A DNA stretch of 64,000 nucleotides. Origin: Orbicella franksi (taxonomy: Eukaryota). Shown here piece by piece: positions 1 through 64,000 of the stretch. How positions within the stretch are numbered: position 1 is the stretch's first letter; each line of letters starts with the position of its first letter. A model generated the notes under the pieces. That model saw nothing but the letters and a program-made list of their open reading frames with translations. It did no database searches and had not been told where the DNA came from. The stretch lies in assembly GCA_964199315.1 (NCBI GenBank), contig OZ116699.1, positions 12,524,001-12,588,000 on the forward strand, given 5' to 3'. Position numbers and translations under genes: made by a program.

Positions 1-499
1 GGACGCTAGGAGATTTATACTAAAACTCAGTAGAAATACGGAGAAAATGTTTCCATTTCTTTTCGAAAACACCGTGATGAAGAAAAGAAGGAAAACAACT
101 TGTTTACTTTGATCATCAAGATATAAATTCTCTTTGCTCGTGCCATCATTACGTCAACAGCTTGTGCTAGTTCTGTGTTTCTACTGAGTTATAGAAACAC
201 AATTTTTAACCAATCAGCACACGTTTTTTCTTGGGGCTGTTTTCTAAAATGATATACTAACCAAACATGAGGGCCATAGTGGGGAATATTAGCCTGAGGT
301 CTTTGCAGTATGGATCTCGCTGCGCTTGGTCTGTACAAGACCGTGAACTGAGGGCCATTATTCTCCAGTACAGCTAGAGCAGCTAGGTCATTTAGTTAGT
401 AGTTTATTACATGGCACTTGATGCATGTTTGAGACCTTGCTGCATTGACCTCGCTATCAATCATATAGTTCATATTGACCACGCTCGGTCAATACGGCA

Positions 500-808
500 A
501 GGTCAAGGGTTGAGTGTGGAGCCTTGGAGCTGACTCCAGGCTCATAGCTGCTGGAGCTTATCCTGGTTTCTGTGGCATGAAGCGTCTAGGAGTATTTCTA
601 CTCCCCCTGGATGGGATGCTAGTCCATCGCAGGTCACTCCCCCATAATTTGTAAGGTTTCCCGACAATTCCCCAGTACCCATAGAAAGGCACTGTGAGAG
701 ATAAGTGTCTTACCCAAGAACACAACACAGTGTCCCCGGCCAGGGCTTGAACCCGGACCACTCGCTCCGGAGTCGAGTGCACTAACTATGAGGCTACTGC
801 GCTTCCAC
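500..808 (-). mobile_element. tRNA-derived SINE, family copy 1
   Basis: The minus strand starts with a tRNA-like head (GTGGAAGCGCAGTAGCCTCATAGTTAG...GGTTCAAGCCC, A/B-box-like), followed by a CORE-like central block (TTGGGTAAGACACTT...CACAGTGCC). Related copies lie at 51295-51547 and 59915-60182. Confidence 0.8.
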
Positions 809-2435
809 TTAAGGTTTGAGACTTTCCCTTAAAGACCAAATGTTTGATGTTAATAAGCTTTTTATTATAAGGCTATTTGATTTGTTTTTGCAGGCCCATA
901 ATCAGCCCATGGGCATTACGGGAGAATAATGTCCTCCAATAAGTCAATCAGAGTATGCTATATAGGCCACAAACACAAACCATATAAAAAATATTGATAA
1001 TGACATGCTTTTGAATCAGATTCTAATTATTGATTACTAGAGAGTGACTAATTCATTCACATTCTTCACTAAGAAAGCTGATCAGGAATGAAATGAAAAT
1101 AGGTTAAAAACTACTGTCTTACTGTCAGAGGTTTTTGTCTATGCTGTGTTTAAATGTCAGGCAGCCAGACAGCGATTATAAAGTACTCTGTCCATTTATG
1201 ACTATACTGTATGTGTATACCATGTTATCATAACCATGTGATTGTTTACCCTAGTCCCGATAGTGCCAAACAATGGCACAAAATGCTTAGCATAGTAAGC
1301 TTTGGATTAATATTCAATCAATTTGTATGAAATTTGGACACCAAAAAATATACAGGGTTTTCAAATTTAGCCGGCGCCCGGCGCAAGTTACCAGCTACTT
1401 CAAGCATTTGCGCCGGGTACTTTTTTTATTTCAAATGTTACTAAAGACACAATTCTGTTTTACCAGTGTAATCGTGATCTGATCTTTTTGAGGAAGTAAA
1501 TAAACGCTAACAGATGAAATAAATAAATAAATATTAAATAAATAAATAAACAGTATGGCTATTATGTACCTTTCGAACTTCAAAGCAAGAGCATTTTTTG
1601 GCGGAAAATCTGCTCGTGTACTCAGACTGTGATTTGAAATTTGCATGTATTGGTGTAGTGGCAGATTTCTTCTCACAAGTCATGCGATGTAATACGTACT
1701 GTACTCATGGAAATGTAAAAACATACTGTACCATTTTGTAAAACTTTGAAAGCAACTAATTTTACTAAGTTTACTAATTTTACTAACCCTTGTTAATAAC
1801 TGTACAGTGGCCTTCAACAAAATCAGTTATGGGTGCAAAAAAGGCATGGTAGAGGGGGCGGTGCTCCTCTCCAGCATCCTACCCCACAGGAACGCCATTA
1901 TCATGGCACAATAGTGCTCTGGCTACTTTACAATTTTCTCTTTTTACTTTTTTCAATTTGAAAATCCTGATATATCTTTGAGAGATCAACATGCAGTACA
2001 TGTATTGGAAGAATAATTATAGTCATGTCCCCTCTTACATGTTTGTCAGACTTGACTAACCATCCCCTCAAGTTTTACAACTTTTGCTTTTTACACTTTA
2101 ATTTATGGTCAATAATATCTGATAAAAACCCACATACCAAGAACTGCATTAAGCTATCATTTAGAAGGGCTCGCAAAAGGGGCTCACAAAAAGTACCATC
2201 CAGTCGTCCAGGACAAGTAGATTTTCTTGCTGGACAAGGAACTTTTCATTCTCTCTTGCTGTGTGTCTGCAACAGGGTTGCCCCAGGTCAGGAAATGATC
2301 AGGGGAGAAAAATTCTTCAAGGTCAGGGAGAAGTCAGGAAATGTTATTTTGAGTCAGCAAAAATCGACTTTTTGATGAAAACAGATTTATATTAGTCATA
2401 ATTAAGTGACCCATTAAGTTGACATCTATCTTGCC

Positions 2436-2560
2436 AGGGTTTAGAAGCATGAAGCTTTTAGGAGTATTTTCACTCCTCTGGATGAGGTGGAGGAGGTGTA
2501 GACCGTCACAGGGTCACACTCTCCTCAGCACTTAATTTGTCAGTACTCATTAAAGGAGAA
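2436..2560 (-). mobile_element. Degenerate 3' fragment of the same SINE family
   Basis: CCAGGGTTTAGAAGCATGAAGCTTTTAGGAGTATTTTCACTCCTCTGGATG resembles 562-615 (CCTGGTTTCTGTGGCATGAAGCGTCTAGGAGTATTTCTACTCCCCCTGGATG). Confidence 0.5.
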
Positions 2561-3416
2561 GGTCACTCCAAAAAGCTTACTTTTTTGTCTTCGCCCATAG
2601 CAAGAAAACATTCTCCCAATTTCAGCTTTTCCACTCGCAAAGTTTCAGCCTCTGAAGTGCCCATTATCCAGAGGAACTTCGTCTTCAAAGAAGCAAGGCA
2701 GTCATTTTGAAACTGTCTTTGCAGTCAGGCTGTGTTTACGTGACATCATTCTGTCCGACTCTAAATTGGCGGTAAGGAGAAAAGCCTGCAATCGACTTTG
2801 CATCCTTCACAAGGTCAGGAAAATGTATTTTTTCCAAACGATCATCCACTTTACTATCTTCAGTGCTATCACTTTGGTGGAGTTTGGAGCATGTTTGGCT
2901 CAAAATAATATGGCTCAGGAGCAGCCATAACCCAGAGTGGTAGTTAAAAGGCTAGTCGGAAACCATTTGGACAAAATCTCATGGACGGAATGATGTCATG
3001 AAAACACGGCCTGGATGCTGAGTACTGTTCAAAATGGCAGCATTGATGTTGATGCTTCCTTGGAGACGAATTTCATAAGGAAAATCTGCACTTTAGAGGC
3101 TGAACCTTTGGTGAGTGGCTAAACTTAGTTCAAGGTTTTTATTGGCATTGACAAAAAATATACGTTTTTTGGAGAGACCTCCATTTATACAGTGGGTGGA
3201 CAGAGAGATTGTGGCCTGAGTAAAGCATAATGACCATGGCTGAAGGGCCAAACCTGGACTGCATGATCTGATGCACTCTCTATTAGGCTGATGCAAATAC
3301 CTTTGTTTGGTGTTTGGCCAGGCCTGATAAGCAACATTGCAATTATTGATTTCTTTTATATGGTAATATTAAGGATATCAAGGACATGTAAATTGTTTTA
3401 ACTTTGAACTTTGCAG

Positions 3417-6400
3417 ATTTGATGTTTACAGAAAAGTCCCAAAGGATTTAACTGAACCCACCCTGACAGGAGCAGTGAGTGAGTTCATTAATGATAGATA
3501 AACTGATTGTTACAAAACTTTGTTGTAAGTTACAGTATCATAATTTTTGCTTTTTTACATAGTCCATCATTGGTTTTTGTTAGTTGCGGACTGTTGTACA
3601 TTGTACTCCGATTTTGCAAGCCTCCGAATACATGTGCAGTAGAATTGAACGTGGACACGAATATAGATTTGCTTAAAGTCTTATTTTAATCACCATGTGC
3701 TTGGCCCGACAAGAGATAACATGATGCATGGGGCGCGCATGCCCGTATATGATGTGTCACGCTGGACATACCGTGACATCCCCCTCTTTTTGAAAAAGAG
3801 GTCCTAGTTACATGCAGATAAATCGATAAAAGGGGACATGATAATCAATGCTAATCAAATTAATCAAACGTCTATCAAACGACAACAGGAACTAAGAACA
3901 GTTTCATGGGTGTAAATAGGAACCCAATGTCAATAAAAAAGTTTTTTGTTTGCCCCTATTTAATCTTTGAACTTGGTTGGGACGTGGGTGATGCGTCCAG
4001 TCCTTGTAACTTGGCTCTTTGGGTGATAACAGGTTCCTTCACTGGTTACAACAGCACCTGCTGGCTCGAGATCAATTTGCCTCTTGCTGCACGGTAGTTG
4101 GAGAGACAGTGACTGATCTGGTGTCGGTGTACTGTCTTGAGGACTGGCTTCTGACAACGGAGGTGGTCTGGTCGCCTTGTCATTGGGTATGTGTGCGTCT
4201 TTGGAGTCGTCTACTGGAGTCACTGTACCGATAGGTGGAGTGTTACTGCCAGCTGAGGGGGGTATTTCACTCTGGCTCCTTGGTCTCAGGTGCTCCCTTG
4301 TTCTCTGGTAGATCTTCCCTTGAATGTCCACTGTGTAGGTTCGGGGGTGCTCCATTGGCTGTGGCCTATTTAGCACAGTTCCTGACTGCCAGGTATTCTT
4401 CAAGGTGTTCCAGACAAACACTGGTTCTCGGTTGTTAAGGGCCTTCTTGTTGCTACCAGCCTTCCTGTCATAGAATACTGCTTGCCTCTCTTGGCATTTC
4501 TGGTTAGCTTCATGGTGGAGGTGTTTGGACTTCAGTGCGCTTCTGCTGCTTGGGAGTGTCGTTTGGGGTTTACGTCCAAACAGCAACTTGTGGGGTGATG
4601 GCATCTGGTCACTAAGGGGAGTTGTGCGATACATCCATAAGGCTGTGTAAGGGCATTCCTTCTCCTCTAGTGCTTTTCTTAACAGTGACTTGCAGGTTCC
4701 AATTGCCCTCTCTGCCAGGCTGTTGGCTTGGTGGTGGTATGGGGAACTACAGTGTAGTGTGATGCCACTTTGTTCGCATTTGGTTTTGAATCTTTCGCTG
4801 ATGAACTGAGATCCGAAGTCGGCAATGATAGTGGCTGGTAGGTCATATTCTGCAAGGATGCTTGTGAAGTGGTTGCACACGGTGTGGCTGGCCATGTCGT
4901 TGAGGAGTCTTATCACAGGGAATCTTGAGTAGTAATCAACGACCATAAGGTACTTCTCCTTGTTAAATTCAAAGATGTCTGTGCCGAGCTTCTCCCATGG
5001 TTGGGTAGGAAGGTCTGGCTGCAAAATGGGTAGTCTGGGCTGAGCTGGCTTGTGTTTGTCACACAGGTTGCAGTCCTTTACCATCTGCCTGATGTCAGCG
5101 GAGATACCAGGCCAGAACACTGATTCTCTAGCTTGGAGGATGCATTTGTTCTCTCCTTGATGTCCCAGGTGGATCGCTTGGAGAACTTGGTTTCTCATGG
5201 AGGCTGGTACGACGATCCTGCTACCTTTTAATACTAGACCGTCCTCTAAAGTGAGGTCGCATCGGAAGTTCCAAAACTCCCATAGTTCTTGCGGGCATTG
5301 TTTTCTGTAGGGAGGCCAGCCATTGTAGATGGTGTTCTTCAGTAGGTTCATGGTAGGATCTTGTACTGTAGAGGACTTTACTGCTGTTAGGTCGATGGGG
5401 GTGGATATGAAGTGGATGTTACGCTGTGATGCGGTGTCCTTAGTCGTAGTCTCAGTGCCATGTGTTGCTCTCGTGACAGGGCATCGGCAACTGGGATGGA
5501 TCTCCCTGGCTTGTACTGGACATTGATATCAAATCGCAGGCATCTAAGAAGTAGCCTCTGCAGCCGGCCTGGAGCCTCATTGATGTTTTTCTTGAAAATT
5601 TGTTCCAAGGGGGAGTGATCGGTTTCAACTGTCACGTTTCGACCGAGCAGGTAGTACTCGAACTTCTCCAGGCCATATGCGACTGCCAGACACTCGCGCT
5701 CGATATTAAAATATCTGGACTCTGCGTCTGTGAGTGACCGGGACGCCATGGCAACAATGTGTTCATTTCCTTGAGAGTGTGACTGTCTTAGCCAGGCCCC
5801 AATGCCTGTTTTGCTTGCGTCACACTGAAGGATCGTGGGTGTACTCGGATCTGGGTCGTAATAGGAAATGAGTTTGGACGTGCAGAGTTCTTGCTTAATC
5901 CTATCGAGTGTCTTCTGGTGGTGGGGCTCCCAGCTAAAATGGACGTTCTTCTTGGTTAGCTCTCTTAGTGGCGATGTTAGGTCCGCTAGCTTTGTCGAGA
6001 AGCGGTTCAGGTAAGTTACCATGCCCAGGATAGTCTGAAGCTCCCCCATGTTTGATGGGCTCTTCATGTTGTGAATTGCTTCAAGTTTCTCCTTCGCTGG
6101 TTGGATTCCATTCTCTGTCAGAACGTGCCCGTAGAAGTCGACTTGTGCCTGCTTGAACTGCAGCTTTTTGGAGTTTAGGTTGACATTGTGCTTGCGAGTG
6201 GCCTTGAGCATTTCACAGAAGGCTTGGTCGTGCTCTGATTGGGTTGAGCCGCATACCACAATGTCATCAGCAATCCCCATTACATTGGGGGTGCCCCTGT
6301 AAACCTCATCGAGTTTGCGTTGAAAGATGTCTTGGCCCTTGTCTCTGATGTCCTGGCCCTGGTACTCTGGGCTACTCACGATCTGGTGAACCTTTTGAAA

Positions 6401-9400
6401 GCGTTTTAGCATGCACACTCTCGCGTAATGGCCAGTCTTGCCACAGTGCTTGCATTTTGCATTCTTGGCAGGGCAATTCGCTGATTTATCATGGGTGTTT
6501 CCACATCTGAAGCAGCCTTTCGACTTGAATTGAAGTCGGTGAGGTTTTCTTCCGCTATGATCTCTTTGGTTTTGGTCGCCGTAGGAAGTTTGGTGTGTGA
6601 AGCTTTGTCCCGGTGGGTGTTTTTTAGTCGAATATGCAGATTCTCTTTGAACTGTGTGAAGATCAGATTTCTCGTCACCTTTGGAAATTATCTTCATTTG
6701 TGCTTTAGTACTTTCCTCGACTTTCGCCAGGTCGTAGACTTGCTTGAAGGTTAGCCCGTTACCAAGTGCTATCGCGTCTTTGCGTACTTTATCGGACGCT
6801 ACGCCAAATACCAGCGTATCTCTGAGGGTATTTTCTTTAGCGGCGGGATCGTATCCACCATCTTCTATTAATAGTCGCGCTTTGGTTATGAATTCCTCAA
6901 GTGGTCTATCTGCCTGCTTTAGGCATCGAAGTTGGTATCTAGCGAGGATTTCATTACTTTGGGGCTTTGTATAAGCCTCTAGTGCCGCCATAACTGGGCT
7001 GATCTTGAGGTCGTCGCCTTCGCTGGCCCATGTGGTCGTGTTGTAGATTTCGAGGCCTTTGTCGCCAATCCATAAAAGCAGCAGTCTCACCTTTTTCGCC
7101 TCTTCGACTTTACCGAGTGGCCCCGCGAAGATAAGTTCGCATTTCTGTTGGAAGAGTTTGAAACGCTTGTGAATGTCTCCTGGAGTGGTCCAGTCCATAG
7201 CTGGTGGTTTAAATCGATCGGCCATGTTGTTTTTGAATGCTCGAAGTAATTGATGTGCTCTACAACTTGCGCTTGAATGAATTTATGTTCGAATGCTTGA
7301 AATGCTTCACCTGGAGGATCCAGTATCTTCTCAGGATCCCACTCCTGACACCATGCAGTAGAATTGAACGTGGACACGAATATAGATTTGCTTAAAGTCT
7401 TATTTTAATCGCCATGTGCTTGGCCTGACAAGAGATAACATGATGCATGGGGCGCGCATGCCCGTATATGATGTGTCACGCTGGACATACCGTGACAACA
7501 TGCACCTCGTCTGAATCCACCGACAACCTAACCGAGTATTTATTTATTAAACCTGTATTATAATAGTAAGTAGTAACTATAGGAAATACACTACATCAGA
7601 AAGAATAGTTTTGCTTTGGAGTTTTCTACTTTCCTAGACAAAAATGAGTTTCATTTACAATTAAATGATAATCTGTTCCACTTACCTTTAAGGAGCTTAT
7701 CGCAAGAGTTGTGATAAGCATCCCTGCTCTAGCTACTGTACTGTTATCCTGTAATTTATCAAATTTTACATAATATGTGGAATATATTAGATTGGTTCTT
7801 ACTTATGATCAAATTTTAAGGAGAGATGCATCGATGATGTTATTAACATTTTTGTTTCTTTACAATATGAAACAGAAAGATTCTTTGTAGCCATGTGTCT
7901 GGTCAGTAATTAATTGGTTAGAGAAGATGTCAAAATGTGGTACAGTCTAAAAAACATCAGTGATACACATGGCTATCATCTTGTTTGCCACTTTTTTGTT
8001 CTTACCACATTGTGATGTCATCTATGATCAATTACTGGACTGATGCACTGCAGCATGGAATGTATTTGTTAAACTGACCTGATATTCTACAATACAGTAC
8101 TAGTTCTAATTTAGAATTCTACAGTGACCCTCCAAAAGTAGTCATGCTCTGAAAGCAGTGATCTTAATGCAACTAGAAAAAAGGAAATGGTAGAGAAGAA
8201 TGAAACTGAACTGAACTGTTATTCGAGAGGGAATTTATAAGGTGCTACTTTGCTCTGGTGCTTTTTTCTCTCTATAATAAGACACCTGATGTGCTGTGTA
8301 TTACAATTGCACAATTTGATATAAATTATTTATTACAGATAGGCACATGGATACCCCTGAGATAATATAAAACTTTGTCTACAAACTTATGAAGTGGCAG
8401 TGTCACTGAGCATTATTTTACAGATGTGCTTTTTCCTCAACAGTTTCCATATGCAGTTGCCTTTTTATAGTATTTCTGTTGCTATCAGAGTTTTACAGCT
8501 TTATAAACACCGAAATGTAAGTAAAGAAGAGTCATCTTTGGGGATAATTAATATGGTAAAATGATCATGGTTTGCAATACACATATCTTACTAGATGTTT
8601 TGGTGTGTAGTATCACTGTATATTTTTACAAGTTGTGCCGTATTTTGATGAGCCCGTAGGGTGAGTCAAAATACAAACAACAAGTAAAAATATAGAGCAA
8701 TACTACACATTGGGATTTATTATCCAACTGCTGTAGTCAATAAATTTATCAATGAAAGAGGGAGAGTGTGACAGCTTTGCATGCGCTCACTGACCTGTAC
8801 GGCAAACAGGTTTTCTACTGTACAAATAACTGTACAATATCGCTGTGTATTTGTACTGTTATTTGGATGGTATTCGCAGCAGTTGGATAATAAAATCGAG
8901 TATACAATGGCTTTAATGTTTCCTGTTTTCTGATCTGCTGTGTTTTCTATGGCATGGTATAAATGTAATTTGTTAAAAACTGGATCAATGTGTAATACTA
9001 GCCATGGGAGTGGTTTACACTCTAGGGCCAGCTGGTCACAGTGCCTCTAGACATCCCAGGCACCCATGGCCATCTTGCATACACCTGTACAGCTTGGTGC
9101 AGTTGTTAACATACAATAACACGAGGTTTAAGTTAGAATTTCTATTACGTTTGAAGCCAAGTACAATAACATGAATGAAACCTGATTAAACATAACCAGT
9201 TTGTTTAAGCAAACCTTACCAGTTTTACATCTGAAGGCCTCTCTTTACTAAGCAAAGCAAGCCAATTTTTTTCTAATTAGTACATGTTTTTGTTATTCAT
9301 TTTATATTATTAACAGCAGGGTTGTCACATAGTTTTGAAGAAGTTAAGGTGGCTTTATTTTTAGAGTAGGCAGTTGATTTTGCCATCTCTTTCTAAACAA

Positions 9401-12400
9401 TCGAATGAATAGCCTGGTGGAGTGCATGTAGCCAGCTCAGGGTGACTTTGCTGGGAGCTGGCCAGTATACTTTTGACAACCCTGCTGACAGTGACACAAT
9501 AAATATTGTTACTGCCGGTAATTTTATTGAAAATAGGTGATTAAATAAATTTTGTGGTGTGTTTGGCTACACTTACCTGTTTCCTTGTTGTCATGTAGTG
9601 TTAGTGAGTTGTTTGTGGATAACCCGACAGAAAATGACAGGCTAGATGTCAAACTGAATATAACCTTACCAAGAATGAAGTGTGAACGTGAGTATTGAAG
9701 AAAGTGTCTATGAAATCATTCCTCTCACTATCTCGCTGTTGCATTATTTCCTTTTGTTAAGAATGATCCATGGCACCCTTTCAAGTTAGATTTGATGAAA
9801 GTTGAAATTGAGCAACTGAAATATCGTAGCAAAGTTATTAGCGAGGAAAGCTTAATCGAGATTATTTCCAGTAGTTTATATTTGTGAACACTGTGTTGGT
9901 GAGGGAATTTGTCACTTGGGTCTCAGCTACATGTAAATGTTGCTCTGAAAACTTGCTCTGGGGTTTTTTAAGTTTTATCATCTGTGGTACTTTTAAAGAG
10001 CATTGAAGAAGTTAATACATTGTAAATGCAAGTTACCTCCAGTAGGCACATCTTACTAGCAAAATTTTAAAGTCAACAAACTCTGCTCTTTTCTGAAAAT
10101 GATTCATCTGCTTTTTCTTCTGTAGATCTTGGCCTGGATATTCAGGATGAAATGGGAAGGTAAGTAAGGCTGCTGTCAACAATGTAAAATTTATCTTTTA
10201 GGAACTGGAATCTACATGCTTTGCTCTGATCATGTCTTAAGGGTATACAAAATACATGTCCTAGACCATAATATTATGTTAGAAAAACCTGGTATCAGAA
10301 AGTATAAGGACCTTTGGAACTTAGTATCACAGAGACAATGAATTTTTACTGATTTTGAGGTCAGGAAAGGAATTGGATGTTAATGATTTACATAGTGACT
10401 GTATTTCTGGCAACATTTATGTAGTTTGTGTCTTGCTGCTGACAGTATGTCATGGCTCACCCTGTCGCTTTATTGTGAGCTGTTTTTGCTCAATCAAGGT
10501 TTGCTCTGGTGTAATTATTTATTCATGTTAACATGCCAAGTTAATCATAGAATGTATTATTTTTGTTTTGACAGGCATGAGGTTGGGTTTCAGGAGAATA
10601 CCCACAAAGAGGACATAAATCATGGAGGTAATGTTATATACTTGAAAAGAAAAGTAAAAAAAGTTATACTTCAAGGTATACTTCAGTTGTGTGTTTTTAT
10701 ACCACTCATATTGTTAAAACAAAACTCTTGAAGCTCAACAACAGACAGATTATTTGAGTTTGTTAATTACTAGTTTATTCAGATGGCAAAACAGTCAAAT
10801 TTAATTCAAACTCTGGCCTGGGTAACCAATCAGTCTTGATGAAAATACTGAATCCAACAGTCATGCTGCTGTATTAGATCAACTAATAATTCACAGGGGC
10901 ATGAATTTCCTTGAGTGACTCCAACACCTTGTCAGAAAATACTACTGGTATGTAGTGTGTGAAATCCACAACCCACTAGTAGATTCGATACCCACTGCTC
11001 TGTTGGTGATATCCAGCAGTGTCATTACTATCTTATGTTTGACGGAGTACTGGAGTACTGCTAGCTGACATATCTGTTGTTTTTCAAGCTATTATCATGA
11101 TCAACATTACTTTACTCATGCTCTTATTATGACGCTTGTCTTGCTGTTGCAGAAGGATGTCTGTTCTCTTGTAAGTTCAACATTAACAAGGTATGTAGGT
11201 TGACTACAGCATTGATCACAGAGGTATATGTAAGTTACTTGGCTCAAATAAGACATCCGTGTTTTGTACATGTAATCGAGTGAGCAATTGGTGACTGACA
11301 CAAAATGTCTTTTGGGACTGTGCAGTTATTTACCCTTCTCATGGTTAACTTTTCTCATTTTGCATTAAAATGTAATCCAACAATGTGGTTTTTGTAGTTT
11401 TTGCTCAAAATTGGATTACATTATAACGCAAATGTGAAAAGCTACCATGAAAAGGCTATTGTACTATGTTCATGGGCTTCATTAACTCAGTATTTTCGGT
11501 ATGACAGTGTGTTGAATTTAACTTCCTGTCTCTCGTTAGGTTCCTGGTAATTTCCACGTGTCCACCCATGGAGCAGGTGCTCAGGTGTGTTACTGTAGAA
11601 CATTTTTATATGCTTCTCTATCTCATCGTCACATCTGAACTAACTGATTAAATTTTAGTCCTGTTTGTTTTACAGCCAGACAACCCAGACATGGCCCATG
11701 TTATAAACTCTCTTAATTTTGGAACAGAAATCAAGGTAAATATTGCTGAAAGTAAGATTTCATGCCTTGTTCTGTGAATTTCCATTGAAAACTGACACTT
11801 CTATAACAACTAACTTTCATTGAAATTGTGTTTTCATTGATATTAACATGTGTTTCTACTTACATAGGATAAACTACCGGGTGCTTTTGTGGCACTTAAA
11901 GAACGAGATAAAGAGACTGCCAACAGTAAGTAAAAGCGAGCTTGATGACATTTAAGGTTATTGAGCAAGAGACCATTACATGTTTGTTTAAAAAACAATG
12001 AACGTTATGCTACTAAAAGATCCCAACTACTCGCTCTCGATTTGTTTGAGCAACTTTTCAACTTGGCTACATCTCACTGACTTGGCTCTTTGCTTGAATA
12101 TGTCAGTGGAAGTACAGTTGAATCCTGATTTCTCGAACCGTCGATTTTTGGAACCTCCTAACAACTTGAATCAAAAGTCTTTTCCCTCGCCTCCGTCGAA
12201 AAATCGGGATTACACTGTATTTTGATGTATAAGTTGATCAGTGTAAGTGTTTGTGCTTGTCTTGTTTTTTCTTCAACTTGATGTCTTGTAATGTTCTCTT
12301 TTTAGGTTTGTCGTCGCATGATTATGTATTGAAAATTGTACCCACTATTTATGAGAAGCTGGATGGCAGCACAACCTTCACCTATCAGTACACATGGGCT

Positions 12401-15400
12401 TATAAGGTAGTGATGGCATGTCAACTTTAGTATTTAAAGACTAGTAGTAATCAGAGATTATGAGAGTGCGTTCGACGCTCTCACTTTAATATATAATTAT
12501 ATTTCGTAAATAAATGATTTCATTAGCTGATTTTCAACCTTTGTCTATTGCTAAAATCAACATTTTTCAGCAGCAACCGAGGTTTTACAGTCAGATATGC
12601 ATAGTGTGAAAGTCCATGCTAGTGAAGAGGTCACGATTTGTTGATACGTTGCGCGACGCTGCCAGTTTCTGTAGTCTCTCAAGTTTCATAGAATATTTAA
12701 ATTACGTACATTATTCTAAGCTAGCATTTGCAGTCGCGTGCTCGTTTCGCGACTAATTCGAGTACAGTAAACACCCGCATATAAGAACACATGGATTAAG
12801 AACATCAGGCTGAAATTTGGCAAATAAAGCACCACTTTTATAAGAACAATATCAGCCTGGAAAAAAAAATAATGTTCTTATAAAATGGGAAGGGTGTCAA
12901 AATTACACAAATTACCATAAACACACCTGCTGACCAGTGGTATTAGCTAAGTTTTGGGCACCTTTGTTCTCTTCAGAATATCTAATATCATGAATTACAT
13001 TTTTTGCCTTTACAATACTATAAACTACTGTATTGATAGAGAAAAACATAAGATTTTATAGCTGTATCAAGGTCAATCACAGTTGTAGTTGATCAAAGCT
13101 TGCAAATACTTGTCCAGTCTTAATGTTATTGTTTTGCTGATGTACATGTCAACACAGTAGTAAATCAGACTTTCAGATTTGCAGATGTACAGTGGACCTC
13201 TACTTTAGGCATTTCAAGGGTGGGGCAGCATATGGATCTGCCACAGAACTATACATACACCCTTCTTGTTACTGTTTTGTTACATTACTGATTACAGTAG
13301 ACCTATTTGAACATTAGGTTTTTAATTATTGTTCCATCAATTTATGTAATTGTCCAAAAACATGATTAAAATTTCTAGCAACATTTTTTATGCTGTACAG
13401 CACTGAATTTAAAAAAATTTAAGAACATTTAAGAACATCCTGAGGCTGATTTTTCACTAAGCATCCCATAAATAAGAACACAATCAGTCTGACCTCTGAA
13501 ATTGTGTGTTCTTATATGCGGGTGTTTACTGTATTTCCCCTGATGAATAAAGTAGTCTTATAGATCTTGCCTTCAGAGTACTTTTCCACCGATTCCAAAC
13601 AATAAAATTTCGACCGGATAAAGACTGAGCTATCTGTCGCGACTGGAACTAATCAACAAATGCAATCAAAATGTAGCTGTTCCCACGGTTATCTTCTCAA
13701 AGCCAAGTCGTGTTAATAAACAAGGACAATTTCCTCAGATTGCGATAAATGCTGCCGTCGAAGCGTTTAAATCTAACGCCAAAATCTAACGCTGAGAGCA
13801 CGTAATGACGAGGCATACGGCGACTGAATGGAAAGAAGTCAAGGAAAGATCCATCGGAAAGACGAGCTCACATGGCCTGCTTACATACTCACATGTTCGC
13901 CACATGTCTTATCACATGTCTTGTTAAACGGTACCAGTTTACTGCCCGTGACATGCCCCTGCAAAAACCAAGCGGGGTGGCCATTTTGGTGTCCTTACAG
14001 GAATGTGGTTTTATTCAGCCTAGAACCGTGCACAGGGATACCAACTCTGTGAAGCCACAGGTCAAAATTAGGTTTGCGTTCCACTTCGTCGAACGCAATG
14101 ATTTCCAGTCTGTACTGCGCAGTCTCAGCACCCTAAATGTTTATGAACATAAAACGTCCCACTCGACGGAATGCGAATCGATGTTATTCGTTGCGAACCA
14201 CATACCTTATCTTTGAAGCCTTTCGGATTCTTTTTCCAACAGCTTCATTGATTTTACAGCTGCGAAGTTGTTTCATCAAGTGGTATGAGAATTAAAGAAA
14301 GGAACATAAAGCTTCGCGTCAGTAATGGCGGTTGATATGAAACTTTGAATTTACTTCGTGTAAGTGGCTGCGAAATGTTCACATTTAGTGATGTCGTACA
14401 TGAAACAAAACAAAAAACGTGCGAGTGAGTGCGCAGCACGGACTGGAAATCCTCTTTAATACACTTTAACTCATGGAGCATTTATGCTTTTCCCGTTATC
14501 CCCTGACTTCCTCGCTGCATTCAACTTCCATGACTATAGAATAATTCGTAGTAAACAAGAAGCACCCATTCTAACATTAGGAGTTATTTGTGGTTGTTTG
14601 TAATGCATATATCTCCAATTTTGTTTTAGGATTATGTCGCTTATGGACACGGAGGCAGGATTTTGCCAGGTAGGGTATCATATCATACGAGCTACTGACC
14701 AATCGTTAGTGAAGTCAACAAGGCTGCATATTGGCCACGTTGACCGAACAAGCTTGTTCAATGAAGGATATATTATATGGTATAAAGAACACCATTTTAT
14801 TTTGAGAAACAGCGGGTAATGCTGAGCAGACAGGATAGCCCCATCATTCCCGCGCAGGTAGCCAATCACAGCAAAGGATTTGGTTCGGCATTTTTTAAAA
14901 AAATTTTTTTGGCGGGGGTTCATATTGGCCGCTTGCGAAACTTGGCATATGATATTGAGTTGTGTAGCAGCATGTTTAGTTTCGTATCTCTGAAACTTGT
15001 TGTGATCTTGCAATCCTAAACATCGTTCAATGCTCTTCCGAAGAGGAAAAGAGAACAAAAATACTGATTAAAATTGGATTTTACATCTGATTTCAAAATC
15101 TTTGGATGTAATTGGCAAGAAATGAAAGAAACTTTGAACTTGACCATTGTGAGGATTATTGCAGTGATCTATTGATGTTGACCTTGAAAAAGAAATTCTA
15201 ACTGAACCCAACACGAAGAAGTTATTATGAATTCCAAATCATCAGTCTGTTTATTCCTAGCCATCTGGTTTCGTTATGATCTGAGCCCAATCACTGTCAA
15301 ATATGTGGAGAGACGCAAGCCACTCTACCATTTCATCACCACGGTATGATGCATTGAATAGTTAGAAATGCTCAGTAATTCTTTAATTCTTTACAAGCAA

Positions 15401-16378
15401 ATAAATTAAATTATAGTTTTGTCTCTTTATTTAGCTTAAAACTCAGTGTAAGAGATTTCTAATGTAGCTTTCACTTCGCTATTTATTTTTCCCAGTCTTG
15501 TTCCCTTTTTTCCGTACAAACGAAAACGTTTTCTACAAACACTAAATATTCTTCTTGCACAATAATACTAGCACGTACGACGCGATGGTTCTTTGTGTAA
15601 AAAGGAGCTAAGATTCCCATCCACTTTGTAGATTTATGTGGAATCTTATTATAAAACTTTATGTAAAATAAGTTATGCATACCTATAGTAGTAAGTAGTA
15701 AGTATTAGTGACACACGTTAAAACTCGGACCATCATTGATTGGCTAATGTTAAACCTCGTATCTGATTAATGTATAATTTCTCGTTAGCGCGATGGAAGT
15801 GGGATGGAAGTTGCATGAAACTACGATGTACTTTGACCCTTTTGTTGCATCCGTTCCTCTCAAGTTAATATATAGCGCCACTGATTATTCCAATGAAAAG
15901 CAAGAAATCAGCAAATGAGAGTTATCAAAATTGAAAAGGTAAGAAAAGTACCAAAAGAATTTCTTTAAAGATATCGTGCCAAACTTTTCGGGCGTAGCCC
16001 TCCCTTCCACCTCTCTTATTTACGGTTCACTTTGGTACGTTTTGTTCCATTGAAGAGAGGCTAAGCCTTGGTATCTTTGAAAGAAGTCGTTTGGTACTTT
16101 TCTTACCATTCTTATGACACAGTGCAATGACACAGTGCAATGACACAGTGCCACGCAGTATTTGGAACTTGTTGTTATTATCAGGGGTAATTATTACTTG
16201 TGTTTAGTATTTGCAGACATGCTGCCAGGTTTTGGTTCCTTCACGTTTTGTTTTTTGTGTTGATTTTCAGGTGTGCGCAATCGTAGGAGGTACTTTCACC
16301 GTGGCGGGTATTATAGATTCCATGATATTCACAGCCAGCGAGTTGTTTAAAAAGGCTCAACTAGGAAAGTTAAGCTAA
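3417..16378 (+). CDS. ERGIC1: ER-Golgi intermediate compartment protein 1 (ERGIC-32), 5' partial, 13 exons
   Basis: GT-AG exons with consistent phases: 3417-3478 (FDVYRKVPKDLTEPTLTGAV), 8444-8516, 9599-9687, 10126-10159 (LGLDIQDEMGR), 10575-10627, 11153-11190, 11540-11584 (VPGNFHVSTH), 11676-11735, 11868-11925, 12306-12406 (SHDYVLKIVPTIYE), 14630-14669, 15261-15343 (IWFRYDLSPITVKY), 16271-16378 (VCAIVGGTFTVAGIIDS...KAQLGKLS*). These peptides match vertebrate ERGIC1 as I recall it. The short first coding exon was not found and is presumably upstream of the window. Confidence 0.95.
3635..3778 (-). repeat. 3' LTR (144 bp)
   Basis: Direct repeat of 7354-7497, differing at two positions (AATCACC vs AATCGCC; GGCCCGA vs GGCCTGA). 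Confidence 0.97.
3779..3791 (-). other. Polypurine tract
   Basis: The minus strand reads AAAAAGAGGGGGA immediately before the 3' LTR. Confidence 0.9.
3960..5351 (-). CDS. Gypsy integrase region, frameshifted off pol
   Basis: HHCC zinc finger (HLGHQG...CNLC) and DDE core (TDIFEF, IADFGSQF, LAERAI). The same frame is open upstream of the annotated Met (TETTTKDTASQRNIHF...). Confidence 0.9.
   Translation of the reverse strand: MNLLKNTIYNGWPPYRKQCPQELWEFWNFRCDLTLEDGLVLKGSRIVVPASMRNQVLQAIHLGHQGENKCILQARESVFWPGISADIRQMVKDCNLCDKHKPAQPRLPILQPDLPTQPWEKLGTDIFEFNKEKYLMVVDYYSRFPVIRLLNDMASHTVCNHFTSILAEYDLPATIIADFGSQFISERFKTKCEQSGITLHCSSPYHHQANSLAERAIGTCKSLLRKALEEKECPYTALWMYRTTPLSDQMPSPHKLLFGRKPQTTLPSSRSALKSKHLHHEANQKCQERQAVFYDRKAGSNKKALNNREPVFVWNTLKNTWQSGTVLNRPQPMEHPRTYTVDIQGKIYQRTREHLRPRSQSEIPPSAGSNTPPIGTVTPVDDSKDAHIPNDKATRPPPLSEASPQDSTPTPDQSLSLQLPCSKRQIDLEPAGAVVTSEGTCYHPKSQVTRTGRITHVPTKFKD
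5387..7225 (-). CDS. Gag fused in frame to truncated RT and RNase H (612 aa)
   Basis: Gag with two Cys/His knuckles (CFRCGNTHDKSANC; CKHCGKTGHYARVC). It runs directly into QDIFQRKLD...GIADDIVV (RT second half) and then RNase H (CDASKTG, EREC, TDHSPL, ADALSR). No aspartic protease motif and no RT N-terminal half are present. Confidence 0.9.
   Translation of the reverse strand: MADRFKPPAMDWTTPGDIHKRFKLFQQKCELIFAGPLGKVEEAKKVRLLLLWIGDKGLEIYNTTTWASEGDDLKISPVMAALEAYTKPQSNEILARYQLRCLKQADRPLEEFITKARLLIEDGGYDPAAKENTLRDTLVFGVASDKVRKDAIALGNGLTFKQVYDLAKVEESTKAQMKIISKGDEKSDLHTVQRESAYSTKKHPPGQSFTHQTSYGDQNQRDHSGRKPHRLQFKSKGCFRCGNTHDKSANCPAKNAKCKHCGKTGHYARVCMLKRFQKVHQIVSSPEYQGQDIRDKGQDIFQRKLDEVYRGTPNVMGIADDIVVCGSTQSEHDQAFCEMLKATRKHNVNLNSKKLQFKQAQVDFYGHVLTENGIQPAKEKLEAIHNMKSPSNMGELQTILGMVTYLNRFSTKLADLTSPLRELTKKNVHFSWEPHHQKTLDRIKQELCTSKLISYYDPDPSTPTILQCDASKTGIGAWLRQSHSQGNEHIVAMASRSLTDAESRYFNIERECLAVAYGLEKFEYYLLGRNVTVETDHSPLEQIFKKNINEAPGRLQRLLLRCLRFDINVQYKPGRSIPVADALSREQHMALRLRLRTPHHSVTSTSYPPPST
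7336..7353 (-). other. Primer binding site complementary to the tRNA-Leu 3' end
   Basis: The minus strand TGGTGTCAGGAGTGGGAT directly follows the 5' LTR. It is complementary to ...ATCCCACTCCTGACA-CCA, the tRNA-Leu(CAG)-type 3' end (recalled). Confidence 0.88.
7354..7497 (-). repeat. 5' LTR (144 bp)
   Basis: Minus strand TGTCACGG...CTACTGCA. Near-identical to 3635-3778. Confidence 0.97.
8714..8897. mobile_element. Small TIR element (MITE-like), no TSD seen
   Basis: About 20-bp inverted termini: GATTTATTATCCAACTGCTG and CAGCAGTTGGATAATAAAATC. Confidence 0.5.
12115..12217. mobile_element. Tc1/mariner-pogo-type MITE, degenerate
   Basis: TA|CAGTTGAATCCTGATTTCTCGA ... TCGAAAAATCGGGATTACACTG|TA. 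TA flanks with imperfect TIRs. Confidence 0.6.
12765..13531. mobile_element. Tc1/mariner-type MITE, 767 bp
   Basis: Perfect 27-bp TIRs (CAGTAAACACCCGCATATAAGAACACA at 12765-12791 and its reverse complement at 13505-13531), flanked by TA on both sides. No transposase ORF inside. Confidence 0.9.
15938..16107. mobile_element. MITE-like element with about 38-bp imperfect TIRs
   Basis: GGTAAGAAAAGTACCAAAAGAATTTCTTTAAAGATATC and GGTATCTTTGAAAGAAGTCGTTTGGTACTTTTCTTACC are inverted. No clear TSD. Confidence 0.55.
16114..16152. repeat. 13-bp tandem repeat x3
   Basis: ATGACACAGTGCA ATGACACAGTGCA ATGACACAGTGCC. Confidence 0.9.
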
Positions 16379-16745
16379 TTCAGGACCGTAAAAATGTCAG
16401 AAACAAAAATGGGATCGGTAACAATCATAGAGGCATTTACTCGCAGATTTTCTTAGCATTTTTGGCATTAAATTATTGTTCTTTTTGTAACTGTATTTCC
16501 CAGGGACATTTTGTACTGTTTTACTGAGGTAATTAGACTCTGTTAGTGTTTTTAAAACACTTTGAGACTATTCTTAATGAGAGAGGTCTTTTTATGTCAT
16601 TTATATTTGCGACTTCCTAATGAAGTTGTTTACTTTATTATCATAGGAGTAGAATGCTGGGGAAATTTGATTGAAATATGAATTACAGAAGTTTTCATTT
16701 AAATTAGAACTATTGTTATGTATAATATACTCAGGGTTCGCCGTC

Positions 16746-16751
16746 AATAAA
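16746..16751 (+). terminator. Candidate polyadenylation signal of ERGIC1
   Basis: AATAAA about 370 bp after the stop codon, followed by T/GT-rich sequence. Confidence 0.5.
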
Positions 16752-17733
16752 GTAAATGATCACCGAGTTCCTTTCTGTGCAGTTTGTTTGTTGTATCTTT
16801 ATGGGTGGCAACCAACAGGCAAAAACTGCATGTACTCATTCAATGGGTGAATAATTTGAGTATTATTCCGAGCCAAGTCCACGAAGGATAATCTGGACTC
16901 CTTCCTATTTCTTGTGTCGTGGGAGAACAACAACAAAAAAATTGTGTCGAGTGAAAGTGAAGGCGATCTCTGTGTCTCAGATGCCGACTCCTGTCTGTCT
17001 CCTTGTTTTTTCTCGGTGAAGGTCTATAGTCTTGTCAATTTGTGACCCATTTGCTTGATACAAGTGAAAAGAGCTGGAAGCGTCTTAGTGGGTATATTTT
17101 GTGAAGTATTATCAAAATATCTTGCTAGGTAAATTACAATTAAGGATATTGAATTTTCAGGTAATTCATGTCATATTTGGATTCTTCTGTCATTTGCATA
17201 TTTGTCGTGACGTCCGTGCTATTGGTCGAACACCAAGTGAAACGCAAGATGTTCTGAGGATAGAGCAGAATATAGTTCACAGATGCATTCTACTTACTAA
17301 AGACGGAACTTCTTTTGAGATGACTTCTAAGCGAATACAGCCGAGTCTGTAAACTGAATGAAACGTTTTGCTGCTCAGAACCGGAAACATGTTGAAACAA
17401 GAAAGGATGAACTGAAGGGTAAGAAAGTTTACTCCTCATATAGACCTTATTCTTTACCTAATCCCTCCTAAGTAATTTTGACATATCGTATTCATTCCTA
17501 AGCTCTGACTACTTTGGGCTGTCCACTTTAGTAAAATTCGCATCACAGGATTGCCTATTTCTAGACCCTCCTGGAATTTCTGAGACCTTGAGTGAGCTTA
17601 AAAGAACCTTGAGTGGAATTACCTTGAGATAAAGGCCTATATTGGGGATTACTGGAACTGTTTTACACTTTAATCTTTCTCGCCTGAAACAACTGGGACA
17701 TCAAGACGGAAACACCATGCAGCATGAAATCAT

Positions 17734-18528
17734 TTATTTTGCCTCATTGCCCATGTGAAGGTTCAACTTGGACACGTTTTCTTGAAGAACCCTTTGTTCC
17801 TCCAAGCGCTCATTCAAATTCTGAAGTAGTATCTTGCTTTCTTGAAGCCCTCTTTGTATGGCAGCGACTTCCCTTTGCCTTTGCTCGGCGGTTTCTTCCA
17901 GCAACGCCTCTTTCTGTTTCAATGTGCTTCGCAGTTCCTCCAGCTTCTGAAGGGCGTTGGCCTTCTGTCGTTTCATGTGTGCGACTTCACGTTGCATAGC
18001 TTTCTTCTCTCTGATTGTTTCACTAGTAACGCCCCTGATAGTAGCCTTTACTTCCTTTATGAAAGTGCGATGTGCGTCAATCCGAATTCTCAGGCGGGTA
18101 AGCTTTTGCACGATTTCTTCATTTTGCTTCCTTACTGGAGCATTTTCCAAAAGGAATCTTTCGATCGCTGAAATCTCGGTTTTCAGACTCAAATATTGTT
18201 CTTCATAGCTCTTCCTTTTATTAAACTCTTTGAATTCTTTCAAAATAACGCTGTGCTGACTTTCCTCCAAGGTTCTGTAACTTTCAACTGAATATGGCGG
18301 AAAGCATTCAAGAAGATATTTCAGTTTTCTTTCTAGGCGCGACACAAGATTATACCACTCATGGGCGGACGATTTGACCGTGAGAAGTTCTAATTTAACC
18401 TCCATTTCTGCAACAATCCTACTGACTTCTAAATTTATCTCGAAAACAAGTGATTTGACCTGCTCGTGGGTGAGTCTGTTCCATCTGTTCTCGCTCCGCG
18501 CAGTTATTGGTCCGCCTATTTTCACCAT
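17734..18528 (-). CDS. Uncharacterised coiled-coil protein, single coding exon (264 aa)
   Basis: Long ATG-initiated ORF with an E/K/Q/L/R-rich, heptad-like C-terminal half. A pyrimidine-rich AG acceptor lies 16 nt upstream of the ATG, suggesting a 5' UTR intron. No family recognised. Confidence 0.55.
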   Translation of the reverse strand: MVKIGGPITARSENRWNRLTHEQVKSLVFEINLEVSRIVAEMEVKLELLTVKSSAHEWYNLVSRLERKLKYLLECFPPYSVESYRTLEESQHSVILKEFKEFNKRKSYEEQYLSLKTEISAIERFLLENAPVRKQNEEIVQKLTRLRIRIDAHRTFIKEVKATIRGVTSETIREKKAMQREVAHMKRQKANALQKLEELRSTLKQKEALLEETAEQRQREVAAIQRGLQESKILLQNLNERLEEQRVLQENVSKLNLHMGNEAK

Positions 18529-19355
18529 TGCACAGCCTTTTTACCTATTGAGACAAAAGAATTTTTTACTCGCATACTCTGCCAACTAATTGGGAAATTA
18601 CTGACTAAAAAAATGCAGAGAATACGAACCTTCAAGATTACAGTTTGATGCCTCAATATTCAGTTCGCTGAGTTGTCCGTTATAATACCATTGTCAGCGT
18701 CATTCAAACCTATTTCTTGTGTCGCAGACAAAGCGCGCGCAAAAGCTCTCGCGACCTTCGCGACCTTGCTTTCACATAACGGCGCAACGTCACTGGGAAG
18801 AGTGCAAGGAAGAAGCAAGAACAAAAGAACCCAACCCTTTTTGTTATTAAACCTGTGAAGTCGGTAGAGACCTGGCAATAGGACTGGACCCGACGTTCTC
18901 TTTTGCGGGCAGGTCAAGAACTAACCACTTGCGCTTCACTGCAACCGTGCATTGCAATTTTGAGAGAATTTTCAAATATCACTCGAAACGTAAGTATATA
19001 AGTACTTTCGAACTTGCACTTGCATTCATACCCATATAATTAGCGGATGGATTGCGGGTGATAAATTGAACGAAAATCCGGCGGAAATGTTACGCAGATG
19101 GATAACCTGCGACCTTTGGCCCGGGATCCGGATCGTTGACCCGGAATCGTTATTCCTAAACGCGAATTTCGAATGCATTTTGCTCTCTCTCTTCAAAAAA
19201 TGTTTCCTAATATGATCCTTAGTTCGATGTGCTTTAGGCTAAAATAGCAATTTTTAATCAATGGCTTTAGAAAAGTTTAGAATACTTTGTAAAGGATTAG
19301 TTGTTTTGGCTTTGCTTTGGCTGAGCTCAGCGATTGGCTTAAACTATATCCAGAG

Positions 19356-19500
19356 NNNNNNNNNNNNNNNNNNNNNNNNNNNNNNNNNNNNNNNNNNNNN
19401 NNNNNNNNNNNNNNNNNNNNNNNNNNNNNNNNNNNNNNNNNNNNNNNNNNNNNNNNNNNNNNNNNNNNNNNNNNNNNNNNNNNNNNNNNNNNNNNNNNNN
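19356..19500. other. Assembly gap (145 N)
   Basis: Run of N in the sequence. Confidence 1.
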
Positions 19501-19589
19501 AATAACTTTATTACCGTGTCAGTCTTTCTAGTTTTTACATGTAAAAACTAATTGGGGACACCTACCTACATGTACATTACTCCATAAAT

Positions 19590-20080
19590 AAAATAAGTTT
19601 ACAACCTAGTATATGTACAATAAAACAAAAGAAAACCTATATAAATACACTTTACAAATCGACAAAAACTAATTTCTACATAAATAGCAATCCTTACATT
19701 TATATTGCGATACAACGTCTGACAGGTCGAGCGCCCTGATTTGATTTTTAAAAGCATTTAAGGAGTCAGCCAATTTAATAGAGCTATGCAGCTTCGACCA
19801 AATGAAAGGTCCCATACATCTTAAACTATGTCTCCCGTATGTAACAGTATTACATCTTGGTAAGGAAAAATCGACTGCATTCCTAAGGTTATACCTACTC
19901 ATGTTACAATTAAAAAGATCTGATATATATGATGGAACTAAGTTAGCCCTGACTTTATACATCAATATGGCTATGTCGTGAAGCCTGGGATTACGTAACG
20001 TTGGTAGTCTAGCTTTGTCTAGTAGCGCTTTATAAGGACTAATCCTGTCGCAGTAAATAGTCCGTAATGCTCGCTCTTTC
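19590..20080 (-). mobile_element. 5'-truncated non-LTR retrotransposon (CR1/L2-group) ORF2 C-terminus
   Basis: The minus strand encodes ...ERALRTIYCDRISPYKALLDKARLPTL...DIAILMYKV...YNLRN..F.LPR.NTVTYGRHSLR.MGP.IWSKL...FKNQIR...CKDCYLC, the typical post-RT tail of these LINEs. Confidence 0.75.
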
Positions 20081-22129
20081 TAAATAGCCTTTCTAAATAG
20101 CTGATAGTTTTGTAGCACGATCACCCGTAGTGCTTGTGCTTATGTGCAAGTATTGTAAACAAAGGTTACCCCATTGGCAGACCATTTATATTTTTTGTAT
20201 ATCTGTTGCCATGTGATTGTAGTATCAGACATAATATCATATCCTATTAGTTTCTTTACAGCTAACTTGTTGGTTACTTGTTGTTTTATAGCCGAGCTTT
20301 TTACTTGACCGACACTGCAATAAGCAAGTCTTTGATATTGTTACACAAAGGCCGGCTGTACTCATACAATAGAATTATGGTATATATCAGAGTCTTTGGC
20401 CAGGATCCTCTGCAATGCCAGGCTGAGAATGGTATTATCATCCTTAAAAGCCTTCAGTGTTAATTTCGAAATTGGTGAAGTTCTCACAAACCTGTTCTAT
20501 CTGTTTACATTTTCTAGGCTCACAAAGTTGTTGAAAAGACATAGTCAAAACACAGGAGTATTTTGTTGTGCAAATTTATCGGACGCACGAATGCAACTAA
20601 TTCGAACAGAGAGATTCAACCAGACAGTTCCCGTTCACTGCTGTTGTTATAAAATCTGCTTCACGTTCTTAGCTGGATGTGTATCGCGTTATAGATGCAC
20701 TTGAAAGATTGAAGAGCACTCGAAAATCTAGATTTGCCTTTGGCTACGCTCATTCACGTCCACAGATCTAGAGCCGTTGGTCTATATATATCTTAGCCGG
20801 CAGTGAAAATATTAGTTCAAACAACTAGCTGATCATATAAATATATCATGTACTTTCAGAGCCACCTTTCCCTCGTGCCAAGCAGAGTGACAGGTGGCTG
20901 TGCCGAGGATGAGCGCCTCTCTCATGCTCAGCAAACTCCTGCCGGGATGCATTCCAACGAAACGCAACTGAAGCAGGTCAAGCAGAAAGCATGAAGCTAA
21001 ATCTTTATCATTCACAGTCTCGATGCTCATCGAGACTTCCTCAGCTGAATGCTAATCAAATACTTTTTCAAAACAATAATTATGATTTTAGTACAAAGGA
21101 AACTACGAACGTTAATGGACTAAACAACGTAACGTCAACTTCACCTGAAAGATAACAGTTTTTTTAAGTTGATGACCAAGGTTTTTAAAAAAGCGTTGTG
21201 TAATCCCCACAATTATTCAGTTATTCAGCTAAAAGTAAGAGTAGCTATAGCTGAGTAGCTAAGCTAATAGCTGAGTAGCTATTGAGACTGCAGTCGATGC
21301 ACTTTGAAAACTTCAAACCATGACTTTTCGTAGTTTAGTGAACCAGCCGCACCATGATGAATAACACGCTAATAAAGGTGTTCGGGTCTCACTGTGTTGA
21401 GTTTGACTGGGGGCAAAATTGCATATGCTGGACAGAAATCTAGAAGAAACCGAGGAAAAAAAAGTTTCGATCCAGTGGGTGCACGGGTAGAGAGGAATGA
21501 CGTGCTTCGATCCAGCCACTGACAGAAAATGCAACCAAGCTCAAACCACTGAAAGATGTTTGAGAACACTTTGAAAAGACAGTTCCATGGGCTTAAATAT
21601 TTATGTAGTTGCGACTTTATCATATCAACTTTTTCGGCTTGAAAATTTGAATGTGGCATACACAAAGATCTGGCCTTAGTTTGTGTGAAAAAGTCTTCCT
21701 AGACTCGCACGAAAATGAGCACTCTGATTTGCCCAATAAAACTTCTTACATGACCAGCCAATAGACAGACCATTATTGGGCTACATCCTTTTTACTTACC
21801 TTTAAACTCGAAAATTGAGGGTTTAAGTACTTATTTAATTAACAGAAAAATCAGTCTAATGTTCGAAAGCATAACTGACTTCACGAGACACAAATGATAC
21901 AACCCTAATACCGCCCGCTGATTTCTCCATATTGAAGCAAGTAACTCAGGAAGACATAGTTTGTCAACTGCAGATTGTCACCGAATTTCAGCAGAGCTGC
22001 TTGCTGTACTCCTAAGATCATCACTAACCAGGTGTCGATTAGGAAACGGGCTTCTGAACGAACTAATACACGATATAGTGGGTTTTGAAATATTTGTTCA
22101 ACTGGTCTCGTGGCTCCCAACCAAACACA

Positions 22130-23762
22130 ATGAGTAGCAACACACTGATCGAGGTGTTTGGTCATATCCTGGTCAGTTTTACACGAGGACTGACAGAGCA
22201 CTGCAACTCAGAAGAAACTGAATTCACGGCAGAGTTTTTTGGCTACAGTCCTCTAGAAAGCACTGGCCACGAATGGTATCGTCACGGAGATCTTGATGAG
22301 GACTGCATTTATCAAGAATACAGCGACAGAGAGGTCACAACTTTAGACTTCGTAAGATCCAGCAGAATTAATGCAAGCTTTATTGACGCAGGTTTACCAG
22401 AGGAGAACGAAGAAACACAGGAAGATCAGCAAGATGAAGATAGAGCAATGGCGTGGAAGCGACTCAGACCATCCGCTCTCCGAACGGTTTGTAAATCAAT
22501 GTACATCGGAGCGCTGATTTCTTTACTAACTTCCATTATCATAGGTTCAGTATGCATGGTAATCTGCTTTGTATGCCTCAAAACTGTAAACAACTGTGAG
22601 TTCCACTTAAAGAACGACATTCCACTAAACGTCCAATGGATGAGATCAATTTCTTCTGCAATTGTTGCATTTTTCTATACACTTCGATCTTTGTATTCAA
22701 CTTATTGCTTTTTCGCCCATATCAGTTAATGGGAGTGAAAAGAAAACTGATCCCGGTTGCTTGCCTCGCATATTTCTTGGACACAACTTATCGAGTCGTT
22801 CTACAAGCCCAAGGAATATCTCATTCCAAGCTTTCTACATTGCAGAAACTTCCACTCTATGTTTTGTTTTTTATGAGTGTATGTGGGCAAGCCTGTCTTC
22901 TAACGAATCACTTCCTTCAGCAACGGACAAGGAGACAGCAGATGGCTTTGTTCTTAAAAATGAAAGTTCCTGTCTGTTCTGTTATAATTCTTGCCGATGC
23001 TGTGGTATGTATAATTTACCCACTGTATAACAAGCAAAGTAAGGAAAGTAAACTGCGCCTGGTAATCGCACTCTTTGCTCCTCTCATTGGAGTGTTATTT
23101 AAAGTAGTCTCGCGCATTTCTGTTCAGCAGCTAGGCAACATTACCCTTCCGGGATATGCGTGTGTCCTATTAGCACCATTGTATATTGTGTTTCAGGGGT
23201 TATGTTCCGAGTGTTGCAAGCAGATCTTGATAGTTTACAATCCATGGCTGTTCTTGGATTGATTCACGGCGCTGCAGAAGTCATAGAACGAAGTACCATG
23301 GTTGTCATTGATCACATTTGTCATGTAATATGCAAAAGATCGTCAGCTCCTTGGGGAAGTTTTCGTACTCCTCGCCGTGAGAGACTAATGGCTGATGTCG
23401 CTATCATGAGCATGTTATATGAATCAACAGCTATAGTGTCTGTAGATGGATTATTATTCTTGTATCAATATATGTACTTAAAAGACCGTTCCCTTTTAAA
23501 GCTGCTACAGTGTTTTGCTATCACAACTTCAGCTCAACTGGTAATCGAGTGGTTTTTCACCAGCGTTTCACTAGCGATCGAGACTCGCTATCACAATATA
23601 GCTGTCATGTCTGTTTGGCAAAGAAGACGGAAAAGACACATTTTATTGGCAGTTGTAGTTACTGTCATATTAGCAATATGGATTAGCGCAAACCTTTTAG
23701 ACATGGCATATGAGCGTTTTAAAGAGCCCTTAAATCAGCCTTGTGAAATGCCGTTTGCCTAG
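22130..23762 (+). pseudogene. Intronless multi-pass membrane protein gene with two frameshifts (about 540 aa if repaired)
   Basis: Three overlapping ORFs (22085-22729, 22636-23262, 23160-23762) join into one hydrophobic protein after adding 1 T at 22670-22674 and removing 2 nt at about 23184 (TATAT). Several TM-like segments. Family not named with confidence. Confidence 0.7.
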
Positions 23763-25620
23763 CTAAGACTAGCTAGTTTACCCAGCAGGTAGTGAACGCT
23801 TCCTGTAAGTTATCATGTATAGAGTCTACCTTGAACCGGTTTTTTGCAGAGCAGAACAATTCTGTACTTCGTACACAGTATGCATAAGCCTTGTTCTAGA
23901 ATTATGTTCTTATTTAATAGTTACTTATGAGTAGCAAATTCTTGTCTTTAGAAATACCACTTGTCTTTTTATCTCAGACAACAACCAATGCTATTGGTGA
24001 CCATTTTCTCATAGAAATCTCAGGCTCATAGTCTAATTGTTAGGTAATGTGGACTGGAGTCCGTTCATTTAATGGCAACTTTTTCTCCTCTTTTATGAAA
24101 TGTAGAAACATTACAGGATAATTCAATTTCCAAGAAGCCTAGAAAAGAAAACTGGCCTTTTGTTACTTTAAAAACCTCAAAATTGTTTAATAAACTGATG
24201 AGCGCGAGTAAACACGGCTGCAAGTTTAATTCAAACGACACTTCAATCCGCACGTGACTTTGCAAAAGGGTGAAATTTAGTAACATATTCAATTAGAAAA
24301 ATATTTGAAAATTTTCAATTGAAGGAAATTTAGTCAGAATTGTTCCAACTCAATTAGATTAATCGCTGTCCATGATATTTGATTCGGCTCAGCTATTACC
24401 TCATAGAAATCTCACTTACGTTCTAATTCACTACGTTCAAACGAACGTAAATTATTTTCGCCTTGAACACCCAGTAAGGCACATAAAGCAGCAACAAGAA
24501 TATGATTGGACTTTCCCAGGTAAATCGATGATGTCTTAAATTAAGTAAAGGAATAACGAAAAAAGAAAATGATAAAACAAACTGGTGTTATTTTAGCTCC
24601 GAATATGCAAAAAGTAAATAAAACAACAAACTAGGAAAGGTGCAAATGACTGCAATGAGTGAAGGCTAGCAACTTTAATCTTTTAATAGCGATGTCGGGA
24701 GGGAATGCACAAGCTACATATCCTTACTAATCCATTCCTGCCAGTTGTTCGCCATCAGTTAAATCACCTGACGGTCCCTTATTTTTTCGGGGTAGTATGG
24801 GCTACCCACGGGAATTTGTTCTTGAGGTCTGTCCCCTGGGTAGGGATTTCAATCGTCCACGAAATCCTCAGGATAAGGATTATGACACTGTCGGCATCTT
24901 GAAGGACCAAGAGAATCTGGTAACGAACCATCTGCCATCTTGTAAATATCCAGAAGTCAGTGGGAGTTAGTAAGGTCTTTGTCCGGTACCCGATGGAAAT
25001 TATGTCAGATGAAAGTCAAAGAAGAATCTATTTTTGCATCCTTTCATGCAGGCCATGCATACTTTCACTCTATACTTGGTGCATATTGAAAGGAAAGAGC
25101 TTTGGCCTCGTCTATTTTCAGTGTCGATAATTTTCTGCATGCTTGAATATGCATGAGTTTTTTTGCCCCAGGGTGGAGAATGTTGATACTTTTTACCAAT
25201 CACTTTGTCCCATGTTGTTAAAATCCCCACCCCTTGTCCCCACCCACCTCAGGCTTGACATTGATGGGTGCACAAGTTTCTGATTTCTTTATTCAATTCA
25301 TTACGTCAAAGATATTCGTATGTACGTATGGGTTAACAGGTTGCCGTAAAGTTACGTGACGCAATTGGCCGGAAAAGATGGAAAAAGATGGGAGACCGGT
25401 TAGTTGAATGGATTGTTCTTTATCCAACACTCTCTCGACACTCCCTCTCACATACCCGACTCCATACCAAGCAAAATATCTTTTCACATTCCGAGCTGAT
25501 ACCAGTTTATTTTTATTTATTTATTCATTTATTTCATTGTTTTTTAATTATTTATCTTTTCTTGGTTATTTCTTCATTTAATTTTAAATATTTGTCTCAT
25601 AATTGTTATAATTTTTTTGA

Positions 25621-25777
25621 GAAGGTGAATAATCAACATGACACGAGCGTGGGACAAAGAAAAATTCTAAGTCCCCGACAGGAATCGAACCTATGACCTC
25701 CCGGATACCGGGCGGGTGCTCTATCCACTGAGCTACGAGAACTCATGGAAAGCAGGGTCATTTAACTGAGTTCATAT
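25621..25777 (-). mobile_element. tRNA-derived SINE or pseudo-tRNA, second family
   Basis: The minus strand has an A box (TAGCTCAGTGG), a B box (GGTTCGATTCC) and a cloverleaf with a broken anticodon arm. It also has a ~35-nt 5' extension and a non-tRNA 3' tail (AGAATTTTTCTTTGTCCCACGCTCGTGTCATG). Confidence 0.75.
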
Positions 25778-25894
25778 ATTTGGTGTTCCGGAATGTTCCC
25801 TGTTCCGGTTTTTACCGACGGCCTCAGAAGTAAAACAACGCTCGCACACGTTTCCCCGCACTTCGCGTCTGCTACGAGTTCACTTATCTGTATC

Positions 25895-26463
25895 TAGGGC
25901 TTGCCACAAGTTGCTCGAGATTTCCCAAAAGGTTGCCCGAAACTTCTCAAAAAGTTGCTCAAAAGTTGCTCCAAAAAAGGTCAAAAGTTGCTTTTTGTAA
26001 CGAAAGTTGCTCAAAAGTTGCTAAAAAAGCAAAAACTTGTTTTTTGTTTCTCTCTTCATTTATTTGGTCTGATGCAAAATATGCAATCTGTACAACAAAA
26101 GTAACATGTCTAAGCATTTTTGTGCAATTTTGCGTTGTAACCAGCGTCGCTAAATAAATTTGTTCACAACACGTATGAGTAAATACTACGCATCAATATC
26201 AAAATTTGTTTTTAATTTTTTTTTTAAAAAAATTTTAAAAAAATTGTACAAAAATTTTAAAAGAAATTTAAAAAACTTAAAGAAATTCACAAATTGTTTA
26301 CTGGAACATTGTAAAATGTGGAAATATGGCCAATTAAAGTAATAAAAGCTGCTCCGATATCTAGAAAACTAGAAATTGCTCAGAAAGTTACTCGAAACGA
26401 AAAAAGTTGCTCGAAATACGAAAACTTGCCAAAGAGTTGCCGAGCAACTTGTGGTAAGCCCTA
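25895..26463. mobile_element. hAT-family MITE, 569 bp
   Basis: 23-bp TIRs (TAGGGCTT[G/A]CCACAAGTTGCTCG, 1 mismatch), an exact 8-bp TSD TCTGTATC (25887-25894, 26464-26471) and many subterminal AAGTTGCT motifs. Confidence 0.93.
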
Positions 26464-26895
26464 TCTGTATCCTCTGTGGTTGACCTGAGTGATTACTTTG
26501 GTTTTGGATTTACGACACTCATCACAAGGGCGATCTTTGCTGACGTCATTGTTTGCATTTTGCCTCATTATCGTAAACTCCCGCTTATAACCCCCCCCCC
26601 CCCCACTCCCCTTCCGGTTATAGGCCCATCTACTTATAAAGCAAAAAAAAAAAAAAAAAAATGGTTATAAGCTCCCCGGATATAAGCCCCGCTTTAGTTT
26701 TGTATTCATTTTATCATGATGTTTTAACGCTTGATTTCCAGTAAATGAAACCCATTTCGATTAACATGTGCAGCTATAGCTCTTTTCGAAACCGTCAGTT
26801 TTTTTATTCTGGTTGTAGGCCCCCACGGATATAAACCCCTCCGTCTATAAGCCCATCTAAAAGTCCATACGAAGTTTTCTAAGCTTGTGCGGCCG

Positions 26896-27125
26896 GGACC
26901 GTTTCTCGAAGGTCTCGACAAGTTTTCGCATCCGGAAAGTCATAGCAAAATCTCGAGCCTTGTGATTACAGAGCTATTTTATTCACTTATTCTTAATATG
27001 AACAGAGGTTCCCTTCATACAAGAAGTTTCAGGCGTATACACTTCTCCGTTTTTAGATACAGATGAACTAAAACTGGCTTTACGAGCCTGAAAAGTTTCC
27101 GGGACTTTCGAGAAACGGGCCCCTG
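26896..27125. mobile_element. MITE with GG(C/A)CCGTTTCTCGAA termini (PIF/Harbinger-like)
   Basis: Inverted termini GGACCGTTTCTCGAAGGTCTCG and CGGGACTTTCGAGAAACGGGCCCC. The same element occurs in opposite orientation at 35633-35863. Confidence 0.75.
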
Positions 27126-27430
27126 TAGGGCTTAAAAGCGGTAGTTTACGGTATACCCCAGCATACGGCTTTGCATGGAGAACTGAGTCATCCCAAGAAC
27201 TATGTTTTTAGAGGTGTAAATGGAATGATGAAAATATTGACTTTCAAAATCTGCAAAATTTCTGAGCGGCAAAAGGGCTAAGAAACCCATACATTCATTG
27301 AATTAAAATTTTAGGTTTTTTAAAAGTACGCATGTCACATGAAGTATGTAATACATCGGGCTCAACTTCGTTGGGACAGCTGATCGTTGTCTACATTTTC
27401 ATTATATTCAGAACCTCCATCAGAACTTAA

Positions 27431-27812
27431 AGGGGCTAGGTCACGCTATTTTAGATAATTTTGTTTAATTTTGTCAGTTACGAGCTCTATACGTCAAATT
27501 GGCAGAGCAAAAGTCTTTCATTTGCAAAATCATGGCCACATAACAACCGAGAATGATTTTCCAGCTGTGTAAATGACATTTTGATCTAAACTGGTATAAA
27601 TTTGAAAAAAGGTGGGCCGACGTTTTTGAAATTTACCCAAATGCAATCCATTTCAATCCTCTCCAGTTTTGTCCATCCATGTCCCTTCTTGGCTTTCCTG
27701 CGTTTTGTTTGAGATCTTCTACAGTTTTGAGCCGTTTTTGTGATATTTTAGTTAATTCTGTGACCATTTGATTAGTGTTGAAATTGCCTAAAATTGCGTG
27801 ACTAACCTGCTC
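27431..27812. mobile_element. Degenerate TTAA-flanked MITE (Kolobok/piggyBac-like)
   Basis: TTAA|AGGGGCTAGGTCACGCTATTTTAGATAATTT and inverted AAATTGCCTAAAATTGCGTGACTAACCTGCT. The right-hand TTAA is missing. Confidence 0.5.
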
Positions 27813-28039
27813 GTGAATGCTAATGAGGCAAAACAAAGTACTCTTCCGAGCCCTCAAGAGCTGTGACATTCGGTGTAGCATACATGACAAAAAATAACTC
27901 AGTCGCCCGTTCGAACCGCTGGTCGATGTTCGATTGAAAACTGTTGAATACTTGACTTCTAGATTGTCTTGTAGCTGCGCTCTTGAATACACATGTAAAA
28001 TGAATTCTTGCTCGAGTCACAGCCATTGCAATCCTTACA

Positions 28040-31000
28040 ATGCAACCAGAAGTCGTCTTTTTCTATGGTCCTCCTTTTTCGGTGAGTGATCATGCTTTGG
28101 AGAAGATAAACAATGTATATATTTTTTTAAATACTTAAGCTTATCGTTTTTATGCCTCTTCAAGGGAAAGGATTTGTTCTATTGTTATCACTTTTCTCAC
28201 ACACACGAGAAGATTCATCCAGGAGAACTGTTTGAAACTGATCCCAGCCTGAGCCTCAGAGCAGTGATCCTGAAGATTGTGAATGTTCTCAATAAGGTAA
28301 TCATGATTGGAACCTCTTGGGACATTTTACATGTATACCATCTCCTTTGCCCTGGCCTCACGAAATTTAGGAGACTAATGACAATCTAAGTTTTGAAGAA
28401 GGGGATAAAAGGTTCAGTCTTGACCTGACATTAAAACAACATGACATTATTCCGGGAGGGTGGTGCAGATCTCTCAACCTCAAAACACCAAAAATCTGGA
28501 GACTGATGTAAAAAAATCTGGAGATTTCAGTAAAAATCTGGAGATTGATCGACCGACAGACGAAACTAAGTAAACACAGGTTCTAATTAAGAGAAAGTGT
28601 TTTGTTTTTGTCAAAATGTGAGAGACTGGTAATGATGACCTAATTTGGAACAGATGTTCTATATATGGTCATGGACAACAGTCTGTCATGGACATGTGTT
28701 TCCAGTGAACAGACGGATGAAGAACTAAACAGTTTTGTTAAGTTCAACTATGGATTTGTACAGAATTGGCACAAGGAACTCACCTAAGCAAGCCAAAACT
28801 GAAATTATACAAAAAAATTTATCCTTTCAGCTTACACCTCTATTTATCGTGAAATTTGTCTGTCTCAGTGTGAGACTGTGAGATTGAACTGAAAACTGTG
28901 AGTCTCACGACAAAGTCATGAGACTTGAGAGGTCTGAGTGACTGGTGGGTGGACTCCTACATAAAATGGATGGGGGTGCATGTCACACCTTTTAGGAGTC
29001 AAACAGGGGTTTTGGTACTACTAAGGGTGTTCAGCCTTAAAAGGTTCACAGCAGGAGCTTTTGCGGTGAGGCAAAAAAAGTCAATGTCAGTTAATGTGTA
29101 GTTTGAGAATTGGTACCTCTTAGAGGTGAAAGCAATTCAAGCCATGCCCACAAAACATTATCTTGGTTCTGTTTAGGGGTTCTTTTCAAAATTTCTGACG
29201 AGCACCCCCGTCCTTATTTATAGGAGTTCTCCCTGATAAGATCGAGTGTAACTCTGCATACCTATTCTAGCAAGTGAAATGCAAGCTATGTTACAATGAA
29301 CATCTGTTTTTTACTCTGATGAAGGCAGACAGTTGCCACCAAAAATTCAGTGAACAAAATACCTGCAGATCAGATATATTTAAGTCAAATAATACAAGTG
29401 TATGTCAAGTGTAATTCAGTGGAGAAACTTATTAATGATAGTGAAGATATCAGTCACATCACCTATTGTTATTAAATTATGTGCCAAACAGAGATCTATT
29501 AGGCGGTGAAACAAAGAGTTTTTTCCTTAATTAAAGAGAGAACTCTTTGTCTCACCACCTAATGGTACTCTTTAAATAAAAAAAAAAATTTTGTAACAGT
29601 TACACATATCTTCCCTATAAAACTCTCACAACTATTAAAAGAAAAAATATTCCAGAGGATCAGGAAAATAGAGTAGAAACATACAGTCAAGTAACAAGCA
29701 TTACCATTAAATCCAAAATTATGTTATTCATGATAATGATGGTAGTTCTTAAATATATATATGAGAAATACTTAGTATAGTTAAGTATCCATGTAGCTCC
29801 TGTGCGGCAAAATGATACAAAGTCCCCATGGTTACATTCCCTCCCTCCCTTGATCCATCCATCTTTCCCTTCCTCTCTCTTTTTCCTCCATGTATTGTAC
29901 ATGTTAGTTGCTGAATAAATTGATCATCATTATCTTATAACCTTTTTTAAATGAAGTGGTCTTCCTGTTCTTTCTGTAGAGAAGGCTACATTTTCATTCA
30001 CTTTCTCTGAGTGTGATCCACTTTGGTGTGGGAATAGTATTATATGCAAGCTTGTTTCAGAGTTTCTTAAGTTATGATTAAGTTCAATATCCCAGTCAAC
30101 CTTGGCTTATTGTCACCTCTTTGCACTAACCAGGATTTCTCATCCTGACCACGCACCAGTTCCCTAGGTACAGTGTATCTTATTACCGTTGGATTGGTAC
30201 ATGTATGTATTGCATATAGCTTAGTATTTGAACTGATCTCTTGTCTCGTAAAATTTAGGGTCAAAGTGTGGTTGTGGATGATGATAATACTAGCAAGAAA
30301 ACCAGGAAGTCATACTTGACTGTTCTTAGGAATAAGGTATTGTTTCTTATAATTTGCTGAAGATAGTTGGCATTTTAATCTGCCGCTTGATATGCCTTTG
30401 TACCTTTCTTTCTATTACATATGATTTCCATGCATTATGTTTGAAAGCTATTGTTTCCATTTAGGTTCCACAGTGCCGATTCAGAGTAATTCATTTCCAA
30501 GCATCAGATTCTAGTGCCCAGTTAATTTGTCAGTGGGCCAGAGAATGGGAACTGGCTCATCAGTTTGAATGTTCAGGATTGAAGTCATTGAAGCTGTCTG
30601 AAAAGGTTATTGAACAATGGTTTGAGACAAGAACTGGTAAGAACATGCAGTCATGTATGTATGTAGGGGTGCAAATGTAAGTCAGAGTGGGTGGTAACTG
30701 CATCACTTCTGAGTCAAGTTAATGAAGATTTCAAATATCTTCTCAGAATTATTTCTGTGGATAGTTTGACAATGTTTAAAGCTACTACATCATCCATAGT
30801 GCAGATTAGGTTGAAGATGCTCTCAAGTATACACTTTAAATTACATTTGTAACTTATTACAGTCACAAAAGAACTTTTGCCTCGGTTGTTTTGTTGTATT
30901 CAGAACCAGTCTCTGAAGAAGAAGGGTTCAGCAAGATTGATAAGGTTGATGTTCAGTTGGTGTGTGATACACCTTACGAAGTAAGTCAAACCTTATAATA

Positions 31001-34000
31001 CATATAAGTACAGTCATACAAAAGCATAGTTGAGTTGTTTTCACATCATCTCTTTTCACATACTTGATTCTTCAAACATTCAAGAGATGTTTGAAATTTT
31101 ACACAATGTCCCATTCTGATGCTGTAGCCCTACAAAGATTTTAATGTGTCTCTGAGAACAACTGATCTATACAGATGTGTTTAGCACCACATTAATAGTA
31201 TGCAGATGTAATGGGGGAAAGGCAGCTTTTGAACAAATATTTTTTCGTAAAGTACTTTGTCTGGATTTACACATTCCAACCATAACAACCTCAAAGCAAA
31301 AAGCCGGCATTTTTTCCAGGAAAACACAGACTTTTTGATCAGTCACTCATAAGCAACCTGTCACTAGAGAACATGCACAACCATTTGCTTGTGTTTGGCA
31401 TGCTAACTGCTAGTCCCTAACTGCACAGTTACACTCACTGAGGCTTTCCTGAAAAGGAAATGTCCACTGTTTATCCTAAAAGCCTCTTTTTTACCCACCC
31501 CACCCTCCTGGGTTAAAACCGTTCATGCTAGACCTGGTACCTGCTGGTAGCTGGGGCCTTGGCATGGGGACTATGCTGGAATACAAAGTTTTTACATTAA
31601 ACCAGCTGGCTTTAAAGGCGTCAGGGGAGCCTGACCTCCAGCTGATTTGAAGTTCCAGGCAATATACCCTCACCAAAAATTACAAGACAGGAGTCCCTGC
31701 CCGGCTAAATTACCTTGACAGAGTTTTATTTATCTCTCTAAATCTAATCTCTCTTTGAATTTATTTTTTCTTTGGATGCACAGTTTACTGTCCCAGCCCT
31801 CTTTCTCCAGTGGGAAGCACTATTAGAAGATCGTGAAGATCACGTGAATATTCAGGAAAGCATGGTTGATGTTGTCAACAGGTGGAGCTGCAGTAATACA
31901 CATGGAAGAGTTATTGTACTCAAGCTGAATGAAAAACACACCTGTAAAGGTGAGGTATTATAACAGTCTTACCAAGATCTCAGGCTATACAATAAGTTTT
32001 ATGAACTTCACATTGTGTCTTAATTTGTTCAGCATATTTCTTAGCCTGCATCCCTAGAATTTAACCCAGTAAATGGTGATAATGCTGGGTATGTTATCAA
32101 ACTTATGGACTGAATATTTGAATTTGGATATTTTTGATAATTTTATGTTATTTCCTTGTATATAGCAGGGCTGTCATTAAGTTTTGAGTCAACTCTAGTC
32201 AAACATTTGTTAACAGTTGTAGTAATTATCAGTAATTGAATATTTGACAATACAATTTTATTTTCTTCAACTAACACCAGAGGAAAGTTGTGAGTGTGGG
32301 GACAAGATGAAGCAGATTATCAGTAAATTGGTGTCACAGGTAAATTTTATAACAAAAAAAGCTCAATAAGTTTCTTCATCTTTGGTGCCCTCTCCTCCTT
32401 AATTGGCACCTTCTATAACTTCTGTGTCCAGATAATAAAACATCCCCTATTTTTCCTCTTCCCTAGATGGTAAGCCATCTCACAATAATTTGTTAACTGC
32501 AAAATTAATATCTGTGAGGTAACTACGTGTTAGAGTTGCCTATTCTCTGCCATGTTGACTTTTTATTCTGGCTCTTTGATAGGCCCTGGGTGATGCCTAA
32601 TTAGAACAGAATTACAGAGCTCTTCTCAATCTAGTTCTATATATTTGATAGTTTATTTGTGATTTAAAATAACTCCCTCATAGTCTTTTTTATTTTTTAA
32701 ACTCCTTGGCTGCTAGAAATAGCGTTTCAATTACACTAGGTAAATGAAAGAAAAATGGCCTACAGAGCAGCTACAATGTGACAGGATTGACTCCTCCTTA
32801 ATAAGCTCGACTGTGCTTATGAAGCTGTCATATCTACACTGACTGATCTTATCATTTTTTGTATATTTGAGGTGACCATTCCTGTGTTCTTTGTGCACTT
32901 GTGTTCATTCATGTGGCAATTCAGCAGACCTCCCAATCCAGGAGTGTTCGCTTGTCTTCAGAGACTTCACAACATTGATTTGTTAAACAGGGTAAAGTTA
33001 ACAGTCTGCCGTTTCATGTTTTTTGTAGCATAGTTTGTGATCAAGTATCTTTTGGAATCCCATCTTGGAGAATTTGTTGACTTTCCTGGAGCCTGCTACT
33101 TTCCACAGGAGTGATACTAAAATAAGGCTTTCTCTAATCAGGGAACAAGAATCAAAAACTATTTAATACTTATAGCTTATCGTGAAGAAGTACCTAAAAC
33201 AGAAATTGTTCCACTGACTGAGTTTTGACAGACAGATTTTTTCTCAAAACGAAAGAGTGCAATGAACAAAACTAAACTTTTGTAAGTTAAGAGTGAACTG
33301 TTCTACAAGTCATGTAGTTACTCATGTGTCCTGTACATTTTGTAATTTTATACTGTTTTCACAAGTGACATGACTGACATGATCCCAAATTGATTGTATT
33401 ATGTTTCATATCTGTCTCCTCTGTAAAGCTGAGAAAAGTTAAATAAATTTTCTTGTCTTCGTGTCTCTTGCCTTTTCTTGACATTGAATAATAAAACAGT
33501 GCTGTTTGATACCGTGCAGTGAACTCTGGTTTGCATGTACGATAATACATGTAATGATAATAATAAGAACACTGTAAACGAATTGTGCATTTGGCTCGCT
33601 GTGTTTTGTTCCCTTATTCAGGCCACGTTCTATATCAATTCAAGTGACGCTCAGTCAAAGGCGGCCACCGCGGCAGGAGTGAAGAGTATCAAGGTGAAAC
33701 CATTTTTGCAAAAATGCAAAACGTGCAAGTCCATTCATGTTGTTGTTTTCTTACGTGTATTACTAATTTTCATGTATTCCACTGTCTGTGAATGGTTAAA
33801 GAAATCATGTGTTTCTTCTCCACTAGGCAATTAAACTATTCCACAATCCACAGATGGTAAGTGCAATTCGTGCTCAATAACACGCTTGTATTCACAATGA
33901 TTCCACTGGCATTTGCAAGTAAAACATATTTCCTACTGTTATCTGAAATTTCATTCGAGTTCATTCGAATCTGCCAAAGTTTTGGATCAAGAGGTCGAGG

Positions 34001-37000
34001 AGATGGCTGGCTTTTCATGCTAAAATAATTAAAAAAGTAAATAACTTTATGAAGTGTCAAATGTATTTAGTACTGTTCTGCTAATTGGAGACACTGTAAA
34101 TAAATGAACAAATAATATTTCAAATAGAACAGAAATTTTTAAGAATCCCAACTGGTGAGAGGCTGAGCAGTTGGCTAACTTCATTTTTCACGTTTCGTTT
34201 GGCAGATTAATGCTGTGCATTGTAGAGTGGCAGCACAAGTCCCTGAATATGTCAGCAAGGCAAAGCTAGCATGGTTCGGTTCCCACAACAGGCCTGAAGC
34301 TTGTCTTCCTCTCTTTCGTGAGGCTGTTAAGTCCCAAACCACTGCCAGTGTTCATCACATGTCACCGCAGTGTGTCACTGCAGCAAGGAACTCATATGTC
34401 CATGGAGTGTGCTTTAAAGACTTTGAAACTTTGGGCAGGTGCCTGTTACTTATTAGCATTAATATTATTTTCATTACATCTATCTGTTTTTAAGTGGTGC
34501 TTGCTGCCATTCACCAGTGAAAGAGCCAATGCCACCTGCATAAGGAAAATCCCATATAACGAACAACCTTTTCCGAACTCAGCAAATTTCTCTGACGTGA
34601 TATTAGCCCTTAAATAACTTAGAAGGAGGCAAGGCGTTGAATTTTTGAGCTCGATTATAACGGACAACTGATCAGTTAGAGGGGTTAACAAGTGGTGGCC
34701 CATGAAATCGTGGTTTTACCGAATCACATTATCAAACTGATACTAAGATTTCGAGGAAACGGTTTTTTCAAAACGTAGTGTTACGTAACTGCTCGTTTTC
34801 AAATTCAACGTGAAAATGAAGAAGTCGCGTAAGGAAAGTTCGCGCAAAAATATCTCGTCGGCGGTCTCAACAATACCTTTTAACAAGTACTTTATCAAAG
34901 GGTGGGTGGATAACGCTATCAACCGGATAAGTTGCTATTCAATTAAAAAAAAGCTTCTGCCGGGCTGATTTGTTCAGTTACTCAGCCTTTGAACCCGGGA
35001 GAGGGCAAACTGAACAGTACACATTCATTTAGAAAAGTAGAAAATATGAACGAAATTGATGAATCATGTCATATTGCTGTTTTGGCAGGTTCAACTCCCA
35101 GTACAAACATGCTGCAACACCAACAAAACCAGCATCACATGATATATTCAACTACCATCAGTCCTCCAGTGAACTGAAAACATGCAACTGGGGAAAAGAA
35201 CAAAATGTTCAGTGTAACTTGGTTTCCTCTGAAGTACCTGGAGCAAGTATCATACCAACGGACAAGTCTCCTGTGTGCAGTAAAGTGAATGAAAAGAAAC
35301 GTAAGCTGTGAATTGTTGTTGCCTTATTGTATTGTAAAAAGAAACACGTTATGTAAGTTACCAAAGAGAAACTTTGTTGATATATGAACAAATTATTCCA
35401 AGCATGCAGGATTTAAGCAATTTTTCCGTGCTTTATTAGCCACATCTAAACACGAGAGAATTTGGGAGAATTCGAAACAGTTATGTAAACCTGAGACGCA
35501 TGCTTTTATCAGAGATTTCTCAAAGGTACTCGCGAATCTAAAATGTCACAACCAAGTTTTCGTACTCTCATCTAAACCAGTGAGTGCAGGCGTAGTATCT
35601 CATTTATTTTATAAAACGTGCTTAGAGACCTCGGGGCCCCGTTTCTTGAAAGCCCCGGAAACTTTTCGGGCCCGTAAAGCCATTTTTAGTTCATCTGTAT
35701 CTAACAACAGAGAAGTGTATACGTCTGAAACTTTTTGTATGAAGGGAACCTCTGTTCATATTAAGAATACGTGAATAAAATAGCTCTGTAATCAAAATGT
35801 TCGAGTTTTTGCTATGGCTTTCCGGGTGCGAAAATTTTTCGGGACCTTCGAGAAAAGGGCCCCGCAGTCCCGGGTTGTTCGAAAAGTGGATAATGCTATC
35901 CAGTGGATAGCGTGGTTTGTTTTGTTGACTCTTATTCACTGGATAGCGAATTATCCGGTGGATAGCGTTATCCAGCCTTCGAAAAACCGGGGCCAGGGAG
36001 GTGAAGTTTGCATCCTTCACATTGTGTGAGAATAACCGTCGTTATTGTTGCCGATTTTGTGGTCTTTGTGTTTTTTTTGTTTTTAAATTTTTTCGTCCTC
36101 TAACTCCCTTCTAGTTCCTGACGCTATTTGTCCAAGTCTTATGGTGAAACATTTAACGAGAGAGGTAATTGAGAGCCATGCTTTCAGTTCAGGTCATTTC
36201 AGGCGAGGTGAAGGCTGCACGAAGCTCATCCGTAATGTTAAAAGTACCATGGTGGAAGATGGCATGCAATTTACCTGTCAATGTGAGTACGGTCTCCATG
36301 TGTGCTTTATCTAAACCGCTTTACCGAAATTGTTTTGCTGAACAGATTACTTATGCTGCTCTGCACATTGTGGCCGCTTTTCATCTGTCCAAAGAGTCTG
36401 GTTTCAATTTCCGGATACTCCCCTGTGATTGGGACATCATGTTTAGGTTCACAACCTTGTTTCAGTTACATGTATACCCAAATATTCGAATTGTTCGTTC
36501 CATTCAATTTTGCTCCCGTAATTTATGCAGTTTTCGGAATTCAGTGATTTCTATTTCGGAAATTCCGCAGTTTTCGAATTCTCTACAAACTTTCTCGGGA
36601 AAGTTTCTGTCCATTGGCTTCCATTCCTAGTCTACCGAATTTTCTTCACTGTACTTTGGTAAGCGTTTTTCAAAGAAATTTAAATTCGCGTAGGCTGTGT
36701 TAAGTTCCCAGCTATAGGATCTCGGCGCTCTTACATTTTGCTGTCAGTAGATCTTAGTTCAGCCATGTGTTAGGTGTAATTGATAACTGACGCTCTGGTG
36801 CTTGTGTTGCCGGTTTTTTATATCACAGCAATTGTTGTATGGGACATTTATTTCCTGGTATTTTTCTGTGCTGTTGGAGATGGACTGCTGATATTTTGTT
36901 TTCCCAACAGGTATCGGGTCCCAAGGTCAATTCTATGATGTGTCAGCAGTCGTCAGTCAGAAAGGTAGGTAAGCAAACGGCCATGTTAAGGTGATATTCA

Positions 37001-40000
37001 TCACAAGACCCTTTCTAAACAGATTAGGTGCAAACATCGGATTGGATAGGATTTCCGTTACTCTGTGACCTGTTATCAGTACCGCCTACCTCCTTTTGAT
37101 CCCATCGGGTGTTTAAAGCGACAAAAAACGAGATCCAGTTCTGGGAAGTGTTCCTCTGGACCGGCCCTGTGTGACGCATCCTACCTGATGGCGTCATGGC
37201 AATAGATTTACTCCCAAAAGTGTGCGTAATAGATTGTCGTTGATCTGGTGATCTTCCCTTTGAACTGCTCTACTCGTGTTTCAAAATGTTTCGTGTGCTG
37301 CGCGCCTTACCGTTGCCAACTAGGAAAGTTATTGATTAGTTTTTGACCCCTTTGTGACATCTTTTCGACAACTTCAGATGGCTTCCGTTTCAAATGGCCA
37401 ATCAAACTTGTCGCTGGTCTCGAACGTTCGCAGGTTGAGACTTTTTTAAATTCCCGCTAGAGTGAATGATGAATTTGACAATTTTACATCTCCGCCCTCG
37501 ATAGTTCCCATGTTTTGATTGGCCTACTCAAATAGAAAGTAGCAAAAAATTGTCAAAAATAGGTCAAAATTTAATAAAAAACTTCAAGTGGGATCGGTTC
37601 GGTGTAAGAACAATTTAGTGGCATCTCATTTAATGGTTTAGTGTATGCATCATCATTGTCATTTAGCTACCAAAGACGATCAAACTATGTGACAAAGAAG
37701 AGGTGTTATCTTCAAATATGGAAAACAACCATTGTTACTGTTGTAATTTTGTGGTCATTGTACTGACAGGTCTTGAACGAGCTGGGTGTTGTTGTGCTGA
37801 TCCCGCAAGTAAGCTGGGAAGATGTAAACATGCAGTTGGCTTGTTACTTTGGTGCAAGAATGAGAAAAACGTACGTTATCTTGAAGCTATGTTGGAGTTT
37901 TATGTTGCTCTTTCTGTAGACATTTCCTTTCGTTATTACTTGTATGGAGAACATACTCATCGTCTAAGGGCAATCAGTGCCCAGCGAAACGGCTGAAATG
38001 GCACTGAGAACATGATTATATCTTCTTGTTATTTTTTTGGTGGGGGGGAGGGGGGTTGAAGGACAGGGGAAGGGTTGGCAAAGCACCCGATAATTTCTGC
38101 TGCTACTGTGCTGAAATCTGATTTGGTTATTGCGGCTTTTACGTTGGCTTGAATAGAACTGTAATTGTTTCCAGATAAGAACTGTACTTGGAGATAAAGT
38201 GAATGTGAAGCTTGTTGTCATTGCAGATGAAAGAAATTAAGAAGGCCGTGCCTTCAAGCAACCTGGAACATGTGATTACAACAGCCGCAAAACGAAAGGT
38301 AGCAATGGAGCAGTAAGGTGTTACTCTTTTACATCATGTTTATCTTATTAGGTTGTTAACTTGCGTCGGAGAAACCACATAACCATTTGCCAGCTAATCT
38401 GATGGCTGCCCCATACGGTGATCACTACCTATAATCATCTTTGTCCATTCTTGAACCACTGAGAACCTCTCGCAATTTCTCCATCACACCGAACAGCGTT
38501 CCACTTTCAAAAATACAACCTATGCCACCATGGAAACTGGTATCTACAGTGTCAGCGACACTGCAACAAACGCCAACATATTACAAACGAGTAAGATCCC
38601 TGCAACAGTCAACTGAACATAACTAAAACGAACAAGAGAAAGCATTACACAACCTGTAACATCTGTGCTGGGTGATAAAGGAAGATAACGCTGGCGCTGC
38701 ATTGTAGACACCTTTTGCCATGAGAAGCATAAAGAAATAAGTTAGTACGTCAGTTTTCAGTATAAATAACTGCGAAAGGGCGTTGGCTACCAAACCCACT
38801 AAACCCACAACGCATGGCTCTGTGTTGCGTCCATAAGTTCAGGGTGTCTCTGGAACAATTAGCCGCGTATAAAAACAGCAGCAGATTCATGCTTGATTCA
38901 AGCCACAGAAAATTTCTATCAGCAGTCGTTTTGCTCGACCAAAGCAGCAGAAACCGACCGTCCATCATCTGGGGTAGCACACAAAATAAGTTGCAAACAG
39001 TGCAATTTTGTATGCTATGGCCAAACCGAACGATCACTGAAGACGCGGGTTCCCGAGCACAAAAAGGCCGATCATAGTTCTAAAGTTGCGCCGGGGAGCT
39101 ATGTCCACGATTGTTATCATCAGATGGACTCACACAACGTCAAAGTCGTCCGTCATGAGCCACACTGCCACCAGCGGCTTTTCCTTGAAGTTTGGATGTG
39201 GGAATGACCACATATATCCCAGAAATCTACAAATGCTTAGCACGCGCTTTAAGTTTTAATCTCGCGAAGGACCAGCTGAAGAGTTAGCTGAAACGTCTTA
39301 GTATCATCTACAAAATATGACTCAGTCACAAACATTTATCAGTTGTTTCAACGACCTCTTGCAAGCTATTACGATTATTTTCACTATATATAGGAAGCGA
39401 TATGTGATGTGTCTTCAAAAGGGAGGGAAGAAGAAGTTCCCTCGACTTTGCGGAAAGATAAATCATTGCCCAAATGGATTTCATCTCTAGCACAGGTAGG
39501 ACGTGCTATTATTGCAAAGTTATGTTACCTAAGTAATTATAATGGACAAGTTTACACACTACTTTACCGTGCAATTCTCACAACAAGTTTACCTTTCAAC
39601 TTGTCTTGTAGTCCGCTTCACACGACGGTGATCGAGTAAAGAGACCGAAAGCAGAAGGCACAGTCACTACACAACGCCAGAAGAGGTAATGAGAAGTGTA
39701 AGGAATCGATGTCTTCTATGTTAATCAAAGAAGTTACAATTCCCGTGTATTGCAGGTTCAAAACGAAAAAGAGCGCAGAAAGCACAGTGTATTGTTTGAG
39801 TCCAGAAGAACTGCTTCAAACAGCTCAGGAAATAATAGAATGGGTGAGAATCACTTTATGACTTAAGCCGACATCTTATGTCCAAGCAACTATTAACTAA
39901 CTGTTTTATTGCTTTTCTTTTTTCGTAACATTCATTTTGTAAAATAGTATCGTTCCTCCTCGAGTGACCACGGCGTCGACAAACACAAACAACAGGGAAC

Positions 40001-41791
40001 TGATCACAACAGAAGCCGATACAAAGACAGTAGACAGGTGGAACGGAGGTCTAATCAGAGTTCATACATAAAGAAGGAGCCTTATCAGAGAGTGTGTAAC
40101 AGGTACGGTGAAGCAAATGAACGAACCACCCAGCCACCCTCACTTTGCTCTCTTAATACCTGACGGAATCATCTTTGATTACATTCTTTAGAGCATTAAC
40201 TCCTAGCAGAGTTTGTTCACTGTAAAGTTTTTGAGTAGAGTCTTTTTGAAGTCCATAACCAACTAATTTCAAAACACAAGTACTTTGTGCAAGAATCTCA
40301 AATTTCGAACAAAATCATTCGACAATAGCTAGCTTACTAAATGCATCATCGCTCAGTGAACTTGGCTTGCCTAAATAAGCACGTTTTTGTAGATGATTTG
40401 TCGGCTGTCAGTTAATTTCAGTAGAGGGAATGGATGAACATGAAATTTCTCCTTTATTCGGCAATATACTTTCAAACAAACAAGTGATTGAACTGGTGAG
40501 AACAATTTGCCTGCGTATATTGCGTTGTTGTCCAAACCAATTTAGGGCAAAACTCGCATTGTGCCTAAAGAGCGCCCAAGCGAGAATCAAGTGACTGGAA
40601 TTGTTTACAATGTCGAGTGTAGATCGTGTTCGTTTGTATACATTGGCGAAAGCAAAAGATCTTGGAATTCTCGGGGGACAGCACAAGCCTGGCACAAGAG
40701 GAAACAATGAATCGGCAATTAAACAGCACGCGGAAACGACTGGACATGATATCTATCCCAACTATGTAGAAGTACTAGAGCGTGGCGTTACCAATCGACA
40801 AAAACGCTTATATCTATATGACTAGCTCCGTGAGCGGGCAAGATGAATCAAATCTTGCGCTGTGATTGCAAATCATGCAAATTACAAAATAATTGATTCA
40901 AATGTGATGACCTGGGCAAACGTCACAAAAATACACACTCCCCCATTTGCCAAACGCCATTTCCCCCATGACGAGCATACGCTGTACAAAGACAAGTTCG
41001 CGACCGGAAACGAAATTCATTGCTGACATCAACACCACTGCTTATGACCGCTGTTCAATTGTTGTTCGCTAACAAAAGCACGGTCAAGCATTGAATAGCT
41101 GTCGTCTCCGATACGCTGTTCTCAGAGCTGCATGTAATTTTTCACAATTAATTGCCAAAGCAAGGCCCGACGAGCACTATATTTCAGCATTTCGCCAGCA
41201 AGTCCTAGCAGTAACAAGCCGCCCATCAAGTGAATAAAACGGGGACACGTGCTTATTCCCGTGCTTTAATGAACTACAATTTGTGAAATAGGATCGACGC
41301 AAGTTCGACGTTTGTTACCACGCTGGAATTAAGTCGACTCTTTGTCGCACCTATTTTCAGTTTATTCGACGCCATTTGGATTCGACGTTTGCCCTACTAG
41401 GCCTAAGTGAATAAGAAGTAAGGATATCTGACGCGATATGCAAACTAACCTGAGTAGTTTGTTTGACTGCTTCAGCCATTTTCTTTTCTTTTGTAGAGAA
41501 AAACTGGATTCTTCTGTAAACACTGATGTTTATAGCGAGGAAGCAATTGTCAGAGAAAGCTGTCAGCAGTCTTTGTCGAACTGCCCAGATGTTGGTTTAA
41601 TAAGTGAAGTAATTCCTGAATCTGTTGCAATGAGCACACCAGAATGCTACTCTAAAGAAAATAACCCAACTATTCATGAACCACCCTCACGAATGAGAGA
41701 AGCTGATAAATGCATGCAGGAAACACAGCAAGACATCACTGACCGGGAGAAACATGAACCAGTTACATCAATACTAGACGAGTTTATTTAA
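28040..41791 (+). CDS. Uncharacterised multidomain protein: PNKP-type kinase-like + degenerate HAD-IIIA + SWIM zinc finger + CYREN/MRI-like C-terminus (about 833 aa, 21 exons)
   Basis: Phase-consistent, stop-free GT-AG exon chain: 28040-28081, 28165-28296, 30259-30336, 30465-30636, 30904-30980, 31784-31949, 32281-32339, 32872-32991, 33622-33693, 33827-33856, 34206-34438, 35089-35300, 36115-36282, 36911-36964, 37770-37870, 38227-38298, 39394-39495, 39612-39685, 39756-39843, 39948-40102, 41497-41791 (2502 nt). Motifs: GPPFSGK, GQSVVVDDDN, EEGFSKI, RPPNPG..IDL, AAGVKSIK, CCCAD...CKH, KSLPKW, TVYCLSPEEL, SILDEFI*. Confidence 0.8.
35633..35863. mobile_element. MITE, same family as 26896-27125, opposite orientation
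   Basis: GGGGCCCCGTTTCTTGAAAG...CTTCGAGAAAAGGGCCCC termini. The internal sequence is the reverse complement of the 26.9-kb copy. Confidence 0.75.
35870..35997. mobile_element. Second MITE abutting the first (TGGATA-repeat family)
   Basis: CCGGGTTGTTCGAAAAGTGGATAA ... TTATCCAGCCTTCGAAAAACCGGGG inverted termini with internal GTGGATAGCG repeats. Confidence 0.65.
38380..39290 (+). mobile_element. Degenerate Penelope-like element fragment (RT tail + GIY-YIG endonuclease)
   Basis: ORF 38893-39207 reads GVAHKISCKQCNFVCYGQTERSLKTRVPEHK...H.MD..NVKVV..E.H.HQRLFLE, a Penelope GIY-YIG pattern with decayed motifs. Confidence 0.75.
40490..40830 (+). mobile_element. Second Penelope-like GIY-YIG fragment, frameshifted
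   Basis: GIVYNVECRSCSFVYIGESKRSWNSR / HKPG...SAIKQHAETTGHDI...VEVLERGV.N..KRL, spread across two frames. Confidence 0.78.
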
Positions 41792-42264
41792 TGAATACTT
41801 CAACATGTACAGATTGTGTCATAACACAACATAATTATGATGATACCGTCACATTTTTCACTTATTTTTGTTTAAAGCAAACGAAGGAAAAAGAAACCAA
41901 GTGTGTTGTTTTGCTTTCTGAGGAGACAGTTATATTTGTCATACGCCGATACTCACCTGGACGTTCAGTTTATATGGTTTGGGAGATCAGAGAGTGTTGG
42001 CGGCGTTGATCATAGCAAATGGGGCTAGCACAGAAATGTCGGTTAAAATTGGCCTATTGAGGGTTAAGTAATGTTACTGCAAAAGGTCGTGTTCAAAGTT
42101 CGCATTATCCAGTTTCATCGTTGTGTAAAGTTTGTTATATTTTTAAATTAAAATCTTCTAGGATTTATCTTGGTTGTTTCTTGTTAAGCATGAGTCATAT
42201 TCCAAGGCCAATTCAGTCTCATTATCAGACAAAAGACAGTTTGTTAACAGCAATTGTTGTCAGC

Positions 42265-45200
42265 CTAAATTCCTTCATTTCCTGTTGTAATTGTGTGCCT
42301 TTTCGCATTTGGTTTGGAAATCTTTTCCTTTATTGTAGCATACACATCCTGTACCGGTCCTGCCCTCTGGACATTGTCCCTGATGCGATGAATGTCATTT
42401 CCCAGGGGTCTGTACAATGCTACAACTATGACGTATTTGCCGCTTGGACTTGGTGCTGCACCCATTCCTAATTGAGTGGTGTCTTTCCAAACCATCTGCG
42501 TGAAGTGCTTCACTTTATCGTTCAGCTCTGGATAAGAGAAGCTGAAAGCCTTCTTTTCACTGTACCATATCGTTGTCGCCTTCAGAGGCGCTCTCGGTAG
42601 GTCGTGCCAAATCTGAGCGATGTTCTCACCGACTGGCTCCCCTTGGAAGGTGGAAGGGTCGCTGGCTACAGATTCTGCTGTGCGCTGGGCTTGTTCAGCT
42701 AGGGTAGCATTCCACTGAAGAGGGAACACGTGATGCATCGCCCTGAGTTTGTTATGAGCCACCAGGGCTTCTTGAAATACTGCATCTGTTTTGATAGAGA
42801 ATAGTAATACATTTTCCTGTGTCACATATGGACTTCAGAACTAAACAAAATACAGATTTTCCCCTTCCATTTACCCTTCAAGCCCCAGTGCAAATGTAGC
42901 ATTTTTCTTATAGTGCAAGTTATGGAACCTTTCTACCTTCCAAAAACTCTGTTACCTCGTTTGTATCCCACAATTTAAAACTGAAAACCTCGATTCTCTA
43001 AATCGCCACCTTCTGTCGATACTTACTGCTGCCAGTGCTGCTCCTGTTACTGGGGGTGACACTGGTGATGATGTTGGTGGCCATGGTAGGGTTGGCCAAG
43101 GTGGTGGTGTTAGGAAGAGTTCCAGTTCCACTGGTATTTTTGGGCTTATCCTCCTGTTTAACGACGGCAATGCTGTCATTCTGAGGAGATTGGATGTTTC
43201 TGTTTTCATCATGCCTCTTCTGTTGATCTGCTTTTTCCTCGGCGATGTATATCTCGAGGGTTTTACGTGAAGCGGCTTTTGGTGGGTATCATGCACATGC
43301 AGGGGAAAAAAATTGAACAGAGTATGTCTATCTTTAAATGGAGATCTCACCCAGAGTTATCTTACTACCTCGAATGAACATCTAAGACACCTGGCAAACT
43401 TTCTCTTCGCGAAGAATATACTGGAATCTTCAGAAGCTGATTCACCCGTATTTCTTCCTTAGATGTATAAGCCGGACAGAATGGACTGTTTGGCTGACTG
43501 AAAGCTCCTGAATTTCTTAGTTGTTAATACTCCGACTAGTATCACGAGTACTGAGAGGGCGTTTAAACGAGTTAGGGGGGTAACAGTGGTGCAACACCTC
43601 AAACTAGCTGCGAGATTAGCTTCCTTGCAAAACGTGAGCCTCTCGGTAAAGTAAGTTACTAATTATTTCTATGCTCTCTCTATATACGCATTTGTCAACT
43701 GGACTGAACAAGGGATTATTTACGCAAGTAACTCACCTTCTGCAATGGACTCTTCTGGCCCGTATGCCGATTGCTTGTCATCTTCAGCCCCGACCAGTAA
43801 ACCTTTGTTCTTTAGCTTGTTCAACTCTTTTCCCAAAAAATGACCTATTATAGAATACAAAGTATCATATAATCAATACTCTAGACACATCTGTAGGAAA
43901 ATTTATGTTTTCTTTTAACTAAAAATGAGATTTAATTGAAGAACACTCTTCAGGATTTTACTGACCGAATCGAATATAACGGGCAAGGCCTTTCTCTGGA
44001 AGGAAAGAGTTTACAACTGTGTGCTCCGTATAAGTTGGACATGTTTTTATTGTAACCCACCTGGTCGCCTTCCATCTTGGATGATAAATTTGTCGTCATC
44101 CTGAGATTTGTATGGGCGCACAGCATCGAGTATCTCCTCCTTATTTCTCTCTCTTCCCGTTACTTCACTTAATATGTCTGTAGCAGGAGCTGACGTATCG
44201 TTTAATTCTTCCTCGTATTCACGTGTTTCATCAGTACCATCTGTAAATGCAACAAATCATCTTTGTGCGGTACAACCATCCCCGCCTCTAATGTGACGCG
44301 AATGGAGTAGTCCAAAGGCATTCAATGAACGTTTCTGATTACCATCTATACAATGGCTTTCCACTGACATAATTTCTTGGTACTATCGAGTTCACTTGAA
44401 ATATTAGTCTGCTTCTTAGCTCTCGGTCACTGTCCTCGTGAATGAAGGATGACGGATTATTTGCGTGGGTGATATGTAGGAGGGATGTTAAGATATAACC
44501 CTCAGGATTGCCTCCTACTTCAATTCCCCGAATGTTCCTTACACGAGATTGCCCTCAGTGGGGCCGATAAACAAAAGATATGAATCATGTGAATCTAGAA
44601 AATGAAAATGACTAGCAAATAGTTAATGTGCTAAAGAAATATCAATAAAGTCCTTTCAGAAGTGTCAACTTTAGAGGCTCGCTAATGGTGTTAATTACGT
44701 CGATACAGTTTATATACCTTCTGGAAGTGGCCTTTGAACTTCAATTCGCCTGTTACCTCGTCCAATCAACGGACTCAGAGATTTTGGTTTCTTTGTTAAG
44801 ACAACACCAGTATTGATCAGAACATCCGAACTCTTCTTTGTTGCATTTGCAATAAGTACGTGGTTTGTCCTAGTGTTGTGTGGACCCAGTTCTGCGTAGA
44901 GTTTCATAAATATACAGGATACAAACGTCAGAAAAAAGGCTCTCTCCAAGAGTTACAGGGATAAATGACCCTGCTACAATTGGTTTGCAATTCATGAAAT
45001 TAAAGGACCACTGTGAATTGCAGCATATAACCTAAGTGACATAATGAGATGAATTTTCACTTTTGTGTTATCTACACAGGCATCAACTACGACAACGAAG
45101 TTGTAACTACTTCTCGTGCAACACACCTCAGAGAATTTCCACGCAATGCCGTTGTTCTTCACGAACGATAACACGCGTTTTGTTTTGTACTTTTAGCTAC

Positions 45201-45423
45201 TTTTGGCTTATGGAATTAATAGCGACTGAAATGTACGAAAAAAAGACATGAAACGCAACTGTGATAAGCCTTTCTATCTGTTTAGGCTGGTTGTGTAACA
45301 GTATGGCTAGTCATTTGTTTCCCTTTCAAAGAACCTAAAATGTAACTCACCTTTTGCTTGTAACAAGACAGGAATAAGCAGCAACAGACTAACGCGTTTT
45401 AAATTAAGACGATTCAGTTCCAT
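42265..45423 (-). CDS. Secreted CAP (SCP/GAPR-1-like) domain protein, cluster gene D (about 434 aa, no TSP1)
   Basis: Exons 45423-45351 (signal peptide MELNRLNLKRVSLLLLIPVLLQAK), 44891-44718, 44240-44061, 43844-43737, 43275-43027 (AAG acceptor, less certain) and 42785-42265 (AHNKLR, GENIA, HFTQMVWK, VVALYRPLGN). All introns are phase 1. Confidence 0.82.
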
Positions 45424-47069
45424 TGTTTTATCCTCTCAACCGAGGGACCTGGAAATGGGACGGTTCATTATATAGATATCCTAATACACTTTAATCTTAC
45501 TTTTGTTTCGATGCTACAAAGTCTCGTGCCAGAGTCGTTTAATATATTGATACGGTTCTGAGAGAAGGCGAACTCTTATTGTCTTACGCGGGCTTCAGTG
45601 CCGGTAAATTACCGTCGTTATTAGAAGTTAATACGGCGGTTAAACTATATATGAATGACACTGTTGTTTTTGTACGTTTACTAAATTGGTGTTTAATGAT
45701 ACACAGCAGAAAAGTAAACAAACAATATACAAATATTACCTTTCCATCTTCGGCCATGAGAAACTCCATTTTGTTCTTCGCGAGCTGTTTAATTAAGACT
45801 CCAATTTACATTACATCATCCCGCTCTTAACCGACATCGAAGAAAAGTCGCTTGTCAATGGTAGCTGAGCAAGTTACTAGCCAGTGAAGAATCGATATTG
45901 GTGACCTCTTGGCTTAGTGTTATGAGCGAGAAGGCCAACAACAGGTAGCAATTCACAGATGAACGATTATTTAAGTTACTTTGCAGTGACCAACAGGAGA
46001 AATTACTTCAGTAACTATTTGAGCTTACCAGAGATGTCCTAAGCTTTGTCTTACCTGAATCGATAAGAGAGTCCTGTTTGGTTTTCAAACCGTTTCTTTT
46101 ATTTAAATCTGTGCTCGATTGACCATGAAAGAATTCTTAAGAGAAAAAGTTCTCGACCTTTTTTTCAGCTGCAATTGTGTGGTCGTTTCGTCTTCCAAGC
46201 AAGCGCGATTTGAAGGACTGTCAAAAACCGTTCCATTACATTATTGTAGTACCACCCAGTTGTTTAGTTTGCGACAGAACATTTCACGTATCACTCCGCC
46301 TTCCTTTCTAGGACGCAGGTGGCCTCTGTGATATGCTTTTTTAAAGTGTTTACTGAGAGTAACATAGCCACTACGGCAATTTCATTGGTGTGGATTCGTG
46401 CCTTCTTTAAAGGATATTTGAAATACGTCTCGTGCAATTTTTCAGACATGGATACGACGAAAATGTCATGTTGAAAATTATATGAATCATAACATCACTT
46501 GCCAAGTTAAGGATGTAAATTCTGGCTTACCTGTTTTACAAGTGTAAACTTGGTCACAGGTTTGACGCTAAAGCTGTTGTCGTTTCGCTTGTTTCCTCTA
46601 CATAAATCCGACAAAATGTTGGTTAATCGCGTCTTCCCTCGTCTTAATTTGCTAAATGCTACAGAAGCTGTAGCTGAGGTTTGCGAGTCATATATCGGCA
46701 GTGCTATGTACTTAAGGTTAGTTTTGAAAAAACGGAGCTTAAGACTTTTAGTTAAGCTTAGTTTAAAAAGCTACGTCAGAACAAATAATGCGGGGCTAAG
46801 GCTCAAAGTGTCTAACAAATCATTGACGCAGCACATCACCTCGGTGCTGTAATTGATAAAGAGGGCATATTTCACTTGGTATATGCGCCGATGATTGTTT
46901 ATGAACAAAATCAAACAATTAAATGCTCAAAATAAAATCCTCAAATGGTCAGTAATGTACATGCCAAAAGCCCAGTCTTGACACCCACAGCGCACACCCC
47001 GGTCATTCGAATAGTTCGTCTGGTCGCTATTCGATCATGGTGTCCATATCAACTGTGTTCGCCTGTATA

Positions 47070-47244
47070 CAGTGGAACCTCGATATAACGAAGTGCCAAG
47101 AGACCGGCAAAATATGTTCGCTATAACGAGGTTTCGTTGTATTGGGGTTCTTTTCCATACATTTTACGTCTATTGCTGGGGCGAACAATATTGTTATAAC
47201 GAGAACTTCGTTATATAGAGGCTCGTTAAATCGAGGTTCCACTG
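47070..47244. mobile_element. Tigger/pogo-like MITE, 175 bp
   Basis: TA|CAGTGGAACCTCGAT ... ATCGAGGTTCCACTG|TA. A partial copy lies on - at about 53265-53325. Confidence 0.88.
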
Positions 47245-47349
47245 TATTCTCACAATGGAGTTTTTTCGCCTTTACCTGGGGTTTACTCGGTCAGGAGATT
47301 TCGTAACATATAACTAAAAAAAATAAGTGATAATGTCATTCACTATGTG

Positions 47350-50300
47350 TCATTTGACATTTGCTAAACGTTTTCCTCTTTTAAATGTTGCATACAAATC
47401 AAGTTTAACTCCAGGTCGCAGGATGTTTTGCCGTAAATGGCCCTCACTAGAAATCGGTGGATCGTAAAGAGCGACGACAAAAGCATATTCTCCATTGACG
47501 CTTTTAGCTATAGCTAGTCCCATTTTTTTCGTTTCTTTCCATACAATTTGCACAAAATGTCGAGTTTTATCGTTTATCTTAGGGTACGAAAAACTGTACG
47601 ATTGAATTTCACTGTACCACTTCTCTATTGCCTTTTTGGCCGTACTTTCTCCAGTATACAGTATCTGAGCAACACTCTCCCCTTGCGGCTCTCGCAGGTC
47701 GTCCAAAGTAAGGAAATCTTTTGATGCCAAACTTTTAGCAATCTTCTCAGCCTTTCTTGCTAAGGAAACTGACCAGGACAGCGGTGGTGAGAAATGCTTG
47801 GTTCTGAGCTTGTTGTGCTCTTCCAACGATTCTCTTTCCACTTCATCTAAGATAACATGGTAATGATTAACATGTTTGAGTAAATGCGAGTAATTATAAA
47901 GTTAACTGAGTTTATCGTAATTCTGCAACATCAGTGCTTTGTGATATACCTGGACAAAAACGTTTTCGACAAGTTTTTGTTTGAAGCAAGTCTTTTTGAG
48001 AGCATGTGGTGACGAGGCAGATGCGTGCTCTCACAGACGTTCCTTTTCCACACGTCACTGAGCACGTGGACCAGTCGTTCCATTCACTGAACGAAACATC
48101 TGAGGAACAGATATCCAAGTCAACAGTTAGTATAATGTTGTAAAAAGCGTTAAAAGATTCTTGATTTGCTTCATAACGTTTCGCGCAATAAATCCACTGT
48201 AGAACACAAAACTATTGTTTTATCTGAATACTTAAGGAAAGCTCAATCTTTCCAAACTTCTCTATTATCTCAGGTCATCAAGCTGTTTCAACCTGTGACT
48301 GCTCTCGCTTTGCACACACTTTCGCGACTTATATAACCTATGGCAAATACTGCCATAAAAGAATAACATTTTTCAATGATTTTGTTGTTATTAAGGTGCT
48401 GACCTTTCTCGCTGCGAGTGTCATCATTTTCATCCTGAGGCGTTGGATGTATTGGATAGTAATAGAGATTCTTCAGCGAGACACTTGTCGGTATGTATCT
48501 TGAGGATTTCGTAGGAACAGATCTTGTAGCCCCTGTCCCTCTCAAATAAGATATGATGTTTTCAATTTTTATAAGGTCTCCTAAGGAGTAAATATCCGAT
48601 AAAGGATCATTGCTTTGCTGGTTTCTTCGGACGCCAGTTGACGTTGGCTTTTTACCATTTCCATAATCACGTGTGTGGCTGTAATGAAGCTGTGTCTTCC
48701 CCTTAAGTTGTGGTTTTTTGAAAGCAAGTTTTGTGCCAGGCGTTTGTTCGACTCCTTTCCAAGTTTCTTCCGCTTTTTGATTCATTAGCTGCTGTTCATC
48801 ATTGCCATGTGATCTAGTATTGTGTTCGGCGCTACGAGTTCCCTCACCTGTGTTCTTCGCTGTACCTTTTCCAGTTTCATAGAAAACTTTGGGAACTGAA
48901 AATGTCACTGAGGATGTGTCGGAATTCGAATTCTGGATAACTTTTGTTTCGCCGTGACGAGGTTTCACGACACTATCTACCTTAGACGATGTACTAGGTA
49001 TTTTTCCATCGTTTCCAACTTCATCACGATCAGTGGGTATGTGCTTGATACTTGTTTGATCTAATGTTTTGCTGTTGTCGAATTCTTCCTCCCTGGTATG
49101 AGAAATATTTTGGGTAGCTTTACCCTGGTTGATAATCTTATCCTCTTGGCCTTTGTCGATGTTGTTCTCTTGACTTTTTAATATGTGAGTATTTTCAATC
49201 ACTTGATTGTTTTTAGCGTTCTGCGTTTCGTGGTATTTTAGTTCCTTCGATTTATCGTTACCATTTGCATGATTTGTTTTGATATTGGCAATTTCTTGAC
49301 CATCCTTGATGACGTTGGCATTCGATTCTTGCTCATGGTTGTTATTCCCTTCGTCTTCCATCTCGCTATGTACAACCTTATTACTCTCTTTTTCAGAAAC
49401 CTCACCACTACCACTCTCGGAAGTCATATCATTATTGGAGTCGGTGTCTGCGTTATCATCGTCAGATGCATTGTATGCGTGAGTGCTTTCATCATCCTTT
49501 CTTTCACTATTTCTTCCACGATCACCTTTTCGCTGATTACGATCTGAGATATTGTCATTTAACATTGAAATATTTTCTTCACCATCGGAGTTTAATTCTT
49601 CCTCGCGGTCGTCCTGGTCTTGGTATTTTCTTCCAAGGTTTTCAAAGTTATTACTTTGGACGTCAGAGTTGACTAGATTATCGGTATCATCAACATTCTC
49701 GTAGTTATCAATATTTACGAAGTTGTCTAATTCTTTGTATAATTTTGCATCCTGGTTCTCTATTTGTTGGTTAAGATTCTTCATGGAAGATACTCGAGGT
49801 CTTTGCTCATCATACTCTTCGCTATCTTTATCATCTTCGTCGTACGATCTATCATCAATGGCACCGTCGTCAACGCCGTCACTAATACCATCCCATGATT
49901 TTTGCCCTTGGTCCCTGTTTTCATATTCAGAGAAGTCATCATGTTGGAAGTCATCATATTTGTTTTTCCATTTTGTTGTCTTGGCAAGAAGCTTGCTGAT
50001 CTGAGCATTAATGTGATTCGTTGGATCATCTTCATCTTGATCGTAATCTTGGAGAGAGTGCAAATTACTGTCGTGTGCAAACGAAGTGCTGTCCTTAACT
50101 GACGGGCCGTGATGTCTTCTACTACCGTCATTTCTGTGATGGAAATTAGAATGGGCATTATATTCAGTTTTGTCTTGATTTTCCTTATGAGTGGAGTACG
50201 TGTTGTGACTGAAACTATCTATATTTCCTAACACACTACTGTCCTCAAAGGACTTCACGTTAAAGTCGTTAGGATCTTTCATAAGCCAGTCAATAGCTTC

Positions 50301-51173
50301 TTGATTGCCTTTAAAGTCTGCTTTGGTTTCCACGTTGTATTCCGGCATATCCCGTAAATCGTATCCTCCATCTTTACTGCTATCGGAAAGTGATATCTGA
50401 TCCACTCCGTTCTTGTACTTTTCGCCTTCGTACTGGTCTCCATCTGCCTCCAGAGAAACGTCTAACGGACGAAAGTCTTCAATTCCATTTTCTTGAAGCA
50501 TCACTAATTAAAGCAATGAAAAAAATGGCTTCAGTTTACTTAAATTTTTTTTTAACTCTTGTTTTCCCCAAATGTAAAAAGACGCCCCTCCAGGTGCCAT
50601 GTAATTCTGTACTGGTTCCCTACGTATTACACTTGTTTAAAAAGAAGATTTGATTTTGTCTGGCGTAGCTAACAGCCACGCTTTATTGCTGTTACTTACT
50701 TCCCTCATCTCTACTGTCTTCAAGTAGTTTTGGTTTCACAAACGCATTCAAGTTGTCGAGGTCATGCGGAGCTACGCGACTGTTGAGGATCACCAGATCT
50801 GCATGCAACATACACAAGATTGATAAAACAAATATCACAATATAATGGGGCAGAAATTCATGCAAACGCCACTTAAAGCAAAGTACAATAACTCCAGTAT
50901 GCAATACGCCTCCAACGACTTTCAGTTACCTTGTAATGGCTTTCCCCTGTGAATCACGTCAATCTTTTTCCTGTCGATTCTTACTCCTGTAGAAAAAAAA
51001 ATCTCACTTAAAGAACGTTGGTAATGACGGCGATCCTATCCTGGCCATCATCATTATAACATTGTTGGCATTAGTTAAAAGATGAACGCGATGTTGTGAT
51101 GTCCCTTACCCTCAACACAGTTCTGTTCGATTGTGTGTAGAAATAATATCACCAAGACTGTTACGAAAGCCAT
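47350..51173 (-). CDS. Secreted acidic low-complexity + TSP1 + CAP protein, cluster gene C (about 988 aa)
   Basis: Exons 51173-51110 (MAFVTVLVILFLHTIEQNCVE), 50986-50930, 50798-50700, 50503-48404 (2100 nt, D/E/N-rich), 48099-47950 (TSP1 WNDWSTCSVTCGKG...RAR.C) and 47846-47350 (CAP: EHNKLR, GESVA, HFVQIVWK). All introns are phase 1. Confidence 0.88.
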
Positions 51174-51294
51174 CTCAAACATTCAGCTTTTAGAATCTAA
51201 ACAAATCAGATAGAATTATGTTACACTTTGCATTTACTCACGAAGAGTATAAGAGAAATTTTAAGAATAAATACTAACTGTTTCGCTTATCACT

Positions 51295-51547
51295 AGTTTC
51301 AGTAGCATGAAGCGTCTAGAGGTATTTCTACTCCCCCCTGGATGGGATGCTAGTCCATCGCAGGTTTACCTATCGCATTAAATTCACTAGTGCCCATTTA
51401 TACACACTGGGTGGAGAGAGGCACTGTGAGAGTAAAGTGCCTTCTCAAGAATGAGCACAAACACAGTATCCATGGCCAGGACTTGAACCCGGACCGCTCG
51501 ATCCGATGTTAATCGAGCTCACTAACCATGAGGCCACCGCTTCCACC
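51295..51547 (-). mobile_element. tRNA-derived SINE, family copy 2
   Basis: Highly similar to 500-808 (GCATGAAGCGTCTAG..GTATTTCTACTCCCCC.TGGATGGGATGCTAGTCCATCGCAGGT...GGCACTGTGAGAG). Confidence 0.85.
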
Positions 51548-54326
51548 ATCCCACCATCCCACCGCACCGGCCTGATGGGTCACTTGGCTCGTATACAGAC
51601 TTAACCTTTCAGTACTAACTGGTAGTTCATGTGAGATAATGTCTAAAATTTTCCAGTCCCTTTCCGAAACCCAGGTTTGACCAATTGGTCCATAAATTAA
51701 TTGTACGAAAACACGTGTCTGGATGTGCCATCTAGCAGTTAAAAAAGGTTGACGCCTCTGAAAAATTGTCTTAACAATCATGCTGTGGATTCAGTGATTG
51801 AAACTAGATTTATCATGTAACGGTTGTGTATACTGACTGGCAACATGTTACGATGTTTAATAATATACTTGAAAGTGAAATAGTGATATTTAGAGAAGTT
51901 GAAAGAAAGAAACCCACAAACATCTCTGGGTCTCCTTCTTAATTGCTTCACGACTGCTTAAATTTCTCACTGGCTTTTGCATCAGCCGCGCAATATGTAA
52001 ATGAGCTGTTTCATACACTTTTGTTTCGATCCACTTCACCAAATAATTATTGGCAACTGATCATATTTTGAAGATTATAGTCCTCCAGTCATAACATCAA
52101 ATTAAATATACTGGCATTCATGTTGGAATGATAAGCAGATTCTAAAGCCTCGACAAATTATCAAACATTTATATAACACCAGATGGGACGGAACGGCTAA
52201 ATTACCAAATATTGTTTAGCGGGGGAAACGTGTTCGATGAAAATATGTGTTCTAATCAGCATGCTGCTTTAGAGGGTTTGATCGTTTCGCCCAAGCTTGG
52301 TCACAAGTATATGGATTCCATTGACATGATTTATTTTACTCACCTTTAAGTCTATAAAATAGATTCCTATCCCATATTTGATGGCTTCGTAGAGGAGCTC
52401 TATCGTCCGAAAGATGTTCGTAAATGAATAGTTGATAAATTCCGTCAATAGATAAGATTCTTATTCATTTACTATTCCATTAGATGAAGGCAGTTTGTAC
52501 TGGATATAAACAGTGAGAACACTTTTGTACTTTCGATTCCTGACCTCTAAATTCTCTAGTAAAGGAGCCAAGTAAAATGTCAAAAATATGAATTTTAACA
52601 AAATTTGCTCAATCACCCAACTGTGACGGTTCTTTTGCGGGTTATAGATTGATTCAGTTACAACGCATGATTTCCTCAATAGATGTGAATGAGAAAAGAA
52701 AAAAAGAACTGCTTACATCGAATTCCTTTTACGGCTGGTTATGGTTGAACGAGATGAAACAAGTGTTATGTCGAATGTGCCATTATTTTGTTGGCGGAAT
52801 GTGTTTCAGTGATTTGCGCCAAATGTTTACCTGAGACAACTAGCACTCTTCTTTAACCTTGCCTTACCTCTTGCAAGGCTGTTGATGGAAGATGGAAATA
52901 GATTACAATTTGAACGAAGTTGAAAACACTTCTATTAATTCTGGTATTCCTTTGGAATTAAAAGCTTACAACTATCACAATGCAACATGGTAGTGTCCCT
53001 CAACTAGTACCCGCTGCTGGTGTTGCTGAAGACACTTTTTGGGACAGTTTCCATTCCCGACTTTCTTTACTGCGTGTTTGAAGCTGAACAGAACGAACTT
53101 GGACTGTTTCTCCCATGTAAGCTAAGTTATTGGTACTCGATGAACATTAAACTCACAGTGCCTTTGGAGGAAAAGATATATTACCTATTGTTTAGTTCGG
53201 CCAAAGTTACTAACACTTAAGTGTGTGGAACAGGACTTCTGGGCAACGAGTCGTGGTGTGACGAAGTCTATGCCATAACGAACACATTTTCCCAGTCCAT
53301 TGGCACTTCGTTACATCAGAGTTTCACTGTGCCGAGTTGGTTCCATGCATTTTAGTGTTAGTAAATTTGACTGAAGAATATCATTCGTTTTACTAGGGAC
53401 TCTGTAAAATGGGGCTGACTGTTACCATGGTCAAAGAATTTACCCGCCAATTATATTTAATTTTTCCTTCATTTTAAGTTTTTCGTTGATAAGCTCCGAT
53501 TAAACTAAAAATTCCATCGAAAATCAAAATGTGTCACTGATTGTCAACTACGTTCTCAAGACGTGTTCATAGTCAACATTGTAGCGGTCACATTTCTGAG
53601 GAGTGTAAATGTCGCGCCATTCCTCCCGGTGTTCTAAAACTCATGGCATACTTCGTTCCGATCGACCAGACTTGGTCGACCCGGCGAATAAAAGAATGCC
53701 AGAAAAGGGTTCATAGTCACGTTCTATTGAAATAGTAAGCCTACTTTTGGTATCTCACTAATGTTCAAATTCAACTACTGAGGGGGAATCTGGAGTTTCA
53801 TTTTATAAACGTTTGAAGTCAAGGGTCCTATTTTCAATACTTTGTCAAAGTTACATTTCAGCGATATTTCAGAAGACATTACACTGTCTTATGGAACACT
53901 TTTCTGAAACTGAAACTGAAACTTCTTCGTATTTATAATATGTATAAGAGACGTACAGGCAACCATGATGAGATACATCGAACTAGTCAATTTGTTTATT
54001 GTCTTAATCGTATCTACAACAAACACTTACAGTTGTTAAACTCATTGGACTCGCCCATTGTGGCATTGTGGCCCACTTTGCACATTTTCATTTATCAAAA
54101 GTAACGAGACGATTTCTAATTGCTCATAGTTGCAATGAACGGAGTAATAAATAACAATTATTCCTTGTGCTCACGTTGGATTCCTGGATTGTCAAAATAA
54201 TTTGACAACGTTTTCGGCATTTTAGTTACATCGCTATCCAGAGTAAGCCTGTTCCTAATAATGCTTGCAAAAGTTAAAAACACTCGTAAAAAGGTTGTTA
54301 ACGGTGATAAATAAAATATAAATATA

Positions 54327-54563
54327 GGGCGCTTTCTATGATTTAACTAACAAAAACCGAAACTTCCGAAGGCAGGGGCAAATGGTGCAGAAATTTCCTA
54401 AATATACGAAATTCGAACCATTCAACCGCAAATTCCGGACATTCCAACGGGAGAACCAATTATACCTTTCGAGGCTGTCCTCTTTTCGGGAAAGTGCTGT
54501 TACTTCGCCACTGGAAATTTCCGGAAAATCAAACCGGAATTTTTCGTCGAATGGAATGTGCCC
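54327..54563. mobile_element. PIF/Harbinger-type MITE just downstream of the gene B stop codon
   Basis: ATA|GGGCGCTTTC ... GAATGGAATGTGCCC|ATA, with a 3-bp TSD and imperfect TIRs. Confidence 0.7.
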
Positions 54564-54604
54564 ATAATTGTAATCACTAACAATCTCAATTTCCTATTGA
54601 CTGA

Positions 54605-57600
54605 CTATTTTCCACTTTGTGGCTTAGGCGTATGGACGTTAATTCTCTCTTCGTTCCTTGCGTTTCCAGGCGGACTGTAAAGCGCTACCACAAATGTGTG
54701 TTTTCCATCCCTACTCTTAGCTTCCCCAATTCCAAGCCATTTGGAGCTCTTCCATATGAGCTGGGTAAAGTGCTTGGTGGAACCATCGATCACTGGATCG
54801 TCGAAGTTATAGCTTTTGACCTCACTGTACCAGTCAGCGGTTGCTTTCTCGGCTGCGATGTCATAACTGTGCCATAGCCGAGCGACGTTTATACCTGAAT
54901 GTTCCTCTTTTAAATCCGACAAGCGGATGGCATTGTTGGCCAGTTCATTTGCTATTGCTTGCGCCTTAGCAGCCAAACGTTGTGACCACCTCAGCGGAGG
55001 ACTTTTATGCCATGTTCTGAATTTGTTATGCAGACGAAGTCCTGCTCTTCCAAGTTGTTCTGAAGGAAGTTAAGAAACGACATTAACAGAATTCAATACT
55101 GTAATGAGTGATTCAACGTTAAAACAATCCATTGTTTATCTTCCACTGGGTTAAGACACCTGCCCGTCAACGCCAACACACAATTTACTCCTTTTCTTGA
55201 TCGCTTAAATGACAGCAATTTAACTGACAGGATATTATAAAGAAAAGCCGGCTGCTCCGCAGATGACCGATTGTACTGCAACTGCCTCCAGAGGTCTGCA
55301 ATACTAGATTACTTACGATTTGAGTTCGAGTACGAGTACGAGATAGAGTGCGAGAACGACTTTTGAATTGTAGTTTGCAGGATCCACATTATCACAGGGG
55401 CCCTGGAAACGTCACTGGTTTGATATTTGAGAATCGTCCTTGCACTCAATCTCGCTCTCGTAGTCCAATCTAAAGGTCTCTATAGATCTGACTGACAAAA
55501 CAATCCTTCGGAGAATTTAGAGTTTTGGGATAAAAAACAAAATGTATATCTTTTGAAAAAAGGGAGGATTCATGCAACCTTCCTTCATTTGTTTCATTCT
55601 TACAGTTTGTCCTTCATAATTTATCATTCAGTAACTGCAACTTTTTGGTAAGTCTTACCAGTACAGGGCTGCATGAAACAAGCCTTGCTTTCCGTCTTAT
55701 GTCCCTTACATTGTGTTCCCTCGCACAACTGAGCTCTTGCTTGAATGCCTTGACCACAAGTCACTGAACATGGCGACCATGTGTTCCGTTTATCTGAATG
55801 TTGTACAGAAATTTATAGTATTTTCTCTTGGAATTCAGTCAATTTAAAATATCGATCTTAGGAGCGTGTCAGCGATTTAAACAACTTCTTTTTTTCCAAA
55901 ACATCGACGACCAAAAGGCAGTTGCTTCAATGGCAAACACACTGAGAAGTTAAGATCATTTTATCTATTTCGTGTTTCAACTGCATGTGGTGCAGGAACG
56001 TCTTTCATACTTCTAGTAGGTCGCTATTGCACTCTACTTTTAGCCAATCCTCGTAACGTCGCTAATCAATATTTGTCTTTTAGTATTCTCAGCTTTAAGT
56101 TCAAGTTGTGTTGTTGATGACTGTTAACCCTGAGGACAATAACGAAGGTTCTGGCTTAATTAATTATTATATTTTTAGTCCAGGGCCCCTCTGGATATTA
56201 GCCTCGTCGGGGCCACCTTGGCTAAATAAAGTTTACCTTTACCCTTACCTTTACCTTTACCTTTCCGTGATCATGTGGTGTCCCTTAATCTTAACTTTTA
56301 TGTAGCGAAAAGGTATGATCTACATGGACCGTCAACCTTAACGCATTGGGTGTGACATAACTTATAACAAAAGTGACCTTTTCAGGGTTCCAGATAAGTT
56401 TTCAACGCTGGTTGTCGAAAACGAATTACAGCGGGTCGATTTCCACTGCTCCCACCAATTCATTTTTAATTTTCTATTAATTTTTGGGTCATGTAGCTGA
56501 CCTTGTAGAGTTTTTGACCTGAGCCCCCCTACTTATCTGGAATACTGCCTTGTGGTCGCAGATCGGGTGGTTTCATAGTGTACCCATTTGTGGCATATCA
56601 TAGGGGATGTCGAGATGCATTGTTTCTTGAGAATGTTCCGATAAGTTAAGATTAAAATCCTTTAAAAACTTGCATCTACTGATTCACTGGAATATATTAG
56701 CGTCATTCCATACAGACCCAGTGCAGCCGAGGATAACGCAATTGTCCATTTCGTTGAAATCAAATGAAGATGACCAAAAATAAATTGAGGAAATACTAAA
56801 CGTAACAAAAATACCAAAATACCAACCATTCTTCGCATCAGTAGTTGTTCTCCCTAAGTCGTGATCTGGGCCAAAGATCAGCCTTGCCCTGTTTTCAGGA
56901 GAGCCCTCTATAAACTTAGAAGGCCTGAGGAAACTCTTCAAGGACAACATCTTGTTCTTTTCCTCACTTTCTCTTAGTTTTAAACCAGGAGGAAATATAT
57001 CAGATGGGGGTGATTGCCCTATTCCGGCAAAGGAAACTCGATTGAGCTCGTTGTACTTGGTTGGGGACATGCTTGAGCTCCTTTGCATATCATCGAAATT
57101 GCGACCTTTTGTTGGCCTCGCAGAGGCCGGAACGTTATAGGCGTCTTGAAGAACGCCATTTGCAGTACCGTCGTTTTCTTGATTTAACTTGTTATTCGTT
57201 TTCCCAAGGATCTGCCAGCTTAGTATTTCATTGTTTGAGCCAGTTTCGCCATGACCTTCAATCATATTTCCTTTCTTAGCAAATTCCTGCATTGGAGCTG
57301 TCTGGGTTTCCCAGAGATAATGGTTCATAAGTTCGGCATCTGTAACGATTTGATGTCTGGAGCTGCTATCGTCCTTTGTATTTTGAGCAGCTTCACTGGT
57401 AATCACTTTGTTTGTGTCTGAATTCATTAATGTGACGTTACCGGGTATCTTAAGCACTAGCGATCCGTCATTGCTAGTGCCTGCCTTGAAACTAACTGGT
57501 TTTCCTGCACCAGAAATTTTTAACGTAACAAAGTTTTCCTTTTGTGAGTCTTCGTCCTTGGATTGAATGAGGTTATTCAGCGATGGTCTGTCAACACCGA

Positions 57601-60600
57601 GAGATTCTGGAACAATTGGCGACTGAGTTTTAATTAGGTTATTCAGCGATGGTCCGTCGACACCGAGAGATTCTGGAACATTTGGCGACTGAGCTTTAAT
57701 CAGGCGAGAGGGTGTTAGTGGATCCCCTTGAAAAGCATGCCCCTGGATATGAAGGTTTAAACCCTGGGGTAAACTCAGTGCTTGTGTCACTTGTTCAGCG
57801 CCTAAACCGAGTGCATCTTTAGAGGATATCTTCCCTGAAGTTAAACTCCTTCCTTGTGAAGGAACCGTAGGAACATGGGCGTCGATAGCATTTGGTTGCG
57901 TTGCCATCATGGGTGTCTCTTGAGTTTTGAAAGGAGATATCGTTGTTGTCATTTTATCTGCCAGCAAAGTGTTAATGCCCATATTGTTTTGACCTGGATT
58001 CCCTTCCATCAATTTCTTGAGGAACTCCTGCTTAAGATTCTCCTCGCTCTGGTGTTCAGAATCATTCCGGTGTTTCAGCAGGTCAAGGACGACTTTTTTG
58101 CCAATAGTAGAAAAAAGGTCTGAATTATCGGAAGATATGTGTTGAGCCTCCTCTGGATAGTTATTAAAGCCTTGGAAGAGTTCTTTGTCCTGGGTATCAA
58201 GGTCCTGGTAATAATTTTTAGGCATTTCAAAAGGATTGTTTCCCTCATTAGAGTGATAATCTGAAACTTTGTCATAACCTGATTCCTTGTAGCTGTATTC
58301 AGGCAAAGGGTTGTCTTTATACATGTCTGTGAGTTTTCCCACATTAGCTGCCTGTGGCTGCTCTTGTTCTATCTGGCTAATCTGGCTATAGAATTCTTTA
58401 TCCATTCCTCCATTACGAAGTGTACCTACAAACGAATATACCATTGACAAATTTTGAACAGGAAAACATCTCTAAATCATGCTAAGTTTTCTGGTTGTTT
58501 CAAATTTATTTAAGACTTGAAGTTTGTCAAACTAGTTTGCTTTAGCATTATTTTTGTTGTGTTTGGAAAACTATAAATCAAACTTTTTTGTGAAATGTCA
58601 GACCAAAACTAAATTTTACTTTAAAACATCACCTTCTGCTTTTTCAATACCAGCATATTTGAACGATGGGAGTTAAACTTAGCTTTGTCTATTCGTATGG
58701 GTTTGCAAGGGGGAGGGAGACTGGGCATGTAGGAATATCTCGAGTCAACATCCATACATCACTGATCCTAGATGGGTCGACTCATCTGTTGCTTCAACGT
58801 GCATTTATTGTTATGGGCGCATGCACGTGCGGAAGTATAGTGGGTGCTTACTCATATCTTCTGCTCTCCCCATTTCATCTCTTGTTACCTTTGCGACAGG
58901 GTTTCTACTTTCCTTATTATCATCTGGAGGAGAAGAAAGTCATCGTTACCCACATAGTCAGGCTGCCTCAGAATAAAATCCGTTTGGGACAGATGCAATG
59001 CAAGTGAACTCAAGAATCTAAGGAGAGTTGTTCCTTGGTATTTTACTATCATAAATTACTCGGTTTCTCTAGCTGGAAAAGATGTATTAAATTCGGCTCG
59101 CTAGTCTAGCGTTGATCTGTTTCCAGAGAAAATAATAGTATTCGTGGCAGGCTTTGAAAAGTAACTGAAAAATGATCTCCGCTTTCAATGCTCGTCGCGG
59201 ATATTACATCATTCCTCTTCTTTGCTGGTTGATGATACCTCTTTCTGTCGTTTAATATAAAGTGAATTTCCTAAATAACATACCGTTGATTCTTGCCTTC
59301 TGACGAGAAGGATCAAGTAGATCATCTCCATCAATCTTTGAGTCATCCTGATTTACATCAACTTCTGCTTAACGATAGTACACACAAAAAGCTCATGAGT
59401 GTTATAAATGCTTTCCGAAAACTTAAATGTCCTAATGCTTGACAATAAATAACAACCTCTCACTTGCACACAATCTCCTCCAAATTTGTGCCATCGATGT
59501 TATGGCGGTGGCCTACTGTTACCAGAGAGGGAACGTTTAAAATAAGTAGCTGCTAACTACAGGAGCTAGACTACAATTTTTAAGACGTTTTAAATACAAG
59601 TGACAGATGGGAGATTACCTTTGTTGAATTGTTTCACTAAATGCTGATCTATTGGAGACAGCTGTCCCGAATACAGTAGAGCACTGTTTGTTAATCGCTG
59701 TTCGTCTGAAAAAAAGTTAGGAACTACTGGGTAACTAAAGATTAGACTTAGACGTATATTACTCGCATAAGGAACAATTAGTTAACTTGTTTTTCCGGGA
59801 TGGTCGCCATAATAAACTGTAAAAAAAGTGGCATCGGCACATCCTGTTCTAGTTTGGAATGTAAGCCATTGCAGAATAAGTTACGGTGATAGTATAATGA
59901 TGATTCCTTTAGAAGAGCGGTGGTGTAATAGTAAGCGCACTTGACTCAAAATCCAGCGGTATGGGTTTCAGCCATGGTCGGGGGCAATGCATTGTGTTCT
60001 TAGGTAAGACACTTAATTCTCACAGTGCTTCTTTGTCCCCAAGTGCATAAATGGGTACCTGCGAATTAAATGCTGAAGGTAATCCTGTAACCGACTAGTG
60101 TCACATCCAGCGGGGACTAAAAAACTCTTAAATCTACGTAAACCGGTATAAACTCCAGCAACTATAAGGCACTTTGACCCGATAGAAAATTATGTGCTAC
60201 AGTGTATAGCAATGATAAATCCTGGAGAACAAAATAATTATGTTACCTTGAATAGCTGGTAGTTTTTGTAGAAAATTAACATCACTTTTTCTTGAGCCAC
60301 CCGCATCTAACGACACAAATATAATATAAGTTGAATTTTGATTTTGCAGAAAAGCAGTGATATAAAACAATTTAATAATATTTCAAGCCACTGTGAGTTA
60401 GCGTCACTAACCTCCATTCCTAACCGTTAAAATTTCCTCAGGTTTTATTCCAATGAGGGCCGATCGCGCAGTTTTCTCGTCTGGAAGAGCGGTTTTCTTT
60501 TTGTGATGTTTGTTTCCAGATTTCTTTCCTAGAGACCCTACAGTGGTAGTCTTATTAGATTTTTCTCCTTCAAAGTATAATAAAATATTTGATGTAGAGA

Positions 60601-60673
60601 TGCAACAAAACTCACCCTTAGTCCAGAACAGCAACACCAGTATAAGCAGCTGGGCTCGTTTTATCGTGATCAT
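54605..60673 (-). CDS. Secreted low-complexity + TSP1 + CAP protein, cluster gene B (about 795 aa)
   Basis: Exons 60673-60616 (MITIKRAQLLILVLLFWTK), 60306-60247, 59364-59284, 58425-56827 (1599 nt), 55793-55659 (TSP1 WSPCSVTCGQG.QARAQLC) and 55059-54605 (CAP: LHNKFR, HFTQLIWK, VVALYSPPGN). All introns are phase 1. Confidence 0.86.
55298..55475. mobile_element. MITE-like element with TACGAG repeats
   Basis: TAGATT...TACGAGATAGAGTGCGAGAACGA versus inverted TCGTCCTTGCACTCAATCTCGCTCTCGTAGTCCAATCTA. Confidence 0.5.
56170..56264 (+). mobile_element. 3' end of a retroposon with AATAAA and an (ACCTTT)n tail
   Basis: ...GGGGCCACCTTGGCTAAATAAAGTTT followed by ACCTTT/ACCCTT hexamer repeats at 56232-56264. 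Confidence 0.5.
57567..57704 (-). repeat. 66-bp (22-aa) in-frame tandem duplication in gene B
   Basis: LIKAQSPNVPESLGVDGPSLNN / LIKTQSPIVPESLGVDRPSLNN / LI. AGGTTATTCAG recurs at 57570 and 57636. Confidence 0.92.
59915..60182 (+). mobile_element. tRNA-derived SINE, family copy 3, degenerate, in a gene B intron
   Basis: GAGCGGTGG.GTAATAGT head, then TGTGTTCT.GGTAAGACACTT..TTCTCACAGTGC...TAAATGGGTACC core, matching the reverse complement of copies 1 and 2. Confidence 0.7.
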
Positions 60674-62385
60674 TCTTTACGCTTCTTAGTTTTTGTTTCC
60701 ACCAAGAACATGGTTGCAATTTCCTGTTTAAGCACTTCATTTGAAAATAATTGGATAGCGTAATATGTCAGCATTTCAACTAGAAAATGGAAATTTAATA
60801 TAAAAGCATATGTTACAGTTACTGAAGCAGGATTACATAGACAAAATCAGAACATCTTGTATCTGGCCAGTGTTCTAGTGCTACGTGCAAGGAGAAGCCT
60901 GGAACATGGGACTCGCGAGAACTGCCCTCCTATCTCTCAGTCACTAGGTTAAAAAGAAATTTGAACCGAGCAGTAGCCGCTTCAACTCGGCCAATTTCCG
61001 TCATGAAAGGGACAACTTTAACCATTTTCATCAAATCTTTTGGTTTATCTTACATTCATTTCTTCACAAATAACACTAATAAATGCAATTATGTCATGTC
61101 AACTGAGTACAGAGTATCGGCTCTCAGTCTTTTGAGTTTAAGCTACAATATATATATATTTTTTACTTCCATACGATAATTGGGGTTCAAGAAACGTCTG
61201 GCTTTATTTTTCCTTTATCATTAGACTTTGTTTATAAGGCACGACACCAGCGTTTTTGATCTCTACATGGGATTCGTTAACAAGTACTAGATCAGCAATA
61301 CATGCCACCCTTCAGGTCAGGCCACAAGTAGTTTATTTCGATATTGGATTTCTTGGAAATTCAGCGCAATAGACACAGGAGCAACACGAAAAATTGATCC
61401 CTACAGTAAACGTACCTTTTATATTTCAGGCCCATTTCTGGCTGTTGATATAATATGTTTTTCCTTTCTTAGCAGGAATCCATGTTCTTTGACGAAAACA
61501 GGGTTAAATAAATAATGAAATGCATCTTAATCAGGTGCTCTACTCATGACATAATTACGTGTCAACAACACCACGGTTCGCGGTTTGAATGAAGAGCTGA
61601 CCTTCAGACTCACTGGTGTTTCTGAGGTTCACTAATAATCTTTTGTTAAACGCTTGAGGCTTCTGGGCTCGAAGGTGTAAAGCTATTCGGACAAATACAT
61701 TTGTTTATATAGACCACGAGAGACTGAAGAGCAGAACTCCAAGTCTAAATGTGCAGGGAATATTCAAAGTTTAGTGTGGCACCCTGATGCTGCAAGATAC
61801 ACAATTTTTGCAACATTTTCTTACATTATGTTGTTTTACGGCAAGCCGTCAACGGTGAACTTCACGTTGCCGATAGCAATTTCGAGATCACTGTGCAGGG
61901 AGTTTTCATTTGTTTTCGTTGTATTACAGCCTCCATTCGTCCAGTGTGGTGTGGGATGAGTCAGGGATGCGGGATGAGGACAGTTAAAAGGCCATTTCCT
62001 GTGGTATTCGAGTGTTCCTTACCAGAAAAAAGTATTGCCATAGTACGGTGTGAAAAGTATAACGTCCCTATCCCTGCATTCAGGGCACACTAATCTGTTG
62101 CACTCCCGTATACACATTAGCTCTTCTACGAGTGGTGGTGTCCACTTGATTTGATTTTGATCAAGAAAACAGGCCATTTTAAAGATAACTTACTTTAATG
62201 AAAAAAGTTCATTTTATTATCCAATCGCAAATTATACTATGCATTTACACGAACTCGAATAAAATTCGTTAATCCGCCAACAGGTGTCAAGAAGACAACT
62301 GGTATGTTTCTGTTTTCTTCTTTATCAACAAAAGAACACGAGAGTTATGGCTTAACTCAATAAAACATTCTGTGAATAAGGTCTG

Positions 62386-64000
62386 TTAACCAATCGTTGA
62401 ATTTGGTAGCAGTTGTGTCCTCTTAAATATTGTGGAATAAACGTCCTGTGTCATGGTTCCTTTGTTAATGACATTTTCTCTTAAAAATTTTCGATCATTC
62501 CCAGGCGGCCTATACAATGCCACCACATACAAATCATTTGTGGCGACATCCTTTGCACATCCCATGCCTATTTCTTTGCTCCCTTTCCAGATCATCTGAG
62601 TGAATGCGTCGGTCTGCGGTGTAACTCGTGGATACGAATAGCTATAATTACGTGATTCGCTGTACCATATATCAGTTGCTACCGTTCCAGCATCGTTGAA
62701 TGGAACACCAGTTATCTTTGCTACATTTTCTCCATAGCCCATCGAAGTTGCCACTTCAGATCGTTGCACGGTTCCCCTCATGGCCATGTCATATGCCATT
62801 TTCTCTGCTTGAGTAGCAAGCTCATCCGACCAACGGAGATTCGAAGAATGATGTTCTTGGCGATAGTGATTATGAGCTTGAAGGCCCTTCTCAGCGAATG
62901 TCTCAAGATCTAAGGGAACGGAGAGCAATACAACAAAAGGTAAACAAACGACCCTCAAACAAGCAAATAAAAACACCTGAAGGGACAAAGACAAACCAAA
63001 GGAAAACCTCCTCATATAATAATAAAACGCCTCACTAAATATATTACAGGAACACTCTATTGACTGAACTTGAACAGCTTCGATAGTATTTAACTGTAAA
63101 GTCTACGAGTTTAAACGTGCACAATATATCATCCACTGTGTACTTCGCCGCCTACGTACAAAATTCGTCACTGGAGAGTGTTTTACGCGAACTTACGAAC
63201 ATTACCTTCCTTGATGTGCTGTACCGTGCTTGATTCCTGCCTGTCTCTTGGCATTCCGAGCTCTGTGGCAGACTCAAATAATACATTGTCTGATGGACCA
63301 AGGGGTTTTGTTGGGGAAACTGATTTTGTAATTGGCTCAGACGGGGACATTACCAGATCTTTTAACGGGTCAAAAAGCACGTTTGCATGAGCAAGCTCAG
63401 GGGGTTCTTCTTGTCCAGCTGCTCTGGTAAAGGCAGACAATTCTCCGAAGCGTGGTTTTTCTTGGTTTTTATCATCTTGCAAAAATCGAGTCTTTTTTTC
63501 TGGTTGAACGTAATTTACGGGTGTTGGGTCATTTTTTATACCTCTCACACTTCCTGTGTTTGTGGTCTGGGCGCTTTGAAGGCTTGGAAGTTGATTTCCT
63601 ACCAACGAGTCTAAATCTGTCGGATATCCTATTAACTGTTTTCCCTGCAGACTTTTAATACTTGATTGCACCGCCTGCAATAGCTTCTTAACGGCTTCTG
63701 CGAATGCAGCTGTGCTTTGTGACGTTGGCTGTGGCTTTCTGGCTGGCTTTCTATTCACATGGTAACTGTCGGGTTCTTTTACAGCACTTCCCTTTAATGA
63801 GGGTAAAATCCTTACGCTATATCCAACTCTGGTAGTTGGTTGCACTTTCACGTCGCTCGGAAAGCTTCGTGTTTCATTAGTCACTGCACTTCTTGAAGGC
63901 CCTGCAATCCCTTTTTCAAGCATTTCTTGAGACACTGGTTGAGCGTCGTTAAGTTTGCCTAAAGTGTCCACAATTCCTGTATGTTCTTTCACCGACTCGG
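62386..64000 (-). CDS. Low-complexity + CAP protein, cluster gene A, 5' partial
   Basis: A large S/T/P/Q-rich exon is open from the window edge to a donor at 63206 (GAAG|GTAATG, phase 1). The CAP exon is 62909-62386 (AHNHYR, GENVA, FTQMIWK, VVALYRPPGN, DVYSTIFKR...*). Confidence 0.85.

Follow-up and report, generated by a model that had tools for sequence, protein, structure and literature searches.

An expressed stony coral gene joining a PNKP-type kinase domain, a probable eroded phosphatase half and a SWIM finger to a possible MRI/CYREN-like tail

MRI/CYREN (human C7orf49) is a small, disordered accessory microprotein of NHEJ and a debated regulator of end joining, whose partners (Ku and ERCC6L2) and multimerisation domain were mapped only recently. 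To our knowledge, its Ku/ERCC6L2-adaptor module has been known until now from vertebrates alone, in the form of a free-standing microprotein. APLF, an end-joining scaffold whose disordered region bears an A-type Ku-binding motif (KBM) and is linked to interaction modules, uses FHA and PBZ domains. The roles of the human MRI motifs, including a central strand and helix that form the multimerisation and ERCC6L2-binding region, are set out in PMC4831024, bioRxiv 10.64898/2026.07.22.740027 and bioRxiv 10.1101/2025.11.28.691009.

Within the window (the whole 64,000-nucleotide stretch of Orbicella franksi DNA that was analysed), we rebuilt a chain of 21 exons on the plus strand (28040-41791) that yields one stop-free reading frame of 833 amino acids. 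A sequence-only reading had proposed such a chain of about 833 codons with matching phases, and the reconstruction upholds it: all exons are flanked by AG acceptors and GT donors, every phase matches, and the 2502 nt comprise 833 codons plus a stop (41789-41791, plus strand). Exons 1-12 were positioned from full-length coral orthologues, and RNA-seq junction support spans exons 13-21, which are linked by eight GT..AG junctions in polyA RNA-seq; a loose RNA-seq end before 36115 agrees with the 3′ end of exon 12 at 35300. By blastp, the Oculina protein P0016, which served as proxy query for the 833-aa protein in database searches, covers residues 1-833 of the model at 67% identity (1101 bits), and the partial same-species model P0001 matches it at 98.8%. 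One exon candidate at 28654, kinase-like by eye, was discarded; the true exon 3 starts at 30259.

The exon chain is one genuine expressed coral gene. An artefact stitched together from two adjoining genes or from read-through is highly improbable: it could draw on the public same-species model P0001, which is truncated and ends by running into the intron 3′ of exon 16, but junction reads splice the SWIM-encoding exon 15 to tail exon 16 (37870->38227), where the initial reading had allowed for a break, and continue to the last exon. All parts are moreover present in full-length orthologous transcripts and NCBI models, and the transcript-derived orthologues P0014 and P0015 each carry the same fused architecture in a single mRNA. 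The rebuilt gene thus puts right a truncated public gene model for Orbicella franksi.

Profile comparison places a kinase domain of the PNKP/T4-Pnk type at the N-terminus, giving significant support to the kinase assignment first made from sequence alone. The PNKP model TIGR01663 matched all four orthologues compared across the whole kinase domain (E 5e-8 to 2e-3), with the match extending to profile position 507 of 520. By hhalign, the T4 Pnk family aligned at 95% (E 2e-8, 257 columns) and a Bacillus phage Pnk at 92% (E 5e-7); the top PDB sequence matches were all PNKP, none of them significant. Exon 1 (28040..28081, aa 1-14), placed by orthologue alignment and its GT donor, supplies the start codon and the opening part of the P-loop (GPPFS), and exon 2 (28165..28296, aa 15-58), likewise placed by orthologues and covered by the TIGR01663 and hhalign alignments, supplies the remainder (GKD). 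These are followed by a strand, VVVDDDNTS, that aligns with the 'DNTN' region of PNKP and T4 Pnk (exon 3, 30259..30336, aa 59-84), the kinase-like core (exon 4, 30465..30636, aa 85-141; TIGR01663 and orthologues) and the end of the kinase-like domain, EEGFSKIDKVDVQL (exon 5, 30904..30980, aa 142-167; TIGR01663 match).

The assembled P-loop, GPPFSGKD, retains the Walker A lysine, but the Ser/Thr that follows it in GxxxxGK[ST] has become Asp. That this half has kept activity as a nucleotide or polynucleotide kinase, making the protein an enzyme rather than a scaffold, appears improbable: although the glycines and the lysine of the P-loop do not vary among orthologues and P0015 keeps a canonical GPPCSGKT, the other orthologues have Asp, Ala or Glu after the lysine, and every alignment shows the segment with the T4 D35/R38 equivalents either deleted or substituted. 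The altered kinase motifs described in the initial reading are borne out by this loss of the Walker A Ser/Thr in most orthologues and of the D35/R38 segment.

C-terminal to the kinase there is probably a phosphatase fold of HAD-IIIA type, the order being that of T4 Pnk and of viral AAA_33+PNK3P proteins of ~311-320 aa. This half begins in exon 6 (31784..31949, aa 168-222; hhalign), which holds a motif I remnant, ALFLQWEAL (31796-31822), in which DxDGT has become QWEAL and which hhalign sets in register with KALLIDLDGT of a phage kinase-phosphatase. An insert with CxC follows in exon 7 (32281..32339, aa 223-242; orthologues), and the remnant of motif III, FSRPPNPG (32920-32943), corresponds to RKPxPGM with Pro in place of Lys (exon 8, 32872..32991, aa 243-282; hhalign against the HAD-IIIA profile). 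Motif IV survives as INSSDAQSKAATAAG, a GDxxxD lacking both Asp residues (exon 9, 33622..33693, aa 283-306; hhalign), and the HAD-like half ends in exon 10 (33827..33856, aa 307-316; orthologues). A possible motif II remnant, LNEK, was mapped by eye only in exon 6 (31913-31936).

Motifs III-IV aligned with the HAD-IIIA profile at an hhalign p of 0.0057, and both QWE[AG]L (for DxDGT) and RPP (for RKP) are invariant in all corals. The ten nearest language-model clusters were all AAA_33+PNK3P proteins of ~300-400 aa (score 0.92, 175 shared features). Pfam PNK3P reached only E 0.13, the HAD half alone gave no significant match to PDB, Pfam or T4 Pnk, and AlphaFold models of the full-length Oculina orthologue and of its N-terminal 330 aa had pLDDT values of 33 and 36, too low to serve as fold evidence. 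Campylobacter and Bacillus phage 'polynucleotide kinases' were dropped as templates for the second domain because their phosphatase is of the HD, not the HAD, type. Of the kinase followed by an eroded phosphatase that had been read from the sequence, the first part is thus supported and the second is probable, from motifs III-IV and the language-model neighbours; key catalytic residues are probably replaced in both halves.

This module can be set against two known arrangements. Its likeness to PNKP lies in the recognisable kinase type (TIGR01663 and the top PDB matches) and in the HAD-IIIA-type phosphatase remnants, whereas its domain order is the reverse of that in mammalian PNKP and its catalytic residues are replaced; family searches of the coral orthologues reported no FHA domain, a PNKP feature. 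With T4 Pnk and the viral AAA_33+PNK3P proteins it shares kinase-then-phosphatase order, similar size and the 95% hhalign match, and two unannotated huge-phage ORFs (L019 and L020) carry an intact version of the coral motif layout. The viral proteins keep DxDGT, TNQ, RKP and GDxxxD, all of which the coral protein has lost, and, unlike these viral kinase-phosphatases, it has further domains and is encoded by an animal gene with introns.

Between this module and the zinc finger lie a conserved segment of no recognised family and no Pfam match (exon 11, 34206..34438, aa 317-393; orthologues), a weakly conserved linker (exon 12, 35089..35300, aa 394-464; orthologues, with its 3′ end at the RNA loose end), a conserved segment N-terminal to the finger (exon 13, 36115..36282, aa 465-520; RNA junction 36282->36911) and exon 14 (36911..36964, aa 521-538; RNA junctions on both sides). 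An exhaustive search with exon 13 returned short fragments and one Acropora protein. Exon 15 (37770..37870, aa 539-572; RNA junctions) encodes a SWIM zinc finger, whose CxC...CxH signature (37787-37831) reads C-C-C...C-K-H. As the initial reading had it, the finger is established by family search: Pfam SWIM (PF04434) scored 23.0 and 23.3 bits in P0014 and P0017 against a cut-off of 19.6, with a score below the cut-off in P0015 and no report for whole P0016. The coral protein thereby resembles SWIM-finger proteins such as ZSWIM7/SWS1, and no similarity to them was found beyond the finger.

The tail opens with exon 16 (38227..38298, aa 573-596; RNA junctions 37870->38227 and 38298->39394), which the Oculina X2 and Pocillopora X4 isoforms lack and which diverges in others. 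Exon 17 (39394..39495, aa 597-630; RNA junctions and peptide scoring) carries an A-type Ku-binding-like motif, RKDKSLPKWISSLAQ (39451-39495), which in post hoc testing was the protein's best match to the human MRI A-KBM peptide (p 0.014). Its core, K-S-L-P-K-W, has Lys where the published R-x-x-P-x-W has Arg, a core that by itself occurs in more than 600 human proteins. KSLPKWISS is conserved in P0016 and P0022; orthologues of the Acropora type and from pocilloporids lack it or carry a divergent version.

After a basic spacer (exon 18, 39612..39685, aa 631-654; RNA junctions), exon 19 (39756..39843, aa 655-684; shuffle test and conservation) encodes TVYCLSPEELLQTAQEIIEW (39784-39843), which resembles the central strand and helix of MRI. 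Here TVYCLSPEELLQTAQEII matches MRI 52-TVYCMN-57 and the following helix (V64, L66, I68, L69) at the level of a motif. In a shuffle test, likewise post hoc, that used only residues printed in two preprints and so addresses a motif rather than a profile, this element gave p values of 5e-5 to 3e-3 in four of five orthologues. The distance from the proline of the Ku-binding-like motif to the tyrosine of the central motif is 45 residues here against 40 in human MRI. Exon 19 is 66-86% identical across corals, with adjoining tail exons falling to 0-25%, making it the best conserved tail exon and among the best conserved in the whole protein.

The remainder comprises a weakly conserved, presumably disordered stretch (exon 20, 39948..40102, aa 685-735; RNA junctions) and exon 21 (41497..41791, aa 736-833 plus stop; RNA junction 40102->41497), which ends in SILDEFI (41768-41788), kept in all orthologues whose sequence extends to the C-terminus. 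The tail as a whole is weakly conserved apart from a few short, strongly conserved elements, as the orthologue comparison shows. A suggested XLF-like C-terminal motif found no support from scoring: C-terminal 11- to 15-mers scored negatively against the MRI, XLF and WRN motifs, no better than other stretches of the protein, and the C-terminus shares with the XLF-like motif only the aromatic at position -2.

The comparison with MRI/CYREN has two sides. Both proteins have an A-type Ku-binding-like motif, a TVYC strand with an amphipathic helix ~40-45 residues on, and then a long, weakly conserved stretch that leads to a C-terminal motif, itself conserved and with an aromatic at -2. Unlike human MRI (157 aa), the coral protein has ~570 aa of folded domains before the tail, its C-terminus is without a basic patch, and many coral orthologues lack the Ku-binding-like motif. 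Pfam MRI (PF15325) gave no match at E up to 10 in whole orthologues or isolated tails, a word-indexed search with the tail profile returned only coral exon fragments, and language-model searches with the tail scored 0.66-0.68, equivalent to noise. Evidence for the CYREN/MRI-like tail of the initial reading is mixed: good for the central strand and helix, lineage-dependent for the Ku-binding-like motif, and negative for the C-terminus and the Pfam family.

It is quite possible that the account of the gene and its folded domains holds but that the MRI-like motifs are short linear motifs that arose by chance or convergence. The protein might then act, like T4 Pnk, in the repair of RNA ends or in tRNA metabolism, or in recombination through its SWIM finger; alternatively, it might be a domesticated viral or mobile-element gene. 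In favour of this alternative, no profile method recovers MRI, the KBM is confined to some coral lineages, and XLF-like motifs find no match at the C-terminus; in addition, viruses supply the closest relatives of the N-terminal half that share its domain order, and members of the family were found only in stony corals. Against it, the tail presents two independent MRI elements whose order and spacing are correct, one of them being the most constrained tail exon, and the PNKP-type kinase fold is itself a DNA-end repair fold.

Collectively, we consider it roughly 45% probable that this expressed coral gene encodes an 833-aa, probably non-catalytic end-repair adaptor with an MRI-like tail. In such an adaptor, the dead Pnk module would still recognise nucleic-acid ends or phosphates, and the tail would act as MRI/CYREN does, with the TVYC strand and helix mediating multimerisation, binding of the ERCC6L2 HEBO domain, or both. 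In the Orbicella franksi lineage, KSLPKW would recruit the protein to double-strand breaks by binding the vWA domain of Ku80. The arrangement would resemble APLF in concept, with which the protein has no sequence relation except the motif. A literature search for a kinase/HAD, SWIM and MRI-like-tail architecture found none, in line with the original statement that no described protein with this combination was known; a role in DNA repair is inferred.

It is a more doubtful proposition that the Ku/ERCC6L2-adaptor module of MRI/CYREN is ancient and that in corals it forms the tail of a protein with a dead Pnk module and a SWIM finger. If it were so, the vertebrate microprotein may have survived as a remnant from a protein of this kind, or the coral gene may have arisen by fusion; in both cases, the module would originally have served to bring an end-recognition domain to breaks bound by Ku. 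Should the motif likeness prove convergent, the gene would still represent an orphan architecture restricted to corals, of moderate interest. A cnidarian protein with MRI motifs attached to a pseudoenzyme of PNK origin would offer an evolutionary approach to the purpose of the module, and would be a natural case of a pseudo-kinase/pseudo-phosphatase reused for binding.

The region has the composition expected for an intron-rich animal gene (~40% G+C, with long ORFs absent), and the sequencing runs in which the stretch occurs carry either a coral metagenome label or the name of a coral species. Alignment of polyA RNA-seq reads to window positions 35900-41899 identified eight GT..AG junctions in the 3′ half of the gene (28040-41791, + strand), located, after small cut shifts were applied, at 36282→36911, 36964→37770, 37870→38227, 38298→39394, 39495→39612, 39685→39756, 39843→39948 and 40102→41497. 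The joined exons translate without a stop down to the TGA at 41789-41791, and the loose RNA end before 36115 matches the 3′ end of an upstream exon, whose last base is 35300. The sequence-only reading would have failed had transcripts ended before 38227 with a separate gene downstream; the RNA junctions instead show the SWIM exon spliced to the downstream tail.

Exons 1-12 were placed by homology, using tblastn of coral orthologues against the window with refinement on splice sites, which yielded 12 further exons beyond those supported by RNA. The complete model comprises 21 exons with AG/GT boundaries throughout and every phase consistent, and encodes 833 aa, reproducing the exon count and length first proposed. 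Its alignment with the Oculina protein is full-length (67% identity, 1101 bits). The public same-species model (P0001, source JGI) is truncated at both ends: an internal Met of exon 8 serves as its start, and its end reads through into the intron after exon 16.

Several neighbouring features were also recorded. Within intron 16, read depth is continuous at an exon-like level in one run (38500-39300), overlapping a 114-aa ORF without a Pfam hit (38863-39204); either a retained intron or a transcribed repeat could account for it. In the last intron, ~50 bases (40815-40868) show RNA depth several-fold over the exons, with many reads continuing into unrelated sequence on both sides, and are probably a piece of a repeat expressed elsewhere in the genome. 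A near-identical ~55-residue peptide (RPGPFLEG...HFSV.RYR) occurs in opposite orientations in ORFs upstream of the gene (26887-27066, +) and in intron 12 (35691-36020, -; no Pfam hit for this copy), and looks like an interspersed repeat. Convergent with the gene, a single 186-aa ORF (42265-42825, - strand) scores strongly in Pfam (E 3e-19) for a CAP domain, the type found in cysteine-rich secretory proteins and PR-1, its end lying 474 bases past the gene's stop. Positions 19356-19500 are an assembly gap of 145 N.

Pfam was nearly silent on the N-terminal half (AAA_33, E ~0.01), and a family profile searched against PDB returned only PNKP chains at the top, with scores that were not significant. 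In four orthologues, residues 3-164 matched the kinase region of the NCBIfam PNKP model TIGR01663 (positions 364-507 of the 520-position profile; E 5e-8 to 2e-3). When the coral N-terminal half was compared by hhalign with a T4-type Pnk profile built from ten proteins in annotated phage records, the probability was 95% (E 2e-8) and the 257 aligned columns covered both domains, with most of the score contributed by the kinase domain. These results establish the PNK-type kinase assignment, as the initial reading had claimed.

The HAD-like identity of the second domain is probable but not proven. Pfam PNK3P reached only E 0.13 on the orthologues, and the domain alone was not significant against T4 Pnk. 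A language-model feature search with the first 330 residues (score 0.92, 175 shared features) returned only viral AAA_33+PNK3P proteins of ~300-400 aa among its ten best named clusters. Proteins of two huge phages (L019 and L020) share this domain order with an intact motif layout, and in hhalign against such proteins the coral alignment runs past the kinase end into motif I, where phage KALLIDLDGT lies opposite coral PALILQWEGL. With a HAD-IIIA profile of the L019 and L020 proteins, E. coli GmhB and three phage homologues, coral FSRPPSPGL...HSSDSHSKAATAAG aligned with CRKPxPGM...VGDxxxDxxxAxxxG over motifs III-IV (p 0.0057). The L019 and L020 proteins are themselves unannotated 318-322-aa ORFs of uncultured huge phages (L019:379-1347 and L020:388-1344; LR756511.1 and LR756500.1), in which an intact PNKP-like kinase precedes a HAD-IIIA phosphatase carrying the full motif set, including the CxH...CxC loop.

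Catalytic residues are replaced, in keeping with the proposed catalytically altered PNK folds. Walker A in O. franksi keeps its Gly and Lys, with Asp following Lys in place of Ser/Thr; the segment equivalent to T4 D35 and R38 is missing; DxDGT and RKP read QWE[AG]L and RPP; and GDxxxD is lost. Because these substitutions are invariant across corals, they suggest a pseudoenzyme under constraint and not a gene in decay. The predicted SWIM finger likewise held, with Pfam SWIM above gathering score in two orthologues and C-C-C-x9-C-K-H encoded by exon 15.

Exhaustive searching with exon 13 recovered a 717-aa Acropora cervicornis protein and the partial same-species model, and word-indexed searches added Oculina patagonica and Pocillopora verrucosa proteins and two transcript-derived proteins. 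All relatives from the exon-13 exhaustive and orthologue word-indexed searches are stony-coral proteins or unlabelled short fragments, although the exhaustive query was exon 13 rather than the full spliced protein and the range may extend beyond stony corals. Orthologues are annotated as 'uncharacterized' or 'SWIM-type domain-containing'.

Since no profile method used found the MRI family in the tail, motifs were compared one by one with sequences printed in papers. These tests are post hoc, the three motifs having been picked beforehand by the sequence-only reading. The human MRI A-KBM peptide (SETKTRVLPSWLTA; PMC4831024) scored higher against TLRKDKSLPKWISS, encoded by exon 17, than against any other part of the coral protein (shuffle p 0.014); this Ku-binding-like motif is conserved in Oculina and the coral fragment P0022. 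Acropora-type proteins have a divergent version of the equivalent exon, and pocilloporid transcripts skip it. As published, the minimal core is loose, matching >600 human proteins (PMC4831024).

In human MRI, 52-TVY-54 binds the ERCC6L2 HEBO domain (bioRxiv 10.1101/2025.11.28.691009), and 54-YCMN-57 with V64, L66, I68 and L69 forms a multimerisation domain (bioRxiv 10.64898/2026.07.22.740027). Limited to the ten residues printed in these two papers, the central-region test supported the suggested CYREN middle: in all five sequences scored, the model plus four orthologues, the best match was TVYCLSPEELLQTAQEII, with p 5e-5 to 3e-3 for 4/5. The exon carrying it is 66-86% identical across corals, against values down to 0-25% in neighbouring tail exons, and the motif lies 45 residues from the KBM proline, versus 40 in human MRI. 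The suggested XLF-like C-terminus failed, scoring negatively against MRI, XLF and WRN motifs; SILDEFI, although present in every orthologue extending to the C-terminus, is not counted as such a motif. The tail matches are evidence of resemblance, not of MRI membership. The main rival explanation retains the same architecture and takes the tail motifs as convergent; the protein would then act in a different pathway, such as RNA-end repair.

The coral architecture is one of known modules in a new arrangement, and a literature search for the domain combination found no description. Our reading is of a non-catalytic adaptor, with interactions that we infer around the observed architecture. The dead Pnk module and SWIM finger would recognise nucleic-acid ends or partners, while the MRI-like tail may mediate multimerisation and/or ERCC6L2 contact and, in the O. 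franksi lineage, contact with Ku80.

Follow-up and report, generated by a model that had tools for sequence, protein, structure and literature searches.

A 64,000-nucleotide stretch of Orbicella franksi DNA (the window) contains a coral gene in which the two halves of an end-repair enzyme, PNKP, appear to have been swapped and joined to a SWIM zinc finger. This raises the question of where such a module came from and whether it still performs catalysis. The sequence-only reading of the locus had described a kinase-like part followed by a HAD-like part, both with eroded catalytic motifs, and had proposed a phage or bacterial origin and a pseudo-enzyme role. The motifs it quoted are all present where it had placed them, inside exons with canonical AG/GT borders. 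The domain order was also confirmed: it is the reverse of that in the coral's own PNKP on contig C10, which has its phosphatase exons at 3968141-3980580 and, downstream of them, its kinase exons at 3988449-3992102.

Ten GT-AG exons between 28040 and 33856 on the plus strand join into a 316-codon open frame that holds the quoted motifs, with canonical borders and consistent phases. The frame continues 3' of this module through seven further exons, including the one with the SWIM motif, to give 17 exons with AG/GT borders and an open frame of 626 codons. All splice junctions were inferred from conservation. The gene is likely to comprise at least 17 exons and at least 626 codons, of which the stretch from 28040 to 33856 would be the 5' part; exon 17 is a lower bound, as the gene goes on past it. 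The exons are:

Exon 1, 28040-28081, + strand: start codon (ATG, conserved Met) and first half of the P-loop, MQPEVVFFYGPPFS, then a GTGAGT donor; no AG directly precedes it here or in two orthologues.
Exon 2, 28165-28296, + strand: GK[D/T/A] of the P-loop and the invariant segment DP(S/F)L..LRAV, its Asp in alignment with the general base of PNKP; contains HPGE; AG/GT kept in spB (L011) and L014.
Exon 3, 30259-30336, + strand: Walker B-like G.SVV[VIL]DD.. and K.R.SY (own copy GQSVVVDDDN); 12 of 26 columns invariant across eight orthologous exons.
Exon 4, 30465-30636, + strand: lid region of the kinase fold, with a CRFRVIHF beta strand and an invariant block specific to the family, ICQWAREWELAHQFE.
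Exon 5, 30904-30980, + strand: closes the kinase-like domain with (E)P..EEGF..I..V.VQL[VI]CDTPY (own copy (E)PVSEEEGFSKI), matching EEPSCREGFEEIVKV of coral PNKP in the alignment; 13 of 25 columns invariant.
Exon 6, 31784-31949, + strand: the HAD-like domain begins here, with PAL[FI][LF]QWE[AG]L where motif I would be and L[NS][EN]K where motif II would be (own copy LQWEAL and LNE); Q, W and E invariant in four species; lacks its own start codon and lies 547 nt after exon 5 in L015.
Exon 7, 32281-32339, + strand: short variable helix-like segment (..C.C....MK..); AG/GT and the 59-nt length kept in the own copy, spB, L014 and L015.
Exon 8, 32872-32991, + strand: IPVFFVH....F.RPPNPG.FA.LQRLH.IDL, with RPP where motif III would read RKP; 21 of 40 columns invariant; aligned to PNK3P LPFQ..YRKP..GMW; preceded by the intron held in common with the ZDP-like gene.
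Exon 9, 33622-33693, + strand: ATF[YF][IV]... in the position of motif IV (sFFVGD), followed by KAA.AAG[VI]K.IK (own copy NSSD and AAGVKSIK).
Exon 10, 33827-33856, + strand: A.KL..NP.M, where the HAD-like match ends, then a GTAAG donor.
Exon 11, 34206-34438, + strand: conserved 77-residue segment after the kinase/HAD-like module, without an assigned fold; 55% identity to L015 and 40% to spB, AG/GT and phase kept.
Exon 12, 35089-35300, + strand: poorly conserved, low-complexity linker.
Exon 13, 36115-36282, + strand: conserved ESHAFS.GHFRRGEGCT.LIRNV segment leading into the SWIM region; 60% identity to L015.
Exon 14, 36911-36964, + strand: IGSQ.Q.YDVS.V, beta strands ahead of the SWIM motif.
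Exon 15, 37770-37870, + strand: SWIM-type motif C.C-x10-CKH; 68% identity to L015.
Exon 16, 39612-39685, + strand: basic linker SAS..GDRVK..K; the sole well-matching AG...GT candidate pair of the right phase between the own copy and L015, both 74 nt.
Exon 17, 39756-39843, + strand: ..Y.LSPEELLQTAQEI.

Position 33856 is an exon border, and the gene extends beyond it. The SWIM assignment is a direct reading of exon 15: the signature CxCx(n)CxH after beta strands occurs there as C-C-C-x10-C-K-H and is kept in L015. A Pfam search with the 33 residues of exon 15 alone gave no match. The gene is single-copy in the O. franksi genome, and at least four other coral loci preserve its open frames, exon borders and phases. 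Per-exon amino acid identity to other coral contigs was 45-88%, with open frames and AG/GT at the projected borders in spB (L011/L021), L014, L015, L008, L012, L013, L017 and L019; the exception is four exon-4 donors that were shifted by indels and then placed on GT sites.

The ancestry of the two halves was examined by profile comparison, which indicates, more weakly for the HAD-like half, that their resemblance to the PNKP halves exceeds chance. For the kinase-like half, the family profile was compared by hhalign with the PNKP kinase of this coral, a single sequence assembled from C10:3988449-3992102; the probability was 95.1 and the P value 3.2e-8 over 141 columns with 27% identity, so that the similarity to a bona fide PNKP kinase spans the whole domain. 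The observed score was 44.7 versus 23.6 for the best of 60 column shuffles; the reversed query (14.7) and a comparison with PNK3P (16.6) stayed at the null level. When the family HMM was run with HMMER over 1467 translated segments of the PNKP locus, the two best matches were true PNKP kinase exons, in colinear order. Pfam and PDB searches with single exons found nothing; AAA_33 (PF13671) had no match on single exons or in a six-frame genome scan, and genome scans with PF08645 and PF13671 gave no match inside the window.

The HAD-like half is probably a PNK3P-type HAD phosphatase fold, as suggested by hhalign of its profile against 114 PNK3P/ZDP sequences (probability 43, P 2.5e-4, score 31). 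This match is confident over the C-terminal 75 columns only, the first 65 residues of the half being aligned without confidence. None of 260 column shuffles reached the score of 31 (maximum 25.6). The alignment pairs IPVFF..RPPNPG with LPFQ..YRKP..GMW, ATFYI with SFFVGD, and AAGVK with NCGLKF, and a phase-0 intron just before V-x-[IL]-P is common to the coral gene and the ZDP-like gene, a coincidence for which we estimate about 1% by chance. A possible but doubtful alternative is that only the first domain derives from PNKP, exons 6-10 being a lineage-specific non-HAD domain with a coincidental likeness to PNK3P. The modest probability and limited reach of the match are in keeping with this, as are the loss of all four HAD motifs and the empty HMMER, Pfam, PDB and Atlas searches for the second half; HMMER with the family HMM did not pick out the PNK3P exons from control segments. 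Against it stand the P value and the shuffles, the shared intron, and a colinear alignment in which the structural elements pair as expected.

If the fold is indeed HAD, its chemistry would be impossible, since the four motifs are replaced in every orthologue. Motif I DxDGT has become Q-W-E-[AG]-L after the first hydrophobic strand in four species, with Gln at the nucleophile Asp; TNQ has become L[NS][EN]K, RKP an invariant RPP, and GD...D [IV][NHW][ST][SR]D. The proposed catalytic erosion thus stands for this half. For the kinase-like half it was overstated: the orthologues show no variation at the P-loop Gly and Lys, the Walker B DD or the Asp that aligns with the general base, and one of them has a canonical GKT. 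The Walker B Asp follows a hydrophobic strand, as in hhhhD.TN, and SVV[VIL]DD, found in eight of eight sequences, aligns to SVVIDNT of coral PNKP and VIISDTN of T4. The sequence-only reading had equated the NRD general-base motif with HPGE, which is probably wrong, as the general-base Asp falls instead on an Asp five residues downstream that does not vary (own copy ETD; DP invariant in four species). Aligning backwards from the SVV[VI]D anchor with no gaps gave this placement, and so did hhalign, though with low confidence in these columns.

Because the P-loop Gly and Lys, the Walker B Asp and the likely general-base Asp are kept, the kinase half may still bind nucleotide. Conserved phosphotransfer is unlikely. 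The residue after the P-loop Lys, at the Mg-binding Ser/Thr position and seen in three species only, is Asp, Thr or Ala: GxxxxGK[ST] is absent from the own GPPFSGKD and from GPPFSGKA in L014 and is present only in spB (GPPCSGKT). It is improbable, more so than a non-HAD second domain, that this half is an active kinase or ATP hydrolase, acting on 5'-OH ends or another substrate, with the phosphatase half alone dead. The invariant residues just named, an invariant Arg in the lid block and the canonical P-loop of spB would suit such an activity; opposed to it, the variation at the Mg position implies that catalytic constraint is lacking there, the Arg of NRD is lost, and the lid motif HNN.(F/I)R has been swapped for a different invariant block, the one that has the invariant Arg.

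A phage-type gene is an unlikely source of the module, and the proposed separate origin was not supported. That an eroded phage or bacterial gene of the T4 Pnk type was gained by horizontal transfer seems highly improbable, in spite of the shared domain order and of the match between the kinase-like profile and the 21-sequence T4 family (probability 79-87, with P 4e-6 at 87), which was confident in the Walker B segment only. The match to the coral PNKP kinase was much stronger and covered the full domain even against one sequence, whereas T4 Pnk as a single sequence gave P 0.007 over 15 columns. An EEGF motif closes the kinase-like domain in both the module and coral PNKP. The HAD-like half matched PNK3P and not the T4-type phosphatase half (HAD_PNKP, PF25109), the comparison with the T4 family giving a null-level score of 14.7 (P 0.24). 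The module also has nine introns, including the one in common with the ZDP-like gene.

The gene is under purifying selection, with dN/dS of 0.12-0.46 (about 0.25 across loci; dS 0.35 to above 1). Because of this selection, a pseudo-enzyme fits better than a decaying copy, and the earlier proposal of such a role gains support from it and from the absence of the HAD catalytic residues in all orthologues examined. A search with exon 4 among 1.84 billion representatives returned ten exon fragments (E 1e-15 to 7e-6) and no full-length annotated protein; annotated coral proteomes are included in a companion protein collection, and the conserved gene is apparently unannotated. That missing annotation and splice junctions placed by conservation could suggest a functionless pseudogene or gene-prediction mirage, which we regard as very improbable in view of the open frames, exactly kept splice sites, the dN/dS and dS values, and RNA-labelled runs that contain 28-68% of the words of the stretch.

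On balance, the first 316 residues are probably a rearranged PNKP derivative, with a kinase domain (exons 1-5) followed by a probable HAD fold (exons 6-10). The module most likely arose within the animal lineage, where PNKP, or PNKP together with a ZDP-like phosphatase gene, could have been duplicated and the parts fused; alternatively, a tandem duplicate could have lost its outer domains. The new invariant blocks, the exon 4 block and RPPNPG.FA.LQRLH.IDL, point to selection for something other than catalysis. The module would then probably bind instead of repairing: without catalysis it would hold nucleic-acid ends or a partner protein, be tethered by the downstream SWIM finger and the C-terminal tail, and perhaps serve strand-break repair as a sensor or scaffold. 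Ancestry and the neighboring domains are the two grounds from which we infer this role. More speculatively, the gene might encode an undescribed, lineage-restricted strand-break repair factor of corals, a non-catalytic DNA-end reader anchored to the end-joining machinery by its SWIM finger and by a tail of the Ku-binding type. If true, an end reader would have been made by permuting and inactivating both PNKP domains.

Among known systems, metazoan PNKP consists of an FHA domain, a PNK3P HAD phosphatase and a P-loop kinase; the coral protein has the catalytic modules reversed and lacks the FHA domain. In its kinase-like domain, the P-loop, Walker B (SVV[VI]D) with the beta strand that follows, and E.P...EGF..I at the domain end all align with the coral PNKP kinase, and its second domain shows a modest match to phosphatases of the PNK3P type. 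Unlike PNKP, it does not keep the Walker A Ser/Thr, has a new invariant block as lid motif and replaced HAD motifs (Q-W-E for D-x-D, RPP for RKP), and bears a SWIM finger and a long tail; its P-loop intron lies 2 nt off that of PNKP, so the two are non-identical. The phosphatase-only PNK3P proteins (plant ZDP, yeast Tpp1 and the coral ZDP-like gene on contig C12) are the best match of the HAD-half profile, but ZDP-like proteins retain DFDGT, TNQ, RKP and GDAAGR and the coral module retains none of these. T4 Pnk (PseT; AAA_33 and HAD_PNKP) likewise has its kinase N-terminal to its phosphatase, with P-loop and Walker B similarity, yet this similarity is much weaker than that to eukaryotic PNKP and the phosphatase halves are unmatched; T4 Pnk is catalytically intact and intronless, whereas the coral module has introns. 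The PNK-like P-loop domain of hnRNP U is non-catalytic. As in the SPRY-AAA_33 hnRNP U-like proteins (contigs C14 and C15), a PNK-type P-loop domain would sit inside a larger non-enzyme nuclear protein, although the alignment to these is limited to the P-loop (P 0.004, 19 columns) and the coral gene has other partner domains.

The gene was modelled on an assembly of 497 Mb in 805 contigs, in which the window corresponds to C2:12524001-12588000. Public sequencing runs in which this stretch occurs carry the label of a coral metagenome or of a coded coral organism. GC content in the window was 36-42%, and the open frames in the region were all short, the pattern expected of an intron-rich animal gene. 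A run of 145 N at 19356-19500 marks an assembly gap or masked sequence. Exons were predicted by reading the DNA around every motif quoted in an earlier, sequence-only reading of this stretch and by inferring borders and phases from the sequence. All the quoted motif strings were found in the predicted exons when the DNA was read directly. The ten exons of the module (E1-E10) have canonical AG/GT borders and consistent phases, and when joined give 948 nt or 316 codons with no stop. Since an acceptor AG was absent upstream of E1 in this genome's copy and in two orthologues while the Met was kept, E1 is presumably the first coding exon.

Predicted exons of the kinase-like and HAD-like module (window positions)
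E1, 28040-28081, + strand, predicted first coding exon
E2, 28165-28296, + strand
E3, 30259-30336, + strand
E4, 30465-30636, + strand
E5, 30904-30980, + strand
E6, 31784-31949, + strand
E7, 32281-32339, + strand
E8, 32872-32991, + strand
E9, 33622-33693, + strand
E10, 33827-33856, + strand

Exon 4, searched against 1.84 billion representative proteins, matched ten fragments of exon size (E 1e-15 to 7e-6, 45-70% identity) and no full-length protein; a further match, the repeat protein P0001, was spurious. With this single 57-residue exon as query, no matches outside coral-like contigs were obtained among the representative proteins. Because this search of the library gave no full-length protein for exon 4, the gene appears to be missing from current coral annotations. 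Projection of the exons on the contigs encoding the fragments gave 45-88% identity, with nearly all borders on AG or GT; four exon 4 donors shifted by indels, as well as exon 7 of the spB locus, were later placed on GT/AG sites in the right phase.

Orthologous loci assembled from other coral contigs
spB (joined from L011 and L021), E1-E10, frame open
L014, E1-E8, frame open
L015, E4-E10, frame open

Six further partial orthologous loci were assembled and all were open. Across the orthologous loci dN/dS was 0.12-0.46, mostly about 0.25, at dS values of 0.35-2.7, and no second copy of exons 2 and 6 was found in the genome. The predicted gene is on these grounds single-copy and under purifying selection. 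The open frames, the conserved borders and the dN/dS range argue against a decaying copy. In L014, a 455-residue open frame (2587-3954 of that locus) lies in the intron that separates exons 2 and 3 and is probably a mobile-element insertion.

The donor following E10 was conserved, and colinear conserved blocks emerged when translations of 33600-42600 were compared with L015 and spB. Seven further exons were delimited, with AG/GT borders at matching places and in matching phases in this genome and L015.

Predicted exons downstream of the module (window positions)
E11, 34206-34438, + strand
E12, 35089-35300, + strand
E13, 36115-36282, + strand
E14, 36911-36964, + strand
E15, 37770-37870, + strand, C-C-C-x10-C-K-H, the SWIM signature
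E16, 39612-39685, + strand
E17, 39756-39843, + strand

Together E1-E17 form an open frame of 626 codons, and in L015 the same exons, separated by short introns, fit within 6.7 kb. The sequence comparison supports continuity of the gene up to E17. Open frames on the + strand in gene introns at 38863-39204 and 40546-40707 encode GIY-YIG-like strings (..YGQTERSLKTRV.. and ..VYIGESKRSWNSR..) and are probably remnants of a mobile element, Penelope-type or similar; the frame at 40546-40707 matches an unrelated place in another coral locus (spB 2674-2784). In the intron 3' of exon 12, at 35600-36000, a short string (ggatagcg..tatcc) is repeated several times and resembles a small inverted-repeat element.

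Conventional searches did not reveal the relatives of the module. Single exons gave only sub-threshold chance matches in Pfam, sequence searches of the PDB, run with single exons as well as the exon alignments A1-A4, gave chance matches and no PNKP, and whole-genome scans with Pfam AAA_33 and PNK3P did not match the window. A family alignment of the coral orthologues was built and compared by hhalign with fetched reference sequences. For the kinase-like half the T4 Pnk family (n = 21) gave Prob 87 and P 4e-6 with only about 41 confident columns, along a colinear path from the P-loop to the strand following Walker B. When the family HMM was run on the locus of this coral's canonical PNKP, which lies on contig C10, the top two of 1467 translated segments proved to be genuine PNKP kinase exons, in order. 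The coral PNKP kinase domain assembled from this locus comprises 156 residues from six exons, of which one has a GC donor and the other five AG/GT borders, and contains the motifs GYPASGKT, INRD, SVVIDNT, HNNKIRE and EEPSCREGF. The family profile aligned with this one sequence over 141 columns at 27% identity (Prob 95.1, P 3.2e-8), as compared to 15 columns and P 0.007 for T4 Pnk as a single sequence. Column-shuffled queries scored at most 23.6 versus 44.7 observed, the reversed query 14.7 and the cross-domain control 16.6. The alignments identify the first domain as a predicted PNKP-type kinase fold that is nearest to the animal enzyme.

Other AAA_33 genes occur in the assembly. Two tandem matches at C14:19086441-19099160 lie in stop-free open frames of 535 and 561 residues, the C14 frame scanned being a SPRY plus AAA_33 protein (556-residue ORF), and at C15:14470000-14475500 an AAA_33 gene of several exons, with a tail rich in RGG, is hnRNP U-like in appearance. 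These hnRNP U-like AAA_33 genes on C14 and C15 were rejected as possible sources; the coral SPRY-AAA_33 protein aligned with the family profile over the P-loop only (P 0.004).

The matches of the second half were weaker. No significant match was obtained to eight close ZDP-like sequences (P 0.12), and 114 diverse PNK3P/ZDP sequences gave Prob 43, P 2.5e-4 and a score of 31. None of 260 column shuffles reached this score (maximum 25.6), and the reversed query and the T4 family scored 13.6 and 14.7. Confident pairings were IPVFFVH....RPPNPG with LPFQIFVAT..YRKP..GMW, ATFYI with SFFVGD, and KAATAAGVK with FAENCGLKF; WS with AWS and GRVIVLKLNEK with GYKLVIFTNQ paired when the alignment was made looser, and the first 65 residues were without confident alignment. 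A phase-0 intron occupies the same position in the module (LVSQ/VTIPV) and in the coral's ZDP-like, phosphatase-only gene on C12 (FVKK/VDLPF). HMMER with the HAD-like family HMM did not recover PNK3P exons when run on segments translated from the PNKP and ZDP loci, and the ESM Atlas returned nothing usable for exons 6 and 8. Taken together, a HAD/PNK3P origin of the second half is likely.

All four HAD motifs are gone in every species examined. The place of motif I (D-x-D-G-T) is occupied by Q-W-E-[AG]-L with Q, W and E invariant, that of TNQ by L[NS][EN]K, that of RKP by an invariant RPP, and that of GD...D by [IV][NHW][ST][SR]D. In the kinase-like half the P-loop G and K and the Walker B DD are invariant. 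The residue following the P-loop Lys is D in this genome, T in spB and A in L014, so that spB (L011 5954-7171) has a canonical Walker A, GPPCSGKT, versus GKD and GKA; this Mg-binding position is the sole P-loop position that drifts. The sequence-only reading had matched the NRD motif to HPGE, which is probably five residues off: hhalign and gapless back-alignment from SVV[VI]D place the D on an invariant Asp (ETD-P in this genome), at low column confidence. In place of the lid motif HNN.(F/I)R stands the strongly conserved ICQWAREWELAHQFE. As judged from these residues, the phosphatase chemistry of the putative HAD-like half is gone, and the kinase-like half may still bind nucleotide and is apparently not constrained as a catalyst. 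A dead phosphatase fold and a kinase fold with a drifting Mg site, combined with a SWIM finger and invariant surface blocks that are new, point to a putative binding role, with nucleic-acid ends or partner proteins as putative targets and probably within strand-break repair.

With respect to origin, the coral PNKP, whose phosphatase domain was located in part, has its phosphatase exons (C10:3968141-3980580) upstream of its kinase exons (3988449-3992102). The order is reversed in the gene under study, which has no FHA domain or linker between the halves. The sequence-only reading had proposed a separate origin, possibly from a phage or bacterial-type architecture with the T4 Pnk domain order. 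As both halves have eukaryotic nearest relatives and the module contains nine introns, such a transfer fits more poorly than duplication and fusion within the animal lineage. By the latter process, a tandem PNKP duplicate might have been read from the kinase into the next phosphatase, or a PNKP kinase might have been joined to a ZDP-like copy. The P-loop intron of PNKP is in phase 1, inside the Ser codon, whereas that of the module is in phase 0, after the Ser codon and 2 nt away, a near-match that is suggestive but not identical.

The two candidate parent genes were themselves inspected. The PNKP gene (C10:3966000-3992102; fetched stretches L022, L024 and L023) spans >25 kb, carries within one of its introns an open frame of 890 residues that resembles reverse transcriptase, and has its Walker A (GYPA/S/GKT) split by the phase-1 intron. 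The ZDP-like gene (C12:2294584-2297772, L020, minus strand) encodes a protein of roughly 240 residues in which DFDGT, TNQ, RKP and GDAAGR are intact, and this product is 73% identical to the Acropora millepora 'polynucleotide 3'-phosphatase ZDP-like'. Its presence beside PNKP indicates that corals have a plant-type ZDP-like phosphatase in addition to PNKP.

Searches of the literature on PNKP with SWIM and on permuted PNK domains yielded nothing relevant. Provided that it can still recognise 5'-OH or 3'-phosphate ends, the module would act as a ready-made sensor of ends, and this would bear on strand-break handling in long-lived, UV-exposed corals. The predicted gene would be a clear natural example of a DNA repair enzyme turned into a binder; its module is fused to a zinc finger and has been held by purifying selection across deep divergences among corals (dS near 1 or higher). 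In DNA-end healing PNKP is a central enzyme, and to our knowledge its FHA-phosphatase-kinase layout has been treated as fixed in animals. The coral gene suggests that an animal lineage has re-used both catalytic folds of PNKP in swapped order, with the phosphatase inactivated and the kinase half-retained.

Follow-up and report, generated by a model that had tools for sequence, protein, structure and literature searches.

The window analysed here, a stretch of 64,000 nucleotides from Orbicella franksi, harbors on its + strand the 3′ part of a multi-exon gene, and the tail under study comprises the last ~237 residues of the encoded coral protein. Three motif peptides, which the earlier note had placed correctly on the + strand, share one reading frame of a spliced and expressed mRNA, as seen from RNA contigs and their translation (Table 1). 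An assignment of the motifs to separate genes or frames was rejected, the spliced frame being continuous. All joints between the last exons are of the GT..AG type and are documented by the RNA contigs X8 and X13, which stem from two independent runs, together with a few raw stranded reads. In the raw-read depth of X23 and X24 the first mate lies on the - strand, as expected for a + strand RNA. The exon start at 39394, directly preceded by AG, is the true one and had been recognized correctly in the earlier gene outline (39394-41791), which overlooked exon C2. The last exon is out of frame without exon C2, which therefore restores the frame. Exons A and C each occur as a single copy in the genome, and their origin as transposon-borne repeats was rejected on these grounds.

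Table 1. Exons and motifs at the 3′ part of the SWIM-finger gene, in coordinates of the window.
Feature	Start	End	Strand	Evidence
3′ end of exon with first half of SWIM finger (..FTCQC)	36255	36282	+	loose RNA-contig ends at 36911 match 36255-36282, then GT
54-nt exon within the SWIM region	36911	36964	+	joint 36964>37770 in X8, X13 and 2 raw X24 reads
Exon with second half of SWIM zinc finger (..GRCKHAVGLLLW..)	37770	37870	+	RNA joints
72-nt linker exon	38227	38298	+	joints 37870>38227, 38298>39394
Exon A, 102 nt, in-frame (phase 0-0); 3′ half Ku-binding-motif-like LRKDKSLPKWISSLAQ	39394	39495	+	RNA joints 38298>39394, 39495>39612
Motif 1 core K-S-L-P-K-W-I, coral consensus KSLP[KN]W[IV]	39460	39480	+	alike in 8 lineages
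Exon B, basic linker (..RVKRPKAEG..QRQK)	39612	39685	+	RNA joints 39495>39612, 39685>39756; orthologous exons present
Exon C, basic run KTKK, then strand-helix module	39756	39843	+	RNA joints 39685>39756, 39843>39948
Motif 2 TVYCLSPEELLQTAQEII	39784	39837	+	score 40 vs human core string
Exon C2, 155-nt Ser/Arg/Lys-rich linker	39948	40102	+	joints 39843>39948, 40102>41497 in X8, X13 and 2 X24 reads
Last coding exon, stop codon 41789-41791	41497	41791	+	RNA joint 40102>41497; orthologues known
Motif 3, C-terminal TSILDEFI, coral consensus [TA]SILD[ED]F[IV]-COOH	41765	41788	+	alike in 10/10 lineages with terminal exon
3′ untranslated region, at least to 42300	41792	42300	+	X8 contig extends to 42300

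In the RNA contigs the tail is spliced to the SWIM-finger exons and to sequence still farther 5′, and the tail therefore belongs to a larger protein, as had been proposed in the earlier note. The exon encoding the first half of the SWIM finger probably starts near 36111; both this exon and the following 54-nt exon are conserved in the coral loci L003 and L004, and the exon with the second half is 70-94% identical in eight other coral loci. The Pfam SWIM model gives a weak match on the orthologous product P0006. Conserved exons on the same strand extend upstream to at least 30259. A Pfam search of 16 stop-free N-terminal stretches of the gene yielded nothing usable, and the AAA_33 model matched 22 places in the genome, none of them within the SWIM-finger gene. 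A 'PNK-like' N-terminus is therefore a matter of motif reading, by which the SWIM-finger protein may be related to polynucleotide kinases.

Motif 1 lies within the peptide RKDKSLPKWIS of exon A. Residue by residue, its core K-S-L-P-K-W-I stands opposite R-V-L-P-S-W-L of human CYREN, and by resemblance it is a K-for-R variant of the Ku-binding motif of APLF and CYREN. A-type Ku-binding motifs consist of a basic patch followed by a conserved proline and tryptophan (PMC4831024). The same succession of basic patch, conserved Pro and Trp and hydrophobic residue is found in eight coral lineages as [RG]K.KSLP[KN]W[IV], the motif being invariant in lineages from either of the two main branches of the gene tree, while the Arg opening the minimal core R-x-x-P-x-W is replaced by Lys in every coral. 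When the published human Ku-binding motif (KBM) was compared to the 237-aa tail, it scored 27 at the expected place, a value reached by 94 of 20,000 shuffles, which agrees with the likeness of RKDKSLPKWIS to KTRVLPSWLT, with Lys for Arg, noted earlier. A loose pattern of motif 1 gave one unrelated match in about 410,000 six-frame residues. Searches of PDB sequences with exon A or the orthologous tail returned chance matches only.

The two halves of exon A differ markedly in their substitutions between the window and L004: codons 1-18 show 1 synonymous versus 12 non-synonymous changes, codons 19-34, which harbor the motif, 9 synonymous versus 2 non-synonymous changes. Motif 1 is under strong purifying selection. 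The splice sites of exon A are conserved in L006 and L004. The exon is wholly absent in one lineage (L003/P0006) and broken in one low-coverage contig (L017), so that in these either Ku binding would be dispensable or motif 1 serves another role. A recent gain of exon A was rejected, as the lineage devoid of it nests inside a clade having it (support 95/93); by this topology the loss in that lineage is secondary.

Motif 2, a strand-helix module, is found in every coral lineage sampled with the consensus T-hydrophobic-Y-[CF]-L-S-P-[ED]-E-L-L-[QH]-T-A-x-E-[IVM]-[IL], and exon C itself is present in at least 12 coral sequence variants. The core string of human CYREN scores 40 without gaps against the 237-aa tail, and none of 20,000 shuffles reaches this value, in line with the resemblance pointed out in the earlier note. 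This human string is the one given in that note and ten of its positions are confirmed by papers, whereas the other human strings are published motifs; the human strings of the note agree with the literature, the KBM and the XLF-like motif being quoted in PMC4831024. The T-V-Y-C encoded in the window is identical to human T52-V53-Y54-C55. Of the 11 positions that are invariant across the 7 sequences of alignment A2, the human string shares 5 and has similar residues at another 4. Human T52, V53 and Y54 contact the HEBO domain of ERCC6L2, and 54-YCMN-57 together with the helix residues V64, L66, I68 and L69 mediate multimerisation (bioRxiv 10.1101/2025.11.28.691009, 10.64898/2026.07.22.740027). 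Of the four helix positions exchanged in the human 4A4D mutant, the coral sequence is hydrophobic at those of I68 and L69 only. AlphaFold2 predicts for the orthologue a confident helix (pLDDT about 93) following an extended TxY segment, with disorder around them, an arrangement also described for CYREN. A homodimer prediction for residues 74-122 of orthologue P0006 scored 0.01, which has no bearing either way on self-association.

The three motifs follow each other in the same order as in human CYREN, as claimed previously, and the spacing of the first two is similar, with 41 residues from Trp to Thr in the coral and 36 in the human protein. Jointly and in this order, the patterns of motifs 1 and 2 did not occur in any of 200,000 shuffles. 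All shuffle statistics are optimistic, because the patterns were defined once the match had been seen. Across two deep coral clades the tail evolves fast, and motifs 1 and 2 stand out from it as conserved islands. Their resemblances to CYREN exceed chance, while that of motif 3 does not.

Motif 3 is the ending VTSILDEFI followed by the stop codon (41762-41791). In all lineages the residue before the last is Phe, and a C-terminal location with a conserved Phe is also a trait of XLF-like motifs. The basic patch which precedes the aromatic residue in the latter is replaced by L-D-[ED], the nearest basic residues lying at least 7 positions upstream. When placed freely on the 237-aa tail, the human XLF-like motif misses the C-terminus and attains a best score of 8, a value that 14,098 of 20,000 shuffles attain as well. 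The likeness of VTSILDEFI to an XLF-like motif proposed in the earlier note is therefore not significant. Anchored with a shift of one or two residues the score is just 2-6, reached by 249-588 of 20,000 shuffles. An ungapped anchored comparison to the ending of Ku80 gave a score of -3, reached by 2,436 of 20,000 shuffles. It is improbable that motif 3 is an acidic-hydrophobic C-terminal motif binding a PIKK such as DNA-PKcs, like the end of Ku80 (EEGGDVDDLLDMI), or else a divergent XLF-like motif. The invariant ending of [IL]-L-D-x-[FM]-I type would be consistent with either, and the Ku80 motif is kept in invertebrates with DNA-PKcs, including Cnidaria (PMC8549938); the low scores argue against both, and the acidic residues adjoining Phe are opposed to the basic patch that defines XLF-like motifs. 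The coral ending resembles the C-terminal motifs of Ku80 (DNA-PKcs-binding), XLF and PAXX in being short, conserved and placed at the very end of a disordered tail linked, in the coral putatively, to non-homologous end joining, and in combining acidic with hydrophobic or aromatic residues, whereas the coral sequence matches neither type significantly and has no basic patch beside Phe.

In order to place the tail relative to the CYREN family, the Pfam model PF15325 (MRI; gathering score 27 bits) was applied to single exons, to the orthologous product P0006 and its part 40-130 and to a spliced 81-aa stretch with modules 1 and 2, in each case giving no hit at E<=10. The six-frame genome search with this model, uninformative for short exons, gave no candidates. 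HMMER searches of the last exon against 1.84 billion representatives and word-indexed searches retrieved coral fragments only, none with a precomputed MRI domain, and the orthologous tail retrieved from the ESM Atlas only SWIM-containing clusters, with scores <= 0.77, and no MRI cluster. A cnidarian CYREN homologue had been claimed in the earlier note, which itself regarded the lack of a reciprocal hit as refuting; with neither a reciprocal nor a PF15325 hit obtained, that claim is not upheld, and neither is the XLF-like C-terminus, while the expressed motifs, their order, the larger protein and the conservation stand. Membership in the CYREN family is not shown, and common ancestry with CYREN is possible at best.

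CYREN/MRI (C7orf49; PF15325), an accessory microprotein of vertebrate non-homologous end joining, and the coral tail have in common a disordered segment with an APLF-type motif, a T-V-Y-C strand with an amphipathic helix, predicted in the coral, about 40 residues on, a basic linker between these first two modules and a conserved aromatic motif at the very C-terminus. CYREN is a stand-alone and mostly disordered protein of 157 residues (human isoforms, 69-157 residues), whereas in corals the module forms the C-terminal part of a SWIM-finger protein of far greater length. The core Arg of CYREN contrasts with Lys in corals, and its basic-aromatic C-terminus VREIFFS with the acidic SILDEFI; moreover, the Pfam model does not recognize the coral tail, and one coral lineage does without the Ku-motif exon. 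As in the A-type motifs of APLF and WRN, L-P-x-W-hydrophobic comes after a basic patch in the coral tail and lies within a disordered part of a larger protein. APLF and WRN have Arg at position -5, and the coral protein lacks the FHA and PBZ domains of the former as well as the helicase and exonuclease domains of the latter. APLF and WRN use the motif to anchor an enzymatic or scaffold body on Ku80 (PMC4831024).

The reading preferred here, to which we assign a probability of roughly 0.45, is that the last ~237 residues form a disordered tail acting as a CYREN/MRI-like adaptor, which would link the larger protein with Ku and possibly also with ERCC6L2; every binding step is one that we infer. 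Module 1 (KSLPxW[IV] with basic residues before it) would dock on the Ku80 vWA domain with Pro and Trp lodged in its pocket, as in APLF, WRN and CYREN, and would thereby recruit the protein to DNA ends occupied by Ku. Module 2 would act like CYREN residues 49-81 by β-strand pairing with a partner, for which the ERCC6L2 HEBO domain is the published example, and/or by self-association, and module 3 (SILD[ED]F[IV]-COOH) may represent a conserved C-terminal docking motif. Shown by the data are the exons, their expression, frame and conservation as well as purifying selection; the helix is predicted, and genes resembling Ku80 and ERCC6L2 are present in the genome. A HEBO/VIGSSK exon is located at G000:C14:8416956-8417036 (27.7 bits), and exons for the Ku core and the Ku80-specific Ku_PK_bind domain are located on G000:C8 at about 16.46 Mb, the vWA domain of the Ku80-like gene being split over many exons. 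The six-frame genome search with Ku_N (PF03731) gave no match and is uninformative, because the Ku core and Ku_PK_bind did match. Counted against the adaptor tail are the silence of PF15325, the lack of non-coral sequences, the Lys in place of the core Arg and the unrecognisable XLF motif. Loss or breakage of exon A in some lineages and the hydrophobic character of only two of the four human helix positions were counted likewise.

It is a real though lesser prospect that the motifs are conserved short linear motifs for partners other than Ku and ERCC6L2 and that the likeness to CYREN is a coincidence. Module 1 could then act in nuclear import or bind a different reader with a Trp pocket, and module 2 a generic helical docking or dimerisation element. 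The basic runs around both modules do resemble nuclear localisation signals, R-x-x-P-x-W matches more than 600 human proteins, most of them untested (PMC4831024), and the exchange of the core Arg, the loss of exon A in one lineage and the lack of any profile or database link to CYREN are likewise in keeping with unrelated partners. Such a coincidence would, however, have to account for two independent matches to one small protein, with its motif order and a fitting spacing and both on conserved islands, and for an identical TVYC that includes three published partner contacts.

Descent from a common ancestor, with the tail as a true CYREN homologue that originated as the tail of a SWIM protein and was kept by vertebrates as a microprotein, is less likely than not. 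It draws on the same evidence as the adaptor tail and in addition on gene structure: a splice junction lies shortly upstream of TVYC in both, 9 residues before it and in phase 2 in the coral and after residue 46, five before T52, in the human gene, the latter junction being deduced from isoform MRI2, which shares residues 1-46 only. Also, a basic linker separates the two modules in the coral as well as in human CYREN, whose linker between the Ku-binding motif and the strand-helix core we take to be basic. Against descent speak the lack of an HMM hit and of bridging sequences, the retrieval of coral sequences only and the mismatch of the C-terminal motifs. Furthermore, APLF, WRN and CYREN are unrelated proteins that are known to have gained their Ku-binding motifs separately (PMC4831024).

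If the adaptor reading is true, a coral protein combining both CYREN cores with a folded body would indicate that the logic of a Ku-plus-ERCC6L2 adaptor is ancient. CYREN/MRI itself is described in PMC4831024 as a protein conserved among vertebrates. Whether CYREN inhibits or stimulates end joining is debated, and the bridging of ERCC6L2 and Ku is very recent work. Somewhat speculatively, the pairing of a Ku80 motif with a T-V-Y strand-helix module may predate the split of cnidarians and bilaterians, having existed first as the tail of a larger SWIM protein; corals would have kept the long form as an undescribed end-joining scaffold, and CYREN would be its remnant. Coral lineages in which the Ku-motif exon is intact, broken or absent would provide a natural separation-of-function series. 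Should the likeness be convergent, the tail would still represent a clean example of a selected K-variant of a Ku-binding-type motif. If the adaptor reading is true, end joining would gain a new candidate factor, and this in animals for which upkeep of the genome under UV and heat stress is of ecological importance.

The window derives from a stony-coral genome and its SWIM-tail gene encodes a SWIM zinc finger followed by a disordered tail with three short modules, namely KSLPKWI, which resembles the A-type Ku-binding motif (KBM, module 1), a strand-helix segment (module 2) and the C-terminal TSILDEFI (module 3). RNA contig sets X8 (polyA) and X13 (cDNA) and two raw polyA runs were aligned to 36500-42300, and the exon boundaries were set by GT..AG joints in this RNA. 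First mates of the raw reads map to the - strand, the orientation that a stranded library gives for + strand RNA. Exons A and C each occur once in the 497-Mb assembly. After splicing, the SWIM zinc finger (..FTCQC..GRCKHAVGLLLW..), all three motifs and the stop lie in a single open frame, so the motifs are embedded in a larger protein, as the earlier note proposed. All three peptides of that note are present on the + strand and its start at 39394 is the exact first base of exon A; exon C2 had been overlooked, however, without which exon D is out of frame.

Coordinates of the SWIM-tail gene and of neighbouring features in the window
Feature	Position	Strand	Basis or content
Putative first exons and a later conserved exon	28040-28297 and 30259-30348	+	Reading of sequence
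Exon	..36282	+	RNA joints
Exon	36911-36964	+	RNA joints
Exon	37770-37870	+	RNA joints
Exon	38227-38298	+	RNA joints
Exon A	39394-39495	+	RNA joints
Exon B	39612-39685	+	RNA joints
Exon C	39756-39843	+	RNA joints
Exon C2	39948-40102	+	RNA joints
Exon D (contains stop)	41497-41791	+	RNA joints
3' UTR	to at least 42300	+	RNA
Intronic open frames in SWIM-tail gene	38863-39204, 40546-40822	+	CxxC..GIY-like and ..IKQHAETTGH.. peptides
CAP/PR-1-type single-exon tandem genes (cysteine-rich secretory protein family)	42265-42825, 47350-47841, 54605-54976, 62386-63015	-	Pfam CAP
Two long open frames	3960-7225	-	Integrase (Integrase_H2C2, rve), RNase H, partial reverse transcriptase
264-residue coiled-coil-like open frame	17734-18528	-	
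Overlapping long open frames	22085-23762	+	Many hydrophobic segments

Same-strand exons that are conserved in the orthologous loci L003 and L004 continue upstream of the SWIM finger to 30259 or beyond, and in spliced coordinates one RNA contig adds 255 nt upstream of 36911. The putative first two exons read MQPEVVFFYGPPFS and then GKDLFY.., so that GPPFS/GKD, a putative Walker-A-like G-x4-G-K-D with Asp replacing Ser/Thr, spans the exon junction. The conserved later exon at 30259-30348 encodes SVVVDDDNTSKKTRKSY, reminiscent of the DNTN segment in P-loop kinases of the polynucleotide-kinase type. A polynucleotide-kinase-like N-terminus was supported neither by Pfam searches of single exons nor by a six-frame search with the AAA_33 model.

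The CAP array follows immediately downstream of the SWIM-tail gene, and its first two genes have Pfam CAP E-values of 3e-19 and 1e-20. The intronic open frames look like mobile-element fragments and had no Pfam match. At 40768-40961 RNA contig depth rises sharply, to about 6,360 for X8 and about 1,230 for X13, and loose ends are numerous, which indicates a signal from a strongly expressed repeat family and not from the SWIM-tail gene. The - strand frames from 3960 are a retrotransposon pol remnant, and G+C is raised in their region. The frames from 22085 might encode a multi-pass membrane protein; two frames tested from this region and that of the coiled-coil-like frame had no Pfam match.

With exon D as query, HMMER matched only fragments among 1.84 billion representatives, namely open-frame calls on other coral contigs and one 250-residue transcript-contig product (P0006). 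Contig retrieval and two more searches brought in eleven orthologous genomic loci (L003-L006, L010-L017), and exon C is represented by at least 12 sequence variants. These loci are syntenic and their neighbourhood is conserved, since the SWIM exon is found upstream at nearly every locus of sufficient length and most loci have an oppositely oriented CAP-domain gene at the same downstream position. The gene tree built from SWIM, exon C and exon D sequences comprises two well-supported clades (100/99 each), one being (window, (L004, L003)) and the other L010, L011 and L014-L017. In the closest orthologous contig, L006, the last exon (2739-3008) shifts frame near 2913, by either a metagenome-contig assembly error or a true frameshift allele; the first 58 codons are in one frame and the conserved ending ..ARTSILDEFI is in another, and the called product, P0002, ends early.

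The tail is fast-evolving, exon D being only 30-50% identical between lineages, with sharp conserved islands. Module 1, the 3' half of exon A, reads LRKDKSLPKWISS in the window and L006, LRKNKSLPKWISS in L004, LRKGKSLPKWIAS in L014, LGKGKSLPKWISS in L015, GRKSKSLPKWIVS in L016 and REKNKSLPNW[VI]SS in L010 and L011. Between the window and L004, codons 19-34 of exon A carry 9 synonymous and 2 non-synonymous changes, as against 1 and 12 in codons 1-18; this contrast points to strong purifying selection confined to the motif part. The splice sites of exon A are kept in L006 and L004. Neither the L003 genome nor the P0006 transcript, which belongs to this lineage, has the exon; it was lost secondarily, because L003 is nested in an exon-A-bearing clade (95/93). 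Module 2 is found in every lineage, and the 7 sequences of alignment A2 have K-x-K-K and then T-x-Y-x-L-S-x-x-E-L-L-x-T-A-x-E-I invariant. Module 3 is [TA]SILD[ED]F[IV]-COOH throughout. AlphaFold2 predicts disorder for an orthologous stretch except for an extended T-x-Y-x-L-S segment (moderate confidence) directly followed by a confident helix (pLDDT about 93). In L017, a 3x-coverage contig, exon A (1717-1794) is broken directly after KSLP and has no Trp, and module 2 (2176-2256) reads TFCC with Cys for the otherwise invariant Tyr; the cause may be sequencing error, or both modules may be decaying jointly in this lineage.

The human CYREN strings given in the earlier note agree with the literature, the KBM being SETKTRVLPSWLTA and the XLF-like motif VLKYVREIFFS (PMC4831024). 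In human CYREN, R11, P14 and W16 contact the Ku80 vWA domain, and T52, V53 and Y54 pair as a β-strand with the ERCC6L2 HEBO domain (bioRxiv 10.1101/2025.11.28.691009). Residues 49-81 form a conserved multimerisation domain with a strand (53-57, including 54-YCMN-57) and a helix (58-81, with V64, L66, I68 and L69; bioRxiv 10.64898/2026.07.22.740027). Human R-V-L-P-S-W-L aligns with coral K-S-L-P-K-W-I, T-V-Y-C and an amphipathic pattern are common to the human core and module 2, the motif order is the same and the Trp-to-Thr spacing is 41 residues in coral and 36 in human. In both, TVYC is closely preceded by a splice junction, which for human we infer from isoform MRI2, where residues 1-46 alone are shared. 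In shuffles of the 237-residue tail the score of the human KBM string was equalled in 94 of 20,000 and that of the human core string in none of 20,000, and loose KBM and core patterns occurred in order in 0 of 200,000. Across about 410,000 six-frame residues from all the DNA analysed, the loose KBM pattern had a single match apart from those in the orthologous exons. All of these figures are optimistic because the patterns were chosen once the match had been seen.

The resemblance does not hold at the C-terminus, which the earlier note took for an XLF-like motif. The human motif did not pick it out of the tail, anchored scores were weak, and the residues before Phe are acidic in module 3 but basic in the human motif; the Ku80 C-terminal DNA-PKcs motif (PMC8549938) matched no better. 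PF15325, the Pfam model for MRI (100 positions, cut-off 27 bits), had no match in single exons, in P0006 or its central part, in the spliced 81-residue window stretch with modules 1 and 2, or in a six-frame scan of the genome. Database searches with tail sequences returned coral sequences only, neither CYREN nor any non-coral protein, and the strict R-x-x-P-x-W core is absent in all corals, which have Lys instead. For these reasons the tail is not assigned to the CYREN family and the proposed cnidarian CYREN homologue is not upheld. Two of the three motifs, their order, spacing and embedding stand, and a CYREN-like working of the tail would rest on modules 1 and 2.

As an adaptor, the likeliest reading, to which we give a probability of roughly 0.45, the tail would act by binding steps all of which we infer: module 1 would dock on Ku80, module 2 would pair with either ERCC6L2 or itself, the folded body would thereby be carried to Ku-bound DNA ends, and module 3 would be bound by a putative reader. 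The main rival, namely that the conserved motifs serve other partners and the likeness to CYREN is coincidental, is possible but not favoured; the coral-only matches would suit it, the common order of modules 1 and 2 would not. Common descent of the tail and CYREN, a sub-question overlapping the adaptor reading, is possible but less likely than not. Presumed partners for modules 1 and 2 of such an adaptor are encoded in the same assembly (G000). Ku core exons lie on contigs 6 and 8; contig 8 also carries a Ku80-specific Ku_PK_bind exon, and the two kinds together make up a Ku80-like gene there (G000:C8:16460065-16467070, L018), and an ERCC6L2-like HEBO/VIGSSK exon scores 27.7 bits, above cut-off, at G000:C14:8416956-8417036 (L007). 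A joint decay of both modules in L017, if true, would be informative, and the HEBO/VIGSSK and Ku80-like exons are useful for cloning or modelling.

What the first reader, a model, noticed from the sequence alone, without database searches (positions are those of the whole stretch)
42265..64000. Tandem array of four secreted low-complexity-(TSP1)-CAP genes
Four co-oriented paralogues (D, C, B and partial A) share one plan. It is a signal-peptide exon, a small exon with a basic-basic-x(1-2)-DV motif (KKSSDV, RKKIDV, RKSDV), an unalignable low-complexity region of about 240-750 aa, an optional TSP1 exon and a terminal CAP exon. Conserved ends around rapidly diverging middles suggest a specialised extracellular family, such as skeletal matrix, mucus, cnidocyte or gamete-coat proteins (inference). 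I do not know a described family with this architecture.
Basis: partly seen in the sequence, partly recalled or inferred. Interest (0 to 1): 0.7.

Follow-up and report, generated by a model that had tools for sequence, protein, structure and literature searches.

The report
Ancient array of secreted CAP proteins
Four neighbouring coral genes encode secreted proteins with a long, probably floppy middle and a GAPR-1-type CAP domain at the end; the gene row is at least partly as old as the coral/sea-anemone split, none of the four has been studied, and their closest described look-alike is the coral skeleton protein ectin.

Summary
Four minus-strand genes (A-D, transcribed in that order) each have a signal-peptide exon, a paralogue-specific middle and a terminal Cys-poor CAP exon. 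B and C also carry one TSP1 exon. All 17 coding introns are GT..AG and phase 1. RNA reads confirm D's splicing and the last two junctions of C. Annotated orthologues in Oculina, Stylophora, Montipora and Acropora match A, B and C.

- The middles are not low-complexity (about 4.0 bits). They are unalignable between paralogues but conserved between orthologues, and are predicted mostly disordered with short conserved helices or strands.
- D's main isoform has a 153-aa middle. The roughly 240-aa version needs a cassette exon that the sampled RNA skips.
- The basic-basic-x-DV motif is weakly supported and not deeply conserved.

The CAP domains are GAPR-1-like, but none has the full His/Glu tetrad. 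The A-B-C-D order recurs in Stylophora and the A-B pair in Nematostella, and Hydractinia has an A-like gene. The family is therefore old and not skeleton-specific.

A related TSP1-then-CAP plan is already described: ectin (Acropora skeletal matrix), and CR_3-4 of red coral. These four orthogroups appear in no paper I could search. The most likely role is extracellular matrix or coat proteins, which is inferred. Interest is moderate.

The parts
63206..64000 (-). Gene A, 3' part of the large middle exon. The exon runs on to 65188 beyond the window, and the signal-peptide exon is at 65408-65345. The middle is basic (pI 9.8).
   Evidence: The open frame continues into L013. The splice solution reproduces the orthologue junction ...HIKE|DLETF.... 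Identity is 74% to Oculina LOC144638816 and 59% to Stylophora LOC111335057. AlphaFold gives mean pLDDT 38.7 with isolated helices.
62386..62909 (-). Gene A terminal CAP exon, including the stop codon.
   Evidence: Pfam CAP E 9.5e-17. Identity is 92% to Oculina. The tetrad His is replaced (DAFTQ).
60616..60673 (-). Gene B exon 1, the signal peptide (MITIKRAQLLILVLLFWTK-G).
   Evidence: Sequence read. The donor is AGG|GTGAGT. It matches the N-terminus of Oculina ACROYT_G005413.
60412..60537 (-). Gene B exon 2 (126 nt, phase 1-1).
60247..60306 (-). Gene B exon 3 (60 nt), which carries RKSDV.
   Evidence: The motif is kept in Oculina but not in Acropora, Montipora or Nematostella orthologues.
59598..59705 (-). 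Gene B exon 4.
   Evidence: Orthologue-guided splice refinement. tblastn gives 86% identity to P0062.
58852..58923 (-). Gene B exon 5.
56827..58425 (-). Gene B large middle exon (1599 nt).
   Evidence: Orthologues occur across Scleractinia and in Nematostella. Invariant PEY and ...LKIP blocks. AlphaFold is mostly below pLDDT 50, with one helix and a small beta unit at residues 306-348.
55659..55793 (-). Gene B TSP1 exon.
   Evidence: Pfam TSP_1 E 1.3e-11.
54605..55059 (-). Gene B terminal CAP exon.
   Evidence: Pfam CAP. Identity is 86% to Oculina. The tetrad Glu is replaced (GINVA).
51110..51173 (-). Gene C exon 1, the signal peptide (MAFVTVLVILFLHTIEQNCVE-G).
50930..50986 (-). Gene C exon 2 (57 nt), which carries RKKIDV.
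   Evidence: Unique pattern match at 50956-50972, with none expected by chance. Matches Oculina ...GRKKIEV....
50700..50798 (-). Gene C exon 3 (99 nt).
   Evidence: 87% identity to Oculina P0020 residues 43-80.
48404..50503 (-). Gene C large acidic middle exon (2100 nt; middle pI 4.9, net charge -52).
   Evidence: RNA contigs join its 3' end to the TSP1 exon, seen as a loose end at 48101.
47950..48099 (-). Gene C TSP1 exon (WNDWSTCSVTCGKG).
   Evidence: Pfam TSP_1 E 5e-9. RNA joint 47846|47950.
47350..47846 (-). Gene C terminal CAP exon.
   Evidence: Pfam CAP E 1.1e-20. Identity is 88% to Oculina.
45351..45446 (-). Gene D first coding exon. The ATG is at 45423 and the signal peptide reads MELNRLNLKRVSLLLLIPVLLQAK. 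Non-coding leader exons lie upstream, from 45738 or alternatively 46053.
   Evidence: RNA joints 44891|45351, 45446|45738 and 45446|46053. Translation.
44718..44891 (-). Gene D exon carrying KKSSDV.
   Evidence: RNA joints on both sides in three runs. The orthologue transcript P0272 has KKSEDV.
44061..44240 (-). Gene D middle exon.
   Evidence: RNA joints. Canonical sites appear after the 2-nt ambiguity shift.
43737..43844 (-). Gene D middle exon.
   Evidence: RNA joints 42785|43737 and 43842|44059.
43027..43275 (-). Candidate cassette exon of gene D (249 nt, phase 1-1, Ser/Thr-rich). The spliced reads seen here skip it.
   Evidence: 45% identity to residues 166-247 of Stylophora LOC111335052. 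It is in frame, with an AG acceptor and a GTAAGT donor. Depth in the reads is low and no joint was reported.
42265..42785 (-). Gene D terminal CAP exon.
   Evidence: Pfam CAP E 3e-19. RNA joint 42785|43737. Identity is 91% to Stylophora D.

Best explanation
The region holds a compact four-gene array, transcribed in the order A, B, C, D on the minus strand.

Each gene encodes a secreted modular protein made of:
- a cleavable signal peptide;
- a long, mostly disordered middle that differs in every paralogue: A is basic with conserved short helices, B is near neutral with a small beta unit, C is strongly acidic, and D is short with an optional Ser/Thr-rich cassette;
- one thrombospondin type-1 repeat, in B and C only;
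- a C-terminal, nearly cysteine-free CAP domain of the GAPR-1 (GLIPR2) type whose His/Glu metal-binding tetrad is incomplete.

The array arose by tandem duplication of a signal-peptide, middle, CAP gene. At least the A/B split predates the sea anemone/stony coral split. The middles then diverged beyond recognition while CAP and TSP1 were kept.

The following is inferred, not shown. The proteins are extracellular matrix or surface-coat (matricellular-type) components. The CAP head binds or oligomerises (lipid, sterol or protein) rather than catalysing. The TSP1 repeat anchors to matrix or glycosaminoglycans. The disordered middle acts as a spacer or scaffold carrying short conserved binding motifs. 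Acidic C is the best candidate for a skeleton-associated member, by analogy with ectin.
For: Shown:
- CAP and TSP1 domains.
- Complete open frames with only phase-1 GT..AG introns.
- RNA-supported splicing of D and of the last two junctions of C.
- Agreement with independent gene models in Oculina, Stylophora, Montipora, Acropora and Nematostella.
- The only hydrophobic segment in each protein is N-terminal, and none has a hydrophobic C-terminus.
- GAPR-1 is the nearest solved structure (1SMB, E 1.2e-36).
- The tetrad is incomplete. By my reading of two separate alignments, none of the four has a His at the first-His position. B has Ile for the first Glu, and A has Ala for the second His.
- The CAP tree gives four orthogroups at 97-100% support (92/86 for D if the cerianthid sequence is included). 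B+C+D are grouped (87/95), the A clade includes Nematostella and hydrozoans, and other CAP exons of this genome fall outside.
- Synteny: the fused Stylophora model PFX21780.1 reads A-B-C-D, A is followed by B on a related coral contig and in Nematostella, and B and C carry consecutive Oculina locus tags.
- The middles are predicted disordered with short conserved elements.

By analogy:
- Ectin and CR_3-4, which combine GAPR-type CAP with TSP1, are found in skeletal organic matrix, and ectin marks skeletogenic cells (PMC7853314, PMC3748352, PMC13060117).
Against: - No protein-level or cell-type evidence was obtained for any of the four.
- No signal-peptide predictor was available, so secretion rests on hydrophobicity, exon structure and the presence of TSP1.
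- A and D lack TSP1.
- GAPR-1 itself is cytosolic.
- RNA libraries hold B at word shares above its exon fraction, so that evidence may include DNA or pre-mRNA.
- One poly(A) run gave no reads at all (X21).
- CAP-domain ligands are unknown.
Confidence: 0.6

Rival explanations
1. The family is dedicated to biomineralisation. Its members are skeletal organic matrix proteins like ectin, secreted by calicoblasts, with acidic C binding calcium or carbonate surfaces.
For: - Ectin (two TSP1 repeats, then a C-terminal GAPR-like CAP) and CR_3-4 are in coral skeleton proteomes. CR_3-4 is the second most abundant protein there.
- C's middle has 11.5% Asp, net charge -52 and pI 4.9.
- Named C orthologues found so far are all scleractinian.
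Against: - A and B have orthologues in the non-calcifying Nematostella, and an A-like gene exists in Hydractinia.
- None of the accessions appears in searchable papers, including skeletome papers.
- A is strongly basic.
- Orthology to ectin was not tested.
Confidence: 0.15
2. The proteins are venom or nematocyst components, that is CAP-domain toxins or capsule proteins made in cnidocytes or gland cells.
For: - CAP proteins NEP-16, -17 and -20 are released from Nematostella nematocysts (PMC3627010).
- The D-like protein of Ceriantheomorphe brasiliensis is deposited as a 'toxin candidate'.
- A GAPR-1-like protein co-purified in Stylophora haemolytic fractions.
Against: - The nematocyst CAPs are described as short single-domain proteins, whereas A, B and C carry disordered regions of roughly 650-750 aa.
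- There is no Cys-rich toxin module.
- The 'toxin candidate' label is an automatic transcriptome call.
- The identity of the Stylophora protein is unknown.
Confidence: 0.12
3. The proteins are intracellular and membrane-associated like GAPR-1. The N-terminal hydrophobic stretch would be a signal anchor and the CAP domain would face the cytosol.
For: The CAP domains are closest to cytosolic GAPR-1 and lack the disulfide cysteines of secreted CAPs.
Against: - The N-termini look like cleavable signal peptides, each encoded by its own exon, and none has the Met-Gly start that myristoylation needs.
- B and C contain a six-cysteine TSP1 repeat that needs the secretory pathway.
- Ectin and CR_3-4 show that GAPR-type CAP domains are used outside cells in corals.
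Confidence: 0.05
4. The pattern is an annotation artefact, or decaying copies. On this reading the shared plan is a chance juxtaposition of CAP exons with open reading frames.
For: - Stylophora's first annotation fused all four genes into one 3242-aa model.
- The D cassette exon is not used in the sampled reads.
Against: - All frames are open and all splice sites canonical.
- Spliced reads support the models.
- Each gene has orthologues over hundreds of millions of years with conserved middles.
Confidence: 0.02

Closest known systems
Ectin (Acropora millepora skeletal organic matrix protein, UniProt B3EWZ8; XP_029191629)
   Same: It has a signal peptide and TSP1 repeat(s) upstream of a C-terminal GAPR-1-like CAP domain. 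It is an extracellular coral protein (PMC7853314 supplement file 10, PMC3748352).
   Different: Ectin has two TSP1 repeats, a Cys-rich N-terminal stretch, and a short Ser/Thr/Ala linker between TSP1 and CAP. It lacks the roughly 650-750-aa middle placed before TSP1. Its CAP contains cysteines. A and D here have no TSP1. I did not test whether ectin falls inside the A-D clade.
Corallium rubrum CR_3-4 'CAP-like' skeletal matrix protein
   Same: It combines a secreted GAPR-1-type CAP domain with TSP1 repeats and a Pro/Thr-rich low-complexity stretch. It is abundant in the organic matrix (PMC7853314).
   Different: The domain order is reversed: CAP lies at the N-terminus, followed by TSP1 and a mucin-like repeat. 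It is an octocoral protein, and the gene has 14 exons spread over 37 kb.
Human GAPR-1 / GLIPR2 (PDB 1SMB, 4AIW)
   Same: It is the best solved match to the CAP exons (E 1.2e-36) and shares the lack of conserved disulfide cysteines.
   Different: GAPR-1 is a 154-aa cytosolic, Golgi-associated single-domain protein with no signal peptide and a complete His/Glu tetrad (established knowledge). Here the domain ends long secreted proteins and the tetrad is incomplete in all four.
Nematostella nematocyst CAP proteins NEP-16/17/20 and Hydra NOWA
   Same: They are cnidarian secreted CAP-domain proteins from an expanded gene family. Nematostella has 60 CAP gene models, and this genome has 87 CAP-exon matches (PMC3627010).
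   Different: The NEPs are short single-domain proteins, and the paper describes NOWA's CAP as highly derived. NOWA's other domains (C-type lectin and minicollagen-type Cys-rich domains) I give from memory. None of these has the disordered middle or the TSP1-then-CAP ending.

Membership tests
CAP superfamily (Pfam PF00188) | Significant match to the CAP/SCP domain profile above the curated cut-off. | tested here: met
   All four exons score 41.8-75.1 bits against a cut-off of 21.1.
GAPR-1 / GLIPR2 subfamily | Closest similarity to GAPR-1 among solved CAP structures. | tested here: met
   1SMB/4AIW at E 1.2e-36, ahead of Pry1 and PR-1.
GAPR-1 / GLIPR2 subfamily | CAP domain without the conserved disulfide cysteines. 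| tested here: met
   The CAP parts contain 0, 0, 0 and 1 Cys.
GAPR-1 / GLIPR2 subfamily | No signal peptide; a cytosolic, N-myristoylated single-domain protein (established knowledge of GAPR-1). | tested here: not met
   Each gene has a hydrophobic N-terminal signal-like exon, none has a Met-Gly start, and the proteins are 351-988 aa with extra modules.
GAPR-1 / GLIPR2 subfamily | Complete CAP tetrad (His54, Glu65, Glu86, His103 in GAPR-1 numbering, which I give from memory). | tested here: not met
   Reading the HMMER alignment to GAPR-1 together with alignment A1, none of the four has a His at the first-His position. B has GIN in place of GEN, and A has DAF in place of xHF.
Thrombospondin type-1 repeat proteins (PF00090) | A TSP_1 profile match with the six-cysteine pattern and the CSVTCG core. 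| tested here: met
   B has E 1.3e-11 and C has E 5e-9. No TSP1 motif was found in A or D.
Ectin-like coral matrix proteins | TSP1 repeat(s) N-terminal to a C-terminal GAPR-like CAP, behind a signal peptide. | tested here: met
   This holds for B and C, where the TSP1 exon directly precedes the CAP exon. It does not hold for A and D.
Ectin-like coral matrix proteins | Two TSP1 repeats plus a Cys-rich N-terminal stretch, with a total length of about 430 aa. | tested here: not met
   B and C each have one TSP1, there are no cysteines outside it, and the proteins are 870-988 aa. The ectin sequence was read in the PMC7853314 supplement.
Ectin-like coral matrix proteins | Common descent with ectin, meaning ectin's CAP nests with the A-D clade. 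| not tested
Ectin-like coral matrix proteins | Presence in the skeletal organic matrix proteome. | not testable with these tools
   No searchable paper lists the accessions of A-D orthologues. Raw spectra cannot be searched here.
CRISP / venom allergen CAP proteins | A disulfide-rich CAP with a C-terminal hinge and Cys-rich (ion-channel regulatory) domain. | tested here: not met
   CAP is the last domain, nothing follows it, and it is nearly Cys-free.

The most novel reading that the evidence does not exclude
The array is an old cnidarian 'matrix kit' whose members work together. The neighbouring genes make oppositely charged disordered proteins: A's middle has net charge +33 and C's has -52. 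These could co-assemble outside the cell by charge-driven condensation. The shared GAPR-type CAP heads could supply oligomerisation, since GAPR-1 is reported to form amyloid-like fibrils on acidic lipids (cited in PMC7853314). The TSP1 repeats could tether the assembly to matrix. In stony corals such a template might have been taken over for skeleton deposition. Nothing here tests co-assembly, and the idea rests only on charge, synteny and analogy.
Probability: 0.08. Interest if true: 0.75.

Novelty: new variant of a known kind. Interest (0 to 1): 0.4.

Why it matters
This points to a deeply conserved, completely unstudied set of secreted proteins shared by corals and sea anemones. An 'intracellular-type' (GAPR-1) CAP domain here serves as the end module of long disordered extracellular proteins.

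The A-B pair exists in Nematostella, a genetically tractable model. The role of extracellular GAPR-type CAP domains could therefore be tested there directly by knock-out, tagging and cell-atlas look-up, which would also bear on the function of ectin and CR_3-4.

There are practical annotation fixes as well. The genes are currently mis-split, fused or mis-named: a 3242-aa 'GAPR-1' model, 'myb-like protein F' and 'nucleolin-like'.

It is not a new kind of system. CAP expansions and CAP+TSP1 matrix proteins are already known in cnidarians.

Tried and rejected
- **Profile-profile comparison of the four middles (hhalign).** All six pairs gave probability below 2%, so no hidden homology was detected. 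Only short shared strings were seen, and I treat them as weak hints: PEY in B and C, and ...LKIP in A and B.
- **ESM Atlas look-alikes for the A and B middles.** No usable hit.
- **AlphaFold of the A and B middles with 31- and 36-sequence alignments.** Mean pLDDT was 38.7 and 44.7, so I ran no fold search. The C-terminal helix in the B model is intron read-through in the ORF used and is ignored.
- **Literature searches by accession or locus.** I tried Stylophora, Acropora, Oculina, Nematostella and Hydractinia orthologues and found nothing. 'CAP domain' plus 'skeletal organic matrix' also found nothing. The Euphyllia gonad paper matched 'SCP' only through synaptonemal complex proteins.
- **Exact look-up of Oculina P0020 for synteny.** Not on record. 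I used locus tags, other contigs and the fused Stylophora model instead.
- **Ectin orthologue in this genome.** A degenerate DNA pattern found nothing. A scan of 25 other CAP-bearing loci of this genome found no TSP1 motif within the DNA fetched around each CAP exon (1.5-8 kb).
- **The library-wide profile search.** It was dominated by multi-CAP proteins and showed little about architecture beyond six useful single-domain hits.
- **Run X21.** It laid no reads at all, which is uninformative.
- **B's presence in RNA libraries.** Word shares exceed its exon fraction, so I do not count this as proof of transcription.

Full report
**1. What is there**

The window is G000:C2:12524001-12588000 of a stony-coral genome. 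Between 42265 and the window's end, four open frames on the minus strand hit Pfam CAP (PF00188) at E 3e-19, 1e-20, 2e-10 and 1e-16. Stop-to-stop translation of the minus strand also shows two TSP1-like exons and three very long open exons. The TSP1 exons are confirmed by Pfam TSP_1 at E 5e-9 (gene C) and 1.3e-11 (gene B).

The fourth gene (A) runs off the window. I fetched the next 9 kb (L013) and found the rest of its large exon and a signal-peptide exon.

**2. Gene models**

I used Oculina patagonica orthologues as guides and required GT..AG sites and an open frame. This gave:
- A: 856 aa, 3 exons
- B: 870 aa, 8 exons
- C: 988 aa, 6 exons
- D: 351 aa, 5 coding exons

All 17 coding introns are phase 1. 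That pattern is typical of shuffled extracellular modules (established knowledge).

D was built from RNA alone. Poly(A) raw reads (X23) and two sets of RNA contigs (X1, X5) show joints 42785|43737, 43842|44059, 44240|44718, 44891|45351 and 45446|45738, with an alternative leader joint 45446|46053. Joined, these give one open frame from ATG 45423 to the stop at 42265-42267. A transcript-derived orthologue of 337 aa has the same layout (P0272).

For C, the CAP/TSP1 joint 47846|47950 is seen in an RNA contig. A loose end at 48101 continues into the last codons of the large exon.

**3. Secretion signals**

Each protein begins with a basic, then hydrophobic, stretch that fills exon 1. This is the only window of 19 residues with high hydropathy in the whole protein, and the C-termini are hydrophilic. 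C's TSP1 has WxxW and both repeats have CSVTCGxG, which match the published consensus sites for C-mannosylation and O-fucosylation. That is an inference from known consensus, not a test. No signal-peptide predictor was available.

**4. The middles**

| Gene | Middle length (aa) | pI | Net charge |
|---|---|---|---|
| A | 657 | 9.8 | +33 |
| B | about 647 before TSP1 | 6.2 (segment incl. TSP1) | -7 (segment incl. TSP1) |
| C | about 748 before TSP1 | 4.9 (segment incl. TSP1) | -52 (segment incl. TSP1; 11.5% Asp) |
| D | 153 | not noted | not noted |

Cysteines occur only in the TSP1 repeats, plus one in A's CAP. Entropy is 3.9-4.1 bits, so 'low-complexity' overstates it.

Between paralogues the middles are unalignable even profile against profile (probability below 2%). 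Between orthologues they align over nearly their whole length:
- A: 75/60/47% identity to Oculina, Stylophora and Montipora
- B: 73/46/24% to Oculina, Montipora and Nematostella
- C: 64/34/31% to Oculina, Porites and Montipora

The CAP figures for the same pairs are 92/87/80, 86/67/50 and 88/71/68. Many columns are invariant across 31 and 36 sequences.

AlphaFold with these alignments predicts mostly disorder (mean pLDDT 38.7 and 44.7). It also predicts isolated helices at the conserved blocks of A, and a helix plus a small beta unit around the invariant ...VTLKISG...LKIP... block of B.

**5. The small-exon motif**

[KR][KR]x(1-2)DV occurs once in every protein. In C, D and B it lies within the first 71 residues, each time in a small phase 1-1 exon. 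In A it sits at residue 372. Composition-matched shuffles give a hit in 4-15% of trials per protein.

The motif was defined after the fact, and it is not kept in Acropora, Montipora or Nematostella B. In Oculina C it reads RKKIEV. I treat it as real in the sequence but of uncertain meaning.

**6. D's length**

Stylophora's RefSeq D (LOC111335052, 448 aa) has about 85 further residues between the fourth exon and CAP. Its residues 166-247 align at 45% to window 43279-43025. There an in-frame 249-nt exon with an AG acceptor and a GTAAGT donor exists (43275-43027).

The reads here skip it. There is low depth over it but no joint, and one unspliced contig spans the intron.

**7. The CAP domain**

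A profile of the four exons and their orthologues finds human GAPR-1 first (1SMB/4AIW, E 1.2e-36), then yeast Pry1 and plant PR-1. I compared the HMMER alignment to GAPR-1 with alignment A1, using GAPR-1 numbering from memory for the His/Glu tetrad. None of the four genes has a His at the first-His position. B has Ile for the first Glu (GINVA), and A has Ala for the second His (DAFTQ). WYSE is invariant. This argues for a binding or assembly role rather than a metal-dependent one, which is an inference.

**8. Age and synteny**

Each gene has its own orthologues:
- C: Oculina ACROYT_G005412, Porites lutea, Montipora ('myb-like protein F'), Acropora digitifera
- B: Oculina ACROYT_G005413, A. millepora LOC114965693, Montipora, A. 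muricata
- A: Oculina, Stylophora LOC111335057, Montipora
- D: a coral transcript, and a Ceriantheomorphe 'toxin candidate'

A library-wide profile search added Nematostella LOC5506678 (A7SLZ5, 850 aa; signal peptide, middle, TSP1, CAP) as a B orthologue. It also added Hydractinia LOC130645285 as an A-like protein.

In Nematostella an A orthologue lies directly upstream of B on the same strand. Its middle is 29% identical over 528 residues and its CAP is 67% identical. A related coral contig shows A followed by B.

Stylophora's first annotation fused the whole array into one 3242-aa 'GAPR-1' protein that reads A-B-C-D. RefSeq splits it into four genes.

A maximum-likelihood tree of CAP domains gives four orthogroups at 97-100% support (92/86 for D once the long-branched cerianthid sequence is counted). 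It groups B+C+D (87/95). It places Nematostella and hydrozoan sequences in the A clade, and it leaves the other sampled CAP exons of this genome outside. The root is midpoint only. Rows were a chosen sample, not all 87 CAP exons.

The genome has 87 CAP-exon matches in several tandem clusters. In the 25 other CAP-bearing loci I could fetch, no TSP1 motif lay within the DNA fetched around the CAP exon (1.5-8 kb). No fifth family member adjoins the array.

**9. What is known**

No searchable paper cites any orthologue accession. Related architectures are described, however:
- Ectin of Acropora millepora (B3EWZ8) is a skeletal organic matrix protein. It runs signal peptide, Cys-rich stretch, two TSP1, Ser/Thr/Ala linker, C-terminal GAPR-like CAP. 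It is used as a marker of skeletogenic cells (PMC13060117).
- CR_3-4 of Corallium rubrum, a GAPR-1 CAP followed by two TSP1 domains, is the second most abundant skeletal matrix protein. It is listed as one of 11 proteins shared with scleractinian skeletomes (PMC7853314).
- CAP proteins are also released from Nematostella nematocysts, but those are short (PMC3627010).

I could not test whether ectin belongs to the A-D clade.

**10. Verdict**

The extracellular reading is well supported by sequence features. The specific role is inferred: matrix or coat proteins with a CAP binding head, an optional TSP1 anchor and a disordered scaffold.

The family is old (the A-B pair is shared with a sea anemone; an A-like gene exists in Hydractinia) and therefore not skeleton-specific as a whole. 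Acidic C remains a fair skeletal candidate.

It is a new, unstudied variant of a known kind (cnidarian secreted CAP and CAP+TSP1 proteins), of moderate interest.

Noticed in passing
window 47027-47290, with a depth peak at 47200-47399: A short interspersed element lies between genes D and C and carries an open frame with the string EPRFNEPLYNEVL. RNA-contig depth there is 700-960, against 6-130 around it. Reads break off at 47246/47247 into several different continuations. This looks like a highly transcribed repeat present at many loci.
   Followed up: no
Stylophora pistillata PFX21780.1 (P0284) against the window genes: [quoted passage not shown] RefSeq splits it into four genes, one of them named 'nucleolin-like'. 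Montipora's C orthologue is named 'myb-like protein F'. These names are annotation artefacts of the acidic middle.
   Followed up: partly
G000:C12:23898255-23898728 (+), loci L007 and L024: A further A-like CAP exon sits on another chromosome. It shares with gene A the absence of a His at the second tetrad position (DSFTQ; gene A reads DAFTQ) and has GMGCA. It groups inside the A clade with a 224-aa library protein, so it is probably a short signal-peptide-plus-CAP relative.
   Followed up: partly
window 45738 onward and 46053 onward (minus strand): Gene D has two alternative non-coding leader exons, both spliced to 45446. The joint 45446|45738 is seen in three runs and 45446|46053 in one.
   Followed up: no
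genes A and B: A residues about 372-395, B residues about 445-475: The most conserved block of each middle ends in the same string: ...SWVLLKIPK in A and ...GSLVLKIPG in B. Both are invariant across orthologues, and in B the block is predicted as beta strands. B and C likewise share an invariant [LM]PEY. These may be the last traces of common descent of the middles, but they were not significant in profile comparison.
   Followed up: partly
window 19356-19500: A run of 145 N (an assembly gap or masked stretch) lies outside the finding.
   Followed up: no
G000 genome-wide: There are 87 CAP-exon matches in at least eight tandem clusters (for example C2:17.98-18.00 Mb, C13:13.07-13.29 Mb, C9:17.77-17.85 Mb and C2:19.37-19.42 Mb). 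Several carry internal stops. This is a large, partly decaying CAP expansion comparable to the 60 gene models reported for Nematostella.
   Followed up: partly
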